A stretch of DNA of 64,000 bases from an uncultured Gemmatimonadaceae bacterium (GCA_963781585.1 CAWAGQ010000004.1:416001-480000), one strand, 5' to 3'; shown: positions 1-64,000, counted from the stretch's first letter. Numbers and translations are program-made. Notes: generated by a model from the letters alone, not told the origin.

Positions 1-217
1 GATCCGTGAATCCGTGCGGGATGGAGAGACGGGGTACCTCGTGTCCCACGGGGACCTCGAGCAGCTGGCCCGCGTCATGCGTCGCCTGGCCGCGTCGCCG
101 GATACAGTGACCACGCTTGGTCGGCAGGCGCGGGCATATGCCGAGACGTTTACGTGGGAGCGCGCCGCCAGCGAAACTGAAGCGCATCTGCAGGCAATCG
201 CGTCGGGCGGAGGCTAG
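1..217 (+). CDS. GT4-family glycosyltransferase, C-terminal fragment (truncated by window edge)
   Basis: DGETGYLV...FTWERAA is the typical GT-B/GT4 C-terminus. Confidence 0.75.
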   Translation, partial: IRESVRDGETGYLVSHGDLEQLARVMRRLAASPDTVTTLGRQARAYAETFTWERAASETEAHLQAIASGGG

Positions 218-284
218 GACAGGTGGACATCGTGCTTTATCGGCGCATCACGGGCGTGCAGGTTCCCCCGGGGCACGGCCGCGA

Positions 285-1256
285 ATGAACGGGACAGTCA
301 CGGTCGGACGCCTCATCGAGCGACTGCAGACGCCATTGCAGCTCGAGCAACTGGGCGGCGCATACGGTCACGAGCGCGAGATCGCGACATCGGACGTCTC
401 CAGCCCCGGACTGGCGCTCGCCGGTTATGTCGGCCGGTTCATGGCGCAACGCGTGCAGGTCATCGGAGAAACCGAGATGACCTACCTGGGTGCGCTCGCA
501 CCGGAGGAGCGCGAGCGTCTGCTCGAGCAGTACTTCTCCTTCCCCATTCCGTGCCTGCTGGTCTCCAAGGGGCAGGAGTTGGTGGCGGGCCTCCTCGAGA
601 AGGCGTCGCGCGAGGGAGTCCCCGTGTTCCGGTCACCGCTCAAGACCGCCGAAGTGTACCGGCGGGTCAAACCGGTACTCGAGGATCTCTTCGCGCCCCA
701 GACCACGCTCCACGGCTCGCTCGCCGATGTGTTCGGAGTGGGCCTGCTGTTCACGGGGCGCAGCGGCATCGGCAAGTCGGAATGCGTGCTGGATCTCGTG
801 GAGCGCGGACATCGGCTGGTGGCCGATGACCTCGTGATCTGCTCGCGGCGCGGCAACGATCTGGTGATCGGGAGGGGTCACGAGCTGCAACGCCACTACA
901 TGGAAATCCGCGGGGTGGGACTCATCGATGTGCCGGCCATCTTCGGCGTGCGCGCCGTGCGCCAGCAGAAGCGCATCGAGGTGGTGGTCCAGCTCGAGGA
1001 GTGGGCCGAAAATTCATCGGCCGATCGCACCGGACTGGACGGCGAGACGATTCCCATCCTCGGCGTGGACCTCCCCAAGATCTCGGTGTTCCTGAACCCC
1101 GGAAAGAACATCACTGTGATCGCCGAAGTCATCGCGATGAACCATCTGCTGCGCTACGCGGGCGTGAATCCCGCGGAGGCCTTCAATCAGCGGTTGATGG
1201 GCAAGCTCCGTCGCAAGACGGACGTGCGGCACTATCTCGTTGAGGACGATGAGTAG
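285..1256 (+). CDS. hprK: HPr(Ser) kinase/phosphorylase
   Basis: LHGSLADVFGVGLLFTGRSGIGKSE Walker A, LVADD, MEIRGVGLID motifs; ATG at 285 chosen within ORF 117..1256. Confidence 0.95.
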   Translation: MNGTVTVGRLIERLQTPLQLEQLGGAYGHEREIATSDVSSPGLALAGYVGRFMAQRVQVIGETEMTYLGALAPEERERLLEQYFSFPIPCLLVSKGQELVAGLLEKASREGVPVFRSPLKTAEVYRRVKPVLEDLFAPQTTLHGSLADVFGVGLLFTGRSGIGKSECVLDLVERGHRLVADDLVICSRRGNDLVIGRGHELQRHYMEIRGVGLIDVPAIFGVRAVRQQKRIEVVVQLEEWAENSSADRTGLDGETIPILGVDLPKISVFLNPGKNITVIAEVIAMNHLLRYAGVNPAEAFNQRLMGKLRRKTDVRHYLVEDDE

Positions 1257-1632
1257 TATTCGCGCCATCATCGCGGGTCACGGTGACTTTGCCAGCGGGA
1301 TGATATCGGCGGTGCAGCAGATTGCCGGGCAGGACGGCATCTTTCTCGGCGTGAGCAACCGGGACCTGAGCGCCGAGTCCGTGGAGTCCCTCCTGCGCGA
1401 GCAACTCGAGGCGTCCGGGGCCCGCGTGATCTTTACCGATCTGGCGGCCGGCAGTTGCACCATGGCGGCCCGTCGCCTGCAGCGCGAGCGTCCCGCCCTC
1501 ACGCTGGTGACCGGCGTCAACCTCGCTACCCTGCTGGATTTTGCCTTCCAGCCTGAGCCGGCGGGTGCGGCGGCGCGACACGCGGCCGACAAGGGGCGCG
1601 CATCTCTTCTCGTGTCGGGAACTGCGCCGTGA
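1249..1632 (+). CDS. PTS mannose/fructose-family EIIA
   Basis: IIAGHG phospho-His motif, FTDLAAGS, VTGVNL. Confidence 0.88.
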   Translation: MSSIRAIIAGHGDFASGMISAVQQIAGQDGIFLGVSNRDLSAESVESLLREQLEASGARVIFTDLAAGSCTMAARRLQRERPALTLVTGVNLATLLDFAFQPEPAGAAARHAADKGRASLLVSGTAP

Positions 1633-2120
1633 GCGTCGAGCTCTACCGCATCGACGATCGACTCATCCACGGCCAGGTCGTGGTCGGGTGGGGACAGCCG
1701 CTCGACCTCCGGTTCATCGTGCTGGTGGACGACGAAGTGGCGGCGAGCGATTGGGAGCAGGAGCTGTACCGCATGGGTGTGCCGCCGGAAATGGACGTGT
1801 ATTTCGATTCCGTCCAGTCGGCGGTGGAACATCTGGCGCGATACCAGGGCGACGCACGGCCAGGCCTCCTCCTCACCGGCGACATCGACACCATGCGACG
1901 CCTCATCGAAGCCACCGGGTCGATCCACGAGGTGAATCTGGGGGGGATTCATCACCGTGCCGGCCGCGCGCAGCGCCTGCGCTACGTCTTCCTGTCGCCT
2001 GACGAGGAGACCGAGCTCCGATCGCTGAGCGAGCGCGGGGTCGCGGTGTCGGCGCAGGATGTGCCCGGGGCACGCCCGCTCCCGCTGGGCGAGGTTCTCG
2101 CCGGAGACGGCAGCCGATGA
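1629..2120 (+). CDS. PTS mannose/sorbose-family EIIB
   Basis: RIDDRLIHGQV signature, VNLGG; GTGA overlap with EIIA. Confidence 0.92.
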   Translation: MSVELYRIDDRLIHGQVVVGWGQPLDLRFIVLVDDEVAASDWEQELYRMGVPPEMDVYFDSVQSAVEHLARYQGDARPGLLLTGDIDTMRRLIEATGSIHEVNLGGIHHRAGRAQRLRYVFLSPDEETELRSLSERGVAVSAQDVPGARPLPLGEVLAGDGSR

Positions 2121-2800
2121 CCCCGCTCGACGTCGCGATCCTGATCATTCTCGGCGGCGTGCTTGGCCTGGACACGGTGAGCTTCCCGCAGGCGATGCTG
2201 TCCCGGCCGATCGTGGCGGGAACCCTCGCGGGTGCACTCATGGGACAGGCGGGGCGCGGCCTGCTGCTCGGCGCGGCCCTCGAGTTGTTCGCGGTCGATA
2301 CGCTGCCATTTGGAGCGTCGCGCTATCCCGAGTGGGGGTCGTCGTCAGTGGTCGGCGCCGGACTGTTCGCGATGCTCCCCGGGTCCATGGCGGGAGGCCT
2401 TACGACATCGGTGCTGGCTACCCTGATCGTCGCATGGGTGGGCGGCTGGTCGATGGTGCGGGTGCGCCTCTACAATGCGCGGCGGGCGCGGATGCACCAG
2501 CCGGAGGTGGCACGCGGGGATCGGAGGGCGGTGATCGGCTTGCAGCTCTCGGGACTCACGGTCGACCTGCTGCGCGGCATGCTGCTCACCGGTGCGGGAC
2601 TGCTGGTGCTGGGACCGCTGCAGCACGTGGCGCTCGCGGCGTGGGGTGTGGGGCCGGCGGCGTCGAGGGCGGTGGTCGTGTCGGCGGCGGCCGCGGTGTC
2701 GCTGGGTGCCGCGTACAAACTCTTCCACGTGATCCCGGGGTTCCTCTGGCAGTTTCTGCTCGGGCTCGGTGCGGGTCTCGTGATTGTGGTGCTGCGATGA
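2117..2800 (+). CDS. PTS mannose-family EIIC
   Basis: Hydrophobic protein with SRPIVAG...GAALEL motif; operon position. Confidence 0.85.
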   Translation: MTPLDVAILIILGGVLGLDTVSFPQAMLSRPIVAGTLAGALMGQAGRGLLLGAALELFAVDTLPFGASRYPEWGSSSVVGAGLFAMLPGSMAGGLTTSVLATLIVAWVGGWSMVRVRLYNARRARMHQPEVARGDRRAVIGLQLSGLTVDLLRGMLLTGAGLLVLGPLQHVALAAWGVGPAASRAVVVSAAAAVSLGAAYKLFHVIPGFLWQFLLGLGAGLVIVVLR

Positions 2801-3555
2801 GCGACGGCGCCGTAATCCCGGCCTGGACCCGGGTGGCCATGTTTGTTCGCCTCCTGGCCGTACAGGGGTCCTGGAATTACGAGACCATGCTCGGCAACGG
2901 ACTTGGTTTCTGCGTGGAGCCGGCACTGCGGCGCCTTCCGGGTGGCGTTGACGGTGATGCCTACCGCGCGGCGCTGGCACGGCAGAGCCAGTATTTCAAC
3001 GCGCATCCGTACCTGGCGTCGGTGGCGGTGGGCGCTCTGGCTCGCGCCGAACTCGAGGGAGAGCCTCCCGCGCGCATCGAGCGCTTCCGCACGGCGCTTT
3101 GCGGCCCGCTGGGCAGCGTCGGTGACCGGCTGGTGTGGGCTACGATGCTACCAGCCTGCTCGTTCGCCGCCCTGTTCGTCTTCGGCATGGGTGGCGGACC
3201 GTTGCTTGTGGCCCTGGTGTTCCTGGTCGCCTATAACAGCGGGCATCTGGCGTTGCGGTTGTGGGGCTTGCAGGTCGGGCTGCGGCACGGATTGCAGGTG
3301 GCGCATTCGTTAGGCGCTCCGCTGCTGCGCCAGGCGCCGTTCTCGCTCGGCCGCGTGGCCACGGTTCTCGCGGGCCTGAGTGTTCCGCTGTCGGCGGCGC
3401 GCATCGTGCTGCCTCACGGTGTGCTGCTGGGGACGGTGATGGCCGTGACCGCGGTCGGTGGGGGGGTGATCGCCCGGCTGCACGGGCGGGTGGTGGGATG
3501 GAAGGTGTCGGTGGTGGTGCTGGTGGGATTCGTTCTGTGGGCGGTGATCCGGTGA
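2797..3555 (+). CDS. PTS mannose-family EIID
   Basis: QGSWNYETM, FNAHPY, GPLGSVGDRL motifs; ATG at 2797 overlaps the EIIC stop. Confidence 0.9.
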   Translation: MSDGAVIPAWTRVAMFVRLLAVQGSWNYETMLGNGLGFCVEPALRRLPGGVDGDAYRAALARQSQYFNAHPYLASVAVGALARAELEGEPPARIERFRTALCGPLGSVGDRLVWATMLPACSFAALFVFGMGGGPLLVALVFLVAYNSGHLALRLWGLQVGLRHGLQVAHSLGAPLLRQAPFSLGRVATVLAGLSVPLSAARIVLPHGVLLGTVMAVTAVGGGVIARLHGRVVGWKVSVVVLVGFVLWAVIR

Positions 3556-3821
3556 CCGCCGAGCGCTCGGTGCAGATCGCCAACCGGAACGGGTTGCACG
3601 CGCGCCCGGCGGCGGAGATCGTCAAGACCGCGGCTCGGTTCCGCAGCGAGATCACGATTGCGCGCGAGGATCTCGAGGTCAACGGAAAGAGCATCATGGG
3701 CGTGATGATGCTCGCCGCCGAGTACGGCACGCTGCTTCGGCTGCGCGCCGAGGGCCCCGACGCCGAGGAAGCCGTGGAGTCGATCGCGCAGGTCATCACC
3801 AGCCGGTTCGGCGAGGCCTGA
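3552..3821 (+). CDS. ptsH: Phosphocarrier protein HPr
   Basis: GLHARPA (His15) and NGKSIMGVM (Ser46) motifs; GTG at 3552. Confidence 0.95.
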   Translation: MTAERSVQIANRNGLHARPAAEIVKTAARFRSEITIAREDLEVNGKSIMGVMMLAAEYGTLLRLRAEGPDAEEAVESIAQVITSRFGEA

Positions 3822-3825
3822 CGCC

Positions 3826-5589
3826 ATGGATCGCACGCTCCAGGGCCGCTCCGCCTCTCCGGGCATCGTGGTCGGCCCGGTACGGTTGCTGCGCTGGGAG
3901 GTGCCCGACGTGCCCCATCGCGTTGTCGGCGATGACGAGGTCGAGGCGGAGATCGAACGCCTCCACGCGGCCATCGACCGTGCGCGGGAGCGACTCCTCA
4001 GCGTGCGCGATCGCGCCGACAAGCACGCCGGGCCGGAGGAAGCGGCGATCTTCGACGTGCAGATTTCCATCCTCCAGGACCGCGAGCTCCTGCGCGAGAT
4101 CGAATCCTACATCCGGCAGAACCTTGCCGCGGAGAAGGCATTCGATCTGGTGATGCTCGAGTGGCGCCAGCACTTCGCCCGGAGCATCGCGCCGATGCTC
4201 CGCGAGCGCGTGGGCGACCTGACCGACGTCCAGATCCGTGTCCTGTCGGTGCTCATGGACCTGCCCGATCACGACCCGGTCGATGTGCCGAAGGGGACGA
4301 ACGCGATCCTGGTTACCCATGACCTGACACCGAGTCTGACGGTCCAGCTCGACCGCGACGCCATCGCAGGCATCGCCACCGATTCGGGCACGCCCACGTC
4401 CCACGTCGCCATTCTCGCCCGCTCGTTAGGTCTGCCGGCGGTGGTCGGTCTGCGCGACGCCACCGCCCGGCTGCGCGGCGACGAGATGGTGGTCCTGGAT
4501 GGCTCGCATGGGTTGCTGGTGGTCAACCCCAGCCCGGATGAGATCGCCGCTTTTCGCAATCGCGCGGCCGCCGAGGCCCGCAGCGAAGTCGAGCTGCTCA
4601 AGTTCGCCGGCGTCGAACCGGTCACCACCGACGGCGTCCGCATCACGTTGCGCGCCAACGTTGATCTTCCCGACGAGGCGGTGCAGGCGGCGCGCAGCGG
4701 TGCCCACGGCGTGGGACTGATGCGTACCGAATTCCTGGTGGTGGGCCGCGCCAGCATGCCCGACGAGGAAGAACAATATCGGTGCTACCGCGGTGTGGTT
4801 GAAGCGTTCGCCGGCCATCCGGTAGTCATCCGCACCTTCGACGTGGGCGGCGACAAGCTCCCCGCGGGCGGATATCCCAGCGAGCCGAATCCGTTCCTGG
4901 GGTGGCGTGCCATTCGCATGTGTCTCGACCAGCCGGAGATCTTCAAGGTCCAGCTGCGAGCCCTCCTCCGTGCCGGGCTCCACGGCGACGTGCGCATCAT
5001 GCTGCCGCTGGTGGTGACGCTCGACGAAGTGGTGGGCGCGCGCAAGCTGCTGGCCGAAGCCGCCGCCGAGCTCGATGCGCGAGGCGTCGCTTACTCGCAC
5101 AACGTCCCGCTGGGCGTGATGGTCGAGACGCCGGCCGCCGCGGTCGCCGCCGACACGCTCGCCCACGAGGTGGCCTTCTTCAGCATCGGTACCAACGACC
5201 TCGTGCAGTACACGCTGGCCGTCGATCGCGGCAACGCCAACCTGGTGGCCCGGTTCACACCGCTCCATCCGGCGGTTCTGCGGCTGCTCAAGCAGATCGT
5301 GGATGTGGCGCAGGCGCATCGCCTCAATGTGGCCGTTTGCGGCGAGATGGCGTCGCAGCCGCTGATGGTCTTTGCGCTCATCGGACTCGGCCTGCGAGAT
5401 CTCAGCGTGAACCCCCGCTCCGTGCCTCTGGTGAAGCGCGTGGTGCGCGCCATCAGCATCGAATGTGCCCAGGAGGCGGCCACCGCGGCTCTGGCGACAC
5501 GCACCGCCGCGGAGGCCGAGCGCGAGCTGAGGCAGCGCCTCCTTGCCACCTATGGCGACGCGGCCTTTCTCGGAGAGACACCAGCATAA
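3826..5589 (+). CDS. ptsI: PTS enzyme I (PEP-protein phosphotransferase)
   Basis: TSHVAILAR phospho-His, [32 protein letters not shown]. Confidence 0.95.
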
Positions 5590-5684
5590 GGTCCACCGGC
5601 GACGGGTTGTCTGCCGCTCCTGCTCGCGCCCGGTTACGTTTCGGGTCGCCCTCGTCGTCCCTCTCCCGTTCGCGCGCGGCGGTC

Positions 5685-6857
<1,173 letters not shown>

Positions 6858-6884
6858 TACGATTGGCGCAGCGGTGAAGGTGCG

Positions 6885-7418
6885 ATGAGCGACATGGTCG
6901 AAGTGATCGTGGCCCGGCTCGGCCTCGACGGTGGGACGAACTCCTATGTGGTCATTCTCCGGGAAAAGGAGGGCGACCGACTGCTCCCCATCTGGATCGG
7001 CCAGGCGGAGGCCGAGTCGATCCTGCTCGAGATGAACAGCGTGAAGAAGGAACGCCCGCTCACGCACGACCTGTGCAAGAACCTCGTGACCGGACTGGGC
7101 GGCGACTTGCGCCGCGTCCAGATCACCAAGGTCCTCAAGGGCACGTACTACGCCGAGATGCACATCCAGCGCGGCGAGAGCGTGGTGCAGGTCGACGCGC
7201 GTCCATCCGACAGCATCGCCATCGCGCTCCGTTTCCCCGCTCCGATCTTCGCCGACGAGGGGCTGTTCGTTGGCGCGATCGATGACGAGAGCGCGGACAG
7301 CGACGCCGTCATTCCCGAGCCCGAGCCGCGACAAAGCACCGACGAGATGACGGCCGAACAACTCAAGCGCTACCTGTCGAATCTCCGCCCGGAAGACTTC
7401 GGCAAGTTCAACCTCTGA
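6885..7418 (+). CDS. Bifunctional nuclease family (DUF151) protein
   Basis: LPIWIGQAEA, RPLTHDL, DARPSDSIA motifs. Confidence 0.88.
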   Translation: MSDMVEVIVARLGLDGGTNSYVVILREKEGDRLLPIWIGQAEAESILLEMNSVKKERPLTHDLCKNLVTGLGGDLRRVQITKVLKGTYYAEMHIQRGESVVQVDARPSDSIAIALRFPAPIFADEGLFVGAIDDESADSDAVIPEPEPRQSTDEMTAEQLKRYLSNLRPEDFGKFNL

Positions 7419-7429
7419 TCGGCCGCCGG

Positions 7430-8602
7430 TTGCCATCGCTCGGCCGTTCCTGGCATGCGATCGTCGCGGCCTGCCTGGTCGGGGCGGTCGTGCTGTCGGC
7501 GCAGACCACCGGCGGCTCGCCGGTCTCGCAGGCGAGGACGGTCGACGGACGGGTCCTCCGTGGCACCCCGAGCGGAGAAAAACCGCTCGGCGGGCAGGTC
7601 GTGGTGCTGCATCGCATTGCCTCCGACAGCGCGGGGCCGGTCGATTCGGTCCGCACGGCGCAGGACGGACGATACCGCTTCCGCTATCGCGCCGCGGAGG
7701 ACAGCGTGCTGTACATCGTCTCCGCGCGCTACGCGGGAGTGGCCTACTTCACCGCGCCGCTGCGGGCGGCCGCGGTGCGCGGCAGCGATGCGGACATCGT
7801 GGTCTTCGATACTACCTCCGCCCCGATCGCGTTGTCGGTCCGCGGCCGCCACTTCGTCGTGACGAGGTCACCGAACGGGGGCGTGCGACGCGCCGTGGAT
7901 GTGTTCGAGATCGCCAACGACACGTCGGTCACGCGAATCTCCGGTCCGGCCACGCCGTCCTGGTCGGTTCGGCTGCCGGATGGGGCGACGACGCCTCGTG
8001 TCGAGCAGGGTGATGTGCCGGCGGGAGCGGTGAGCTTCGTGGGCGGTGTGGCCGAGGTGTTCGCGCCGTTTCCGCCGGGTCTCAAGCAGGTCGTTTTCTC
8101 GTACGAACTGCCGGCCACGGCGTTCCCCGCGCGAATTCCGGTCGAGTCACCCACCGGCGTGCTCGAGGTGTTGCTCCAGGAGTCGGGCGCCCGCGTCGAC
8201 GCGCCCGCGCTGGCGCGTCAGGACTCGGTCACGCTGCAGGGGACGAGCTATCAGCGGTACCTCGGCCAGAACCTGCCGGCGGGTTCACCGGTGCGCATCG
8301 TTCTCGAGTCGTCCGCGTCGGGCGGCCGGCTCCTGACCGGGGCCATGGTCCTGCTGTCGGGCGCGTTGCTGGCGTTAGGCTTCCGGGCCGGCCGGATCCG
8401 CGGGACGAGCCTGCCGGCCCGGCGCGGACGGCCCGATACCGCGGCACTGGCGCGCGACATCGCTACGCTCGACGCCGCGTTCGAGTCTCAGGGCGATCGA
8501 AGCGAGGCGTCGCGCACGGCCTACCAGCGGCGTCGCGCCGAGCTGAAGTCGCAACTGGTGCAGGCGCTGGCGGCTGTTGAATCCGCCGACCGCGGGCGCT
8601 AG
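7430..8602 (+). CDS. Exported hypothetical protein: beta-rich periplasmic part, C-terminal TM helix and short coiled coil
   Basis: Signal-peptide-like N-terminus, TAQDGRYRF (carboxypeptidase-regulatory-like), TM near residue 300; exact start uncertain. Confidence 0.65.
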   Translation: MPSLGRSWHAIVAACLVGAVVLSAQTTGGSPVSQARTVDGRVLRGTPSGEKPLGGQVVVLHRIASDSAGPVDSVRTAQDGRYRFRYRAAEDSVLYIVSARYAGVAYFTAPLRAAAVRGSDADIVVFDTTSAPIALSVRGRHFVVTRSPNGGVRRAVDVFEIANDTSVTRISGPATPSWSVRLPDGATTPRVEQGDVPAGAVSFVGGVAEVFAPFPPGLKQVVFSYELPATAFPARIPVESPTGVLEVLLQESGARVDAPALARQDSVTLQGTSYQRYLGQNLPAGSPVRIVLESSASGGRLLTGAMVLLSGALLALGFRAGRIRGTSLPARRGRPDTAALARDIATLDAAFESQGDRSEASRTAYQRRRAELKSQLVQALAAVESADRGR

Positions 8603-8624
8603 ACTTCCCGGCACAATTCACGCG

Positions 8625-8763
8625 ACGAGTGGGGGCCACGGAAACCGGTGCGATGCCGGTGCGGCCCCGCCACTGTAACGGGCAGAGCATGCGCACTCAA
8701 CGCCACTGACCGCGAGCGGTCGGGAAGGCGAGTTGCGCAGCCCGGAGCCAGGAGACGACCTCC
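8625..8763 (+). ncRNA. Cobalamin riboswitch
   Basis: GGAAACCGGTG at 8640, CCCCGCCACTGT at 8665-8676, GCCACTG at 8702, GGGAAGG at 8722, AGCCAGGAGAC at 8746; upstream of B12 uptake genes; a following hairpin at 8770-8806 may be the expression platform. Confidence 0.92.
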
Positions 8764-8862
8764 GCTCGTGCCACCACAACAGTTCCTCGGGGGAGGGCTG
8801 GTGGCGACATCGGGTCGCGCGCCGCGACCTGCTGCGCACGGGCATTCCCCCAGGTGGGTCGG

Positions 8863-9753
8863 ATGTCCGTGTTTCGGTTTTCAGGGAGAAGGGCGTGGGT
8901 GTTCGCCGTGGTCGCCGCCGTGGCCTGCGGCGGCGACCGGTCGGCGCGCGGCGGCGTCATCGATGACTTCGGCGACCCGGTTCGCTCACCCGCATCTCCG
9001 CGGCGCATCGTATCCCTGAGCCCCGCCACCACCGAGATCCTCTTCGCGTTAGGCGCGGGGCCCCGGGTCGTGGGCCGGACCCACTGGGACACGTCGCCCG
9101 ACTCGGCGCGCCTCGTCCCCGACCTCGGGGACGGGATCCGGCCGAACGTGGAGCGCGTGCTGGCCGCCCACGCCGACCTCGTGGTGCTCTACGCCAGCAG
9201 CGAGAACCGTGACGCGGCGCAGGCGCTCCGGGCCGCAGGCATTCCGGTAGTGGCCCTTCGCATCGACCGGATCGCCGACTTTGGCCGCGCGACCCTGCTG
9301 CTGGGCCGGCTGGTCGGTGCCGAGTCGCGGGCTGGCTTGCTGGTGGACTCCGTCACGCGCACGCTCGATCGCGTCCGTGAAGCCACCCGCGGACTGCCGC
9401 GGCCTTCGGTCTTCCTGCCGGCCTACGATCATCCCCTCATGGCCATCGGAGCCGGCAGCTTCCTGTCCGAGCTGGTGGGAATCGCCGGCGGCCGGAACGT
9501 GTTCGGCGACCTGAGCGCTCCATCGCCCCAGATCTCGTTCGAAGAACTGCTGCGCCGGAACCCTGACGTGGTCCTCGCGGCACCCGCGACCGCGATGGCG
9601 ATTGCAAGGGAGTCGCGCTGGGACGCCCTGCCGGCGGTGCGCGACGGACACCTGCTGGTGCGCGACACGATGATCACGGCGCGGCCCGGTGTTCGATTGG
9701 GCGAGGCGGCCATGTCGTTCGCCCGTCTGCTGCACCCCGGCGCGGTGCCCTGA
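8863..9753 (+). CDS. btuF: Cobalamin-binding periplasmic lipoprotein
   Basis: Lipobox AVAC, DDFG..RIVSLSPATTEILFALG helical-backbone receptor; riboswitch upstream. Confidence 0.85.
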   Translation: MSVFRFSGRRAWVFAVVAAVACGGDRSARGGVIDDFGDPVRSPASPRRIVSLSPATTEILFALGAGPRVVGRTHWDTSPDSARLVPDLGDGIRPNVERVLAAHADLVVLYASSENRDAAQALRAAGIPVVALRIDRIADFGRATLLLGRLVGAESRAGLLVDSVTRTLDRVREATRGLPRPSVFLPAYDHPLMAIGAGSFLSELVGIAGGRNVFGDLSAPSPQISFEELLRRNPDVVLAAPATAMAIARESRWDALPAVRDGHLLVRDTMITARPGVRLGEAAMSFARLLHPGAVP

Positions 9754-9754
9754 C

Positions 9755-10729
9755 ATGCGCCTGCGTCTGTTCGCCGTTCTGGGGGGCGCGCTGGTGGTGG
9801 CCGCGCTGGCCGGCATCGCAATCGGGGCCGTGACAATCCCGTTAGGCGGCGTGTGGCGCGCGCTGGGCGGAGCGGGGGACCCGGCCGTGATCGCGATCGT
9901 GCGCCAGGTGCGGCTCCCGCGCGTGGCACTGGCGGTCGCGCTCGGGGCCGCCCTCGGCATGAGCGGTGCGGTGTTGCAGGGTACCCTCCAGAACCCCCTC
10001 GCCGAGCCGTACCTGCTCGGCATCTCCGGTGGGGCGGCCGTGGGGTCGGTGACGGCGGTCGTGTTCGGCGCCACGCGGGTCGCTGTCGTGTCGGGCGCCG
10101 GCTTCCTCGGCGCGGTGGCCGCGGTCGGGCTGGTGCTGGCGGTGGCTCGCGCCGCGGTGGGTCGCGCCGATCCGCGCGTACTCCTCATGGCCGGCGTGGT
10201 CGTCGGGGCGTTCGCCAACGCCGCCATCATGGTGATGCTCGCCAACGCGCCCGCCACGCAGGTGCGCGGCGCTCTATGGTGGATGATGGGGTCGCTCGGC
10301 GCGGCCGACTGGGGTGATGTCCGGTGGCTGACGGCCGCACTCGTGGTGGCCGGAGGCCTGCTGGTCCATTGGGCCCGCGACATCGACGCGCTCGCCCTCG
10401 GACACGATGCCGCAGCCGCACTCGGCGTCTCACCGGAATCGGCCAGCCGCCGACTCTACCTGCTGGCGTCCCTGCTCGCCGCCGCCACCGTCGGCGTCGC
10501 CGGCCTGGTGGGATTCGTGGGGCTGGTGGTGCCGCACATCGCGCGCGCGTTGACCGGCTCGCGTCATCGACCGCTCCTGGCCGCCGCCGCCCTGGCCGGC
10601 GCGGCGCTCGTGGTGGTCGCGGATCTCCTCGCGCGCACGGTCCGCGCGCCCGCCGAGTTGCCACTCGGCGCGGTGACCGCTGTGCTCGGTGTGCCGTTCT
10701 TTCTGATTCTGCTCCGCCGCGCGTCATGA
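9755..10729 (+). CDS. btuC: FecCD/BtuC-family ABC permease
   Basis: RLPRV, QNPLAEPYLLG, GFVGLVVPH, ELPLGAVTA. Confidence 0.88.
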   Translation: MRLRLFAVLGGALVVAALAGIAIGAVTIPLGGVWRALGGAGDPAVIAIVRQVRLPRVALAVALGAALGMSGAVLQGTLQNPLAEPYLLGISGGAAVGSVTAVVFGATRVAVVSGAGFLGAVAAVGLVLAVARAAVGRADPRVLLMAGVVVGAFANAAIMVMLANAPATQVRGALWWMMGSLGAADWGDVRWLTAALVVAGGLLVHWARDIDALALGHDAAAALGVSPESASRRLYLLASLLAAATVGVAGLVGFVGLVVPHIARALTGSRHRPLLAAAALAGAALVVVADLLARTVRAPAELPLGAVTAVLGVPFFLILLRRAS

Positions 10730-11517
10730 TCGGCTTTCAGCAGGTTACCGCCCGCTATCCCGGCGCGGCCGCGCCGGCGATCTCCGACGTCTCCTTCGAC
10801 GCACCCCGCGGCGCGCTGACCGCGGTGGTCGGGCCTAACGGGAGCGGCAAGAGTACGCTGGTGCGCACGCTGCTGGGACGGGTGCCGGTGGTTGCCGGAC
10901 GCGTGGTCATTCACGGACGGGACATCGGCACGATTCCCCGACGCGCCGTCGCTCGCCTGGTGGCTGTTGTGGTACAGCGGGAGGAACCCGTCTTCGCGAT
11001 GCCGGTTCGCGAGTACGTCGCCCTTGGCCGCCACCCCCACGCCGGTTCGTGGTCACCGGTGCGGCCCGACGCCGGTCCCGTCTCGCGCGCCTTCGCCCTG
11101 GCGGGTGTCGGTGCCCTGGAAACGCGGCGTACCGACACGCTCTCCGGCGGGGAATGGCAACGCGTCCGGATCGCACGCGCCCTCGCGCAGGACACCGCGG
11201 CGCTGGTGCTCGACGAGCCCACGACGTTCCTCGACATCGCCCACGAAATGGAGTCGTTCGAGGTGCTGGCGCGACTGGCCGCGGATGGACACGCCGTCCT
11301 GGCTGTGAGCCACCAGCTCAACCTCGTCGCGCGATTCGCGGATCGCGTGATCCTGCTGCACGACGGCCGCGTGGCCGCTGCCGGGAGTCCCGACGAGGTG
11401 ATGCAGGCGCGCCTCCTCGAGACGATCTACCAATGGCCGCTGGTTGTTACGCGTGATCCGGCGGTCGGCGCGCCCACACTCGTTCCGCTTCGCCGTCGCC
11501 CGGCCCGTCCGCTCTGA
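10726..11517 (+). CDS. btuD: Cobalamin/iron-chelate ABC ATPase
   Basis: GPNGSGKS, LSGGE, LDEPT, SHQLN. Confidence 0.88.
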   Translation: MIGFQQVTARYPGAAAPAISDVSFDAPRGALTAVVGPNGSGKSTLVRTLLGRVPVVAGRVVIHGRDIGTIPRRAVARLVAVVVQREEPVFAMPVREYVALGRHPHAGSWSPVRPDAGPVSRAFALAGVGALETRRTDTLSGGEWQRVRIARALAQDTAALVLDEPTTFLDIAHEMESFEVLARLAADGHAVLAVSHQLNLVARFADRVILLHDGRVAAAGSPDEVMQARLLETIYQWPLVVTRDPAVGAPTLVPLRRRPARPL

Positions 11518-11556
11518 TGTCATCCGGCCTCCCCCTCACACTCCCTTCCTGGCGCC

Positions 11557-13515
11557 ATGACACGCTTCTTCCCCCACCACGCCCTCGTGGCGACGATCGC
11601 TACCGCCGGCGCACCCGCGCTGCTACCGGCGCAGCGCGCCGATTCCACCGCACTGCCTCGCGTCGTGATCACCGCAACGCGGCTCGACGCCGCACTCGGG
11701 TCGGACCTGTCCGCGACCACGGTGCTCAATGGGGACGACCTCCGACGGTCGGGAGTGCGCGATGTGGCGGCCGCTCTGCGTCTCGTGCCAGGCATGACCG
11801 TGGTGCGCAGCGGCGGGGCCGGAGCGCAGACTTCGATATTCCTGCGAGGCGGCGAGAGCGACTACGTGCGCGTGCTGGTGGACGGGGTGGCCATCAACGA
11901 TGCCGGCGGGTCGATCGATCTCGCAGGATTGACGCTCGACAACGTCGACCGCATTGAGGTGGTTCGAGGGCCCACCAGCGTGCTGTACGGGACCGACGCG
12001 GTGACCGGAGTCGTGCAGATCTTCACGCGTGGTGCGGACGGACATTCCGCCATCGAGGGCACGGCCCGTGCCGGTCGCTATGGCACGAGAGCGGTGGACG
12101 CGTCGGCAAGCATTGGAGGGGCGGCGCTGGGCGCTACCATCGGCGGCGCCCACAGCGCGACGAACGGTGTCCTCCCGTTCAACAATGCCTACCGCAACGA
12201 TGTCGGCACGGCGCGGATCAACGCGGCCCCCGATGACGCGACCCGGATCTCCCTCTCAGCGCGGCTCGGCAGTGACACATACCACTATCCCACCGACGGT
12301 GCGGGGAACGTGGTGGATCACAACGCTCGCCGAATGGGGCGCCAGACGGTGGTCGCATTCGACGCCACGCGGCGCATCTCCTCACGCTTGCGTGGGGGCG
12401 TCTCCCTGGGCGCGTTCGACGCGACTGGGCGTACGTTCGACGCGCGCGACGATGTCGCCGACACCCTCGGGTTCTACGCCTACCGCAGCGCCACCCAACT
12501 GCGTCGCCGGGTCGCCGACGCACGGCTGCACGTCTCCCTGTCGCCGGAGGCGGTCCTCACCGTCGGGGGAGAATGGACTTTCGAGGCGCAGCGCAGCACC
12601 GACAGCTCCAACTATGATGCAGCCCCGTCGCGATTCCACGCCGATCGGTCGAACCGAGCCGCGTATGCGCAGGTTCTCGCGGAACACGGCAGGTTCTCGT
12701 ACGTGGTGGGGGGACGCTATGACGACAATCGTGTGTTCGGCGCGTTTCGAACGGCCCGAACCGCGGTCGCGGTGCATCCGTGGCATGGCGGAATCCTCCG
12801 CGCCGCAATCGGGGGCGCGTTCAAGGCGCCGACGTTCTTCGAGACGTTTTCCAGCGCCTTCTCGATCGGTAACCCGTCCCTTCGCCCCGAGCGATCGCAC
12901 AGCTGGGAACTGACGGCAGGGCACGAGCTCGCCGGCGGCCGCCTTGCCCTCTCCGCCAGCTGGTTCGATCAGACGTTCCGGGATCTGATCCAGTACACCT
13001 ACCAGGCACCCGACCTGCCGAACTACTTCAACGTGGTGGCCGCGTCGGCGCGCGGACTGGAGCTGGAAGCGAGCGGTTGGGTGATCAGTGGAGTGCACGC
13101 CGTGGCGTCGGCGACACTCCTGCGCTCGCGCGTGGATGACGCCGGGTTCGAAACCGGCGCGGGGGCCACGTTCGTTCGTGGCCAACGCCTGCTGCGCCGG
13201 TCGCCCCAGAGCGCAACGCTCGACGTGGCCGCCAGTCGGTGGAGACGAGCCACGATCGACGCGTCCCTCGTCTACACCGGCAGGCGCGACGATCGCGACT
13301 TCTCCGCGTATCCCGCCTCACCAGTAGTGCTCGATGCATACACACGGGTGGATATCGCGTCCGTCATTCCACTCAGGAACGCCAAGGACGGAACTTCCGT
13401 CGCGCTGCAGGTGCGTCTCGACAACGTCCTCGGCGAAGGGTACCAGGAGGTCTACAATTTCCCGTCGCCGGGACGCGGCCTCTCCGTCGGAGTGCGTGTT
13501 GGCGCCAGCCGGTAG
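11557..13515 (+). CDS. btuB: TonB-dependent receptor, BtuB-like
   Basis: VVITATR TonB box, IFLRGG plug, RIEVVRGPTSVLYG, GNPSLRPE; B12 specificity inferred from the riboswitch. Confidence 0.82.
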   Translation: MTRFFPHHALVATIATAGAPALLPAQRADSTALPRVVITATRLDAALGSDLSATTVLNGDDLRRSGVRDVAAALRLVPGMTVVRSGGAGAQTSIFLRGGESDYVRVLVDGVAINDAGGSIDLAGLTLDNVDRIEVVRGPTSVLYGTDAVTGVVQIFTRGADGHSAIEGTARAGRYGTRAVDASASIGGAALGATIGGAHSATNGVLPFNNAYRNDVGTARINAAPDDATRISLSARLGSDTYHYPTDGAGNVVDHNARRMGRQTVVAFDATRRISSRLRGGVSLGAFDATGRTFDARDDVADTLGFYAYRSATQLRRRVADARLHVSLSPEAVLTVGGEWTFEAQRSTDSSNYDAAPSRFHADRSNRAAYAQVLAEHGRFSYVVGGRYDDNRVFGAFRTARTAVAVHPWHGGILRAAIGGAFKAPTFFETFSSAFSIGNPSLRPERSHSWELTAGHELAGGRLALSASWFDQTFRDLIQYTYQAPDLPNYFNVVAASARGLELEASGWVISGVHAVASATLLRSRVDDAGFETGAGATFVRGQRLLRRSPQSATLDVAASRWRRATIDASLVYTGRRDDRDFSAYPASPVVLDAYTRVDIASVIPLRNAKDGTSVALQVRLDNVLGEGYQEVYNFPSPGRGLSVGVRVGASR

Positions 13516-13588
13516 TCTCCGCACGCTTGCCGAGGCACTCGTCGCGCTTCCACCCTGTCACGGGTGTGGCGTGAGGTATCTTTAGCGC

Positions 13589-14350
13589 ATGGCGCTCGTG
13601 GTTGCCGATGTCGTGGTTCTGCACGTGTTCGACTATCTGGAGTCGTCCCGCATCCTGCGCCTGGCCACGCGCACGCTCGGCGTCCAGTCGGTTCTCGCGC
13701 GCGGGGCACGGAGGCCCCGCAGCCGATTCGGGTCGTCGCTCGATTTCTTCGCCAGCGGTGTCGCGCAGCTGCACACGCGACCGGGGCGCGATCTGCACAC
13801 GCTGTCCGGGTTCGACCTGGTTCGCAGCCGGCTCGTGCTCGCCGGCAATCTGGAGCGGTTTGCCACGGCCGCCGCGCTCGCGGAGCTTGCCCTGGCATTC
13901 CTTCATCCCGACCCCGATGACGCTGCGTTCGACGTACTGACCGAATCGCTCGACGCTCTTTCCGGCGCATGTGATGACGCCGCGGTGGACATCGGCCTCC
14001 TCTCGGCATGGCGGTTGATTGGCGCGTTGGGGTTTGCGCCGAGCATGGCGGCGTGCTGCGTCTGTTCGCGGGACGTCCCGTTCGACGCTTCCGTGCCGTT
14101 CAGCCACGCCGGGGGCGGGGTGGTGTGTGCGCGTTGCAGGACGGCGGTCTCGCTGAGTCGCACGCTGACACCCGCGGCGCGCCGGGCGCTGGCGCGCTGG
14201 GTCGACGGCACGCCTAGCTCGCTCTCCTCCACCGGGGAGCGGCGCGCGCACGTCCGACTGGTGCGCGAGTTTCTGCAGCACCACCTGGCCGATGGGCGCG
14301 ACTTGCGCGCCCTCGCGGCGTGGGAGGCGGGCCGGCAGCGCCCCGCATGA
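13589..14350 (+). CDS. recO: DNA repair protein RecO
   Basis: DYLESSRI..ARGARRPRSRFG OB fold, C4 zinc finger (CCVC..CARC). Confidence 0.9.
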   Translation: MALVVADVVVLHVFDYLESSRILRLATRTLGVQSVLARGARRPRSRFGSSLDFFASGVAQLHTRPGRDLHTLSGFDLVRSRLVLAGNLERFATAAALAELALAFLHPDPDDAAFDVLTESLDALSGACDDAAVDIGLLSAWRLIGALGFAPSMAACCVCSRDVPFDASVPFSHAGGGVVCARCRTAVSLSRTLTPAARRALARWVDGTPSSLSSTGERRAHVRLVREFLQHHLADGRDLRALAAWEAGRQRPA

Positions 14351-16194
14351 TCATCGGAACCGCCGGTCACATCGATCACGGCAAGACCGCGCTGGTGCAG
14401 GCGCTCACCGGCATCGACACCGATCGCCTTCCGGAGGAGAAGCGGCGCGGTATCACCATCGAGCTCGGTTTCGCGCCGCTCCACCTGGAGGGCGCCGGCA
14501 CGGCCGGGGTGGTGGACGTGCCTGGGCACGAGGCGTTCGTGCGCACGATGGTCGCCGGCGCCTCCGGGATCGATCTCGCCCTGCTGGTGGTGGCGGCCGA
14601 CGAAGGGGTCATGCCGCAGACCCGCGAACACCTCGAGATCCTCCGCTTGTTAGGCACGCGGGGCGGCGTGGTGGCGATCACCAAGAGCGACCTGGTGGAC
14701 GCCGAGTGGCTGGAGCTGGTGCGCGCCGACGTGGTGCGCGCGGCGAGCGGCACCCCGCTCGAGGGGGCCCCTGTCTTGGCCACCTCCGTCGTCTCCGGGC
14801 GCGGCCTCGACCAACTGCGACAGGCCCTGGTCGCGGCTGCGGCCGGGTTGCCGGGCCGGGATGCCGACGACCGCTTCCGCATGCCCGTGGACCGCGTGTT
14901 CACCGTGCGCGGTACGGGGACCGTCGTCACGGGCACGGTGTGGACCGGTCGCCTCGAGGTCGATGCGACGGCCGTCCTGCAGCCGGCCGGACGTCAGGTG
15001 CGGGTGCGAGGCATCCAGGTCCACGGGCACGACGTGCGCGCCGTGGGGCCGGCGACCCGCGCCGCCGTTGCCCTCACCGGAGTGGAGGTTCCGGACGTCG
15101 CGCGCGGGACGTGGCTGCTGGATGCCGCCGAATGGCCGACCACACTCGTTATGCGCTCCGAAGTCCGGCTCGTTGCGGGCGCCCGGCCGCCAAGGCCGCG
15201 CGAGTGGCTGCGGCTCCACATCGGGACCGCGGATGTCGGGGCGCGGGTCATCGTGGCCGATGGCAGGCTCGCGGTGGGTGCTGAATGCGCCGCACGCATC
15301 GTCCTCCAGGAACCCGTGATCGCGCGCGCCGGAGATCGATTCGTCTTGCGCCGGAGCGAGGGAACACAAGTCGCCACCGTCGGCGGGGGCCGCGTGGTCG
15401 ATCCGGTTCCAGCCCGTCGGCGCGGGCGCCCCTGGCCCGTGGAAACCCGGCATCTCGAGGGGTTGCTGCCGCTGATGCTGAACGAGTCGGCCCGTCAGGG
15501 GCTTGAACGTCACATGCTGCCCCTGCGTCTCGGCGTGCCGGAACGCGACGTCGATGCGTTGCTGCGGGATGCGCCGGGGGTGGCGGTCATCGGCACGCTC
15601 GTGTTCGCCGCTGCGGCGCTCGACGATCTGGCTGCCGAGCTGCGGCGCGTTGTTGCCGAATTCCATCGGCAGCACGCGCTCGAGGAAGGCATGCGGCTCG
15701 CGGAGCTCCGCCGGCGCGTTCAGGCGAATCCCGCCCTTCTGGAGCGCGCGCTGGAAACCCTCGCGGGGGCGGGAGACATCGAAGTACGGGGGACCCTGGT
15801 AGCCGAGCGGCTGTGGCGTCCGCGCCTCACTGCATCGCAGGTCGCGTTGCGTCGTCTCATCCTTGAGGCCATCCGAGCCGCCGGCTCGGAGCCTCCCCTT
15901 GTGTCTGCGTTGTCCGACCAACATCACAGCGATTTGCTGCCGTTGGCGCGTAGCCTGGAGAGGGAGGGTCTGCTGGTTGCAGTAGAACCGGACCGGTTCT
16001 ACTCGGTGGAGGCGGTGGAGCGGTTGGTGGGGCGTCTGCGAGAGTCCATGGCGACTGGGCGGGAATACTCGCCGACGGAGCTACGGGAGGTGTTGGGGGT
16101 GTCGCGGAAGTACCTGATCCCGTTTCTCGAATACTGTGACCGGATGAGGATTACGGAACGCAGGGCGACGGGTCGGGTATGGCACCGGTCCTGA
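14347..16194 (+). CDS. selB: Selenocysteine-specific elongation factor
   Basis: [33 protein letters not shown]-terminal winged helix [13 protein letters not shown]. Confidence 0.95.
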
Positions 16195-16210
16195 TGCGTG
16201 AACGCCTTTC

Positions 16211-16240
16211 TTGACAGCGGGTTGCCCGAGGTCTTATGTT
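16211..16240 (+). promoter_or_regulatory. Putative sigma70 promoter
   Basis: TTGACA-N18-TATGTT upstream of ORF 16317. Confidence 0.55.
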
Positions 16241-16316
16241 CGCGCCGGGAGTGATAACGTCCACCTGTTTCAGGAGTTAGAAGCAAGCCCCTTTCTTGTC
16301 AGTTCGGAGAAGTCAC

Positions 16317-16772
16317 ATGGTGCAGCGATGGGCAGCACAGTTGTTCGTGCTTGCTCTCTGTGCGTTGGTTCCTGGTCCGTTGTCCGCCCAGGGTCGGCAA
16401 TCGAGTCGAGACCCGTCGACCGGTTCGCGTCTCGATCAAAACTATCCGAACCCTTTCAATCCCGAGACGAGGATCTCGTTCGCGATTGGAGGCTATCCGG
16501 ACTGTATCTCACCTGCACGGCAGTACAAGGTGAGTCTGCGCATCTTCAACGTGCTCGCGCAGCCGGTGGCGACGCCTGTTCTGCAAGGCGGTTCGGCGAG
16601 TGTCGCTGGTGGGCAGCCGCTGACGAATCTGTTTCTGACGTGCGGAGAATACACGGCATACTGGGACGGTAAGATCATGAATACCGGACGCGAGGCGGCG
16701 TCGGGAATTTATGTCTATCGCCTCGAGATCGATGGGAGTGCCCTGATGCGAAAAATGATGGTTCGCAAATAG
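16317..16772 (+). CDS. Secreted stand-alone T9SS-CTD/FlgD-Ig-like domain protein
   Basis: Signal peptide, then QNYPNPFNPET...YWDG...SGIYVYRL...RKM; GGAGA RBS. Confidence 0.75.
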   Translation: MVQRWAAQLFVLALCALVPGPLSAQGRQSSRDPSTGSRLDQNYPNPFNPETRISFAIGGYPDCISPARQYKVSLRIFNVLAQPVATPVLQGGSASVAGGQPLTNLFLTCGEYTAYWDGKIMNTGREAASGIYVYRLEIDGSALMRKMMVRK

Positions 16773-16794
16773 GGCGGCCTGCTGAATTGAACCG

Positions 16795-16832
16795 AAGGCG
16801 GCGTCACTTGATGGCGCCGCCTTTTGTTTTTT
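16795..16832 (+). terminator. Intrinsic terminator
   Basis: AAGGCGGCGTCA-CTTGA-TGGCGCCGCCTT followed by TTGTTTTTT. Confidence 0.8.
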
Positions 16833-17142
16833 CGGGCACCGGCGGTTTGGATGTCGGCCTCCACTGGTCGATGGCGCGAAACAGCAGTCCGGCGCGATCG
16901 GGTTGGGAGGTGAGCGCCGCGGTGGCCGACTCCAGCTGCGCCGCCGTGACGCCATACAAGCGGAGGATCGAATCGCGGGCGCGTGCTCTCACCAATGTGT
17001 CGCCGGCGGTGGCGGCCGGCAGGTGTCGGAGTGCTCCGATCACCTGGACGTAGGTGGAATCGCTCACGCCGGCTGCGATCGCGGATCGACGGCAGGCGGT
17101 GCAGAGGATCATGGTCGCAACGAACGCGCAGAACCTTCGCAT
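16804..17142 (-). CDS. Small hypothetical lipoprotein
   Basis: Lipobox-like CTAC after a hydrophobic stretch; helical body. Confidence 0.6.
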   Translation of the reverse strand: MRRFCAFVATMILCTACRRSAIAAGVSDSTYVQVIGALRHLPAATAGDTLVRARARDSILRLYGVTAAQLESATAALTSQPDRAGLLFRAIDQWRPTSKPPVPEKTKGGAIK

Positions 17143-17278
17143 GCGCGCGGAGCCTATCGAGTCGGGCTGAGCGGGTCAAGCGGACCGCTGGCGCCGCCCG
17201 GTTGTGCACGGGTCTGCCGTCCTTGCGCCTCGCCGGCCAGTTCGACGCCAGCCCGGGGTCAAACCGGCGCAGTAGATT

Positions 17279-17294
17279 CGGCATTGCCATTGCC
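17279..17294 (+). promoter_or_regulatory. Putative sigma54 -24/-12 promoter of clpB
   Basis: CGGCATTGCCATTGC has GG-N10-GC spacing, 55 nt before the clpB ATG. Confidence 0.45.
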
Positions 17295-17348
17295 TCTTCG
17301 GCTACGACAATGTAGGTGTCGCTCCCCGCATCACCATCGACCCGCACC

Positions 17349-20000
<2,652 letters not shown>

Positions 20001-20027
20001 GGGCGCGGCGCGACCCGGCCGGCCGGG

Positions 20028-20561
20028 GTGACGCCAGGCAAGTCGACCGGCCCGGCCCCGGGTGGACACGGCGCCCCGAACGCGATCGCGCTGATGCGTC
20101 AGGCGCTCGATCTGGCGCGCGAGGCCGCGGCGGCGGGCGACGTGCCGGTCGGCGCGCTCTTGGTGTGCGGCGACCGGGTTCTCGGGCGCGGACAGAACCG
20201 CACGCTCCGCGACCAGGATCCCACGGCGCACGCCGAAGTCATCGCCCTGCGCGAAGCCGCCGAGTCGTTAGGCAGCTGGCGCCTGAGCGAGTGCGACCTG
20301 TACGTCACGCTCGAACCCTGCGCCATGTGCGCCGGGGCGCTGGTGCTGGCCCGTGTGCGTCGGGTGGTGTTCGGCGCCTGGGACGACAAGTCCGGGATGG
20401 CCGGCAGCGTCGGCGACCTGTTACGGCATCCCCGTCTCAACCATCACCCCGAGGTGCGCGGCGGGGTGCTGGCGGACGACTGTGGTGCGGTGCTGAAGGC
20501 GTTCTTCCTCGCGCGCCGATCACCTGCCGCGCAGGTTGACTATCTCCGCAAGCCCCAATAA
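20028..20561 (+). CDS. tadA: tRNA adenosine(34) deaminase
   Basis: DPTAHAE, TLEPCAMC, LNH; start may be ATG 20094. Confidence 0.92.
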   Translation: MTPGKSTGPAPGGHGAPNAIALMRQALDLAREAAAAGDVPVGALLVCGDRVLGRGQNRTLRDQDPTAHAEVIALREAAESLGSWRLSECDLYVTLEPCAMCAGALVLARVRRVVFGAWDDKSGMAGSVGDLLRHPRLNHHPEVRGGVLADDCGAVLKAFFLARRSPAAQVDYLRKPQ

Positions 20562-20564
20562 CCT
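20536..20564 (+). promoter_or_regulatory. sigma70 promoter for the tRNA pair, embedded in the tadA 3' end
   Basis: TTGACT-N17-TAACCT; the tadA TAA stop lies within the -10 box. Confidence 0.6.
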
Positions 20565-20576
20565 ACGCGTCCCGAA

Positions 20577-20663
20577 GGACAGGTGTCCGAGTGGTTGAAG
20601 GAGCCGGTCTCGAAAACCGGTATACGGGTAACCGTATCGTGGGTTCGAATCCCACCCTGTCCG
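20577..20663 (+). tRNA. tRNA-Ser(CGA)
   Basis: GGACAGG/CCTGTCC acceptor stem, CCGGT-CTCGAAA-ACCGG anticodon arm, long variable arm, GTTCGAATC; CCA not encoded. Confidence 0.95.
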
Positions 20664-20742
20664 CTGGCCGCGGATGGAGCGCGGGTGCGAGACCGGCGCG
20701 TGCGACACGGAAGACCCTCGCTCGCGATTCCGATGATGGTGA

Positions 20743-20830
20743 GGACAGGTGGCCGAGTGGTTTAAGGCGCACGCCTGGAGAGCGTGTGGGGCTCACAAGG
20801 CTCTCGTGGGTTCGAATCCCACCCTGTCCG
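20743..20830 (+). tRNA. tRNA-Ser(GGA)
   Basis: GGACAGG/CCTGTCC, CACGC-CTGGAGA-GCGTG anticodon arm, long variable arm. Confidence 0.95.
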
Positions 20831-20849
20831 TCGCATTACCCAGCAGACC

Positions 20850-21908
20850 TCAGCCGCCGGTGCCGCCCTGGGCCGTGCCCGCTCGAGTCATCTGGTCGGC
20901 GCCATGCAGTCGCGCGCGCACGGCGTCGAATCCTACCAGGCGTCGTTGCTCGCGGTCCCAGAGCTTCAACGACAGGGTATGGAAGCTCGACCGCAGCGTG
21001 ATGGCGGGGGCGGCGCGGAATGTCTCGCACGCTTCGTGGCAGCGCCGGAGCAAATAGTTGGGAACCCGCGGGTCGCTGTGGTGCACATGATGGAACCCGA
21101 TGCTGCCCGTCAGCCATTCGAGCACACGCGGCAACCGGTAGTATGAGCTGCCGTGCAGCGCCGCCTCGGCGTAGTCCCAGGTGTCGTGTGATTCCCAGTA
21201 GGCGCCGTCGAACTGATGCTGCACGTAGAACAGCCAGATGCCGGCCGCGACCGCGATCGCATAGACGGGCAGGTAAATGGACAACACCCGGCCCACCCCC
21301 AGGAGCGCGAACAGTGTCAGGAACACCAGGGCGATCACGAGGTTGGTGAGGTGGACGCTCCACGCGCGCTTGCCACCATGCCGGGCCGCTGGGGTCTGGA
21401 TGCGCTGAATCAGCAGCAGATACACCGGCCCCAGGCCGAACAGCACCAGGGGATGCCTGGAGGCGCGGTACTTGAATCGTTGCCAGCGAGTCCGCGCCAG
21501 GTATTCGTCGACGGTGAGCGTATCGATGTCACCGAAGCCGCGGCGGTCCAGGTCTCCGGACGACGCATGGTGGAGCGCATGGTCGGTGCGCCACTGGCCG
21601 AACGGGGTGAGCGTGAGGACTCCGGTGACGAAGCCGATGAGTTCATTGGCCCGGCGCGACGGCATGAACGACCCGTGCGCGCAGTCGTGCATGATGATGA
21701 ACGTCCGGACGAAGAATCCCGCCGCCACCGGCGCGATCGCGATCGCGACCCAGTATGAGTAGGTCCGGACCACGAACATCAGCGTGAGGATGGCGAACAG
21801 GGGGAGCAGGGTGTTCCCCAGTTGAATCACGCCCTGACGCACGCTACTGGTGCGGAACGGCACCGTGGGGGGCGTGTCCCGACGACGTGGCGTGGCGCGC
21901 GCGGTCAT
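20850..21908 (-). CDS. Membrane fatty-acid desaturase (Bacillus Des-like)
   Basis: His boxes HDCAH, HALHH, YVQH, HHVHH; TM segments. Confidence 0.9.
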   Translation of the reverse strand: MTARATPRRRDTPPTVPFRTSSVRQGVIQLGNTLLPLFAILTLMFVVRTYSYWVAIAIAPVAAGFFVRTFIIMHDCAHGSFMPSRRANELIGFVTGVLTLTPFGQWRTDHALHHASSGDLDRRGFGDIDTLTVDEYLARTRWQRFKYRASRHPLVLFGLGPVYLLLIQRIQTPAARHGGKRAWSVHLTNLVIALVFLTLFALLGVGRVLSIYLPVYAIAVAAGIWLFYVQHQFDGAYWESHDTWDYAEAALHGSSYYRLPRVLEWLTGSIGFHHVHHSDPRVPNYLLRRCHEACETFRAAPAITLRSSFHTLSLKLWDREQRRLVGFDAVRARLHGADQMTRAGTAQGGTGG

Positions 21909-21951
21909 CGATGCGGTGAGAGGGACCGGCCGGGGCGGAGTCGGGATCGCC

Positions 21952-22485
21952 TCAGGTGGTCAGGAGGACGCGATCGATCACGTGGATCACGCCGTTGGAG
22001 GCGCGGATGTTGGTCTGCACCAGGCGCGCGTCGTCGACTCGATAGGCATCGGTCCGTGAGGTGAGCTGGAGCTCATCTCCGTCAAGCGGGGTTGCGACCC
22101 GGGGCAGGTCGGGTTTCGGCGCCCGCACTTTTCCTTGCACCACGTGATGGCGCATCACCTCGCCCAAACGGTCGCTGTCGGCCATGAGGGCGTCGAGCTC
22201 GTTCTGCGGCATTCTGGCGAAGGCGCGATCGCTGGGGGCGAACACCGTCAGGGGACCGGCGCCCTGCAGGAGTTCGGTGAGGCCCGAGGCGCGGGCGAGA
22301 TCGACGAACGTGGTGAGGCGCTTGGAGGCCTCGGCGGTGGTCATCAGGTCGTGCTCGTGCGCGTCGGGTGGCCGGACGGCAGCAGCGCGTGGCGGCGGTG
22401 TGGGGTCGGCCGGGGTCGCGGGCGCGGGGTCGGCCTTCGGCGCGCTGACTTTGGCGGGGCGGTGATTCGCTTGGTCGGGTTTCAT
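21952..22485 (-). CDS. Fasciclin (FAS1) domain protein with Pro/Ala-rich N-terminus and no signal peptide
   Basis: GPLTVFAPSDRAF and NGVIHVIDRVL (H1/H2 motifs); ATG at 22485. Confidence 0.88.
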   Translation of the reverse strand: MKPDQANHRPAKVSAPKADPAPATPADPTPPPRAAAVRPPDAHEHDLMTTAEASKRLTTFVDLARASGLTELLQGAGPLTVFAPSDRAFARMPQNELDALMADSDRLGEVMRHHVVQGKVRAPKPDLPRVATPLDGDELQLTSRTDAYRVDDARLVQTNIRASNGVIHVIDRVLLTT

Positions 22486-22555
22486 TGGCACGTCCGGCAG
22501 TGGGCCCGGGGTTCCCCGCTGGACGACCGGCCCGAATGCCGCCCCGCACCGATGA

Positions 22556-22613
22556 AGTATCACCGGGGGCTCGGCGATTGTCAATGTTGTGACCTGAACA
22601 TAAGATTGACAAT
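22556..22613. promoter_or_regulatory. Divergent sigma70 promoters with a CarH-type operator
   Basis: Minus strand: TTGACA(22584-79)-N17-GATACT. Plus strand: TTGTCA(22578)-N17-TAAGAT. Tandem 11-bp repeats gAccTgaACAt/aAgaTtgACAa at 22591-22612. Confidence 0.65.
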
Positions 22614-22637
22614 GTACTTCCCTCACCCGAATCGGTC

Positions 22638-23615
22638 GTGACGGCGCCCCGGGCCCCGGCGCGCGCGCGCGTGCATCGCCACCCGATGCGCGTGGTGACC
22701 CGGCGCACCGGTCTCAGCGCCGAGCTGCTGCGCGTCTGGGAGCGCCGGTACCACGTGGTGACGCCCGGGCGCACGCAGACCGGGCGTCGTCTGTACTCCG
22801 ACGCCGAGATCGAGCGCCTGCGCCTGCTGTACCGGGCCACGCTGGCCGGGCGCAGCATCGGCCTGATCGCCGGCCTGTCGATGCCGGCTCTGACCGCGCT
22901 GGTGCGGCAGGACGCCGAAGCGGAGCAGGGCGCGGCACGCGCTCCGGTGGCGCCGCCTAACGCGCCGGAGGCCGGCCGGTTCGTCGATCAGGCGCTGCGG
23001 GCGGTGGAGCGGTTCGACGCGCTGGCGCTCGATACGGCGCTGCGGCGCGCGGTGGTCGCGCTCTCGGCGGTCGCCTTCCTCGACGACGTGGTGGCAGTGG
23101 TGCTGGAGCGCGTCGGGGCGCGGTGGCGTGACGGCACGCTGCGGCCGGCACACGGCCATTTCGCCACCGCCGTGGTGCGCCGCGTGCTCGACCGCGTCAC
23201 CGAAACGACGTCGGTGCCGGGCGCGGCGCCGAGAGTGCTGCTGGCGACGCCGGCCGGGCAGCTTCACGAGCTGGGGGCGATGCTCGCCGCCGCCGCGGCC
23301 GCCGCCGAAGGCTGGTCGGTCACCTACCTCGGCGCCAACATACCGGCCGAGGACATCGCCGAAGCCGCGGTGGCGATTCGCGCGCGGGTGGTGGGTCTGA
23401 GTCTGGTCCATCCGCCTAACGATCGCGGGGTGAGCCACGAACTGCGGCGGCTGCGGACGCTGCTGCCGGTCACGATCGCGCTGGTGGTGGGCGGCGCGGC
23501 GGCCGGGGCGTACCGGGACGTGCTCGACGCCATCGGCGCGAAGCACATGAGCGATCTGCGCGCCTGGCGCGCCGATCTCGAGGAGATGACCCGCCGCCGT
23601 CGGCGCGCCGGCTGA
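22638..23615 (+). CDS. MerR-family B12-binding regulator (CarH/LitR-like)
   Basis: LRVWERRY..GRRLYS MerR HTH; four-helix cap WRDG..HGH; Rossmann GQLHELG..YLGANIP..VVGG. Confidence 0.88.
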   Translation: MTAPRAPARARVHRHPMRVVTRRTGLSAELLRVWERRYHVVTPGRTQTGRRLYSDAEIERLRLLYRATLAGRSIGLIAGLSMPALTALVRQDAEAEQGAARAPVAPPNAPEAGRFVDQALRAVERFDALALDTALRRAVVALSAVAFLDDVVAVVLERVGARWRDGTLRPAHGHFATAVVRRVLDRVTETTSVPGAAPRVLLATPAGQLHELGAMLAAAAAAAEGWSVTYLGANIPAEDIAEAAVAIRARVVGLSLVHPPNDRGVSHELRRLRTLLPVTIALVVGGAAAGAYRDVLDAIGAKHMSDLRAWRADLEEMTRRRRRAG

Positions 23616-23787
23616 GCGTCGTGGTCCGCGTCGTCCGCTCACGATCGAGGCATCGATCGCGGCGCGCGAACGCCGACACGGACTTCTGGCACCCCTGCGA
23701 TGTGCCCCCTATACTTTTCCTTCTCCCGCCGCGGCATCGCGGACCGCGATCACGCGGTCGCCGACGCACCGCGGCTGGATCCTCAAT

Positions 23788-26400
23788 GTGACTCCTGAAG
23801 TCGACCTAACCGAGACTCTCGAACGTCTCCAGGCCACGCTCAACGACCGATACAGCGTCGAGCGGGTGCTCGGGCGTGGAGGCATGGCCACGGTCTTTCT
23901 GGCCAGGGACGTGCGGCACGATCGCGAAGTCGCGATCAAGGTCCTGCACCCCGACCTTGCTGCCACGATCGGCGGCGACCGTTTCGAGCGCGAGATCCGA
24001 CTCGCCGCCAAACTGCAGCACCCGCACATCCTCGGTATGTACGATTCGGGCGTCGCCGATGGCCTTCTGTACTACGTGATGCCGTTCGTCCAGGGGGAGT
24101 CGTTGCGTGATCGACTCGAGCGCGAGGGACAGCTCCCCATCGACGACGCGCTGCAGATCACGCTCGAGGTCGCCGACGCCCTCGGATACGCGCATCAGCA
24201 GGACATCGTCCACCGCGACATCAAGCCCGAGAATATCCTCCTCGCAAACGGCCATGCCCTCGTGGCCGACTTCGGGATCGCGCGGGCGGCGCACGATGGC
24301 GGTGGTCAGAAGCTGACGCAGACCGGCATGGCGCTCGGCACACCCGTCTACATGAGCCCCGAACAGGCGTCGGGTGAAGCGGTCGGTCCCGCGGCCGACA
24401 TCTATAGTCTGGGCTGCGTGCTGTACGAGATGCTCGCGGGCGAACCGCCGTTCACCGGCAAGAACGCCATGGCGATCATGGCCCGGCACGCGATGGAGGG
24501 CGTGCCGAGCGTCCGGATCATCCGGGCCTCGGTGCCGGAGGAGGTGGAGGAGGCGATCCTCGCGGCGATGGAGAAGGCGGTCGCCGACCGGCCGAAGTCG
24601 GCGGCCGAGTTTGCGGCGATCCTTGGCACGCCGCTCGGCTCCACAGCCATGCGTCGCGTCACGATGCGCCACACGGCCGCTCGGCGGGTTTCGGGCGCAG
24701 GGCTTCGTACTTTCGCGCAAGCAGGCCCGGTCTGGAAGCGGCCGTGGGTGCTCGGGGGCACCGCGGCCGCGGTCCTCGTGGCGGCGTTCTCGGCATGGAA
24801 GCTCGTTGGGCGGTCGTCTGCCGGCGCGACCGTCGCCTCCGCCGATCCACGCGCCTGGGTGGTCGCGGTGCGCTACCTCGAGGACGGCTCGTCAGGGCAC
24901 GAGTTCGGTGACGTGGCCAGCCGCCTGACCGAGGCGCTGATCGGAGACCTTCAGCAGATCCCCAGGCTCACCGTCCGGACTCGCGGTGCCGTGGCGCCAT
25001 TTCGCGACGCGGATGTCACGCGGGACAGCATCGCTCGCGCGCTCGACGTCGGGACGCTCGTCGAGGGCTCGGTGCAGCCCGACGGGAAGGACAAGGTCAC
25101 CATCTCGACCCGGCTGTACGACGCCAACGGCACGGACCTCGGGGTGCGGAAATCGATTACCGTACCCCGCGACTCGCTCTTCCTGGCCGAGGACGCCGTT
25201 GCCGCGGAAGTGGCCGCCTCGCTGAAGCAGCGGCTCGGCAGCGAGATCGAGCTGCGTACCACGCGCGCCGGCACGCGGAGCATGGCGGCCTGGACGCTGT
25301 TCAGCCGCGCCGAGAAACTGCTGGACGATGCGCAGGCGCTACTGAGGGCGAATTCCGACAGCAGCGCGATGCTCGTCGCGCTGACTGATTCGCTGTTACG
25401 TCAGGCGGAGTCGAGCGATGCCACGTGGATCGAGCCGAAGCTCCTGCGCGGGGAGGCCGCGCTGCACCGCGCCCGCCTGGCGAGCATCGCCCTGGAGCAG
25501 AACCGCGGAAGTGTCGAACAGGTGAGCCGGCTCCTCGACACGGCGCTGGTGCGCGCGAACGACGCGATGGCCGCGGATCCGACGAGCGCGAGGGCGCAGG
25601 CGCTTCGCGGGACCGTGGAGTACGCCAAGTGGCGTGATCGTGCGCTGTCCGACGCCGTGCGCCACGGCTTCCTCGACAATGCCCGCAACGACCTGGAGTC
25701 GGCGGTGCAGCGCGACCCCCGGATCGCGAGCGCCGACGTGACACTGAGCAACCTGTATTACGACGAGGAGGACGTTCCGACCGCGAACAAGTACGCCCGG
25801 GCGGCCTACGAAGCCGACGCCTTCCTCTCGAACACGGCAGGAATCCTGGTGCGACTCTTCTGGACGTCGTACGATACGAACCTCCTCGCCGACGCCCGGA
25901 AGTGGTGCGACGAGGGAGCGAAGCGATTTCCGACGAACTACAATTTCGCGATCTGCGGGCTCTGGTTGATGCTGATTCCGAATGCGGAGCCCGACGCTGC
26001 CAGGGCCTGGAGCCTGGCGGCGCGCGTCGACTCGCTGGCGCCCCAGACAACGAAGTCCTTTCAATCACACCTGGCACGCATGATCGTGGCGGGGGTGATT
26101 GGTCGGGCCGCGAAGGCGGCGCCGATCGCCGGCCAGCAAGCAGCCCTTCGCGACAGCGCGGAGAATGTCATCGCGAGTGCCCGCGCTGATCCCACCATCG
26201 ACCCGGAAGGCGAGCTGCCCGGCTACGAGGCGCTCGTGCGGACGCAGATGGGTGACTACGCCAGGGCGGTTACGATGCTGACGCAATACGTAGCCACGCA
26301 TCCCACGCACACATTCCTTGTCGGATCGAATGTGCACTGGTGGTGGAGGAGCCTGCAGAACCAGCCTGGGTTCCAGGCGCTGAAGGCCCGCGCGCGCTGA
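23788..26400 (+). CDS. Hanks-type Ser/Thr kinase with TM, TolB-N-like and TPR-like C-terminal region
   Basis: LGRGGMATV, VAIK, HRDIKPEN, DFG, GTPVYMSPEQ. Confidence 0.92.
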   Translation: MTPEVDLTETLERLQATLNDRYSVERVLGRGGMATVFLARDVRHDREVAIKVLHPDLAATIGGDRFEREIRLAAKLQHPHILGMYDSGVADGLLYYVMPFVQGESLRDRLEREGQLPIDDALQITLEVADALGYAHQQDIVHRDIKPENILLANGHALVADFGIARAAHDGGGQKLTQTGMALGTPVYMSPEQASGEAVGPAADIYSLGCVLYEMLAGEPPFTGKNAMAIMARHAMEGVPSVRIIRASVPEEVEEAILAAMEKAVADRPKSAAEFAAILGTPLGSTAMRRVTMRHTAARRVSGAGLRTFAQAGPVWKRPWVLGGTAAAVLVAAFSAWKLVGRSSAGATVASADPRAWVVAVRYLEDGSSGHEFGDVASRLTEALIGDLQQIPRLTVRTRGAVAPFRDADVTRDSIARALDVGTLVEGSVQPDGKDKVTISTRLYDANGTDLGVRKSITVPRDSLFLAEDAVAAEVAASLKQRLGSEIELRTTRAGTRSMAAWTLFSRAEKLLDDAQALLRANSDSSAMLVALTDSLLRQAESSDATWIEPKLLRGEAALHRARLASIALEQNRGSVEQVSRLLDTALVRANDAMAADPTSARAQALRGTVEYAKWRDRALSDAVRHGFLDNARNDLESAVQRDPRIASADVTLSNLYYDEEDVPTANKYARAAYEADAFLSNTAGILVRLFWTSYDTNLLADARKWCDEGAKRFPTNYNFAICGLWLMLIPNAEPDAARAWSLAARVDSLAPQTTKSFQSHLARMIVAGVIGRAAKAAPIAGQQAALRDSAENVIASARADPTIDPEGELPGYEALVRTQMGDYARAVTMLTQYVATHPTHTFLVGSNVHWWWRSLQNQPGFQALKARAR

Positions 26401-26573
26401 GTCGTGCGAGACCTGGCCCGCGTTCCTGGTGCGCGAGTGGTCTCGACCAACTCCGATGGTGCCGATGCGGTGGTTGGGCCTAACTGTATGCGTACCACTG
26501 CCAAGCGGAATCACACGCGTGCGACGGGCAGCTGGCGATTCCTCCACTTGCAGTCCGGCGGTAAGCTTCCCCG

Positions 26574-27431
26574 TCAAGGAGACCATTCGTACTCAGACGC
26601 TGCGGGGGCAGTGGGCCTCGGGAGAAAGGTGAGCGGCGGCACCCGCCCGAGGCTGTCGTGGGGCCGCTGCGTGTTGTAGGTCGTGAGCCACTGCGCGGTG
26701 AGGTCGCGCACTTCCGCGATGGACGTGAAGACGTAGGCATCCAGCACTTCGGTGCGATAGGTCCGGTTGAAGCGTTCGATATACGCGTTCTGCTGCGGCT
26801 TCCCCGGCTGGATGTAGAGCAGCGCGATGCCGCGCTGGGCGCACCACCGGGTGATCGCGATTGAGGTCAGCTCGGGGCCGTTGTCGAGACGCAGGCCACT
26901 GGGCTGGCCGTGGACCGCGACGAGATCATCGAGCACCCCGATGACCCGAATGCTCGGGAGCGAGCGCGCCACCTCGATGGCGAGGCCTTCCCGATTCCCC
27001 TCATCCAGGATGTTGCACGTCCGAAAGCTGCGGCCGTCGTAGAGGGCATCCGTCATGAAGTCGAGCGCCCAGATGTGATTGAGCTGGGCTGGGGCCGCCA
27101 AGGGATGCGGCACCCGCTTCGGACGCCGACGCCGCGTGCGCCGCGGCAGATTGAGGCGGAGCGCGCAGTACACGCGGTGGGCGCGCTTGTGATTCCAGGC
27201 GTGGCCGGTGTTCCGCAACCGATCAAAGCACTTCCAGAATCCCCAGCGGCTATTCACGGCGACCACCGCCTGCAACGCGTCGATCACCGGCGCGTCGTGG
27301 AGCACGCGCTCTGTGGGCGGGCGGTAGTAGGCCGCCCGCGCCAGTCGGACCAGCCGGCAGGCACCCCGCACGGAGAGGCCGTGCGTGCCGGCGAGGATCT
27401 CGACTGCCTCCCGCTTCGCGGACGGCGTCAC
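26574..27431 (-). CDS. IS3 OrfB DDE transposase (rve domain), probably also made as an OrfAB frameshift fusion
   Basis: WALDFMTD, LDNGPE, PGKPQQNAYIERFNRT, RPHDSLG. Confidence 0.9.
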   Translation of the reverse strand: MTPSAKREAVEILAGTHGLSVRGACRLVRLARAAYYRPPTERVLHDAPVIDALQAVVAVNSRWGFWKCFDRLRNTGHAWNHKRAHRVYCALRLNLPRRTRRRRPKRVPHPLAAPAQLNHIWALDFMTDALYDGRSFRTCNILDEGNREGLAIEVARSLPSIRVIGVLDDLVAVHGQPSGLRLDNGPELTSIAITRWCAQRGIALLYIQPGKPQQNAYIERFNRTYRTEVLDAYVFTSIAEVRDLTAQWLTTYNTQRPHDSLGRVPPLTFLPRPTAPAASEYEWSP

Positions 27432-27694
27432 AACTTTCGGCTCAGGACGTCTTTGATCGCCGCATTCTCCAGCGCGAGCTCGGCGTACATGCGTTTGAGC
27501 TTCGCGTTCTCCTGCTCCAGTTCCTTGAGGCGAGCCAGATCCTTCACGCTGGCCCCACCGTACTTCGACTTCCACAGAAAGTAGGTCGGTCGGCTGATGC
27601 CGTGCTTCCGCACAATCTCCGGCACCGGAACGCCGGCCTCGCCTTCCTTCAGAATCGCGACGATCTGCGACTCCGTGAATCGGGACTTCCGCAT
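27428..27694 (-). CDS. IS3 OrfA (HTH and leucine zipper)
   Basis: MRKSRFTESQIVAILKE...WKSKYGG...LKELEQENAKLK; AGGAGG RBS. Confidence 0.9.
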   Translation of the reverse strand: MRKSRFTESQIVAILKEGEAGVPVPEIVRKHGISRPTYFLWKSKYGGASVKDLARLKELEQENAKLKRMYAELALENAAIKDVLSRKL

Positions 27695-27925
27695 GGATGA
27701 TGCCTCCTGTAGGCACCTCGGAAAGTCCAACTACGAACGGTCTGCGCGGAAGGGGAGCTTACCCGGCGATGACTACTTCCCAATCGCCAGCTACATCGAC
27801 CGTCGGTCTATCCCGATGGTGGTTACCGACGTATGATGGGATACCGGTTACCGGTTACGGCTAGCCGCGAGCGCCGGTTACTACTGACTGGCGCATGCTA
27901 GCGTCCGCGCGCACAGGAGACTGCG

Positions 27926-29857
27926 ATGAAACGACTGCTCGCCTGCCTAACGATCCTTGGCCTCGCGGCATGCGCGGGAGGCGATGTTACCACTCCGACG
28001 CGAGTGCCGGCCGGGCCCGCCAGCTTCTCTATATCTGACGGTGCACACACGAACGGGAATCCGGATTTCTTCTTCCTGCCGCCGATGGTGTCGAGTCCGA
28101 CGTCCAATGCTAACTTTGACGCCAATGGCTTTGACGGGGGTCAGACGCCGCAGGTCGTGATCTGCACGGAAGCCGGGACAGGCGAGGCAAGCTTCGTTTC
28201 TGGTTGTGTGACCACTATCACCTCACTTCAGCTCTCGTCAGCCGACGTTTCATCCGGCGAGTACCACGTCAACTGGAAAGTTCCTGATTCAGACGTGGTG
28301 TTCTATCGCGTGGACGTACAGGTGGATGGCACGTCACTGGGCTATGCCGACCTCGAAACCGGGAGCAATGGTTCTCAGCTCAAGAACGTCACGACCGGCG
28401 ACTACGTGCCGCTCGTCGATGGCCGCACGCTTCCGATCAAGTTTCGGATCGAGAAGGGAGCGCTCTGCAGCCTGTCATCATTCGGATGCAACGGCTCCGG
28501 CGTAGTGAACCTGAGGAGCGGCGGTGAGGTAAAAGGCGATCATGGAGGCGTCAGGATTCCACCGCAGGGCAACGGCGGACCAACTACGATTACGGTTGCG
28601 AGCTGCCCCGACATACCGTCGGATCTCCGGCACTTCGGCAGTTGCGTCCGCGTGACGGCAAACCCGCCGCTGACCACTCCACTGACTGTGCCAGCGACCG
28701 TGTTCGTTTGCAACGCCGAGGCGGAAGCGAGTGTGCTTGGTCACCCCCAGGAGGACCGGGTCACGCTGCATCGCTACGATGCGCCCAGCACCCAAGCCCT
28801 GCCGCATGCGAGCGATGACTGCTTGCACCTGATTGGTGCTGTGCCCACGGTTGGCCAGATGTTCGCCAACCTCCTCCACGGTCGACTCAAGTCCGCAGGT
28901 CACGACCTCGTGGCGCTGGTGGGTCCGAAGCCGCTGTACGCGCTCCATCAGGGAGGAGGCGGCGAGTCCGTGGGCTTCAGTGACTTCCAGTTCCTGCTGC
29001 CGGCATGGATGGAGAAGTGCCTTGGCGACCACCAGGTGGCTGACGTTGGCGCAACGCTGTCGAGTCCACAGCCGACGGTGTGCGTTCGGGACGTGCTCGG
29101 GGATCCCGTGGCTGGGGCCACCGTGCACTTCGCCACCATGGACGGGTCCGTCGCACCCGCTTCTGTCACCACCGGCGTGAACGGGCAGGCCGCCGTGGAC
29201 TGGACGCTCGGAACCCTCGGTACAAATACGCTCACGGCGAGTGGCAACGGCTTGGCAGGCGACGATCACAACGGTCCGCGCTCTGGGGTAGATCCGTTCC
29301 AGCCGCTGGATCCGACCTTTGATGGAAGCAACGGACCGGCAGTGCCGGTGGTGACCGGCGCGGTCCAGTTCACGGCAACGGGTCAGCTGCCCTACGGCGG
29401 TGCGTCCGGATGGTCCTATCAGATTGACAACTCCCCGCCGGCCAACTGGTACTCGACGACGACGTCCCCATTCAGCGCTACGGGAAGCACGCCGTTCGGA
29501 AGCGCCAACACGGACTGCGACCTTAACAATGCGGGCTTTAGCACCGATTGGCCCTCGCTTCCACTCACCTACTTGTATGCCAGGAGATCCTTCACCCTGG
29601 CCACCGCAGCGACGGTGTCGATCGGAGTCGCGATTGACAACGACGTTCAGGTGTTTCTTGACGGAACAGACATCACCAGCAACAACGATCAATTGATGAC
29701 GCCGGTCAACGGCGTGCTTGTTCACGAAGGCTGCCCGACCCCCGACTGGGTCACGTTCCAGCGCGCGGTGGTTCCCGGGTCCCACATTCTCGCAATCCTC
29801 GCCAAGGATCGCGGAATCAGTTCGTATCTCGACGTGCGGGTGTCGATTCAGCCATAA
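27926..29857 (+). CDS. Large secreted lipoprotein with Big_1-like Ig domain and C-terminal beta-sandwich
   Basis: Lipobox LAAC; DVLGDPVAGATVHF..TGVNGQAAVDWTLG; ARRSFTL..IDNDVQVFLDG. Confidence 0.75.
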   Translation: MKRLLACLTILGLAACAGGDVTTPTRVPAGPASFSISDGAHTNGNPDFFFLPPMVSSPTSNANFDANGFDGGQTPQVVICTEAGTGEASFVSGCVTTITSLQLSSADVSSGEYHVNWKVPDSDVVFYRVDVQVDGTSLGYADLETGSNGSQLKNVTTGDYVPLVDGRTLPIKFRIEKGALCSLSSFGCNGSGVVNLRSGGEVKGDHGGVRIPPQGNGGPTTITVASCPDIPSDLRHFGSCVRVTANPPLTTPLTVPATVFVCNAEAEASVLGHPQEDRVTLHRYDAPSTQALPHASDDCLHLIGAVPTVGQMFANLLHGRLKSAGHDLVALVGPKPLYALHQGGGGESVGFSDFQFLLPAWMEKCLGDHQVADVGATLSSPQPTVCVRDVLGDPVAGATVHFATMDGSVAPASVTTGVNGQAAVDWTLGTLGTNTLTASGNGLAGDDHNGPRSGVDPFQPLDPTFDGSNGPAVPVVTGAVQFTATGQLPYGGASGWSYQIDNSPPANWYSTTTSPFSATGSTPFGSANTDCDLNNAGFSTDWPSLPLTYLYARRSFTLATAATVSIGVAIDNDVQVFLDGTDITSNNDQLMTPVNGVLVHEGCPTPDWVTFQRAVVPGSHILAILAKDRGISSYLDVRVSIQP

Positions 29858-29879
29858 GGTTGGTCTTGACAGACGGACT

Positions 29880-29910
29880 GGAAAGGGCGGCCCACCGGGC
29901 CGCCCTTTCC
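29880..29910 (+). terminator. Intrinsic terminator-like hairpin
   Basis: GGAAAGGGCGGCCC-ACC-GGGCCGCCCTTTCC perfect 14-bp stem. Confidence 0.75.
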
Positions 29911-30124
29911 CGCTCACCGACGACCGTGTATGCAGATTCTACGCCTCCTAGGTGCGAAGGCCTGCGGACACGACCGCCGCGGACGTCTGGACCGCTCGAC
30001 GATCCCGATGTGCGGATTACCTTCTCGATGACGGATCCACCACCGCAGATTCACCCGTCGGTCCGGAGCGGTCCCATCCGAACCCGCACAGATCGCGCCC
30101 TCGCAGCCATCTCGCGCTGAGTCC

Positions 30125-30952
30125 ATGCCCAACATCGGTTCCATGCACCCCTACGTGGTGCACGCTGTCATCGGATTCCTCATCGCCGGCATCATCTTCC
30201 GCCTCGCCTCGCTGGTCCCGCGCTGGAGTGCCCTGAATTATGCCGCGGCGTCGCTCCTGATCGTCGGGGCCGGCACCGCCGTCGTCGCGGTCCGGTCGGG
30301 AAGCGACGCCCACGGTCCCGTGGAACGGGTGCCGGGCGCGCGACAGGCCGTGCAGGACCACGAGGAATGGGGGAACCGCACCCGCAACCTCTTCCTCGTC
30401 ATCGCCGCCGTCGAGCTGGCTGCCCTGGCGCTTCCCTCGCGTCGCCGGCTCATTCACTATGCGTCTGCCACGTTAGGCATCGTCGGCCTCGGATTCATCT
30501 TCGAGACCGGCGACCTCGGCGGCGACCTCGTCTACTCCTACGCCGGAGGCATCGGAATCCGGACGGGCGATCCCGCGGACGTGGATCGGCTGCTGCTGGC
30601 CGGCCTCTACCAGGAGGCAATGAAGGACCGCCGCGAGAACCGTCCCGCCGACGCGGCACGCCTCATCGACGAAATGGGACGCCGCTTCCCGGACGCCGTC
30701 GACGTGGCGCTCCTCCGCGCCGAATCGCTGCTGCGCGATCAGCACGATCCCGTCGCCGCGCTGGCGGCGCTCGACTCCATGCAGCACCTCGCCGCCGACC
30801 CGCGCACACGCCGCAGCATCGCGCTCACGCGCGTCTACGCCCTGCTCGGCGCCGGACGCACCGACACCGCACGCATGGTCGTCGAGCGGCTCGCCGCCGA
30901 GAATCCCAACGTGGCTCGCTACAAGGCGCTCCTGGACTCCATCCCGAAGTGA
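30125..30952 (+). CDS. DUF2231-like membrane protein with C-terminal TPR-like region
   Basis: HPYVVH, HEEWG, GDLGGDLVY motifs; about 4 TM helices. Confidence 0.7.
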   Translation: MPNIGSMHPYVVHAVIGFLIAGIIFRLASLVPRWSALNYAAASLLIVGAGTAVVAVRSGSDAHGPVERVPGARQAVQDHEEWGNRTRNLFLVIAAVELAALALPSRRRLIHYASATLGIVGLGFIFETGDLGGDLVYSYAGGIGIRTGDPADVDRLLLAGLYQEAMKDRRENRPADAARLIDEMGRRFPDAVDVALLRAESLLRDQHDPVAALAALDSMQHLAADPRTRRSIALTRVYALLGAGRTDTARMVVERLAAENPNVARYKALLDSIPK

Positions 30953-31021
30953 CGGTGTCCTCCTCCGGGTGGGTGGCTTGCGGCATGTGTGGCGCCCGCC
31001 GGGGTCCGGGGAGCGCGCCGC

Positions 31022-31115
31022 TGTCGCGGTACCGCAACGCCGCGATTACTTCGTCCTCCCAGGTGCCGTGATGTCAAGCATTTGGCCTCGGCAACCAACT
31101 GGCATGCACCCTGCG
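31022..31115 (+). promoter_or_regulatory. Putative sigma54 promoter with IHF-like site and palindromic UAS
   Basis: TGGCATGCACCCTGC (GG-N10-GC) at 31100-31114; TGTCAAGCATTTG at 31072; GCGGTACCGC palindrome at 31025. Confidence 0.55.
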
Positions 31116-31233
31116 TTGAACCACAATCCAAGGGGAGGCTTTCGACGCATCCTCGCTGGCACCTCAGCGATCCGGATGACGACGGCCTCCCCTTGCCACT
31201 CCAGTCAAAGGCGCTCCTCCAGCCCGTGCCCGA

Positions 31234-31992
31234 GTGACCGATCGCAATAGACATTCCGCTGTGCTGCTCCGCATCGCGCTGCTCGTCGCGGTCGGCGACT
31301 ACATCACCAAGGACGCCGCCGTGCGCTGGGTGTCGCGCGAGCCGTCGGTGTGGAGCACCTGGGTGCGTTTCGCCGTGGTGCACAACCAGGGCGCGGTGTT
31401 CGGCCTGTCCCTCGGCGCGTATACCTGGCAGCTGAACCTGATCCTCACGCTCGCGGCGATCGGGCTCGTCATCCCGGTCAGTCGCGACCTGGCGCGGGTA
31501 GACCGCGGAGCGCCGATTGCGCTCGGACTCATCGTGGGCGGCGCACTCGGCAACCTGGCGAGCCTCCTGCTCTCGCCGAGAGGCGTCATCGACTTCATTG
31601 CCGTCAGTGTGGGACCGACGTCGGAAATCGTGCTCAACGTTGCCGACGTGGCGGCCTACGTCGGCCTTGCCCTGGTCATCCGCACGGCGTTCCTGATCGT
31701 GGCGGCAATCCGGCGAGACGCGCAACCGGCTGTCCGCACATTCCGGCGGGCCGGACTGCCCTCGGTGGTCGGTGTCGACTTGTCGGAGCACGAAGTGCTG
31801 CGCGCCGTGTATCGCGAGCCCGTGGCAGGCGACGTGGCACCACGCGGGGCGGATCTTCCGGGAGATGCCCCGGTCGCTGTCCTCGGCCCCGAGATGGGAA
31901 CGCCGCGCGTGCTCGAGTTTCCGCTTTCGCGTCGCGACGCCGCGGACCGGGAGGTCGAAGAGGTCCGTGCCGCGAGGGATCCGCTGCCCTGA
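31234..31992 (+). CDS. lspA: Signal peptidase II (LspA)-like protein with C-terminal extension
   Basis: DYITK, HNQGAVFG, GGALGN, VIDFI, LNVAD. Confidence 0.75.
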   Translation: MTDRNRHSAVLLRIALLVAVGDYITKDAAVRWVSREPSVWSTWVRFAVVHNQGAVFGLSLGAYTWQLNLILTLAAIGLVIPVSRDLARVDRGAPIALGLIVGGALGNLASLLLSPRGVIDFIAVSVGPTSEIVLNVADVAAYVGLALVIRTAFLIVAAIRRDAQPAVRTFRRAGLPSVVGVDLSEHEVLRAVYREPVAGDVAPRGADLPGDAPVAVLGPEMGTPRVLEFPLSRRDAADREVEEVRAARDPLP

Positions 31993-32003
31993 TGCGACGG
32001 CCC

Positions 32004-32036
32004 GCGGCGTGCGATATCGGCACGCCGCTTCATTTT
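32004..32036 (+). terminator. Intrinsic terminator between the lspA-like gene and pyrR
   Basis: GCGGCGTGC-GATATCG-GCACGCCGC-TTCATTTT. Confidence 0.65.
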
Positions 32037-32067
32037 GTGCAGAGCACAGGCGATATTGGGCGCCACG

Positions 32068-32619
32068 ATGCCCAGCAAGCAGACCGTCGTGCTCGACGCC
32101 AAGGCCGTGGGGCGCGCGCTTCGCCGGATGGCCGACGAGATCGTTGAACGATTCGGCGGGACCGAAGAAGTCGTGTTGGTGGGGATCCAGCGCCGCGGCG
32201 TGCAGTTGGGGGATCGACTGGCGCGGCTGATCGAGGAGCGGGAAGGGGGGCACGTTCCGCGCGGCGCGCTGGACATCACGCTGTATCGCGACGACCTCCA
32301 GACGGTGGGCCCACGTCCGGTTGTGGGGAAGACCGATCTGCCGTGGAGTCTCGACGGCAAGCGGGTGGTGATCGTGGACGACGTGCTGTACACGGGGCGC
32401 ACGGTGCGGGCGGCCCTGGACGAGCTGGCGGACTTCGGACGGCCGGCCCGGATCGCGCTGGCAGTGCTGGTGGACCGCGGGGGGCGCGAACTGCCCATCC
32501 ATGCGGACGTCGTCGGGAAGTCGCTCGAAGTGCCGCCCGGGATGCGAATCGACGTACTCGTCGAGGAGCTCGACGGCGAGGACGCGGTGGTGATGGTGCC
32601 GCGCGGGGGCGAAGTGTGA
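32068..32619 (+). CDS. pyrR: Pyrimidine operon regulator / uracil PRTase
   Basis: [35 protein letters not shown]. Confidence 0.95.
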
Positions 32620-33581
32620 GCGCGCGGCCGCTGGGCAAGGACCTGCTCGGGCTGGAGGCGCTCTCGGCCGAACAGATCGTCCTCGTTCTCGACGCGGCCG
32701 AGTCGTTCAAGGAGATCAGCGAGCGGACGATCAAGAAGGTGCCGACCCTCCGCGGGATGACGATCGTCAACCTGTTCTTCGAGGCGTCCACGCGCACGCG
32801 GATCTCCTTCGAGTTTGCCGAGAAGCGGTTGTCGGCGGACACGGTGAACGTGGCGACCGCCGGATCCAGCGTGCAGAAGGGGGAAACGCTGGTCGATACG
32901 GCCCGGAACCTCGAGGCGATGCGGATCGACATGGTCGTGATCCGGCACGGCGCGTCGGGCGCGGCGCAGTTTCTCGCCGAACGGATCGAGTCGAACGTGA
33001 TCAACGCCGGCGACGGGACGCATGAGCATCCCACGCAGGGGCTGCTCGATCTGCTGACGCTGCGGGACCATTTCGGGTCGCTGGCCGGCCGGCGCGTCTG
33101 CATCGTGGGCGACGTGCTGCATTCGCGGGTGGCCCGGTCGAACATCTGGGGGTTGACGAAGCTCGGGGCCGACGTGGCGGTGTGCGGTCCGCGGTCGCTC
33201 CTGCCTAACGCGATCGACCAGCTGGGGGTGCGGGTGTTCGGGCGGGTCGAGGAGGCGATCGAATGGGCGGAGGCGCTGAACGTCCTCCGGCTGCAGCTCG
33301 AGCGCATGCACAGCGGCTACATTCCGTCGTTGCGGGAGTTCAACCGGGTGTTCGGCATCACGCGCGAGCGGCTGGAACGGGCGCCCCGTGACATTCTGGT
33401 GCTCCATCCGGGTCCGATGAACCGCGGCGTGGAAATCGACTCCGACGTGGCGGACGGGCCCCACAGCGTGATCCTCGACCAGGTCACCAATGGCGTGGCC
33501 GTGCGGATGGCGGTCCTCTATCTCCTCGCGGGCGGCAATCCGGAACTGGCCGAAGCGGCGAAAGGCGGGTCCGGGGCGTGA
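32616..33581 (+). CDS. pyrB: Aspartate carbamoyltransferase catalytic subunit
   Basis: [30 protein letters not shown]. Confidence 0.96.
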
Positions 33582-34963
33582 CGGCCCCTGGTAAGGGACC
33601 CCTCAGTGGGGCCGATCGGAGCACCGGTGGCGCCCGGGCGTTCCACGCTGCGGCCGACGACGCGCCTGCGATGATTCTGCTCCGCGGGGGACGGGTGCTC
33701 GATCCGTCGCAGAATCTGGACGCGGTCGGCGACGTGCTCGTGGTCGACGGGGCCATCGAACATGCCGGCGCCACGTTAGGCGAGGTACGGCGGGAGCCGG
33801 GCGAATTGGAGACGATCGACTGCGAAGGGCAGATCGTGAGCCCGGGGTTCATCGACGTACACTGCCACCTGCGCGAGCCAGGACGCGAGGACGTGGAGAC
33901 GGTCGCGACCGGCGCCAGGGCGGCCGCCGCGGGCGGATTCACGGCCGTGTGCGCCATGCCCAACACCGATCCGGTCACCGACAACCAGGCCGCGGTGGGA
34001 TTCATCGTGCGACAGGCCATGCGCGCCCGCGCGGCGCGCGTCTATCCGATCGGCGCCATCTCGGTCGGGCAGAAGGGAGAGTCGCTGGCCGAGTTCGGCG
34101 AGATGGTGGGCGCCGGGGCCGTTGCCGTCAGCGACGACGGCAGACCGGTGGTGAGCGCCCAGCTCATGCGCACCGCGCTGGAGTACGCGCGCACGTTCGG
34201 GATCCCGGTCGCCGACCATTGCGAGGAGCCCACCCTCGTCAGAGCGGGGGCGATGAACGAGGGGGTGGTGTCGGCGCGCCTCGGCCTCGGCGCCATGCCC
34301 GCGGAAGCCGAGGAGATCATGGCCATCCGCGACATCCTGCTGGCGCGGCGCACCGGGGGCCACGTGCACCTCTGCCACATGAGCACCAGGGGCTCCGTGG
34401 AGCTGATCCGGTGGGGCAAGGATCGCGGCATCCGGGTGACCGCCGAGGTCTGTCCCCACCACCTCTCGCTCACCGAGGCCGACGTCGAGGGATACAACAC
34501 GAACGCGAAAATGAACCCGCCCTTGCGCACCGCCGACGACGTGGTCGCCCTGCGCGAGGCGGTGCGGGACGAGACGATCGACCTGGTGGCAACCGATCAC
34601 GCGCCGCACCACTATGACGAGAAGGAACGCGAATTCGCCGACGCGCCTAACGGGATCGTGGGCCTCGAGACGGCGCTGGCGGTGGTCACCACCTTTCTGG
34701 TGGTCCCGGGGATCATCGATTTTCCCACCCTGGTGCGCCGCATGTCCGTTTCGCCGGCCCGCGTGTTTGGCCTGCAGGGGGGGACGCTGCGGAAGGGCAG
34801 TGTGGCCGACGTCACAGTCTTCAACCCGGTCCGCGAATGGACGGTCGACCCCGAGCGCTTCCTGTCCAAGGGCCGAAACACGCCGTACAAGGGGCGCCGC
34901 CTCACCGGCCGTGCCACCTGTACCATTGTCGGCGGCCGAGTCGTCTACCGGCAGATGGATTAG
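33578..34963 (+). CDS. pyrC: Dihydroorotase
   Basis: [31 protein letters not shown]; start may be ATG 33671. Confidence 0.94.
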
Positions 34964-34978
34964 GGGGCCCGGCGCGCC

Positions 34979-35674
34979 ATGTCGACGACGATCGAGGTGC
35001 GGCGGGAAATCGTGGCTGTCTGCCGACGACTCTACGAGCGCGGGCTGATCGCCGGTCCCGACGGCAACGTGTCGCGGCGCCTCGCTCCCGATCGCATTCT
35101 CGTTACGCCAGCCGGGATGTCGAAAGTGGATGTTCAGGAGCACGATCTGGTGGAGGTCACACTCGACGGTGCACCCCGCCGGGGAAACCGACCTGCCTCG
35201 TCGGAGGTGGCCATGCACTTGCGCATTTATCGTCGCCGTCCCGACGTTGAGGCGGTGGTACATGCACATCCTCCGGTCGCAACAGCGTTTGCCGTGGCGG
35301 GCGAGTCGTTCGCCGACGGCATTCTGCCGGAAATGATCTTCCAGATGGGATCGGTCCCTCTGGTGCCGTATGCAACTCCGGGAAGCGAAGAACTTGTCGA
35401 TCGCCTCGAGCCGTTTCTGCAGGACCACGATGCCTTTCTGCTCGCCAATCACGGCGCAACGACCGTGGGGGCGAGTCTGCTGGAGGCGCATCAGCGGATG
35501 GAAAGCCTCGAGCACACCGCTCGCATCGTGCTTGCCGCCAGGCTGCTGGGGCGCGTGAACACGCTGAGCGCGGAGCAGGTGCGTATCCTGGTCGAGGCCC
35601 GCAAGCAGGGTGGTGCGGCCGAGGGCCACGGCCGGCGTGCGGCGTCGCCGACGTCAACAGGGAGTGAAGGATGA
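34979..35674 (+). CDS. Class II aldolase/adducin family protein
   Basis: DGNVS, TPAG, SSEVAMH, HAHP, LANHG. Confidence 0.9.
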   Translation: MSTTIEVRREIVAVCRRLYERGLIAGPDGNVSRRLAPDRILVTPAGMSKVDVQEHDLVEVTLDGAPRRGNRPASSEVAMHLRIYRRRPDVEAVVHAHPPVATAFAVAGESFADGILPEMIFQMGSVPLVPYATPGSEELVDRLEPFLQDHDAFLLANHGATTVGASLLEAHQRMESLEHTARIVLAARLLGRVNTLSAEQVRILVEARKQGGAAEGHGRRAASPTSTGSEG

Positions 35675-36534
35675 ACAATCCGTATTCGGGTCCGCTGGAT
35701 GCCCTCAAGGGGCTCCTCGAAGAGCGCAAACGCTACGAAGGCTGGATCGGTCGCCTCGACGATCGGCGCGCCGACGCGCCCGGACATGTTCTTCAGCGCG
35801 TGCGCGGCGACTATGAGGAACGGCTCCGCGGCGTCATGGAGCAGTTGCGGAGCCGCGCTACCGAACTCGAGTCGTCGGCGACCAGCATGCGCGATCGGAT
35901 CGCGGCGCTCCTCGACGAGGAGAACGCCCGTCGCGATGAGCGGGCCGAGGCCGAGCTCCGGGCTGAAGTTGGCGAATTCAGCGCCGAGTACGCCGCCGAC
36001 CTCCTTGCTCGCTGCGACGAGGCGATCGGGCGACTGTCGGGCGAACGTGGAACCGCGGAGACAGAGCTGCGACGCGTGGAGGAGATTCTGGCGCTCGTTC
36101 GGCGTCCGACGGTCGCCGACGTCCCCGCCCACGCATCAGACGCACCTGAGGCTCCCGCTCCGGCGGCACCGGAGCCACCGCCGGCCCAACCGGCCGAAGG
36201 CGGCTCGTTCGACGAGTTGGCGTTCCTCCAGTCGGTCGTGCAGCCCCGTCCCGCCCAGCCCGCGCCGTCGTCGTCGCCCTCCGGCGCCGACTACCTGGCA
36301 CCGCCGCCCCTCGCGGGGGTGCGCCGGGCCGCGACGTCCGGTGAGCCGATGTCGGCGCGGGAAGAAGGAAGCGCCAGCCGGACCGTTTCGGCGACTCCGG
36401 AGGACGTCCCCTCGTTCCTCAAGGATGTCCCGACGGAACAGGTGAAGACGCTCAAGTGTCAGGAGTGCGGCACGATGAACTACGCCACGGAGTGGTATTG
36501 CGAGCGGTGTGGCGGTGAGTTGGCGGCGATGTAG
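35671..36534 (+). CDS. Hypothetical coiled-coil protein with C-terminal zinc ribbon
   Basis: Heptad-rich N-terminal half, Pro/Ala linker, CQECG..WYCERCG. Confidence 0.7.
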   Translation: MNNPYSGPLDALKGLLEERKRYEGWIGRLDDRRADAPGHVLQRVRGDYEERLRGVMEQLRSRATELESSATSMRDRIAALLDEENARRDERAEAELRAEVGEFSAEYAADLLARCDEAIGRLSGERGTAETELRRVEEILALVRRPTVADVPAHASDAPEAPAPAAPEPPPAQPAEGGSFDELAFLQSVVQPRPAQPAPSSSPSGADYLAPPPLAGVRRAATSGEPMSAREEGSASRTVSATPEDVPSFLKDVPTEQVKTLKCQECGTMNYATEWYCERCGGELAAM

Positions 36535-36566
36535 GCATGCGCCGGTCGGAGTTCCCTGAAATGCGT

Positions 36567-36600
36567 GAGGCGCCACGGATGCTCGTGGCGCCTCGTTCTT
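36567..36600 (+). terminator. Hairpin/terminator between convergent genes
   Basis: GAGGCGCCACG-GATGCT-CGTGGCGCCTC-GTTCTT. Confidence 0.6.
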
Positions 36601-36690
36601 CTGGATGCAGGTCCGGCGGCGAGTGCGCCTTCGCGCTCGGAGCTCCGCGCGGCGACCACGACCTGAGGGGGCGCGCGCAGCGGCGACCGA

Positions 36691-36921
36691 CTAGGCCTTC
36701 ATCAATCGACTCTTGTGTCGCGCTGCCGAATTGCGATGAATCAGTCCCTTGCGCGCCGCGCGATCGAGCAGCTGGATGGCGCGGCGCTTCTGGTCCGGGG
36801 TCGCTTCGGCAACGCCTGCCTTCTTGAGGGCTGTGCGAAGGGTCGAGCGCTGCGCCCGATTCCGGACGGCGGCGGCGCGGGACTTCCGCATATGTTTGGC
36901 AGACGACGGGATCTTGGGCAC
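36691..36921 (-). CDS. rpsT: 30S ribosomal protein S20
   Basis: SSAKHMRKS..RNR..LDRAARKGLIHRNSAARHKSRL; GGAG RBS before GTG. Confidence 0.93.
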   Translation of the reverse strand: MPKIPSSAKHMRKSRAAAVRNRAQRSTLRTALKKAGVAEATPDQKRRAIQLLDRAARKGLIHRNSAARHKSRLMKA

Positions 36922-37091
36922 GTGCACTCCACGAGACGCAAAACGCGACACTCCGCGAGCCGTAAAACGTACCCGGCGGTGGCACGGATGTCAATTAATG
37001 ACTTGGCTTTGACTCTCATCAGCAGCCCCGCTAGCTTGCCCCCGTCACCCTCCCTGTCCGCCACACGGCGCAACACTCTCATGGGTACGGC

Positions 37092-37793
37092 TTGGATAAG
37101 CTCCAGCAGTTTCTCGTCATGGCGCCCGTCATCCTTTTTTCCATGGTCGCCCACGAGTACGCCCACGGGTTTGCGGCGCTGAAACAAGGCGATCCGACCG
37201 CCTACCAGCTTGGGCGGCTCACCTGGAATCCGGTCAGACACATCGATCCGTTCATGACGATCCTCCTCCCGATTCTCACCTTTGTGGGTTCGGGTGGCAG
37301 CTTCATCTTTGGCGGAGCAAAGCCGGTCCCCGTTATCCCGCGCAACTACCGGAACTACAAGCGCGGCGACATCATCGTCTCCCTCGCGGGTATCGCGACG
37401 AACCTCGTGCTCACGGTCGTGTGCACAGTGGTCATCGTGCTGCTCGGCTCCGTTGGCCGGGCCGTTCCGACAGCGGCGTCCTCGCTGGCCATCGTCCAGC
37501 GGATGATGATTTGGGGCGTCCTGTTCAACCTGGTGCTCGCCATCTTCAACCTGCTGCCGATTCCGCCGCTCGACGGATCGCACGTCATGAAGTACCTGCT
37601 CCCACCGGCGTGGGCGCTGCGGTACCAGCAAGTCGGGCGGTTCGGCATTCTGATACTGCTGGTGCTGATCGCGACCAGCGTGGGTCGGCCGCTGTTTGCG
37701 GCCTGGATGAAGCCGGTGGAGGTGCTGTATCGGTTGGCCCTCAACACGGTGTACCCGTACCTGCTCCAATCTCCCACCGCACTGGGGCTTTGA
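37092..37793 (+). CDS. Site-2 protease (M50) family
   Basis: HEYAH, NPVRHIDP, FNLLPIPPLDG. Confidence 0.92.
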   Translation: MDKLQQFLVMAPVILFSMVAHEYAHGFAALKQGDPTAYQLGRLTWNPVRHIDPFMTILLPILTFVGSGGSFIFGGAKPVPVIPRNYRNYKRGDIIVSLAGIATNLVLTVVCTVVIVLLGSVGRAVPTAASSLAIVQRMMIWGVLFNLVLAIFNLLPIPPLDGSHVMKYLLPPAWALRYQQVGRFGILILLVLIATSVGRPLFAAWMKPVEVLYRLALNTVYPYLLQSPTALGL

Positions 37794-37794
37794 C

Positions 37795-38526
37795 ATGACC
37801 GCATTAGTCGGCGCCCCGGATCCGTTCGTCGTTGAGCTGCCGCGATATTCGGGTCCCCTCGATCTCCTGCTCGCCCTGATCCGCGACGAAAAGGTCGACA
37901 TCTACGACATCCCGATCGCACGCATCGCCGAGCAGTTTCTGGTTCGCATCAAGACGTTAGGCATCGATCAGGCGGCGGACTATCTGGAGATGGCGGCGCG
38001 GCTGTTGCGCATCAAGGCCCAGCTGCTCCTTCCCCGCAACCAGGACGACGAGTCGTGGGAGGACCCGCGGGCCGAGCTGGTGCGGCGACTGCTCGAGTAC
38101 CAGCAGGTGCGTGAAGTGTGCGACGTGCTCGAGGAACTGGCGGAGGACCGGCGGCTGCGGTTCGCTCGCGCGTATTTGCCGGTTCCGGGCGGCGAGCCCC
38201 CGCCGTCGCCGCTCACCCTGTCCCTGGGCGACCTCCTGGCCGCCGTGGATCGCGTACTGCGTCTCGCGCGCGAGCCGCATATTCATGATGTCGTGCCTCG
38301 CGCGCTGGATGTCGAGGGTGCGATCGCGACCGTTCGGGCCGTGCTGCAACTCCGCGATCGCGCCCGCTGGTGCGATGTGGTCCGCCCATCGGCCGAGCCG
38401 TGGGAGGTATTGTCGGCCCTCCTCGCCCTTCTCGAGCTGGCGCGGCGCGGTGAGTTGCGCCTGCGCCAGCGTTCCCCATTCGCCTCCCTCGCCATCTCCC
38501 GTGAATCCACTGGCCAAGCTGCTTGA
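37795..38526 (+). CDS. scpA: Segregation and condensation protein A
   Basis: GPLDLLL, DIYDIPI, DPRAELVRRLLEY. Confidence 0.92.
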   Translation: MTALVGAPDPFVVELPRYSGPLDLLLALIRDEKVDIYDIPIARIAEQFLVRIKTLGIDQAADYLEMAARLLRIKAQLLLPRNQDDESWEDPRAELVRRLLEYQQVREVCDVLEELAEDRRLRFARAYLPVPGGEPPPSPLTLSLGDLLAAVDRVLRLAREPHIHDVVPRALDVEGAIATVRAVLQLRDRARWCDVVRPSAEPWEVLSALLALLELARRGELRLRQRSPFASLAISRESTGQAA

Positions 38527-39043
38527 GGCGGCATTGTTCGCCAGCAATCGACCAATCCCGGTCGACGAGCTGGCCGCGCTCGATCCCGACGCATCGCCCG
38601 CCGCCGTCCTGGCGGCCCTGGGGGAGATTCGCGACGCCTACAACGTGAACGGTCACGGCGTGGAGCTGACGGAGCTCGGAGACGGATGGCAGATCCTCAC
38701 CCGCGCCGAGTACACCGAGGCGATCGAGCGCGCGCAACTGGCGGTCCGACCGCATCGTCTCTCGAGCGCTGCTCTGGAGGCACTCGCCCTTGTCGCCTAC
38801 CGTCAGCCGATCGGGCGCGCCGAAATCGAGGAGATCCGCGGCGTCAACTGCGGCGCCATCCTCAAGTCGCTGCACGAACGGGGACTGATCGATGTCGTAG
38901 GCCGTGGCGAAGGACTGGGACGGCCACTGCTGTACGGGACGACGCCTCTGTTTCTGGAGAACTTCGCACTCCGCCATCTGGAAGAGCTCCCGCGGGCCGA
39001 TGAGCTCGCGGTGTCCCTTCGCTCCGAACCGCGCGCCCTCTAG
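38501..39043 (+). CDS. scpB: Segregation and condensation protein B
   Basis: LEAALF, AYRQPI.RAEIEEIRGV, GRPLLYGTT. Confidence 0.93.
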   Translation: MNPLAKLLEAALFASNRPIPVDELAALDPDASPAAVLAALGEIRDAYNVNGHGVELTELGDGWQILTRAEYTEAIERAQLAVRPHRLSSAALEALALVAYRQPIGRAEIEEIRGVNCGAILKSLHERGLIDVVGRGEGLGRPLLYGTTPLFLENFALRHLEELPRADELAVSLRSEPRAL

Positions 39044-39774
39044 TGACTGGCAGGATGCGGCTCCACCGCGCACTGGCGCGGGCGGGCTACGCGTCGCGCC
39101 GTCACGCCGAGTCGCTGATTGCGGAGGGGCGGGTGCAGGTCAACGGGGCCGTGGCGCGCATCGGCCAGCCGGTGAACCCCACCGTGGATCGCATCACCGT
39201 GGACGGCCAGCCCGTACCTCTTCTCACGGCGCCGAAGGTGTGGGTCGTGCTGCACAAGCCCCGGGGGGTGATGACCACTCGCGGTGATCCGCATGCGCGC
39301 CGCACGGTATTCGATCTGGTCGCGGATGTACCGGGCCTGACATACGTCGGACGTCTGGATCGCGAGACAGAAGGTGTTCTCCTGCTCACGACCGACGGCG
39401 ACGCGGTGCATTGCCTGACGCATCCGAGCCGGCAAGTCGACCGCGTCTACGTGGCCACTGTCCGCGGCGACGCTGCGGCGGCGGCTGCGCGGGCGCGTGA
39501 CGGCGTGGATCTGAGCGACGGCCCCGTGCATCCGGACGGCGTGGTGGTCCGATCCCTCGGGCAGGGCCGCTGGGAGATCGAACTTGTGCTTCGTGAGGGG
39601 CGGAAGCGAGAGGTGAGGCGTCTGTTGAAGGCTCTGGGTCTCGAGGTCGACAGGCTGGTGCGAACGCGATTCGGGCCGGTACGATTGGGGGACCTGGCAC
39701 CGGGTGCATCACGCCCGCTCACCGCGCTGGAATGTGAGGAATTGGCGGCGATCGTGGGACACGAAATCGATTGA
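39043..39774 (+). CDS. RsuA/RluB-family pseudouridine synthase
   Basis: S4 domain ASRRHAE, VGRLD, EGRKREVRR; follows scpB as rluB usually does. Confidence 0.9.
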   Translation: MTGRMRLHRALARAGYASRRHAESLIAEGRVQVNGAVARIGQPVNPTVDRITVDGQPVPLLTAPKVWVVLHKPRGVMTTRGDPHARRTVFDLVADVPGLTYVGRLDRETEGVLLLTTDGDAVHCLTHPSRQVDRVYVATVRGDAAAAAARARDGVDLSDGPVHPDGVVVRSLGQGRWEIELVLREGRKREVRRLLKALGLEVDRLVRTRFGPVRLGDLAPGASRPLTALECEELAAIVGHEID

Positions 39775-39920
39775 CAGCTGTCAGCCATCAGGCATCAGCG
39801 GCGGGCTGACCGCTGACACCTGTGGCCGGATAACGGGTAGGAGTGCGGTCGGGCTCGTTGACGCCGGCACTGGCACGTCGGATGGGCAGGGAAGTGACAC
39901 CAACCCTTAGAGGAGAACGG

Positions 39921-40898
39921 GTGGCGACGACACAGGTTTCGGCAAGCGCCGACACGGAACTCGTACAGAGCGTTCTGAAACAGGTCGCGCGCCGCGTGGT
40001 GGGACAGGAGTACATGGTCGAGCGCCTCCTCATCAGCCTGCTGACGGGAGGTCATGTGCTGCTCGAGGGTGTGCCGGGATTGGCCAAGACGCTCACTGTG
40101 CGCACCCTGGCGGAGACGATCCACACCGCATTCCAGCGCATCCAGTTTACCCCGGATCTGCTTCCCGCGGACGTGCTGGGGACACAGGTCTTCGATCAAT
40201 CCACGGGATCGTTCAGCATCAAGCGGGGACCGATCTTCGCCAACATCGTCCTGGCCGATGAGATCAATCGCGCCCCCGCCAAGGTGCAGGCGGCCCTGCT
40301 CGAAGCGATGCAGGAGAAGCAGGTCACCCTGGGTGGCGAGACGTTCAAGCTGGAGGAGCCGTTTCTGGTACTCGCTACCCAGAATCCCATCGAGCAGGAA
40401 GGGACCTATCCGTTGCCCGAGGCGCAGGTGGACCGCTTCATGCTCAAGCTCCGGATCGGGTATCCCAACCGGGAGGAAGAGAAGGAGATCATGCGCCGGA
40501 TGGCGGGGGGCGAACCGATTCCCGTGCAGCAGGTCGCGTCGCCTCGTGCCATTCTCGATGCGCGGCACCGCATCGCCGACCTCTATATGGACGAACGCAT
40601 CGTCGACTACATCGTCGACATCGTCCTGGCCACGCGCGCACCGGCCGAGGCGGGCATGAAAGAGCTGGCACCGCTCATTGAATTCGGCGCCAGCCCGCGC
40701 GCGACCATCGCGCTGGCGCAGGCGTCGCGCGCCCACGCCTTCCTCCGCGGTCGCACCTACGTAACGCCCGACGACGTCAAGGCGATCGCGCCGGACGTTC
40801 TGCGGCATCGGGTGCTCACGACGTACGAGGCGGAAGCGGAAGAGGTGACGCCTGACGACATCGTGCAGAAAGTGCTGCAGACCGTCGAGACGCCATGA
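39921..40898 (+). CDS. MoxR-family AAA+ ATPase
   Basis: EGVPGLAKT, RIQFTPDLLP, DEINRA, ATQNPIEQEGTYPLPEAQ. Confidence 0.95.
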   Translation: MATTQVSASADTELVQSVLKQVARRVVGQEYMVERLLISLLTGGHVLLEGVPGLAKTLTVRTLAETIHTAFQRIQFTPDLLPADVLGTQVFDQSTGSFSIKRGPIFANIVLADEINRAPAKVQAALLEAMQEKQVTLGGETFKLEEPFLVLATQNPIEQEGTYPLPEAQVDRFMLKLRIGYPNREEEKEIMRRMAGGEPIPVQQVASPRAILDARHRIADLYMDERIVDYIVDIVLATRAPAEAGMKELAPLIEFGASPRATIALAQASRAHAFLRGRTYVTPDDVKAIAPDVLRHRVLTTYEAEAEEVTPDDIVQKVLQTVETP

Positions 40899-41842
40899 GA
40901 CCGGACGTCATCGCGGGGCACGGAACCGGCGCCGACGGCCGGCGGACAACCGTCTCCGTGCCTCCCGAAGTGCTGCGCCAGGTGAAGCTCATCGAGTTGC
41001 GGACGCGCCGGCTGGTCAACTCGGTGTTCTCGGGCGAATACCGCTCCGTCTTCAAGGGACACGGGATGGAATTCGCCGAAGTGCGCGAATACCAGCCCGG
41101 CGACGAGGTACGGTCCATCGACTGGAACGTCACCGCGCGGATGCGGCGGCCGTTCGTGAAGCGCTACATCGAGGAACGCGAGCTCACCGTGATGCTGGCG
41201 GTCGACCTCTCCGGCTCGGCGCGCTACGGTACCGTGCGGAAGTTCAAGTCCGAGATGGCCACCGAGCTCGCCGCGGTACTCACGATGTCGGCGGTCCGGA
41301 ACAACGACCGCGTGGGCGTGCTGCTGTTCACCGATCGCATCGAACATGTCGTCACGCCGGCCAAGGGGCGGCGCCACGCGCTCCGCATCATCCGCGACGT
41401 GCTGATCCACGAACCCGCGGGCGCGGGCACCGACGTCGCCGGCGCGCTCGAGTATCTCCATCGGCTGCTCCGCCACCGGGCCATCATTTTTCTCATTTCG
41501 GATCTCTACGGCGCGAACTTCGAGCGGTCCCTCAAGTTGCTGGCCCAGCGGCACGACATCGTCGTGGCGCCGGTGGAGGATCCCACCGAGTGGGAACTCC
41601 CCGACATCGGACTGGCGCGCTTCGTCGATCCCGAAACCGGCCAGGCCATGGACGTCGACACCAGCGACCAGCGCGTTCGCCAGATGTTCGCTGACCAGTC
41701 ACGCGCCGATCGCGCCGAGCGACGGCAGTTGCTGCGCCGGCTGTCGCTGGACGAAGTCGCGATGAACACGCGAGATGGATATCTCGAGCCGCTGCTGCGC
41801 TTCTTCCGGATGCGCGAGCGACGGGTCCGGAGGCGCTGGTGA
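40895..41842 (+). CDS. DUF58 VWA-like protein
   Basis: GMEFAEVREYQPGD, IDWNVTAR, DLSGS, ISD. Confidence 0.92.
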   Translation: MRPDVIAGHGTGADGRRTTVSVPPEVLRQVKLIELRTRRLVNSVFSGEYRSVFKGHGMEFAEVREYQPGDEVRSIDWNVTARMRRPFVKRYIEERELTVMLAVDLSGSARYGTVRKFKSEMATELAAVLTMSAVRNNDRVGVLLFTDRIEHVVTPAKGRRHALRIIRDVLIHEPAGAGTDVAGALEYLHRLLRHRAIIFLISDLYGANFERSLKLLAQRHDIVVAPVEDPTEWELPDIGLARFVDPETGQAMDVDTSDQRVRQMFADQSRADRAERRQLLRRLSLDEVAMNTRDGYLEPLLRFFRMRERRVRRRW

Positions 41843-42738
41843 ACGTCGGCTGGCTCGCGCTGGTCGTTGTGCAGGCGATTGCGCAGAACGGTCGCGTGCA
41901 GGCCGGCGTGCAGGTGACTCCCGATACGGTGACGGTGGGCGATCCGTTCGAGGTCGTGGTGCGCGTGCGGGCTCCGCGTGGCGCGACCATCGAGTTCCCG
42001 CAGACGCCGGACTCGGGCGCGGCGGTTGAAGCGCTCGACCCCGTCCAGGTGACGCCCTCCGCCGACACGACGGTCACCGAGAACTCGGCCATGTATCGCG
42101 TGGCGGCGTGGGACGTGGGACAGCTGCGAATCCCGTTCGCGGATGCGCTGGTGCGGGAGGGCAATGCCACTCGCCGCGTGGCGCTCGCCGGCGTGACGGT
42201 GTTCGTCCGCAGCGTGCTGCCGGCTGACAGCACGCTGCGCGTTCCCAAACCGCCGCGCGACCTGTTCACGTTCGGGCCACCGTGGTGGATGTGGGTGCTG
42301 GCGGTGCTGGTTGCCGGTGCGCTCCTCTGGCTCGGGTACTGGTTGTGGAAGCGCCGCCGGCGTCGGGCGCCCGTGGCGGTGGATCCGTGGGACGAGGCCG
42401 AGCGGGACTTCGCGCGGGTGGAGGCGCTCGGTCTGGTGGCCGCCGGAGAGCGCTCGCGCCACGCGGTGCTGATGGTGGAGGTGCTGCGCGATTATCTCGC
42501 CGCGGTGATGGAGGACGCGACGCCGTCGCTCACCACGTCGGAACTGCTGGGCCGGCTGCGCGGCAGCCTCCTGCCGGCGCAGCGCCTCGCGGCACTGCTC
42601 GCCGAGGTCGACCTGGTGAAATTCGCGCGACGGCCACTCGGAGCGGACCGGGCGCTCGAGCTCGGCCGCGAGGCGAGAGCGCTGGCCGGCGCGGCGCACA
42701 ACGCCGTGGCGGGCCCCCCGTTGCAGAGGGCGGCCTGA
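41839..42738 (+). CDS. Bat-cluster membrane protein (Ig-like plus TM, DUF4381-like)
   Basis: DTVTVGDP, TM helix, LTTSE..DLVKFA. Confidence 0.7.
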   Translation: MNVGWLALVVVQAIAQNGRVQAGVQVTPDTVTVGDPFEVVVRVRAPRGATIEFPQTPDSGAAVEALDPVQVTPSADTTVTENSAMYRVAAWDVGQLRIPFADALVREGNATRRVALAGVTVFVRSVLPADSTLRVPKPPRDLFTFGPPWWMWVLAVLVAGALLWLGYWLWKRRRRRAPVAVDPWDEAERDFARVEALGLVAAGERSRHAVLMVEVLRDYLAAVMEDATPSLTTSELLGRLRGSLLPAQRLAALLAEVDLVKFARRPLGADRALELGREARALAGAAHNAVAGPPLQRAA

Positions 42739-44408
42739 TGCGCGTTTTCGACTGGCCGTGGTTCACTCCGCTCGCGCTCATGCTCGCGGCCGGCGCAGCC
42801 GCCGTGGTGGTGTTCGGTTTCCGGCGTCGGCTGGCCCGCCTAACGCGACTTGGCGCGCGCGATCTGGTGCGCCGGCTGGTGCCGGCATCGGCGCTGGGAC
42901 GGCCCACCTGGCGGGCCACCCGGCTGGGGGGCGCGGCGCTGCTTGGACTGCTCGCCCTGGCCGGACCGCGCTGGGGTCAGGAGCGCAACGTCATGCGTGG
43001 CGAAGGCATCGACATGGTGCTGGCGCTCGATGCGTCGCTGTCCATGCTGGCGACCGATGAGCAGCCCAACCGCCTGGAACGCATGAAGCAGGAGGTGCGA
43101 CGGCTGCGAGCGCAGTCGCGCGGCGACCGCATCGCGCTCCTGGCCTTTGCCGGCCGCAGCTACATTCTCACCCCCCTCACGGTCGACGACGGTGCCCTCG
43201 ACCTCTTTCTCGACAATCTGGACCCGTCGATCGTGGGATTGGCCGGCAGCTCGCTGTCACGCACGATCGCGCAGGGCGTCGATCTCCTCCAGTCGAGCCA
43301 CAGCGCGAGCGACCGCGCCATCGTCGTGATGAGCGACGGCGAGGCCTTCGAGGACGAACAGGACATCGTCGATGCGGCCAACCGCGCGGGTCAGGCAGGC
43401 ATCGCACTGGTCACCGTGGGGTTCGGCACCACCCAGGGATCGACGATTCCCCTGCGTCAGGGGTCGCAGGTCGTTCTCAAGCGCGATGCGAACAATGAAA
43501 TCGTCGTGACCCGATACCAGCCGGGATTGCTCGAGGCGGCCGCGCGGGCGGCCGGCGGCACCTTCATATCCGCGTCGGAAACGGACAAGGCATCGCGGAT
43601 CCGTGCCGCGCTGCAATCGCTCCGCACCGCCGGCCGCTCCGTGGAGGCAGGACGCACCGAGACGCCGCGATACCAGTTCTTCCTGTTGCCGGCGCTGTTG
43701 CTGGTGCTGCTGGATCTGTGGAACGCCGAGCGCGGCGAGCGAAGACCGTCCGCCGCTGCCGCGGCCGTCACCGCCAGTCTTCTGCTCACCAGCAGCTGTG
43801 CGATGCCCGGCGGTGTGGTAACGGACGCCGCGCGTGCGTACCGCGCTGGGCACTACGCGTCGTCGGCACGCCTGTATCGGAGCGCAATCGATCGCGGCGA
43901 CCGTCGGCTTGCGGTCATGTACGATCTGGGCACCGCAATGGTCGCGGCCGACTCGAACGCAACTGCGGTCGAGCCACTGGAGCGCGTGGCCAAGGCCGAG
44001 GAGGCGGAACTGCGGTATCGCTCGCTCTTCAATCTTGGGCTCGCGCACCTGAAGCGCGGCCTGACGGGGGCAGATGGCGCCGATAGCACGCGGCAGGAGC
44101 TCGATGGAGCGCTGGATGCCTACAAGCACGCCCTGCTCATGCAGCCGGACGATCTCGACGCGAAGTGGAATTACGAGCTCGCGCTGCGGAAGCGGCAGTC
44201 CGGGGGTGGCGGAGGGGGCGGCGGTGAGTCGCAGAGCGGCGGCGCCAGCGCGCCGGAACCGTCCCAGGCAGAACGTCCGAGCGGCGGCCTGGGCCAGCAA
44301 CAGGCCGAGCAACTGCTCAACAGCGCCGCACGCGAGGAGCGCGCGGTGCAGGGCCGCAAACAGCACGACGCGAAGTCCCAAACGCCCCCGGGCGGGAAAG
44401 ACTGGTGA
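42738..44408 (+). CDS. VWA (BatB-like) and TPR (BatC-like) fusion
   Basis: LAGPRWG, DASLS MIDAS, PLT, SDGE; then YDLG/FNLG TPRs, DAKWNYELA, Q/G-rich tail ending KDW. Confidence 0.85.
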   Translation: MRVFDWPWFTPLALMLAAGAAAVVVFGFRRRLARLTRLGARDLVRRLVPASALGRPTWRATRLGGAALLGLLALAGPRWGQERNVMRGEGIDMVLALDASLSMLATDEQPNRLERMKQEVRRLRAQSRGDRIALLAFAGRSYILTPLTVDDGALDLFLDNLDPSIVGLAGSSLSRTIAQGVDLLQSSHSASDRAIVVMSDGEAFEDEQDIVDAANRAGQAGIALVTVGFGTTQGSTIPLRQGSQVVLKRDANNEIVVTRYQPGLLEAAARAAGGTFISASETDKASRIRAALQSLRTAGRSVEAGRTETPRYQFFLLPALLLVLLDLWNAERGERRPSAAAAAVTASLLLTSSCAMPGGVVTDAARAYRAGHYASSARLYRSAIDRGDRRLAVMYDLGTAMVAADSNATAVEPLERVAKAEEAELRYRSLFNLGLAHLKRGLTGADGADSTRQELDGALDAYKHALLMQPDDLDAKWNYELALRKRQSGGGGGGGGESQSGGASAPEPSQAERPSGGLGQQQAEQLLNSAAREERAVQGRKQHDAKSQTPPGGKDW

Positions 44409-46531
44409 GCCGGCACGCGCGCATTCTCGCAGCGGTGGTATCGCTCGCGCGCCCCGCGCTCGCGATCTCGCAGGCGGTGGACAGCGTCGTACCGCGGACC
44501 GCTCCCGACATCGTTGGCCGCGCCCACGTCGATCCGCGACAGGACATCGCGTTCCAGGCGCTCGCCTTTCCCGAGACGGTGTACGTCGGACAACAGGCGA
44601 CCTACCAGGTCGGCGTGTTTCTCAGCGACGAGATTCGCGCGCGCCTCCGGCACAATCCCGAGTTCGTGCCCCCGGAAGTCCGATCCATGCTGGCCTTCGA
44701 CCTGCCGTCTCCGGCGAATGCCGCGGTGCGGGACATCGGAACGCGTCGCTACGATGTGCACGTCTTCCAGCGGGCCCTGTTTCCGCTGACGGCGGGGCGT
44801 CAGGTGATTCCCTCGGCACGTTTGAACTACGCGCTGCCCCTGAGCAACTCGTTCTTTGCACGCGAGGAGAGCCACTCCGAAGCCAGTGGGGCGGTCGTGA
44901 TCGTCGCGCGCGAGCCGCCGGCGAACGGACGCCCCGCCGACTATCGTGGTGCGGTCGGGCGCCTCACGATTTCGACGCGCGTCGACGGCAAGGGCGCGCG
45001 GGTGGGAGATCCATTCCGCTTCACGGTGTCGGTGGACGGCGTGGGCAATGTCACGCTGCTCCCGCGGCCGGATCTTCGCATCGCCTGGGCCGACGTGGTG
45101 TCGGGAGGCGAGCGCGTTCAGCTCGATACCACGGCGGTACTGCTGCGCGGACGAAAGGACTTCGACTGGGTCGTCACGCCTCGTCAGGCAGGTGGACTGT
45201 CCGTGCCCGCCGTGCGGTATCCATTCTTCAATCCGTACACCGAGCGCTACGAGGTCGCGTTCAGCCCGCCGGACACGCTCACGGTGGGACCGGGAGAGAT
45301 CGCGGTCGCGCAGTCCGCCGACAACCAGGCCGAGCCGGCGCTCCCCATCCGTCGGATCTACGGTGGCGAACAGCCGCTGCCGCTTCCATCGCACTCGGGG
45401 TTCTGGCTGCTGATGGCGCTCGCACCGCTCCCCGCGCTGGCCATCGCCAGCACGCGGCGCCCCGTGGTGCGCAAGGCCGCCCCATCCCATGCCGCCACCC
45501 TTCGCGCGCTTGCTTCGGCGGCCGGTCCGGTGGATCCGGGCGCCCTGCGACGGGCCTACGCCGCCGCCATTGCCTCACGAGTCATGACCACATCGGCGGC
45601 GATGTCCAGTCATGTCGAGCTGGTGCGGGTGCTGCGACACGCCGGCGTCTCGGAGCGCACCGCGCTCGAGGCCGAGCGCTTGCTGGCCGAGCTCGACGCG
45701 GTCGTCTTCGGTCAGACGGGGACCCTCGCTCCCGGGGCCGAGCGGCGGGCTTACGACCTGGCCCGCGCCGTGGACCTGGAAGCGAGGGCCCGCCACGACC
45801 TGGCTGTCCGCGCCGGGCGGCTGGCGACACTGCTGCTGATGGTCGTCGCGGCAGGGGCGGTGGCCGCGGGAGTCGACACGGTGGGGGCACGGATCTTCTC
45901 GGAGGGCGTGCAGCAGTACGACGCCCGGCAGTTCGCCGAGGCCCGCGGCAGCTTCTTTGATCTGGCGCGGGCCCGGCCGCGCGCCGCCGACGCCTGGATG
46001 AACTTCGGGACCGCCTCGTGGCTGGCGCACGACACGGCGGCCGCCGTGGTCGGCTGGCAGCGCGCCGCGCGTCTGCAACCCACCGCCGCCGACGTCAGGC
46101 AGGGGCTGGCCCTGGCGCCGGGCTTTCGCGACGGGTGGCTTGGCGACATTCCACCAGTCTCGCTGACGACGCTCGCGTTGGCAGGGGGGCTGGCCTGGCT
46201 GGTCGGGTGGGGGCTGATCACGCAGCGAGTCCGGCGCCGTCACCCGCATCCGCTGCGGGTGGGCGCCGGCGCGATCGCCGGGGCGGCCGTCTGTCTCGTT
46301 GCCGGCCTGGTGCAGCGCGACACCCTCGATGGACGCAACGCGGCGGTGGTGGTGAGTGCGGCGCAGTTGCGAAACGGGCCCGCGCTCGGCGCAGAAACCG
46401 GGGCCGAGACGATTGCCGGTGAATCGGTGCGCATCATCGGCCGACAGGGCGTCTGGACGCGCGTACGTCTGTCGGATGGGCGGCGCGGCTGGGTGGAATC
46501 CCAGCGCGTGCAGTCGGTTGGCGTTGAGTAG
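44405..46531 (+). CDS. BatD-like protein fused to TPR and SH3 (BatE-like)
   Basis: VYVGQQ, GAVG, YPFFNP; TPR AWMNFG; SH3 WTRVRLSDGRRGWV. Confidence 0.8.
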   Translation: MSRHARILAAVVSLARPALAISQAVDSVVPRTAPDIVGRAHVDPRQDIAFQALAFPETVYVGQQATYQVGVFLSDEIRARLRHNPEFVPPEVRSMLAFDLPSPANAAVRDIGTRRYDVHVFQRALFPLTAGRQVIPSARLNYALPLSNSFFAREESHSEASGAVVIVAREPPANGRPADYRGAVGRLTISTRVDGKGARVGDPFRFTVSVDGVGNVTLLPRPDLRIAWADVVSGGERVQLDTTAVLLRGRKDFDWVVTPRQAGGLSVPAVRYPFFNPYTERYEVAFSPPDTLTVGPGEIAVAQSADNQAEPALPIRRIYGGEQPLPLPSHSGFWLLMALAPLPALAIASTRRPVVRKAAPSHAATLRALASAAGPVDPGALRRAYAAAIASRVMTTSAAMSSHVELVRVLRHAGVSERTALEAERLLAELDAVVFGQTGTLAPGAERRAYDLARAVDLEARARHDLAVRAGRLATLLLMVVAAGAVAAGVDTVGARIFSEGVQQYDARQFAEARGSFFDLARARPRAADAWMNFGTASWLAHDTAAAVVGWQRAARLQPTAADVRQGLALAPGFRDGWLGDIPPVSLTTLALAGGLAWLVGWGLITQRVRRRHPHPLRVGAGAIAGAAVCLVAGLVQRDTLDGRNAAVVVSAAQLRNGPALGAETGAETIAGESVRIIGRQGVWTRVRLSDGRRGWVESQRVQSVGVE

Positions 46532-46605
46532 GGCGCGCGGGACGGTTACGCTTCGACGTCCTCGCATCGCCGCGTGCGTCTTCGTCCGAGTGTTTCCGGA
46601 GCTCC

Positions 46606-48345
46606 GTGTCCCGCATCGCTGTCCTGCCGAGTACCGTCGCCGACCAGATTGCCGCGGGTGAGGTGGTCGAGCGGCCGGCATCGGCGGTAAAGGAACTCCT
46701 CGAGAACGCGATCGACGCGGGCGCCACGTCCGTCGACGTGGAGATCGAGGATGGTGGGCGCGCCCTGGTGCGGGTCAGCGACGATGGATGCGGGATGGAC
46801 CGCGCCGACGCACTGCTTGCACTGGAGCGTCACGCGACATCGAAGATCCGGGCTGCGTCGGATCTGGTGGGAGTCTCCAGCTTCGGATTCCGCGGCGAAG
46901 CCCTTCCCGCGATCTGTTCGGTGTCGCGCCTCGAGTTGACGACCGCCACGGCCGACGGAGCCGGCGTGCTGGTGCGGGCGGCTGGCGGGGTCCGGGAGAG
47001 CGTGGAGACCGCGGCCCGGAGACGCGGCACGACGGTCAGTGTGGCTGACGTGTTCTACAACACGCCGGCACGCCGCAAATTCCTGCGCTCGGCCCGCTCC
47101 GAGTGGCGCTCGGTGCTGGAGACGATCACCGCGGTCGCGCTCGCGCGTTGCGATGTTCGCCTTCGCGTCACCGTCGACGGACGCGAGGCCGTGTCGCTCC
47201 CTCCCGCGCGCACGCTCCGGGAGCGCGTTGCTGCGCTTTGGGGGAACGCCTGGGCGGCTCGGTTCGTGGACGTGGATGCAGTCGTGGGTCCCGTTCGCGT
47301 CACGGGCCTGGTGGAGCGGCCCGGCGACGCCGGGACGTCCTCGCGCCGCGTGTCCGTGCTGGTGAACGGCCGGGCGGTGCGGGATTTCGGCCTGGTGCGG
47401 GGTGCCGAGGCGGCGTATCGGTCGGCGATTGCCCCCGGTGTGCGCCCGTCGCTGGTGCTCGCGATCGTGCTGCCGGGGGATGCGGTGGATGTGAACGTGC
47501 ATCCCGCCAAGGTGGAGGTTCGCTTTCACGATCGTTTCGGACTGGAGCGTGCGGTGGAGCAGGCGGTCCGTCGGGCGCTCGGCACCGCCGACAGCGTGGC
47601 CTCCCTCGGCGCGGGCATCATGACGTGGTCGCCCCGATCCTCGACGGTGGGACCGGCGGCCTCCGTCCTGTCACAGCTTCCCGCTGTCTCGGTGTCTCCG
47701 CTGTTCGCGCCGCCGGACTCGGACCCGACACCCGACGCCCGCGGACCAGGAAGCGATGCCGCAGTCAATGGGGAAGCGCCGTGGCAGCTCGTGCAGCTGC
47801 GGCGTGCGTACCTCCTGTACGAACATGAAGATGGAGTGGTGCTCATCGATCAGCACTCGGCGCACGAGCGGATCCTGTACGAGCGGTTTCTGCGGGAGCT
47901 GGAGCAGGGGAATGCACCCTCGCAGCGCTTGCTGCTCCCGGATACGCTGCATCTGTCGCCTGACGAGGCGGAAGCGCTGGATCGGCATGGCGAGGCGCTC
48001 GCACGCCTCGGGTACGAGCTGGAGCCGTTTGGCGGCCACTCGGTGATCGTGCGCGCGGTGCCGGCGCCCCATCCGCGCTTCGACGCGATCCGCTGCCTTC
48101 GCGAGACACTGCAGGGACTGAGCGGCGATCGCGGCGCCTCGGTGCACGCGCGACATGAGCGGTTGGTGGCCACCATCGCCTGCAAGGCGGCGGTGAAGGC
48201 GGGGGACGCACTCTCTCCCGAGGAGATGCGCGCGCTGTACCGGGCGCTCGCGTCCACAGCCCTGCCGGCCCACGACGTGCACGGGCGGGCGGCCATGGTC
48301 CGTCTGACCTGGGATGAGCTCGATCGACGCTTCGGGCGTCGTTAG
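46606..48345 (+). CDS. mutL: DNA mismatch repair protein MutL
   Basis: IAAGEVVERPAS, GFRGEAL, DVNVHPAK, endonuclease motif DQHSAHER, ACK. Confidence 0.96.
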   Translation: MSRIAVLPSTVADQIAAGEVVERPASAVKELLENAIDAGATSVDVEIEDGGRALVRVSDDGCGMDRADALLALERHATSKIRAASDLVGVSSFGFRGEALPAICSVSRLELTTATADGAGVLVRAAGGVRESVETAARRRGTTVSVADVFYNTPARRKFLRSARSEWRSVLETITAVALARCDVRLRVTVDGREAVSLPPARTLRERVAALWGNAWAARFVDVDAVVGPVRVTGLVERPGDAGTSSRRVSVLVNGRAVRDFGLVRGAEAAYRSAIAPGVRPSLVLAIVLPGDAVDVNVHPAKVEVRFHDRFGLERAVEQAVRRALGTADSVASLGAGIMTWSPRSSTVGPAASVLSQLPAVSVSPLFAPPDSDPTPDARGPGSDAAVNGEAPWQLVQLRRAYLLYEHEDGVVLIDQHSAHERILYERFLRELEQGNAPSQRLLLPDTLHLSPDEAEALDRHGEALARLGYELEPFGGHSVIVRAVPAPHPRFDAIRCLRETLQGLSGDRGASVHARHERLVATIACKAAVKAGDALSPEEMRALYRALASTALPAHDVHGRAAMVRLTWDELDRRFGRR

Positions 48346-49246
48346 GCTCCGCGTCATCTGCGGCCCCACGGGCGCCGGGAAGTCGGCGCTGGCGCTGCGC
48401 CTGGCGGCGGGCCGCGGCGGGGCGATTCTGTCCGCTGATTCGCGACAGATCTACCGCGGGTTCGACATCGGGACCGCCAAGCCGTCGTCCGCCGAGCGCG
48501 CTACGGTGCCGCATTTCGGCATCGACCTGGTCGACCCGATGGCGCGCTACTCGGCGGCGGAGTGGGCGGCGGCGGTCCCCGAATGGCTCGCGGCCTGTCG
48601 CGGCCTCGGGCGCCAGCCGGTGATCGTCGGCGGCACCGGGTTCTATCTGCGCGCGCTGTTTTCGCCCCTGTTCGAGGCGCCGACGGTGGATCTGTCGCGT
48701 CGCGACGCGCTGGCGGGCCATCTGCACGGGTTCGAAACCGATGCCCTCCGTCGGTGGTGCCGGGTGCTGGACCCGCGGCGCGCCCACCTCGGTCGGGCAC
48801 AGCTGTTGCGCGCCGTCGAAACCGCGGTCCTGACGGGCCAGCGCATCAGCGATCTGCACGTCGTACGATCCCGCGCGCCGCGCTACACCGCCCGCTATCT
48901 TCTGATGGATCCGGGTCGCGCGCTCGCCGGCACGATTGCCGAGCGCACCGATCGGATGTTGGCCGCCGGCTGGCTCGATGAGGTGCGCGCCCTGGTGGCG
49001 CGGATCCGGCCCGACGCACCGGCGTGGACAGCCACCGGCTACGACGCGTTGCGTGACGTCGTGGCCGGCGTGTGCACCCTCCAGCAGGCACGGGAATCGA
49101 TCGTCATGCGGACGCACCGCTACGCCAGGCGACAACGCACCTGGTTCCGCCATCAGCTCGAGGCGTCATGGACCACGCTGCTCGAACCACACGACGAGGG
49201 CGCGCTCGCGCGGGCGTCAGACTGGTGGGACGAGGGCGCCGCCTGA
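48314..49246 (+). CDS. miaA: tRNA dimethylallyltransferase
   Basis: GPTGAGKS, DSRQIYRGFDIGTAKP, VGGTGFY, YARRQRTWF. Confidence 0.95.
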   Translation: MSSIDASGVVRLRVICGPTGAGKSALALRLAAGRGGAILSADSRQIYRGFDIGTAKPSSAERATVPHFGIDLVDPMARYSAAEWAAAVPEWLAACRGLGRQPVIVGGTGFYLRALFSPLFEAPTVDLSRRDALAGHLHGFETDALRRWCRVLDPRRAHLGRAQLLRAVETAVLTGQRISDLHVVRSRAPRYTARYLLMDPGRALAGTIAERTDRMLAAGWLDEVRALVARIRPDAPAWTATGYDALRDVVAGVCTLQQARESIVMRTHRYARRQRTWFRHQLEASWTTLLEPHDEGALARASDWWDEGAA

Positions 49247-50406
49247 TGCGCATCGGCATCACCTGCTATCCGACATACGGCGGATCGGGCGCCATGGCCA
49301 CCGAACTGGGCATCGCGCTGGCTCAGCGTGGGCACGAGGTGCACTTCATCACCTACAAGCAGCCCTTCCGGCTCCCCGCCTTTCTCCCCGGGGTGTTCTT
49401 CCACGAGGTGGACGTCGGGAAATATCCCCTGTTCGAGTATCCCCCGTACGACCTGGCGCTGGCGGTGCGGATGCACGAAGTGGTGCGGTCCCACGGGCTC
49501 GAGCTCCTCCACGTGCACTACGCCATTCCACACGCCACCAGTGCCTGGATCGCGCGCCAGATGCTGCGCGAGACGGGAGAGGACGTGACCCTGATGACTA
49601 CGCTGCACGGCACCGATATCACCATCGTCGGCCAGGACCACTCGTTCCACGCGATCACCAAGTTTTCCATCGAGAAGTCCGACGTCATCACCGCCGTGTC
49701 GCGGTTTCTGCGGGAAGAAACGATCTACACCTTCGGCTGCGCCGGCTGCGACGTGCACGTGGTGCACAACTTCGTCGACCCCGCCATCTACGACCGGTCG
49801 CGTTATCCACCGCTGTTGCGCGAACAGCTCGGCGGCCGGCCCATCATGATGCACGTCTCGAATTTCCGGGCGGTGAAACGGGTTCGCGACGTGGTGCGCA
49901 TCTTCGCCGCGGTCCGCGCCGAGTTGCCGAGCGCCCTGGTGATGGTCGGCGATGGCCCGGACCGGGTCGACGCCGAAGAAGAGGCGCAGACCCTCGGCGT
50001 CGCCGGCGACGTGCATTTTCTGGGGCGCATCGACGACGTCGCGCCCCTGCTGGCATCCGCAGACCTGTTCCTCCTTCCCAGCAATCGCGAATCCTTTGGT
50101 CTGAGCGCGCTCGAAGCGCTCGCAACGGGTGTCCCGGTCATCGGCAGTCTGGCCGGTGGGTTGCCGGAGGTCGTTCGGGATGGCGAGACCGGCGTGCTGC
50201 GCCCGGTGGGCGATGTGGCGGGGATGGCGGGTGCTGCTCTCGAGATGCTCGGCGACCGCGCGCGCTGGGGCGAAATGAGCCAGCGCGCGAGCGCCGACGC
50301 GAGGCGGCGGTTCTCGCGCGATGAGATCGTCTCGGAGTACGTGGCGCTCTACGAGCGAGCCGTCACCGGACGCGCCTCGGTACCTGCCTCCGCGGGGGCG
50401 TCATGA
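49246..50406 (+). CDS. bshA: N-acetyl-alpha-D-glucosaminyl L-malate synthase
   Basis: MRIGITCYPTYGGSG, HVHYAIPHA, TTLHGTDIT, HVSNFRAVKR, ESFGL. Confidence 0.9.
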   Translation: MRIGITCYPTYGGSGAMATELGIALAQRGHEVHFITYKQPFRLPAFLPGVFFHEVDVGKYPLFEYPPYDLALAVRMHEVVRSHGLELLHVHYAIPHATSAWIARQMLRETGEDVTLMTTLHGTDITIVGQDHSFHAITKFSIEKSDVITAVSRFLREETIYTFGCAGCDVHVVHNFVDPAIYDRSRYPPLLREQLGGRPIMMHVSNFRAVKRVRDVVRIFAAVRAELPSALVMVGDGPDRVDAEEEAQTLGVAGDVHFLGRIDDVAPLLASADLFLLPSNRESFGLSALEALATGVPVIGSLAGGLPEVVRDGETGVLRPVGDVAGMAGAALEMLGDRARWGEMSQRASADARRRFSRDEIVSEYVALYERAVTGRASVPASAGAS

Positions 50407-51206
50407 CCCTGCTCCAGGCGCTTGCGCTCGGACTCGTGCAGGGATTGTCCGAGTTCCTCCCCATCAGCAGTTCCGCCCACCTGACGCTCGTGCCGTGGCT
50501 GTTCGGGTGGACGGATCCCGGACTCGCTTTCGACGTGGCGCTCCACGTGGGCACGCTGGTCGCCGTGCTGTGGTACTTTCGCCGGGAATGGGTTGCCCTG
50601 CTGGGATCGTTCGCACGCATCGTAACCCATCGCAGAGTGCGCTCGCCCGACGAATGGCGCGTGGTGTTCCTGGTGGTTGGAACCGTTCCGGCCGTCATCG
50701 CGGGGGTCGCTCTCGAGAACCTCGCGGAGACCCGCTTCCGGTCGCCGGCGCTCATCGCGACTACGCTGATCGTGATGGGGATCATTCTCTGGTGGAGCGA
50801 TCGCTGGTCGCCTGCGGACCGGCCGCTCAGCGGCATGCGCTGGGCGGACGCGCTAGGGATCGGGATTGCCCAGGCCCTTTCGCTGGTGCCGGGCGTCTCC
50901 CGATCCGGAGCGACGATCACCGGCGCCCGGCTGCTGCGCTTCGATCGACAGAGCGCTGCCGTATTCAGTTTTCTCCTCAGTCTTCCCGTTACGGCCGGCG
51001 CCGCTGTCCTCAAGGCGCCGGAAGCCCTCCGCACCGCCTCCGAGGTACGGCTTCTGGCGGTAGGGGTCCTGGCCGCCGCTGTCAGCAGCTGGATCGCCAT
51101 CGCGGTGCTTCTCCGATTCGTGGTGCGGCACAGCTACGGGATCTTCGCGCTGTATCGAGTGCTGCTCGGTGCGGCGGTGCTGCTGGTCGTGGCGGTGCGT
51201 GCCTGA
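50403..51206 (+). CDS. uppP: Undecaprenyl-diphosphate phosphatase
   Basis: QGLSEFLPISSSAH, PGVSRSGATI. Confidence 0.94.
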   Translation: MTLLQALALGLVQGLSEFLPISSSAHLTLVPWLFGWTDPGLAFDVALHVGTLVAVLWYFRREWVALLGSFARIVTHRRVRSPDEWRVVFLVVGTVPAVIAGVALENLAETRFRSPALIATTLIVMGIILWWSDRWSPADRPLSGMRWADALGIGIAQALSLVPGVSRSGATITGARLLRFDRQSAAVFSFLLSLPVTAGAAVLKAPEALRTASEVRLLAVGVLAAAVSSWIAIAVLLRFVVRHSYGIFALYRVLLGAAVLLVVAVRA

Positions 51207-51960
51207 CCTGGTGCAGGGCGCCCTCTACGAGCGGCGCGCGCCAAACGACCTCGCCTTCCAACTCGGCGTTGCCCGGGTGGTTGTGTTCGACGAGGTCGAT
51301 TCCACGATGGACGTGGCCCACCGGCTGGCGATGGCTGGTGCCGCTCCCGGGACAGTGGTCGTGGCCGACGCTCAGACGGCAGGCCGGGGGCGTAGCGGAC
51401 GACGCTGGGTTTCGCCGCCCGGCGCGGGGATCTGGTGCACCCTGATCGAACGTCCGAACGACCCGCGCGCGGTCGACGTGCTCTCGCTTCGCGTCGGACT
51501 GCAGGCGGCCCACGCGCTCGATCGGTTTGCCGGGGCCGAGGTGGGGCTCAAGTGGCCTAACGACCTGTACCTGCACGGCGCCAAGCTTGGCGGCGTGCTG
51601 GTGGAAGGCCGATGGCGGGACGGCCGCCTCGATTGGGTGGCGGTGGGGATCGGCGTCAACTGCCTCGCGCCACCCGGTGTGGCGCACAGCGCGGTGCTGG
51701 GCGCCGGCACCGATCGCGTGGAGGTGTTGGCGGAACTCGTGCCGGCTGTGCGCGCGGCCGCAGCCGCACGCGGCCATCTCTCGGACCGTGAGCTCGCGGC
51801 GTTCGCCCGGCGGGACGTGGCTGCCGGATCACCGTGCGTGGAACCGCGGGCGGGTCGGGTCGCCGGCATCGCCGCCGACGGAGCGTTACTGGTCGTGACG
51901 GCGGCTGGCGTGGTGCGCTGCCGGGAGGGTGGACTTCGCATGGAGGGCGATCCGTCATGA
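51199..51960 (+). CDS. birA: Biotin-protein ligase (no N-terminal HTH)
   Basis: DSTMD, QTAGRGRSGRRW, KWPND, KLGGVL, GIGVN. Confidence 0.92.
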   Translation: MPDLVQGALYERRAPNDLAFQLGVARVVVFDEVDSTMDVAHRLAMAGAAPGTVVVADAQTAGRGRSGRRWVSPPGAGIWCTLIERPNDPRAVDVLSLRVGLQAAHALDRFAGAEVGLKWPNDLYLHGAKLGGVLVEGRWRDGRLDWVAVGIGVNCLAPPGVAHSAVLGAGTDRVEVLAELVPAVRAAAAARGHLSDRELAAFARRDVAAGSPCVEPRAGRVAGIAADGALLVVTAAGVVRCREGGLRMEGDPS

Positions 51961-52736
51961 TACTCGTCTTCGACATCGGCAACACCGAGACGACGCTCGG
52001 CCTGTTTGATGGCGAGGTGCTCCGTGCCCACTGGCGCATCGTCACTGATGTCTCACGCACGCCCGACGAACTGGCGCTCGTGCTGCGAGGCCTGCTCGCG
52101 GCGCGCGACGCCGCGCCGTCCGGGGTCACCGGGTGCGCGATCGCGTCGGTCGTGCCGGCGCTGACCGAGCCCCTGTCGGAGGCGTGTCGGGCCCTCTTTG
52201 GCGGCGATCCGATTGTGGTCGATGCCAGCGCCGCGCTGCCTATCACGCTGGATGTTCTGGAGCCCCTGACGGTGGGTGCGGACCGGATCGTGAACACGCT
52301 GGCCGCCAGTCGGCTGCTGGAGCGCGACACGATCGTCGTGGATCTGGGTACGGCCACCACCTTCGATTGCATCACAGCGGATGGCGTATTCCTGGGGGGC
52401 GTGATCGCACCGGGGGTGCGTTCATCCGCCGAGACGCTGTTTCGGAGGACCTCGAAACTCCCGGCCACCGAGCTGGCGGCCCCCGACCGCGTGATCGGAC
52501 GGCGCACTGAGGACTGTATCCGCTCCGGCGTTGTTTACGGCGCCGCCGAAGCGGTCGATGGCATCGTGAGGCGGATCAAGGGCGAGTGGCCGACGCCCCG
52601 GGTACCGATCGTGGTGGCCACCGGCGGCCTCGCACACCTCATTCAGCCCCACTGTCGCGAGGTGGAGCGCCTGGAGCCCAATCTGACCCTGGTAGGGCTC
52701 CGGCTGGCCCACGAGATCATCAGCGCTTCGCGTTAG
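51957..52736 (+). CDS. coaX: Type III pantothenate kinase
   Basis: DIGNT, VGADR, VDLGTATTFD, ATGG. Confidence 0.94.
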   Translation: MILVFDIGNTETTLGLFDGEVLRAHWRIVTDVSRTPDELALVLRGLLAARDAAPSGVTGCAIASVVPALTEPLSEACRALFGGDPIVVDASAALPITLDVLEPLTVGADRIVNTLAASRLLERDTIVVDLGTATTFDCITADGVFLGGVIAPGVRSSAETLFRRTSKLPATELAAPDRVIGRRTEDCIRSGVVYGAAEAVDGIVRRIKGEWPTPRVPIVVATGGLAHLIQPHCREVERLEPNLTLVGLRLAHEIISASR

Positions 52737-52750
52737 GCGCTGGAAGTACG

Positions 52751-52838
52751 TGTCGGTTGTCGGTCATCCGTTATGGCCTCTCGGGTTGCGGTCGTCAGTA
52801 TGGCGCTTTCAGCGACCAACGGACGACTGAAAACCGAC
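52751..52838. repeat. Degenerate heptamer repeats forming an imperfect inverted repeat
   Basis: TGTCGGT TGTCGGT CATCCGT ... AACGGAC GACTGAA AACCGAC (18/21 complementary). Confidence 0.55.
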
Positions 52839-53127
52839 GGCGGTGAGCACCTTGGTGCTGGACGCGATCGCGAAAAGCGTGGCCGTACCGACCGGATCCG
52901 GCTTCGCGGTCTCGCGAACGCCGCTTCCGGGGGCTGACCGCACCGGGCGACGAGCGTCGGACCGATCGGACCGGATCGGGGGCCACCTTGGGCCACGTAC
53001 GTACGACCGGAAGTCCATCATTTCAAAGTCGTTACCGGTCCGGCGCACGCGACCGGCACCGAGTGCATGTCTGTAAGCGGTTGATTGTCAATGGGTTAAT
53101 TAAGATGTTCGAAGCCCATTGATCCAC

Positions 53128-53156
53128 TTGACGCCCACCCAGAGAGGGGCTACCAT
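53128..53156 (+). promoter_or_regulatory. sigma70 promoter of groESL
   Basis: TTGACG-N17-TACCAT immediately before CIRCE. Confidence 0.75.
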
Positions 53157-53164
53157 TAGGGCTG

Positions 53165-53191
53165 CTAGCACTCTCATATGGTGAGTGCTAA
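53165..53191 (+). promoter_or_regulatory. CIRCE element (HrcA operator)
   Basis: CTAGCACTC-N9-GAGTGCTAA, one mismatch to consensus. Confidence 0.93.
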
Positions 53192-53236
53192 CAAGCTTGT
53201 TTCCATCACGTTCCCATTGCAGGAGGGGTGCAGCTT

Positions 53237-53545
53237 ATGGCAACCAAAAGTGCGGTAGCGACGAAGATGACGCCGCTGGCCGACCGGGTCGTCGTCAAGG
53301 CGCTCGAGGAAACCGAGACCATGCGCGGCGGTTTGTACATCCCGGACACCGCGAAGGAAAAGCCGCAGCAGGGCGAGATCGTGGCCGTTGGACCAGGACG
53401 CACCGAAGATGGCAAGCGCGTGCCCATGGAAGTGAAGGTCGGTGACAAGGTGCTCTATGGAAAGTACTCCGGCACGGAGGTCACCGTTGATGGCGATCAA
53501 TACCTCATTCTGCGCGAGAGCGACGTGCTCGCGGTGATTCTGTAG
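53237..53545 (+). CDS. groES: Co-chaperonin GroES
   Basis: [28 protein letters not shown]. Confidence 0.97.
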
Positions 53546-53651
53546 CGCCGCGCGGCGAGAGCGCTCGGCGCGTTTTGTGTCGATCGCCACGCCGGTGCCG
53601 GCAGTTCGCGCTCTGCGTCGAACCGACCCCAAACTTTTCCCGGATTACTGA

Positions 53652-55283
<1,632 letters not shown>

Positions 55284-55286
55284 TCG

Positions 55287-55346
55287 AAGGCCAAAGGCCA
55301 AAGCCATAGGTAAAAGGCCAAAGGCCAAAGGCCAAAGGCCAAAGGC
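55287..55346 (+). repeat. Tandem heptamer repeat (AAAGGCC)n, about 8 units, partly degenerate
   Basis: aaggccaaaggccaaagccataggtaaaaggccaaaggccaaaggccaaaggccaaaggc. Confidence 0.9.
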
Positions 55347-55355
55347 TCTGCAGTC

Positions 55356-55391
55356 CGAGGGGCCCCGGGAAATTCCGGGGCCCTTCGCGTT
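55356..55391 (+). terminator. groESL terminator hairpin
   Basis: CGAGGGGCCCCGG-GAAATT-CCGGGGCCCTTCG. Confidence 0.7.
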
Positions 55392-55540
55392 GGCGGGAGG
55401 CCATGCGACCCAGTTGCGTCTGGAGGCCCCTTGCCTCGGGCCATGGTCTCAGGACTCCGGCCTCTGGACTCCGGCCCACCCTTGCCACCCCCCAACCCTT
55501 TTCCTTATTACAGACTCTAAATAGAGACTCTGGAGGTGCG

Positions 55541-55882
55541 ATGGCAGCCGCGATGTCGGTGGTGAAGGGCACGCTCGACGTGCTGGTGCTCAAGGCCCTG
55601 AGCTGGACTCCCATGCACGGGTTCGAAATCACGACCTGGCTCGAGGGGCGCTCAGACGGAGCCCTCGGGATCGAAGACTCCGCGCTCTATCAGGCCCTCT
55701 ATCGGCTGGAGGAGCGCGGATTCGTCGCAGCCGAGTGGGGTGTCACCGAGAAGAACCGCCGCGCGCGCTACTACCGGCTCACCCCCGCCGGGCGCGCGCA
55801 CCTCAAGGCGCAGACGGCGCAGTGGGTCCGCTACTCCCGGACCGTCACCGGCATTCTCACCTCAGCGGCGAGCAGCACGTGA
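55541..55882 (+). CDS. PadR-family regulator (acidobacterial type)
   Basis: KGTLDVLVLKAL, HGFEI, SALYQALYRLE, EWGVTEKNRRARYY; GGAGG RBS. Confidence 0.92.
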   Translation: MAAAMSVVKGTLDVLVLKALSWTPMHGFEITTWLEGRSDGALGIEDSALYQALYRLEERGFVAAEWGVTEKNRRARYYRLTPAGRAHLKAQTAQWVRYSRTVTGILTSAASST

Positions 55883-58617
55883 CAGAAAGGCGACCAGCGG
55901 TCAGGCCGGGCATCCGGCGCCTCTTCCGTCTTGCACTCCGACGCCGGGATCAGGTGGTTCGTGATGTCGACGAAGAGATCCGGCTGCACATCGAATTGCG
56001 GGCCGAGCAGCTCATTCAAGAAGGCGTGTCCCCAGCGGCGGCCCGCGAGGAGGCCGAGCGACGATTCGGAGCGGCGGAGAGTGCCCGTGACCACTTGCAT
56101 CGCGTCGCCCGGCGGCGCGAGCGCGCGCTGGGGGTGCGGGAACGCGTCGGCGCGATCGTCGACGATGCGCGCCACGCGGCGCGCGGACTTCGCCGCGACG
56201 GCGCGTTCAGCGCATTCGCGGTGGGCAGTCTGGCGCTCGGCATCGGTGCCAGCGCGGCGACCTACGGCATCGTGGACCGGCTCCTGCTCCGCGGTCCCGA
56301 GCATGTGCGCAACGCGGAGCGCGTGGTGCGTGTCGTGCTGACGGCGAGGCGCGAGGGCTTCGGCGAGGTCAGGACCGGCGACTTCGGATACGTCATGTAC
56401 GATCATCTTCGCCGCGCCGCGCGACTGTTCGACGGCTTCGCCGGCTACGCGATGGAATCGGAGCCAATGGGGCGGGGATCTGCCATTCGCCCCATCGCCG
56501 CGGGGTACGCCACCGCCGATTTCTTCCCGCTGCTTGGCGTGTCCCCCCAGCGCGGCCGGTTCTTCACCGCCGACGAGGACCGGTCCAGCGGGGCGCAGCG
56601 AGTGACGGTACTCGGAGATGCCTTGTGGCGTGTCCAGTTCGGCGCGGACTCGAATGTCGTCGGGAAGACGATCACGATCGGCGGCGAGCCCTTCACCGTG
56701 ATCGGGGTGGCGCCTCGCGGCTTCAGCGGGGTCGACCTCTCGCGCGTGGACGCGTGGCTTCCGATGACGCTGAAGAGCAGCAACACCACCAGCGACTGGA
56801 CCCACAGCTGGGCTGCGGAGTGGATGCGTATCGTCGGACGCGTGCGCCCGGGCGTTTCGCTCGAGGACGCGAGTCGCGACGCGACCGAGGCGCATCGGAA
56901 CACCTACGATGGCGCCTCGGCGGTGCTGGCGCAGGCGCGGCTCGCCGTGGTGCCGGTGCTCTATACGCCGCAGGGGCGCGAGTCCACCCAGAGCACCGTG
57001 GCGCGGTGGCTGATGGGCGTCACGCTCATCGTCCTGCTGATCGCCTGCGTGAACGTGGCGAATCTGCTGGTGGCGCGCACCATCCGGCGGCGGCGCGAGG
57101 TCGCGGTCCGTCTTGCGTTAGGCGTGAGTCGCTGGCGGTTGGGGCGTTTCTTCGTCATCGAGAGTCTGGTCCTGTCGGTGGCCGGCGGGGTGGCCGCGCT
57201 GGGGGTGGCGGCGCTGATCACGGTGCTGGTCCGCGCGTCCCTCCTGGCCGGAGTCGAGTGGACGTCATCCGTGGTGAGCTGGCGCGTGTTCGCGGCAGCC
57301 ATGCTGACGGCCATGGCCTCGGGGCTGGTGGTCGGCGTGGCGCCGGCGATCAGTGCTGCCCGCCGTTCGCTGCAGGGCGCTCTCAGGGCGGGGGCGCGCG
57401 ACGGTGGTGGCCGTCGCCTGCGGCTCAGTATCTGGCCCACCGTGGCGCAGTCCGCGCTCTCGGCGGCATTGCTCATCGCTGCCGGCCTGTTCGTGCGCAG
57501 CCTGGCCCGGGCGCACGCGGTTCCTCTGGGATTCGATGCCGAGCGGGTGCTGTCGGTGCAGCCGAACTTCCAGCCGGTCCCCGCCAACGCGAATGCGACC
57601 ACCAGAGCGGCGGTGCGTGAGGCGCGCATCGCCACCATGCGCCGCGCGCTCCAGAAGGTGCGCACCCTGCCGGGCGTGGAGCACGCGAGCCTGGCGGTGG
57701 GGTCGCCGTTCGGCTACGCCTTTTCGATCTCGCTCTTCCTCCCCGGTGGCGACAGCGTCGCCGCCCTGGAAGGCGGAGGGCCCTACATCAGCGCCGTATC
57801 AGATGGGTACTTCGAAACGGTGGGCACTCGCCTCATTCGCGGCCGCACGTTCGCGGCCTCGGACGGGCCTGGATCCGAGCCGGTGGCCATCGTCAACACG
57901 ACCATGGCAAAGCTGCTCTGGTCGCACGACGACCCGCTCGGCAAGTGCCTCATCGTGGGGTCGCCGACGGCACCCTGTGCGCGTGTGGTCGGCATCGTGG
58001 AAGACGCGCATCGGGAGACCCTGCATGAACCGCCCGCGATGCAGTACTACATCCCGTTCGGTCAGGAGCGCGGGTTCGGCGGCACCGTGGCGCTCGTCCG
58101 TCCGCGGGGACGTCTCAGCGCCCTCGTCATTCCGCTGCGCCGGAATCTGGCAGGTCTGGACGGGCTGCTGGAGTCGGTGAATGTCGTTCCCTTGGAGGAG
58201 CATTTCGACGCTCTGGTGCGTCCGTGGCGGCTGGGTGCGACGATGTTCAGCCTTGGCGGCGTGCTCGCCCTGCTGGTCGCGGGGCTGGGTCTGTACAGCG
58301 TGCTCTCCTACCTGGTGGTGCAGCGCACGCACGAGATCGGCGTTCGCATGGCGTTAGGCGCCAGCGGTCGTCAGATCATGGCCCTGGTGCTCGGCGAGAG
58401 CCTCGTCACCGCCTCCGTGGGCGTCGCGCTCGGCGTGGCGGCGTCGTGGTACGCGGGTCGCTATCTCGAGGGACTGCTGTTCGAGACCTCGGCGCACGAC
58501 CCCGGCGTCCTGTTTGCCGCGGCGCTGACGCTGCTCGGTGCGGCCACCGCCGCGGCGCTTCTCCCCGCGCTGCGGGCCCGGCGCGTGGATCCTGTGCGGG
58601 CGCTGTCCGCGGAGTAG
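55879..58617 (+). CDS. ADOP-type duplicated MacB/FtsX ABC permease
   Basis: EEIRLHIE N-terminal motif, two MacB-PCD/FtsX units (IACVNVANL..RRREVAVRLALG; RTHEIGVRMALGA), DPVRAL. Confidence 0.88.
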   Translation: MTERRPAVRPGIRRLFRLALRRRDQVVRDVDEEIRLHIELRAEQLIQEGVSPAAAREEAERRFGAAESARDHLHRVARRRERALGVRERVGAIVDDARHAARGLRRDGAFSAFAVGSLALGIGASAATYGIVDRLLLRGPEHVRNAERVVRVVLTARREGFGEVRTGDFGYVMYDHLRRAARLFDGFAGYAMESEPMGRGSAIRPIAAGYATADFFPLLGVSPQRGRFFTADEDRSSGAQRVTVLGDALWRVQFGADSNVVGKTITIGGEPFTVIGVAPRGFSGVDLSRVDAWLPMTLKSSNTTSDWTHSWAAEWMRIVGRVRPGVSLEDASRDATEAHRNTYDGASAVLAQARLAVVPVLYTPQGRESTQSTVARWLMGVTLIVLLIACVNVANLLVARTIRRRREVAVRLALGVSRWRLGRFFVIESLVLSVAGGVAALGVAALITVLVRASLLAGVEWTSSVVSWRVFAAAMLTAMASGLVVGVAPAISAARRSLQGALRAGARDGGGRRLRLSIWPTVAQSALSAALLIAAGLFVRSLARAHAVPLGFDAERVLSVQPNFQPVPANANATTRAAVREARIATMRRALQKVRTLPGVEHASLAVGSPFGYAFSISLFLPGGDSVAALEGGGPYISAVSDGYFETVGTRLIRGRTFAASDGPGSEPVAIVNTTMAKLLWSHDDPLGKCLIVGSPTAPCARVVGIVEDAHRETLHEPPAMQYYIPFGQERGFGGTVALVRPRGRLSALVIPLRRNLAGLDGLLESVNVVPLEEHFDALVRPWRLGATMFSLGGVLALLVAGLGLYSVLSYLVVQRTHEIGVRMALGASGRQIMALVLGESLVTASVGVALGVAASWYAGRYLEGLLFETSAHDPGVLFAAALTLLGAATAAALLPALRARRVDPVRALSAE

Positions 58618-58629
58618 ACCGGGCGGCGA

Positions 58630-60342
58630 TCAGTTCCGCGATGGGAACGGTGCGCCCTGTGGAATCGCCGCTCCGTCGTGCCGCGGTTCCGACGCGCCGA
58701 AATGCACTCCGTCGGGCCGCGACAGCACCGCCTGTCCCCAGCCGAACGTGCCGCTGCGCAGCGGTACGGTGTGGACCTCGTGACCGAGTGCCATCAGCGA
58801 GTCGCGCACCGCCGCCGGGATGAGCGCTTCCACCTGCACGTCGCACCCTGAAAAGCTCCCTTTGGTGAAGCGTCCCGCCTCGAGGGCCTGCTGTATCGTC
58901 ATGCCGTAATCGGCGATGTTGGAGACGAACTGCGCATGCGCCTGGGCCTGATTCCAGCCCCCCATGATCCCGAATCCGATGCGGACGCCGTCCTTCTCCA
59001 TGAATCCGGGGATGATCGTGTGAAGAGGGCGCTTGTGGGGCGCCAGCGTGTTCGGCTGGTCCGGCTGGAGCGTGAACAGGGCACCGCGATTATGCAGCAC
59101 GAATCCGGTGCCGGGCGCAACCAGCCCGGATCCGAACGCCGAGTAGTTGCTCTGGATGAGCGACACGATATTGCCGTCCTTGTCGATCACCGTGAGATAG
59201 ATCGTGTCTCCACCGTGGACGTCCTCGAAACGGGCGATCTCACCGGGTAGCGCGGTGCAGGCCGCGCGCGTCATGTCGATCGCCGCGGCGCGTCGGTCCG
59301 CAAACGGCGCGGCCAGCATCTGCGCCGTGGGGATGGTCGAGAATCTCGGATCGCCCACGTAGTGCAGCATGTCGGAATACGCGAGCTTCTTCGCCTCGAT
59401 CATCACGTGCATCGCACGCGTGCTGTGGAAACCCCATTCGCCAAGCGGATACTTCTCCATGAGGTTGAGCATCATGAGCGCGGCGATCCCCTGGCCGTTC
59501 GGCGGCATCTCGTACACGGTCCACCCGTGATAGGTGGTGTGAATCGGGTCCTGCCACTCGGGCTGGAATCCCCGGAGGTCGGCGGCCGTCATGGTGCCGC
59601 CCAGCTTCCGCGAATAAGCCACGATCGCCTCGGCCGTCGGTCCGGTGTAGAAGCCGTCCCGACCATGTTCGGCGATCCGGCGGAGGCTCTGCGCCAGGTC
59701 GGGATTGCGAAAGACATCACCCTCGCGGGGCGGGTGTCCGCCGGGCAGGTACGTCGCCCTGGCGTTCGGGTCCCCGTTGATTGCGCGTTCTGCGTCGTGC
59801 CACTCCTTGGCGATGACCTCGGTGACCGGAAAACCTGCCTCGGCGTAGTGGATTGCCGGCGCGAGCAGTTCGCTGAATGGCTTGGTACCGAACCGTGACC
59901 GGAGCACGTCCCACCCCGCCACCGCGCCCGGCACGATGACGGAGTAGATACCGTTGTGCGGCATCCGGTCGATATGCCTTGCGGCGAGGAATTCAGGCGT
60001 CAGCCCGGTCGGTGCCCACCCGCCCGAGTTGAGACCGTAGAGTTTTCCGGTCCTCGCCTCATAGACGATGGCGAACAGATCGCCGCCGATGCCGTTCATC
60101 GCCGGTTCCATGAGGCCGATGGCGGCGTTGGCGGCGATGGCGGCATCGACCGCATTGCCTCCGCGCTCGAGAATCTGCGCGCCGGCCTGGGCTGCCAGCG
60201 GCTGACTCGCGGCCACGATGCCGAGTCTGGTGATGACCATCGAGCGGCCGGGAACCGGCAGGGGATTTCCGAGCTGGGCGGCAAGCCACATGGGCGAAAG
60301 GGCGAACGTGAGGGCAAGGGCGATAATCCGGCGACGCTGCAT
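58630..60342 (-). CDS. ggt: Gamma-glutamyltransferase
   Basis: GGNAVDAAIA, GIGGDLF, Thr nucleophile DTIYLTVIDKDGN, KRPLHTIIP; signal peptide. Confidence 0.92.
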   Translation of the reverse strand: MQRRRIIALALTFALSPMWLAAQLGNPLPVPGRSMVITRLGIVAASQPLAAQAGAQILERGGNAVDAAIAANAAIGLMEPAMNGIGGDLFAIVYEARTGKLYGLNSGGWAPTGLTPEFLAARHIDRMPHNGIYSVIVPGAVAGWDVLRSRFGTKPFSELLAPAIHYAEAGFPVTEVIAKEWHDAERAINGDPNARATYLPGGHPPREGDVFRNPDLAQSLRRIAEHGRDGFYTGPTAEAIVAYSRKLGGTMTAADLRGFQPEWQDPIHTTYHGWTVYEMPPNGQGIAALMMLNLMEKYPLGEWGFHSTRAMHVMIEAKKLAYSDMLHYVGDPRFSTIPTAQMLAAPFADRRAAAIDMTRAACTALPGEIARFEDVHGGDTIYLTVIDKDGNIVSLIQSNYSAFGSGLVAPGTGFVLHNRGALFTLQPDQPNTLAPHKRPLHTIIPGFMEKDGVRIGFGIMGGWNQAQAHAQFVSNIADYGMTIQQALEAGRFTKGSFSGCDVQVEALIPAAVRDSLMALGHEVHTVPLRSGTFGWGQAVLSRPDGVHFGASEPRHDGAAIPQGAPFPSRN

Positions 60343-60516
60343 CACGACCTCTCGGGGAGCGCTGTATCGCCAACGCGCGGCCGCCACTCCGTGTTGGGCG
60401 CGCGATACCAGGAAACCGGGCGCGCTCGTCGGCGTGCACGACTCCCGTGATGGCCCGAGTCGGCAATCCACGCGCTCGGGGCACAGGTCCAGGCGCAGAT
60501 CATGCGGGTGTTCGGC

Positions 60517-61326
60517 CTATAGCGCGAGACTCAATTGACGAGGGCTGCGACTCCGCGCCGAGCTCACACTGATCGGCGCGTCCTGCGCGGCGGCGACGAG
60601 CGTGCCCCGAAAGGCCGATCCGCGGAGGGCGCTCCCCATGGCGCGCAGCGCCGCGGCCGGAGTGTTGTTGTTCTCGCTGAGGTGGCAGAGCACGACATGA
60701 CGCAGCCCGCGATGGGCGCAGGCCCGCGCCATGACGCCCGCATCGGCGTTGCTGAGATGGCCGCGCGGACCAGCGATGCGCTGCTTGACCACCCACGGGT
60801 AGCGGCCGTTCCACAGCATGTCGTCGTCGTGATTGGACTCGAGCAGCAGGATGTCGAGGTCGGCAAAATGAGCCGTGAATCGCGGTGTCGCGTGCCCCAG
60901 ATCGTACACCACGCCGACGCGCACACCGCTGGAGCGCGCGGTTGCCACGAGCGCGAGCGGCTCATCGGCGTCGTGCGGTGTGCGCACGAACTGAACGACG
61001 AAGTCCTCCACCGCAAGTTCGCGGCGTGGTTCGACCGGATGCCTGACGACGCCGCGGCGGCTCGAGAGGGCGACGAGCGTCCCCGCAGACGCGTAGACGG
61101 GCCAGTTCCAGCGTCTCGCAGCGGCCGCGGCACCCGCGATATGATCGCCATGCTCGTGCGATACGATCAAGGCGGAGATTGACTCCGGGGCCACATCGAC
61201 CTGCCGCAAGCGACGCGCCAGGGTCGTCGGCGAGAAGCCGGCATCGATCAGCACGCGACATCGATCGCTCTCCAGCACGACCGCGTTGCCCTTGCTCCCG
61301 GATCCCAGGATGTGTACGCGCGTCAA
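60517..61326 (-). CDS. MBL-fold metallo-hydrolase (YycJ/WalJ-like)
   Basis: GSGSKGN, SHEHGDH, PHDA, LESNHD, GHLSN, HLSENNN. Confidence 0.88.
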   Translation of the reverse strand: MTRVHILGSGSKGNAVVLESDRCRVLIDAGFSPTTLARRLRQVDVAPESISALIVSHEHGDHIAGAAAAARRWNWPVYASAGTLVALSSRRGVVRHPVEPRRELAVEDFVVQFVRTPHDADEPLALVATARSSGVRVGVVYDLGHATPRFTAHFADLDILLLESNHDDDMLWNGRYPWVVKQRIAGPRGHLSNADAGVMARACAHRGLRHVVLCHLSENNNTPAAALRAMGSALRGSAFRGTLVAAAQDAPISVSSARSRSPRQLSLAL

Positions 61327-61342
61327 TGGAGGATCACCCGGG

Positions 61343-62536
61343 TCAGTCGGTTCTGAGGCGGCGGGCGTAGGCCGCCGTGAGCTGCCGGCGTGTCCGGTCG
61401 CTCAGCACCACGTGCCGGCGCGACATCATGCGCTCGGCGCTTCGCAGGAATCCCTCCAGCGCGAACGTCTCACCTGTCTCCGTCCCCCACGCAAAGGGCG
61501 GCACCATCTTGGGGGTGGTTTCGCCGCCAAATACGTTGGCCCCCGCGCCGATCACGCATCCGGTCGTGAGCCGCGTGCCGATGGCCGTCTTGGCATGGTC
61601 CCCGAACATCGTGCCGAGGAACTGCATCCCCGTTTCCCGTATGCCGTGCGGCGTCCAGAGTGACACCCGGCCGTACGTGTTCTTCAGATTGCTGTTGACG
61701 GTGGAGGCGCCCAGGTTGACCCATCGCCCGAGAACCGAGTGGCCAATGAAGCCGTCATGCGCCTTGTTGGCGTGTCCCGTGAACACGGTTGTGCTCACCT
61801 CCCCGTGCACCCGGCAGTCATCGCCGATCGAGCTGCCGGTGACGATTCCGCTTTTCACGACCGAACGCTCGCCGATCACGCATGGGCCCGCGAGCCGCGT
61901 GAATGCCTGTATCGCGGCGCCACGCCGGACGAGAATCGGGCCGGCGCTCGCATCGAAGACGACGTAGGGCTCGATGCAGACGTCAGGCTCCAGATAGATC
62001 TGGTGGGTGCCTAACGGAGCGAGCGCGGTGGCGGGCTCCAGACCGAGCCGGGAGGCGAGGGCGGGGATGTCGCTCTCGAGCATGGCCCCGAGGTGTTGGA
62101 CAACGTCCCACACCGCTTCGACCCACCACCCCTCGACGTCAACCGCCGCACCGGCCGCGATCGCGTCGAGCGAGTCCGCGGCCTCGAGACTCGCGCGTGG
62201 GATGGCGTCGCGAACGCGCACGGCGGCCACTCGCCCCTGGCACCGCCAGACCGCGACGTCCCGGGGAACTGAGCGCGCGTCCAGAGAGATCGCACAGCGC
62301 GAATTCACGAGGACGCTGCCCGCTGGAATGTCATCACGCAGGATCGCGGGGGCTCCCGGCTCATCGAAATCGGCCAGGTGGTCCGCAGCCACGATCCCGT
62401 CGGTCGTGTCGTCCAGCGCGATCTCCCACCGGCGCCGAAGGACCTCCGCCCCCAGGCGCAGCTCACAGGCGGGGCGGGTGAGCGCGAAGGGCTCGAAATC
62501 GCGCGCGAGGGCGTCGTCGAAGAAGATCAGGCTCAC
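61343..62536 (-). CDS. GlmU-related putative sugar nucleotidyltransferase with hexapeptide repeats
   Basis: FEPFALTRP, NKAHDGFIGHS, WVNLGA, NLKNTY. Confidence 0.75.
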   Translation of the reverse strand: MSLIFFDDALARDFEPFALTRPACELRLGAEVLRRRWEIALDDTTDGIVAADHLADFDEPGAPAILRDDIPAGSVLVNSRCAISLDARSVPRDVAVWRCQGRVAAVRVRDAIPRASLEAADSLDAIAAGAAVDVEGWWVEAVWDVVQHLGAMLESDIPALASRLGLEPATALAPLGTHQIYLEPDVCIEPYVVFDASAGPILVRRGAAIQAFTRLAGPCVIGERSVVKSGIVTGSSIGDDCRVHGEVSTTVFTGHANKAHDGFIGHSVLGRWVNLGASTVNSNLKNTYGRVSLWTPHGIRETGMQFLGTMFGDHAKTAIGTRLTTGCVIGAGANVFGGETTPKMVPPFAWGTETGETFALEGFLRSAERMMSRRHVVLSDRTRRQLTAAYARRLRTD

Positions 62537-63567
62537 GCGGGCCGACCCAGGTGGGAGGGCAGGGCCTCCACCAGCTCCTTCAGATCAGCCGCGCGTTCCA
62601 CCGTCGTTACCAGCGTCACGTCGCCGTGCGCCACCACAACCAGTCCCGACACCCCGAACAGTACGACCTCCGTACCACCGCAGTGCACCACGTTGCCGGT
62701 GGACTTCATCGCGTGGGCCGGGCCGAAGAGCGCGTTTCCCGATCCGTCCAGCACCCTGGTGCGGAGCAGCGCTGCCCAGGTTCCGACGTCGTCCCAGCCG
62801 AAGTCGCCGCGTACCACGGCCACCCGCGCGCTCCGTTCCAGCACGCCGACGTCGACCGACACACTCCTGACGGCGGCGAAGAAGGCTTGTGCGTCGGTGG
62901 GCGACGATGCGAGCGCTACCGCGACCTCGGGTGTACGCGCGTTGACCTCGTCCAGGAAGTCACCGACCCGCCAGACGAAAATGCCGGAATTCCACAGACA
63001 TCCCTCGGCGATCAGTGTAGCGGCGTGCGCGCGGTCTGGTTTCTCGACGAAGGCCGCCACGCGGTGCGCGCCAGCGTCCAGCCGCTCGCCGGGCCGGATG
63101 TATCCAAGGCCCGGGTCGGGCCGACGGGGAACGACGCCGACGGTCACCAACAACCCGCGCTCCGCGGCAACCGAGGCGGCGCGCCTCAGCGTCTCCCGGT
63201 ATCGCTCGGGATCGGAGACCGCCCAGTCGGCGTGCACGCTGATCATTACCGCCTCGGCGCCCTCCCGTGCCTGGATGCGGGACGCTGCCCAGGTGAGGGC
63301 GGCAGCGGTGCCCGCTGGTCGCGGTTCGGCGATCACGTTGTCGCGGGGAATCTGGGGTGCGAGTTCGCGAATCCCCGGGACCAGCGATCCGCTCGTCAGT
63401 ATCAACGTATGGTCGGGGCCCGCCAGGGGCGCCATTCGATGCACGGTGTCGACCAGCAGGGGCTGGTCGCTTACGAGGGGAAGGAATTGCTTGGGTCGCT
63501 CGGGTGTGCTCAGCGGCCAGAAGCGCGAGCCCACGCCCCCGGCCAGGATCACGACCCACACGGTCAC
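62533..63567 (-). CDS. manC: Mannose-1-phosphate guanylyltransferase
   Basis: ILAGGVGSRFWPLS, PKQFL, FVEKP, WNSGIF, WDDVGTW. Confidence 0.9.
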   Translation of the reverse strand: MTVWVVILAGGVGSRFWPLSTPERPKQFLPLVSDQPLLVDTVHRMAPLAGPDHTLILTSGSLVPGIRELAPQIPRDNVIAEPRPAGTAAALTWAASRIQAREGAEAVMISVHADWAVSDPERYRETLRRAASVAAERGLLVTVGVVPRRPDPGLGYIRPGERLDAGAHRVAAFVEKPDRAHAATLIAEGCLWNSGIFVWRVGDFLDEVNARTPEVAVALASSPTDAQAFFAAVRSVSVDVGVLERSARVAVVRGDFGWDDVGTWAALLRTRVLDGSGNALFGPAHAMKSTGNVVHCGGTEVVLFGVSGLVVVAHGDVTLVTTVERAADLKELVEALPSHLGRPA

Positions 63568-63980
63568 GGAGTCAGCCCTTCGAGCCATTCCGCGGAGACG
63601 CCGGTCAGTTCCGCCGCGCGGAGCAGCAGTTTCTTCGGACTGAATGGCTTGGTCATGAATTCGGTCGCGCCCAGCGACATGGCGCGGTCATGCTGCGATT
63701 CCTGCCCGGCGGCTGTGAGAATGACACACGGGATGTCCTTCCATCGGGCATCGTCTCGCATGCAGGCCAGCACATCGAGCCCGGAGAGCCGCGGCATCAT
63801 CAGGTCAAGCAGCACGAGCCGGATGTCCGGATGTTGCTCGAGCGCCACCAGCGCTTCGCTGCCGTCGGCGACCAGGGTGACCTCGAACGGTCCCTGCTCG
63901 AGCTTCATCTGGATGATGCGACCGATATGCCGCTCGTCTTCAGCGACCAGAATGTGGCGCCGGTCGGCGGAAGCCATCAC
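63564..63980 (-). CDS. Single-domain response regulator (CheY-like)
   Basis: VAEDE, LLDLMMP, ILTA, KPFS. Confidence 0.9.
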   Translation of the reverse strand: MMASADRRHILVAEDERHIGRIIQMKLEQGPFEVTLVADGSEALVALEQHPDIRLVLLDLMMPRLSGLDVLACMRDDARWKDIPCVILTAAGQESQHDRAMSLGATEFMTKPFSPKKLLLRAAELTGVSAEWLEGLTP

Positions 63981-64000
63981 ACGATTGACGCGATGTTCGC

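Follow-up and report, generated by a model that had tools for sequence, protein, structure and literature searches.

A lineage-specific, hyper-abundant DNA octamer embedded in the genes of at least two Gemmatimonadaceae lineages

The window analysed here, meaning the whole stretch of 64,000 nt, comes from the chromosome of a Gemmatimonadaceae bacterium (soil-bacterium genome) and has 58 gene calls. An exact count on both strands finds the octamer CGTTAGGC, or its reverse complement GCCTAACG, 22 times, 12 on the plus and 10 on the minus strand. A first-pass annotation of this DNA had listed the same 22 positions, and there are zero further exact copies. All except one lie in or overlap protein-coding genes (21/22), mostly housekeeping ones.

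The word first occurs in a PTS mannose-family IID gene (2797-3555 +; copy at 3308..3315 +, read as TCG-TTA-GGC, Ser-Leu-Gly), in metK (5685-6857 +; 6103..6110 -, CGC-CTA-ACG, Arg-Leu-Thr) and in a gene that matches no Pfam family (7430-8602 +; 8373..8380 +, GCG-TTA-GGC, Ala-Leu-Gly). It follows in genes for a periplasmic binding protein (8899-9753 +; 9047..9054 +, GCG-TTA-GGC), a FecCD permease (9755-10729 +; 9840..9847 +, CCG-TTA-GGC) and an ABC ATPase (10726-11517 +; 10833..10840 -, GGG-CCT-AAC-GGG), where it helps to encode GPNGSGK, which we take to be the Walker A motif. In a tadA-like deaminase gene (20028-20561 +; 20266..20273 +, TCG-TTA-GGC) the aligned homologues of four other loci show CTC, CTG, CGC or GCG at the Leu codon. 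A MerR/B12-binding regulator gene (22638-23615 +) holds two copies (22955..22962 -, CCG-CCT-AAC-GCG; 23414..23421 -, CCG-CCT-AAC-GAT), and the sole intergenic copy (27945..27952 -) sits about 250 bp from an IS3-type transposase pair (26574-27694 -). Further copies are found in genes for a DUF2231 membrane protein (30125-30952 +; 30471..30478 +, ACG-TTA-GGC), pyrB (32616-33581 +; 33203..33210 -, CTG-CCT-AAC-GCG) and, twice, a dihydroorotase-like protein (33578-34963 +; 33774..33781 +, ACG-TTA-GGC; 34645..34652 -, GCG-CCT-AAC-GGG).

For several further copies, the orthologous positions of syntenic Gemmatimonadales relatives (L001-L004) were compared. The copy in scpA (37795-38526 +; 37955..37962 +) reads ACG-TTA-GGC (Thr-Leu-Gly) against ACG-CTC-CAG (Thr-Leu-Gln) in L004, and that in a VWA-domain gene (42738-44408 +; 42838..42845 -) reads CGC-CTA-ACG against CGC-CTC-GCC in L001 and CGT-CTC-ACA in L002. 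Within a biotin-protein ligase gene (51199-51960 +; 51555..51562 -) the word forms TGG-CCT-AAC-GAC in the conserved KWPND, and the orthologues have CCG-AAC (L001), CCT-AAC (L002) and CCG-AAT (L003). Two copies span stop codons, CGT-TAG in both cases: that of mutL (48340..48347 +), where the overlapping miaA start region (48314-49246 +) reads GTT-AGG, and that of coaX (51957-52736 +; 52731..52738 +). The remaining ones lie in a MacB/FtsX-type permease gene (55954-58617 +; 57116..57123 + and 58352..58359 +, both GCG-TTA-GGC) and in a nucleotidyltransferase gene (61343-62536 -; 62009..62016 -, co-oriented with the gene, CCG-TTA-GGC), whose L002 orthologue has TCC-ATC-GGA (Ser-Ile-Gly).

Such a density (1 per 2.9 kb) is far from what base composition predicts. 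The zero-order expectation for both strands, put at about 2 copies by the first-pass annotation, was computed as 2.4; 100 dinucleotide shuffles of the window gave a mean of 0.76 copies and a largest value of 4; and with an order-3 Markov expectation of 0.82 the word is the top-scoring 8-mer of the window (z ~23), enriched ~25-fold. Codon-aware nulls were compared with the 20 copies that lie fully inside genes. Synonymous permutation yielded 0.96 copies within genes (maximum 5 of 1000 runs) and 0.43 across the window (maximum 3 of 300), codon-order permutation 0.32 (maximum 3 of 1000), and a dicodon null, a first-order codon model conditioned on the proteins and trained with the word copies left in, 1.76 (maximum 7 of 500). 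The enrichment thus survives the codon- and dicodon-aware comparison that had been set beforehand as its refutation test. Of five near-matches listed earlier, four carry a single mismatch (4424 and 17644, both CGTTAGGT; 14648, TGTTAGGC; 26478, AGTTAGGC on the minus strand), whereas site 23804 keeps the CCTAAC core alone and has two mismatches.

Gemmatirosa kalamazoonensis is a cultured relative. Two megaplasmids of its strain KBS708 carry 360 copies in 550 kb (190 + / 170 -), or 1 per 1.5 kb, against ~1.5 expected under an order-3 model with the copies masked, a ~240-fold enrichment; the word is not confined to the window, so the other refutation test set beforehand leaves the enrichment standing as well. 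All 12 sampled 50-kb segments of these two replicons are hyper-abundant in CGTTAGGC, whereas in L001-L004 (60 kb) the counts are 0, 1, 1 and 0, with ordinary codons at the orthologous positions, and 76 loci from other phyla are likewise at background. The character proposed from the window alone is borne out, in that at least two lineages of Gemmatimonadaceae share CGTTAGGC as a hyper-abundant DNA word that is both genome-wide and lineage-specific. The suggested depletion in acquired DNA was also seen, since the integron cassette interiors of Gemmatirosa, 39.7 kb in all, have 2 copies where the density elsewhere is 1 per 1.5 kb; the IS3 element of the window has 0, but at 1.1 kb is too short to weigh much. 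Whatever imposes the word works at the level of DNA, and on DNA of long residence. No report of it was found in the literature searched.

The word has sharp edges. Counting both strands of the window, TTAG occurs 38 times, GTTAGG 27, CGTTAGG and GTTAGGC 24 each and the full octamer 22, and TTAGGC and CGTTAG (24 copies each) are essentially never found outside GTTAGG-containing copies. GTTAGGC, a 7-mer, forms its strict core, and the base 5′ of this core is preferentially C; one-mismatch variants at positions 2, 3, 6, 7 and 8 are at expectation. Beyond codon periodicity no flank conservation was detected (≤0.3 bit per position), and 423 of 425 copies taken with their flanks are distinct; CGTTAGGC is a bare word whose conservation ends at the 8-mer. 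A dispersed repeat of the REP/MITE type was rejected on that ground and because 20/22 window copies are fully inside genes. Spacing is roughly Poisson but slightly more even (CV 0.76 in the window, 0.96 in Gemmatirosa), with fewer gaps below 500 bp than expected and 0/21 neighbour gaps under 200 bp in the window; these local values come from 50-64 kb pieces, and a HIP1-type periodicity would span 10-90 kb.

The word is non-palindromic and, as described before, nearly strand-balanced. The window lies on one GC-skew replichore (positive GC skew in 27/31 windows) and 12 of its 22 copies are on the G-rich strand, 12 or fewer having a probability of 0.03 under a 75% skew. Across 11 Gemmatirosa segments the maximum-likelihood strand skew is 0.54; the log-likelihood counts against a skew of 0.65 by 4.75 units, against 0.70 by 12.5 and against 0.75 by 25.4. 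The strand and replichore comparison thus upholds the earlier contrast with polarised Chi and KOPS signals.

Pressure on DNA and not on protein, another claim made from the window, is what the reading frames display. Eleven window copies are read as NCG-TTA-GGC, six as G-CCT-AAC-G and two as GC-CTA-ACG, besides the CGT-TAG stops of mutL and coaX and the intergenic copy, so that four frames and both gene strands are in use. The repeated use of rare codons holds as well, 11 of the 18 TTA codons in the 58 gene calls lying in the word. Occupancy of peptide-compatible sites, given as window and then Gemmatirosa, is about half for Pro-Asn-compatible sites (xPN[ADEGV], 6/12 and 93/169), and falls through [APST]LG (11/79 and 158/625) to [CGRS]LT (2/30 and 12/268) and VR (1/50 and 14/376); among Gemmatirosa stops, 20/39 TAA and 19/77 TAG hold the word. 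It is present in either orientation and any frame, less often the more a frame costs in codons, and it dictates the choice of rare codons and stop codons. Since motif-compatible peptides are in excess, 1.46x (window) and 1.34x (Gemmatirosa) for [APST]LG and 1.91x and 2.40x for PN[ADEGV] against 1.05x and 0.82x in the relatives, the word seemingly changes amino acids too. In Gemmatirosa the [APST]LG excess, 160, nearly equals the 158 such sites that the word occupies.

We tentatively favour, as quite possible though somewhat short of probable, that CGTTAGGC has accumulated by biased uptake or recombination, by analogy with the uptake sequences USS and DUS. An import or recombination step for conspecific DNA would prefer fragments carrying the exact word, which could be the DNA receptor that a competence system exposes at the cell surface, or a step that handles incoming DNA. 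Alleles gaining the word would be over-transmitted through homologous replacement until codon and protein selection balanced the drive, and the word would thereby work as a self-DNA tag, whereas mobile DNA that finds no homologous partner among the population (cassette interiors and the IS element are examples) would not accumulate it. An enrichment that is real and codon-independent supports such a drive, as do the neutral orientation, the bare word, the graded occupancy of peptide-compatible sites, the excess of motif-compatible peptides and the near-absence from mobile DNA. The literature adds that natural transformation supplies chromosomal integrons with cassettes (PMC12614218).

Among known systems, USS of Pasteurellaceae and DUS of Neisseriaceae come close. 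These too are short, non-palindromic, lineage-specific, enriched at least hundred-fold and found in both orientations; they lie mostly inside genes in the cheapest frames, are rare in mobile DNA, have a density of the order of 1 per 1-3 kb (~1 per 1.1-1.2 kb for USS and DUS themselves) and leave their encoded peptides in proteome excess, properties long established in a literature whose titles and abstracts agree with them. USS, however, is flanked by phased AT-rich sequence, and DUS copies often pair up in inverted orientation as terminators, whereas the present word lacks such flanks and, over 349 gaps, its copies in opposite orientation are never less than 80 nt apart; it also belongs to a different phylum and has a core equal to the integron recombination core. 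None of the 58 window proteins is a competence protein (ComEA/ComEC, DprA, a DNA receptor or type IV pilus), a review of the phylum mentions neither 'competence' nor 'natural transformation' (0 occurrences), and no uptake, transformation or competence data for the phylum were found in the literature searched. The cassette depletion fits any process needing long residence, not an uptake drive alone, and could equally reflect selection against internal recombinase sites.

Recognition of the 7-8 bp word by a DNA methyltransferase or by short-patch repair specific for the sequence, with hyper-abundance arising from biased correction of near-cognate mismatches or from selection for methylated sites, is an unlikely alternative modelled on cyanobacterial HIP1 (GCGATCGC). 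A contiguous, fully specified and asymmetric site of this length would be unusual for a methyltransferase, and no methyltransferase or Vsr-type gene is present among the 58 window proteins. One-mismatch variants at expectation look like all-or-none recognition; the informative deamination variants, expected at 0.2-2, are too few for a depletion to show. HIP1 is also a coding-embedded, flank-free octamer of comparable enrichment (15- to 300-fold, PMC5861425; ~25-fold in the window and ~240-fold in Gemmatirosa here) and is recognised by two methylases (PMC13756078). It differs in being palindromic and phylum-wide and in having those known enzymes, whereas CGTTAGGC is an asymmetric word for which no enzyme is known and which four other Gemmatimonadales lack. 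The function of HIP1 itself has long been debated, with a role in chromosome structure argued for (PMC5861425), and now leans to DNA uptake, as it has been proposed to be an uptake signal (PMC13756078).

The first-pass annotation had remarked on the integron core, and the remark repaid a closer look. GTTAGGC fits the attC core GTTRRRY (inverse core RYYYAAC, PMC3053210), and plasmid 1 of Gemmatirosa, whose large integron is already published (PMC9024848), carries a complete integron with intI (L093:6827-7786; 423 bits on TIGR02249, cut-off 265) and 84 attC sites with R boxes GCCTAAC|G and C|GTTAGGC; the octamer forms the R'' and R' boxes of many of them and is complete at R' in 29/84. The window copies, on the other hand, are not attC sites: an attC has its inverse core 57-141 bp upstream, with L boxes and an imperfect palindrome in between, whereas here 0/21 gaps are below 200 bp and the flanks are unconserved; nor are they cassette boundaries, 21/22 being in or overlapping genes. 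The link to integrons is therefore either a coincidence without explanation or a lead, not a demonstrated mechanism, and a plain uptake model does not account for the core match.

That the lineage's integron integrase, or another tyrosine recombinase, has the word as its R-box half-site and binds the dispersed copies as, for example, docking, decoy or attG-like secondary sites, appears rather improbable. Cassettes can integrate at genomic attG sites (PMC12614218, citing Loot 2024), and cassette interiors would also be depleted if internal sites were cut. Against this, R' boxes vary freely, 55/84 being other than the word (CGTTAGAC 13, CGTTAGCC 11 and others), yet CGTTAGAC and CGTTAGCC have just 2 and 1 copies genome-wide in Gemmatirosa against 2.0 and 2.2 expected, so the dispersed word is far more specific than the recombinase's tolerance. 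The array attC 8-mers ATTCGTTA and AATCGTTG each have just 3 copies across the other 11 segments, in surroundings that differ from those of array attC, and none of seven -/+ pairs 80-143 nt apart outside the Gemmatirosa array resembles an array attC. Dispersed copies, placed at the codon level in housekeeping genes, have no L box or conserved flanks, and recombinase sites in essential genes should be avoided, not accumulated. No tyrosine recombinase was found among the 58 window proteins, and the window has neither an attC-like pair nor a partner box, an L box, a hairpin, a cassette or an integrase. We know of no other integron-rich bacteria that over-represent their R box.

With the core equal to the integron R box, we speculate that the recognition postulated for an uptake-type drive may also favour the capture of cassette DNA. 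The stronger version, a tag for incoming DNA that has converged on the R box so that conspecific DNA and cassettes are both preferentially imported and recombined, is a long shot; each attC carries up to two copies, so cassettes would be imported preferentially. A bolder variant would have an integron-integrase-like protein itself read the dispersed copies. Were the converged tag true, it would be the first uptake sequence described outside Proteobacteria (and Cyanobacteria, if HIP1 counts) and the first mechanistic coupling of uptake specificity to an integron system.

Copy-by-copy selection of the word as a site bound by a protein that structures the nucleoid or organises the chromosome is improbable. 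The slightly even spacing and the few short gaps would suit it, as would the structural role argued for HIP1 (PMC5861425), but near-absence from the 46-kb integron array interior is hard to square with a role across whole replicons. Moreover, a requirement for one exact asymmetric site of 7-8 bp at intervals of 1.5-3 kb is not known for any nucleoid protein.

A Chi-like recombination hotspot or another replication-oriented (KOPS-type) signal is very improbable: like Chi and KOPS/AIMS, the word is an octamer that is enriched in resident DNA and lies inside genes, and its rarity in mobile DNA also speaks for such a signal, but those motifs are skewed towards one replication strand, whereas CGTTAGGC is without polarity. 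Finally, a by-product of codon, dicodon or peptide usage with no DNA-level signal, for which half of the copies (11/22) sharing the single Leu-Gly frame might speak, is refuted by the four codon-level nulls (0.3-1.8 against 20 observed), by the use of four frames, stop codons and an intergenic site, by the confinement of the partial contexts to GTTAGG-containing copies and by the relatives' ordinary codons for the same proteins.

All 22 copies of the octamer CGTTAGGC that the first-pass annotation had counted by eye are present exactly where it placed them, 12 on the forward and 10 on the reverse strand, and the window holds none besides. Of its five near-matches, four differ from the octamer by a single base, and the remaining one, at 23804, retains just a CCTAAC core. 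The window has a G+C content of 68.2%, and the expected number of copies is 2.4 in a zero-order model, 0.76 in dinucleotide shuffles (maximum 4 in 100 shuffles) and 0.82 in an order-3 Markov model, by which this word ranks first among the 8-mers of the window (z about 23). Its edges are sharp, with counts over both strands running from 38 for TTAG and 27 for GTTAGG to 24 for each 7-mer and 22 for the octamer, and the positions flanking the window copies carry zero information. A longer motif or a repeat family is ruled out by these information-free flanks and by the distinct contexts of the copies. Other high-ranking words of the window are unrelated: AAGGCCAAAG belongs to a heptamer tandem array, AATCCCACC lies partly in tRNA T-arms and AGAAACTGC is scattered in genes. 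The groEL-padR intergenic region carries, directly 3′ of the groEL stop, an AAGGCCA tandem array (55287-55346, 8.7 copies, 85% matches).

Gene calling with a self-trained codon model yielded 58 genes, which take up 92% of the window and of which 53 lie on the forward strand; a Pfam match was likewise obtained for 53 of the 58. They are chiefly housekeeping genes of sugar uptake and central metabolism (hprK, a mannose-type PTS, ptsH, ptsI, metK, pyrR, pyrB, pyrC), DNA and RNA handling (recO, selB, scpA, scpB, mutL, miaA) and chaperones or cofactors (clpB, groES, groEL, birA, coaX), along with an ADOP-type permease, an IS3 transposase pair and others. The octamer is read in several frames, as had been claimed: 11 copies as NCG-TTA-GGC, six as G-CCT-AAC-G, two as GC-CTA-ACG and two as CGT-TAG, which forms the stops of mutL and coaX, with a single intergenic copy; 13 copies are co-oriented with the gene and eight are antisense. 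mutL runs 32 bases into miaA as called (48314-48347), and the octamer inside this overlap reads Arg-stop in the mutL frame (CGT-TAG) and Val-Arg in the miaA frame (GTT-AGG). Rare codons are used as proposed: the window has 18 TTA codons, and 11 of them fall within the octamer. Though the octamer thus creates most of these codons, tRNA-Leu(UAA) is absent from the window; two tRNA-Ser genes (20577-20664 and 20743-20830, anticodons CGA and GGA) lie 3′ of a tadA-like deaminase gene.

The 20 copies wholly within genes were compared with codon-level nulls. Synonymous permutation gave a mean of 0.96 copies within genes (largest 5 of 1000 permutations) and 0.43 window-wide (largest 3 of 300), codon-order permutation gave 0.32 (largest 3 of 1000), and a dicodon model conditioned on the proteins, trained with the copies retained, gave 1.76 (largest 7 of 500). 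Because all these means lie far below 20, the enrichment does not disappear under codon- and dicodon-aware nulls. An IS3-type insertion sequence on the reverse strand (26574-27694, with an HTH_Tnp_1 ORF and an rve integrase-core ORF) contains no octamer, though one copy is found about 250 bp away at 27945; megablast found no match for this element in the plasmid collection, Gemmatirosa plasmids included.

The word is also abundant in Gemmatirosa kalamazoonensis KBS708, a cultured member of the Gemmatimonadaceae with two megaplasmids; plasmid 1 was sampled at even intervals in 11 segments of 50 kb, and plasmid 2 in one segment. All 12 segments are rich, with 20-65 copies each against a zero-order expectation of about 1.6; plasmid 1 contributes 215 forward and 189 reverse copies and the plasmid 2 segment 20. 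With the integron segment excluded, 360 copies occur in 550 kb, against 1.5 expected (order-3, copies masked). Taken with 20-nt flanks, 423 of 425 copies are distinct, and flank signal is limited to codon periodicity and, 3′ of the octamer, a position that is 'not T'. Other bases besides C are tolerated at position 1 (C 360, T 42, A 17, G 7), positions 4 and 5 show a mild excess of transitions (77 vs 24 and 70 vs 14) and one-mismatch variants at positions 2, 3, 6, 7 and 8 occur at expectation; these single-mismatch counts define GTTAGGC as a strict core. A tblastn search of PLSDB with the ADOP-type permease returned no Gemmatimonadota plasmid other than the two Gemmatirosa records. Tandem repeats of 12-nt and 15-nt units, with the octamer in every unit, occur in two Gemmatirosa segments (L092 5342-5436 and L089 35,994-36,031); the 12-nt unit, GCG-TTA-GGC-GCG, would, when translated in this frame, yield repeated Ala-Leu-Gly-Ala.

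The closest MutL homologues share 95%, 92% and then at most 74% identity, and the named ones are all from Gemmatimonadaceae. A MutL-based scan with one genome per species gave 80 loci, the four closest of which (L001-L004) are from Gemmatimonadales/Gemmatimonadaceae MAGs with 54-71% identity over the best MutL segment. These four keep the gene order of window positions 37.8-62.5 kb but nearly lack the word, with 0, 1, 1 and 0 octamers over 60 kb against the roughly 21 that window density predicts; the other 76 loci hold at most one each. Where octamer positions can be aligned, these relatives have ordinary codons, for instance CCG-AAC or CTC, several places differ in the amino acid, and motif-compatible peptides are occupied in 1/48, 1/9, 0/20 and 0/35 cases. 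The claim of a lineage-specific, genome-wide signal therefore holds for every Gemmatirosa plasmid segment sampled and against the near-empty L001-L004. No comparable private octamer was found in L001-L004 or in the further scan loci L005, L007 and L011, in pieces as short as 10-22 kb. The window also has a moderate excess of the palindrome CTCGAG (152 vs 88 expected, order-3), as does Gemmatirosa segment L081 (176 vs 116), and the related CTCGAGAA is over-represented in L001 (11 vs 1.1); this excess is a separate compositional feature that extends beyond the octamer-bearing lineages.

The octamer visibly alters which codons and stops are used, and proteins are enriched in motif-compatible peptides. 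Occupancy of peptide-compatible sites follows a graded pattern common to both organisms: 6/12 in the window and 93/169 in Gemmatirosa for xPN[ADEGV], 11/79 and 158/625 for [APST]LG, 2/30 and 12/268 for [CGRS]LT, and 1/50 and 14/376 for VR. In Gemmatirosa the octamer accounts for 158 of 210 TTA codons, for 20 of the 39 TAA stops and for 19 of the 77 TAG stops. Occupancy there is flat across codon-adaptation quartiles of genes (27-34%), and coding DNA carries 0.57 copies per kb, compared with a density of 1.40 per kb for those that touch non-coding DNA. Relative to amino-acid composition, a crude expectation with a small control set of 10,000 aa for the relatives, [APST]LG is in excess 1.46-fold in the window, 1.34-fold in Gemmatirosa and 1.05-fold in the relatives, and PN[ADEGV] 1.91-, 2.40- and 0.82-fold. 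The Gemmatirosa excess of [APST]LG (160) nearly equals the count of occupied sites (158), just as the unoccupied sites (467) agree with the number expected (465), which suggests that octamer pressure drives amino-acid replacements besides synonymous change. The octamer overrides codon preference in resident DNA and apparently some protein preference too.

The results show CGTTAGGC to be a hyper-abundant word that is set at the DNA level, specific to the lineage and neutral in orientation, with a strict core of 7 bp. Few hyper-abundant words that lie within coding sequence have been described, namely the uptake sequences of Pasteurellaceae (USS) and Neisseriaceae (DUS), the cyanobacterial octamer HIP1, and the replication-polar Chi and KOPS. 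Each of these started work on genome shaping by DNA import, repair or segregation. In strength the present octamer is comparable to USS or HIP1, and its anatomy matches two classes, uptake sequences and HIP1. Because of this shared anatomy, because HIP1 is now proposed as an uptake signal (PMC13756078, available text) and because chromosomal integrons receive cassettes via transformation (PMC12614218, available text), we rank first, if tentatively, maintenance by a drive of the USS/DUS type. A HIP1-like process linked to a methyltransferase or to repair would fit the same anatomy and is possible, at a lower probability. Since the cultured strain KBS708, with its finished genome, bears the octamer, uptake, methylation and binding are directly testable, in a soil-dominant phylum that is barely studied. 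Our search of freely accessible papers, supplements excluded, linked Gemmatimonadota neither to the octamer nor to uptake sequences; among the matches listed for the octamer string the uses were, by titles and abstracts, apparently unrelated, as were those for Gemmatimon with TTAGGC.

A more doubtful reading makes the octamer a tyrosine-recombinase half-site. Sites of the attC type are defined by RYYYAAC and GTTRRRY cores (PMC3053210, available text), and a large integron on this 1.1-Mb Gemmatirosa replicon has been published (PMC9024848, available text). We delimit it in full at about 810.3-857.8 kb of plasmid 1 (segment L090 10,280-50,000 and its neighbour L093 1-7,786), with 84 attC sites of median length 97 nt spaced 320-1045 bp apart and each cassette flanked by complementary R″ and R′ boxes. 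The adjoining integrase scores 423 bits on TIGR02249 (cut-off 265) and, as we read its orientation, shares the strand of the cassette ORFs in a downstream-adjacent arrangement; the attI junction is likely at about L093 6549-6556, GGCTAACG. The boxes, GCCTAAC|G ... C|GTTAGGC in our reading, spell the octamer, which substantiates the proposed identity with the attC core and offers, with 84 cassettes, a testable tie between natural transformation and cassette capture. Several features nevertheless argue against dispersed copies being recombination sites: R′ boxes vary freely (octamer in 29 of 84), their variants are not enriched outside the array, dispersed copies show no L box or partner, and cassettes are nearly empty. 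Of the 57 octamers in the 46-kb array, 55 are in attC boxes and two remain in 39.7 kb of cassette interior, so that the word accumulates in resident rather than mobile DNA; it could serve as a sharp marker to tell the two apart, and for binning metagenomic contigs of this lineage. No attC-like pair or tyrosine recombinase was found in the window, and the close −/+ octamer pairs of Gemmatirosa, considered as candidate solitary attC sites, were rejected as not attC-like. The 12-mer attC pattern of the array (up to two mismatches) recurs outside the main array, singly at L093 20,250 and in a cluster of four at 29,342-31,813, which may be integrase-less attC sites.

Octamer spacing is near Poisson (CV 0.96, mean 1505 bp in Gemmatirosa; CV 0.76, mean 2795 bp in the window) with a slight deficit of short gaps, and no close inverted pairs occur among these gaps. 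A binding site for a nucleoid protein seems slightly less probable than the half-site. A Chi-like signal is very improbable, for the octamer lacks strand polarity. Of 31 intervals scanned for GC skew along the stretch, 27 have positive values, which places it on one replichore, and the 12:10 split there is, as first claimed, unlike Chi or KOPS; in Gemmatirosa the maximum-likelihood estimate from 11 segments is a skew of 0.54, with 0.65 disfavoured by 4.75 and 0.70 by 12.5 log-likelihood units. Behaviour of the Chi/KOPS type is ruled out by this absence of polarity in both organisms. An artefact of coding is scarcely credible with codon and dicodon nulls of 0.32-1.76 against 20 in-gene copies.
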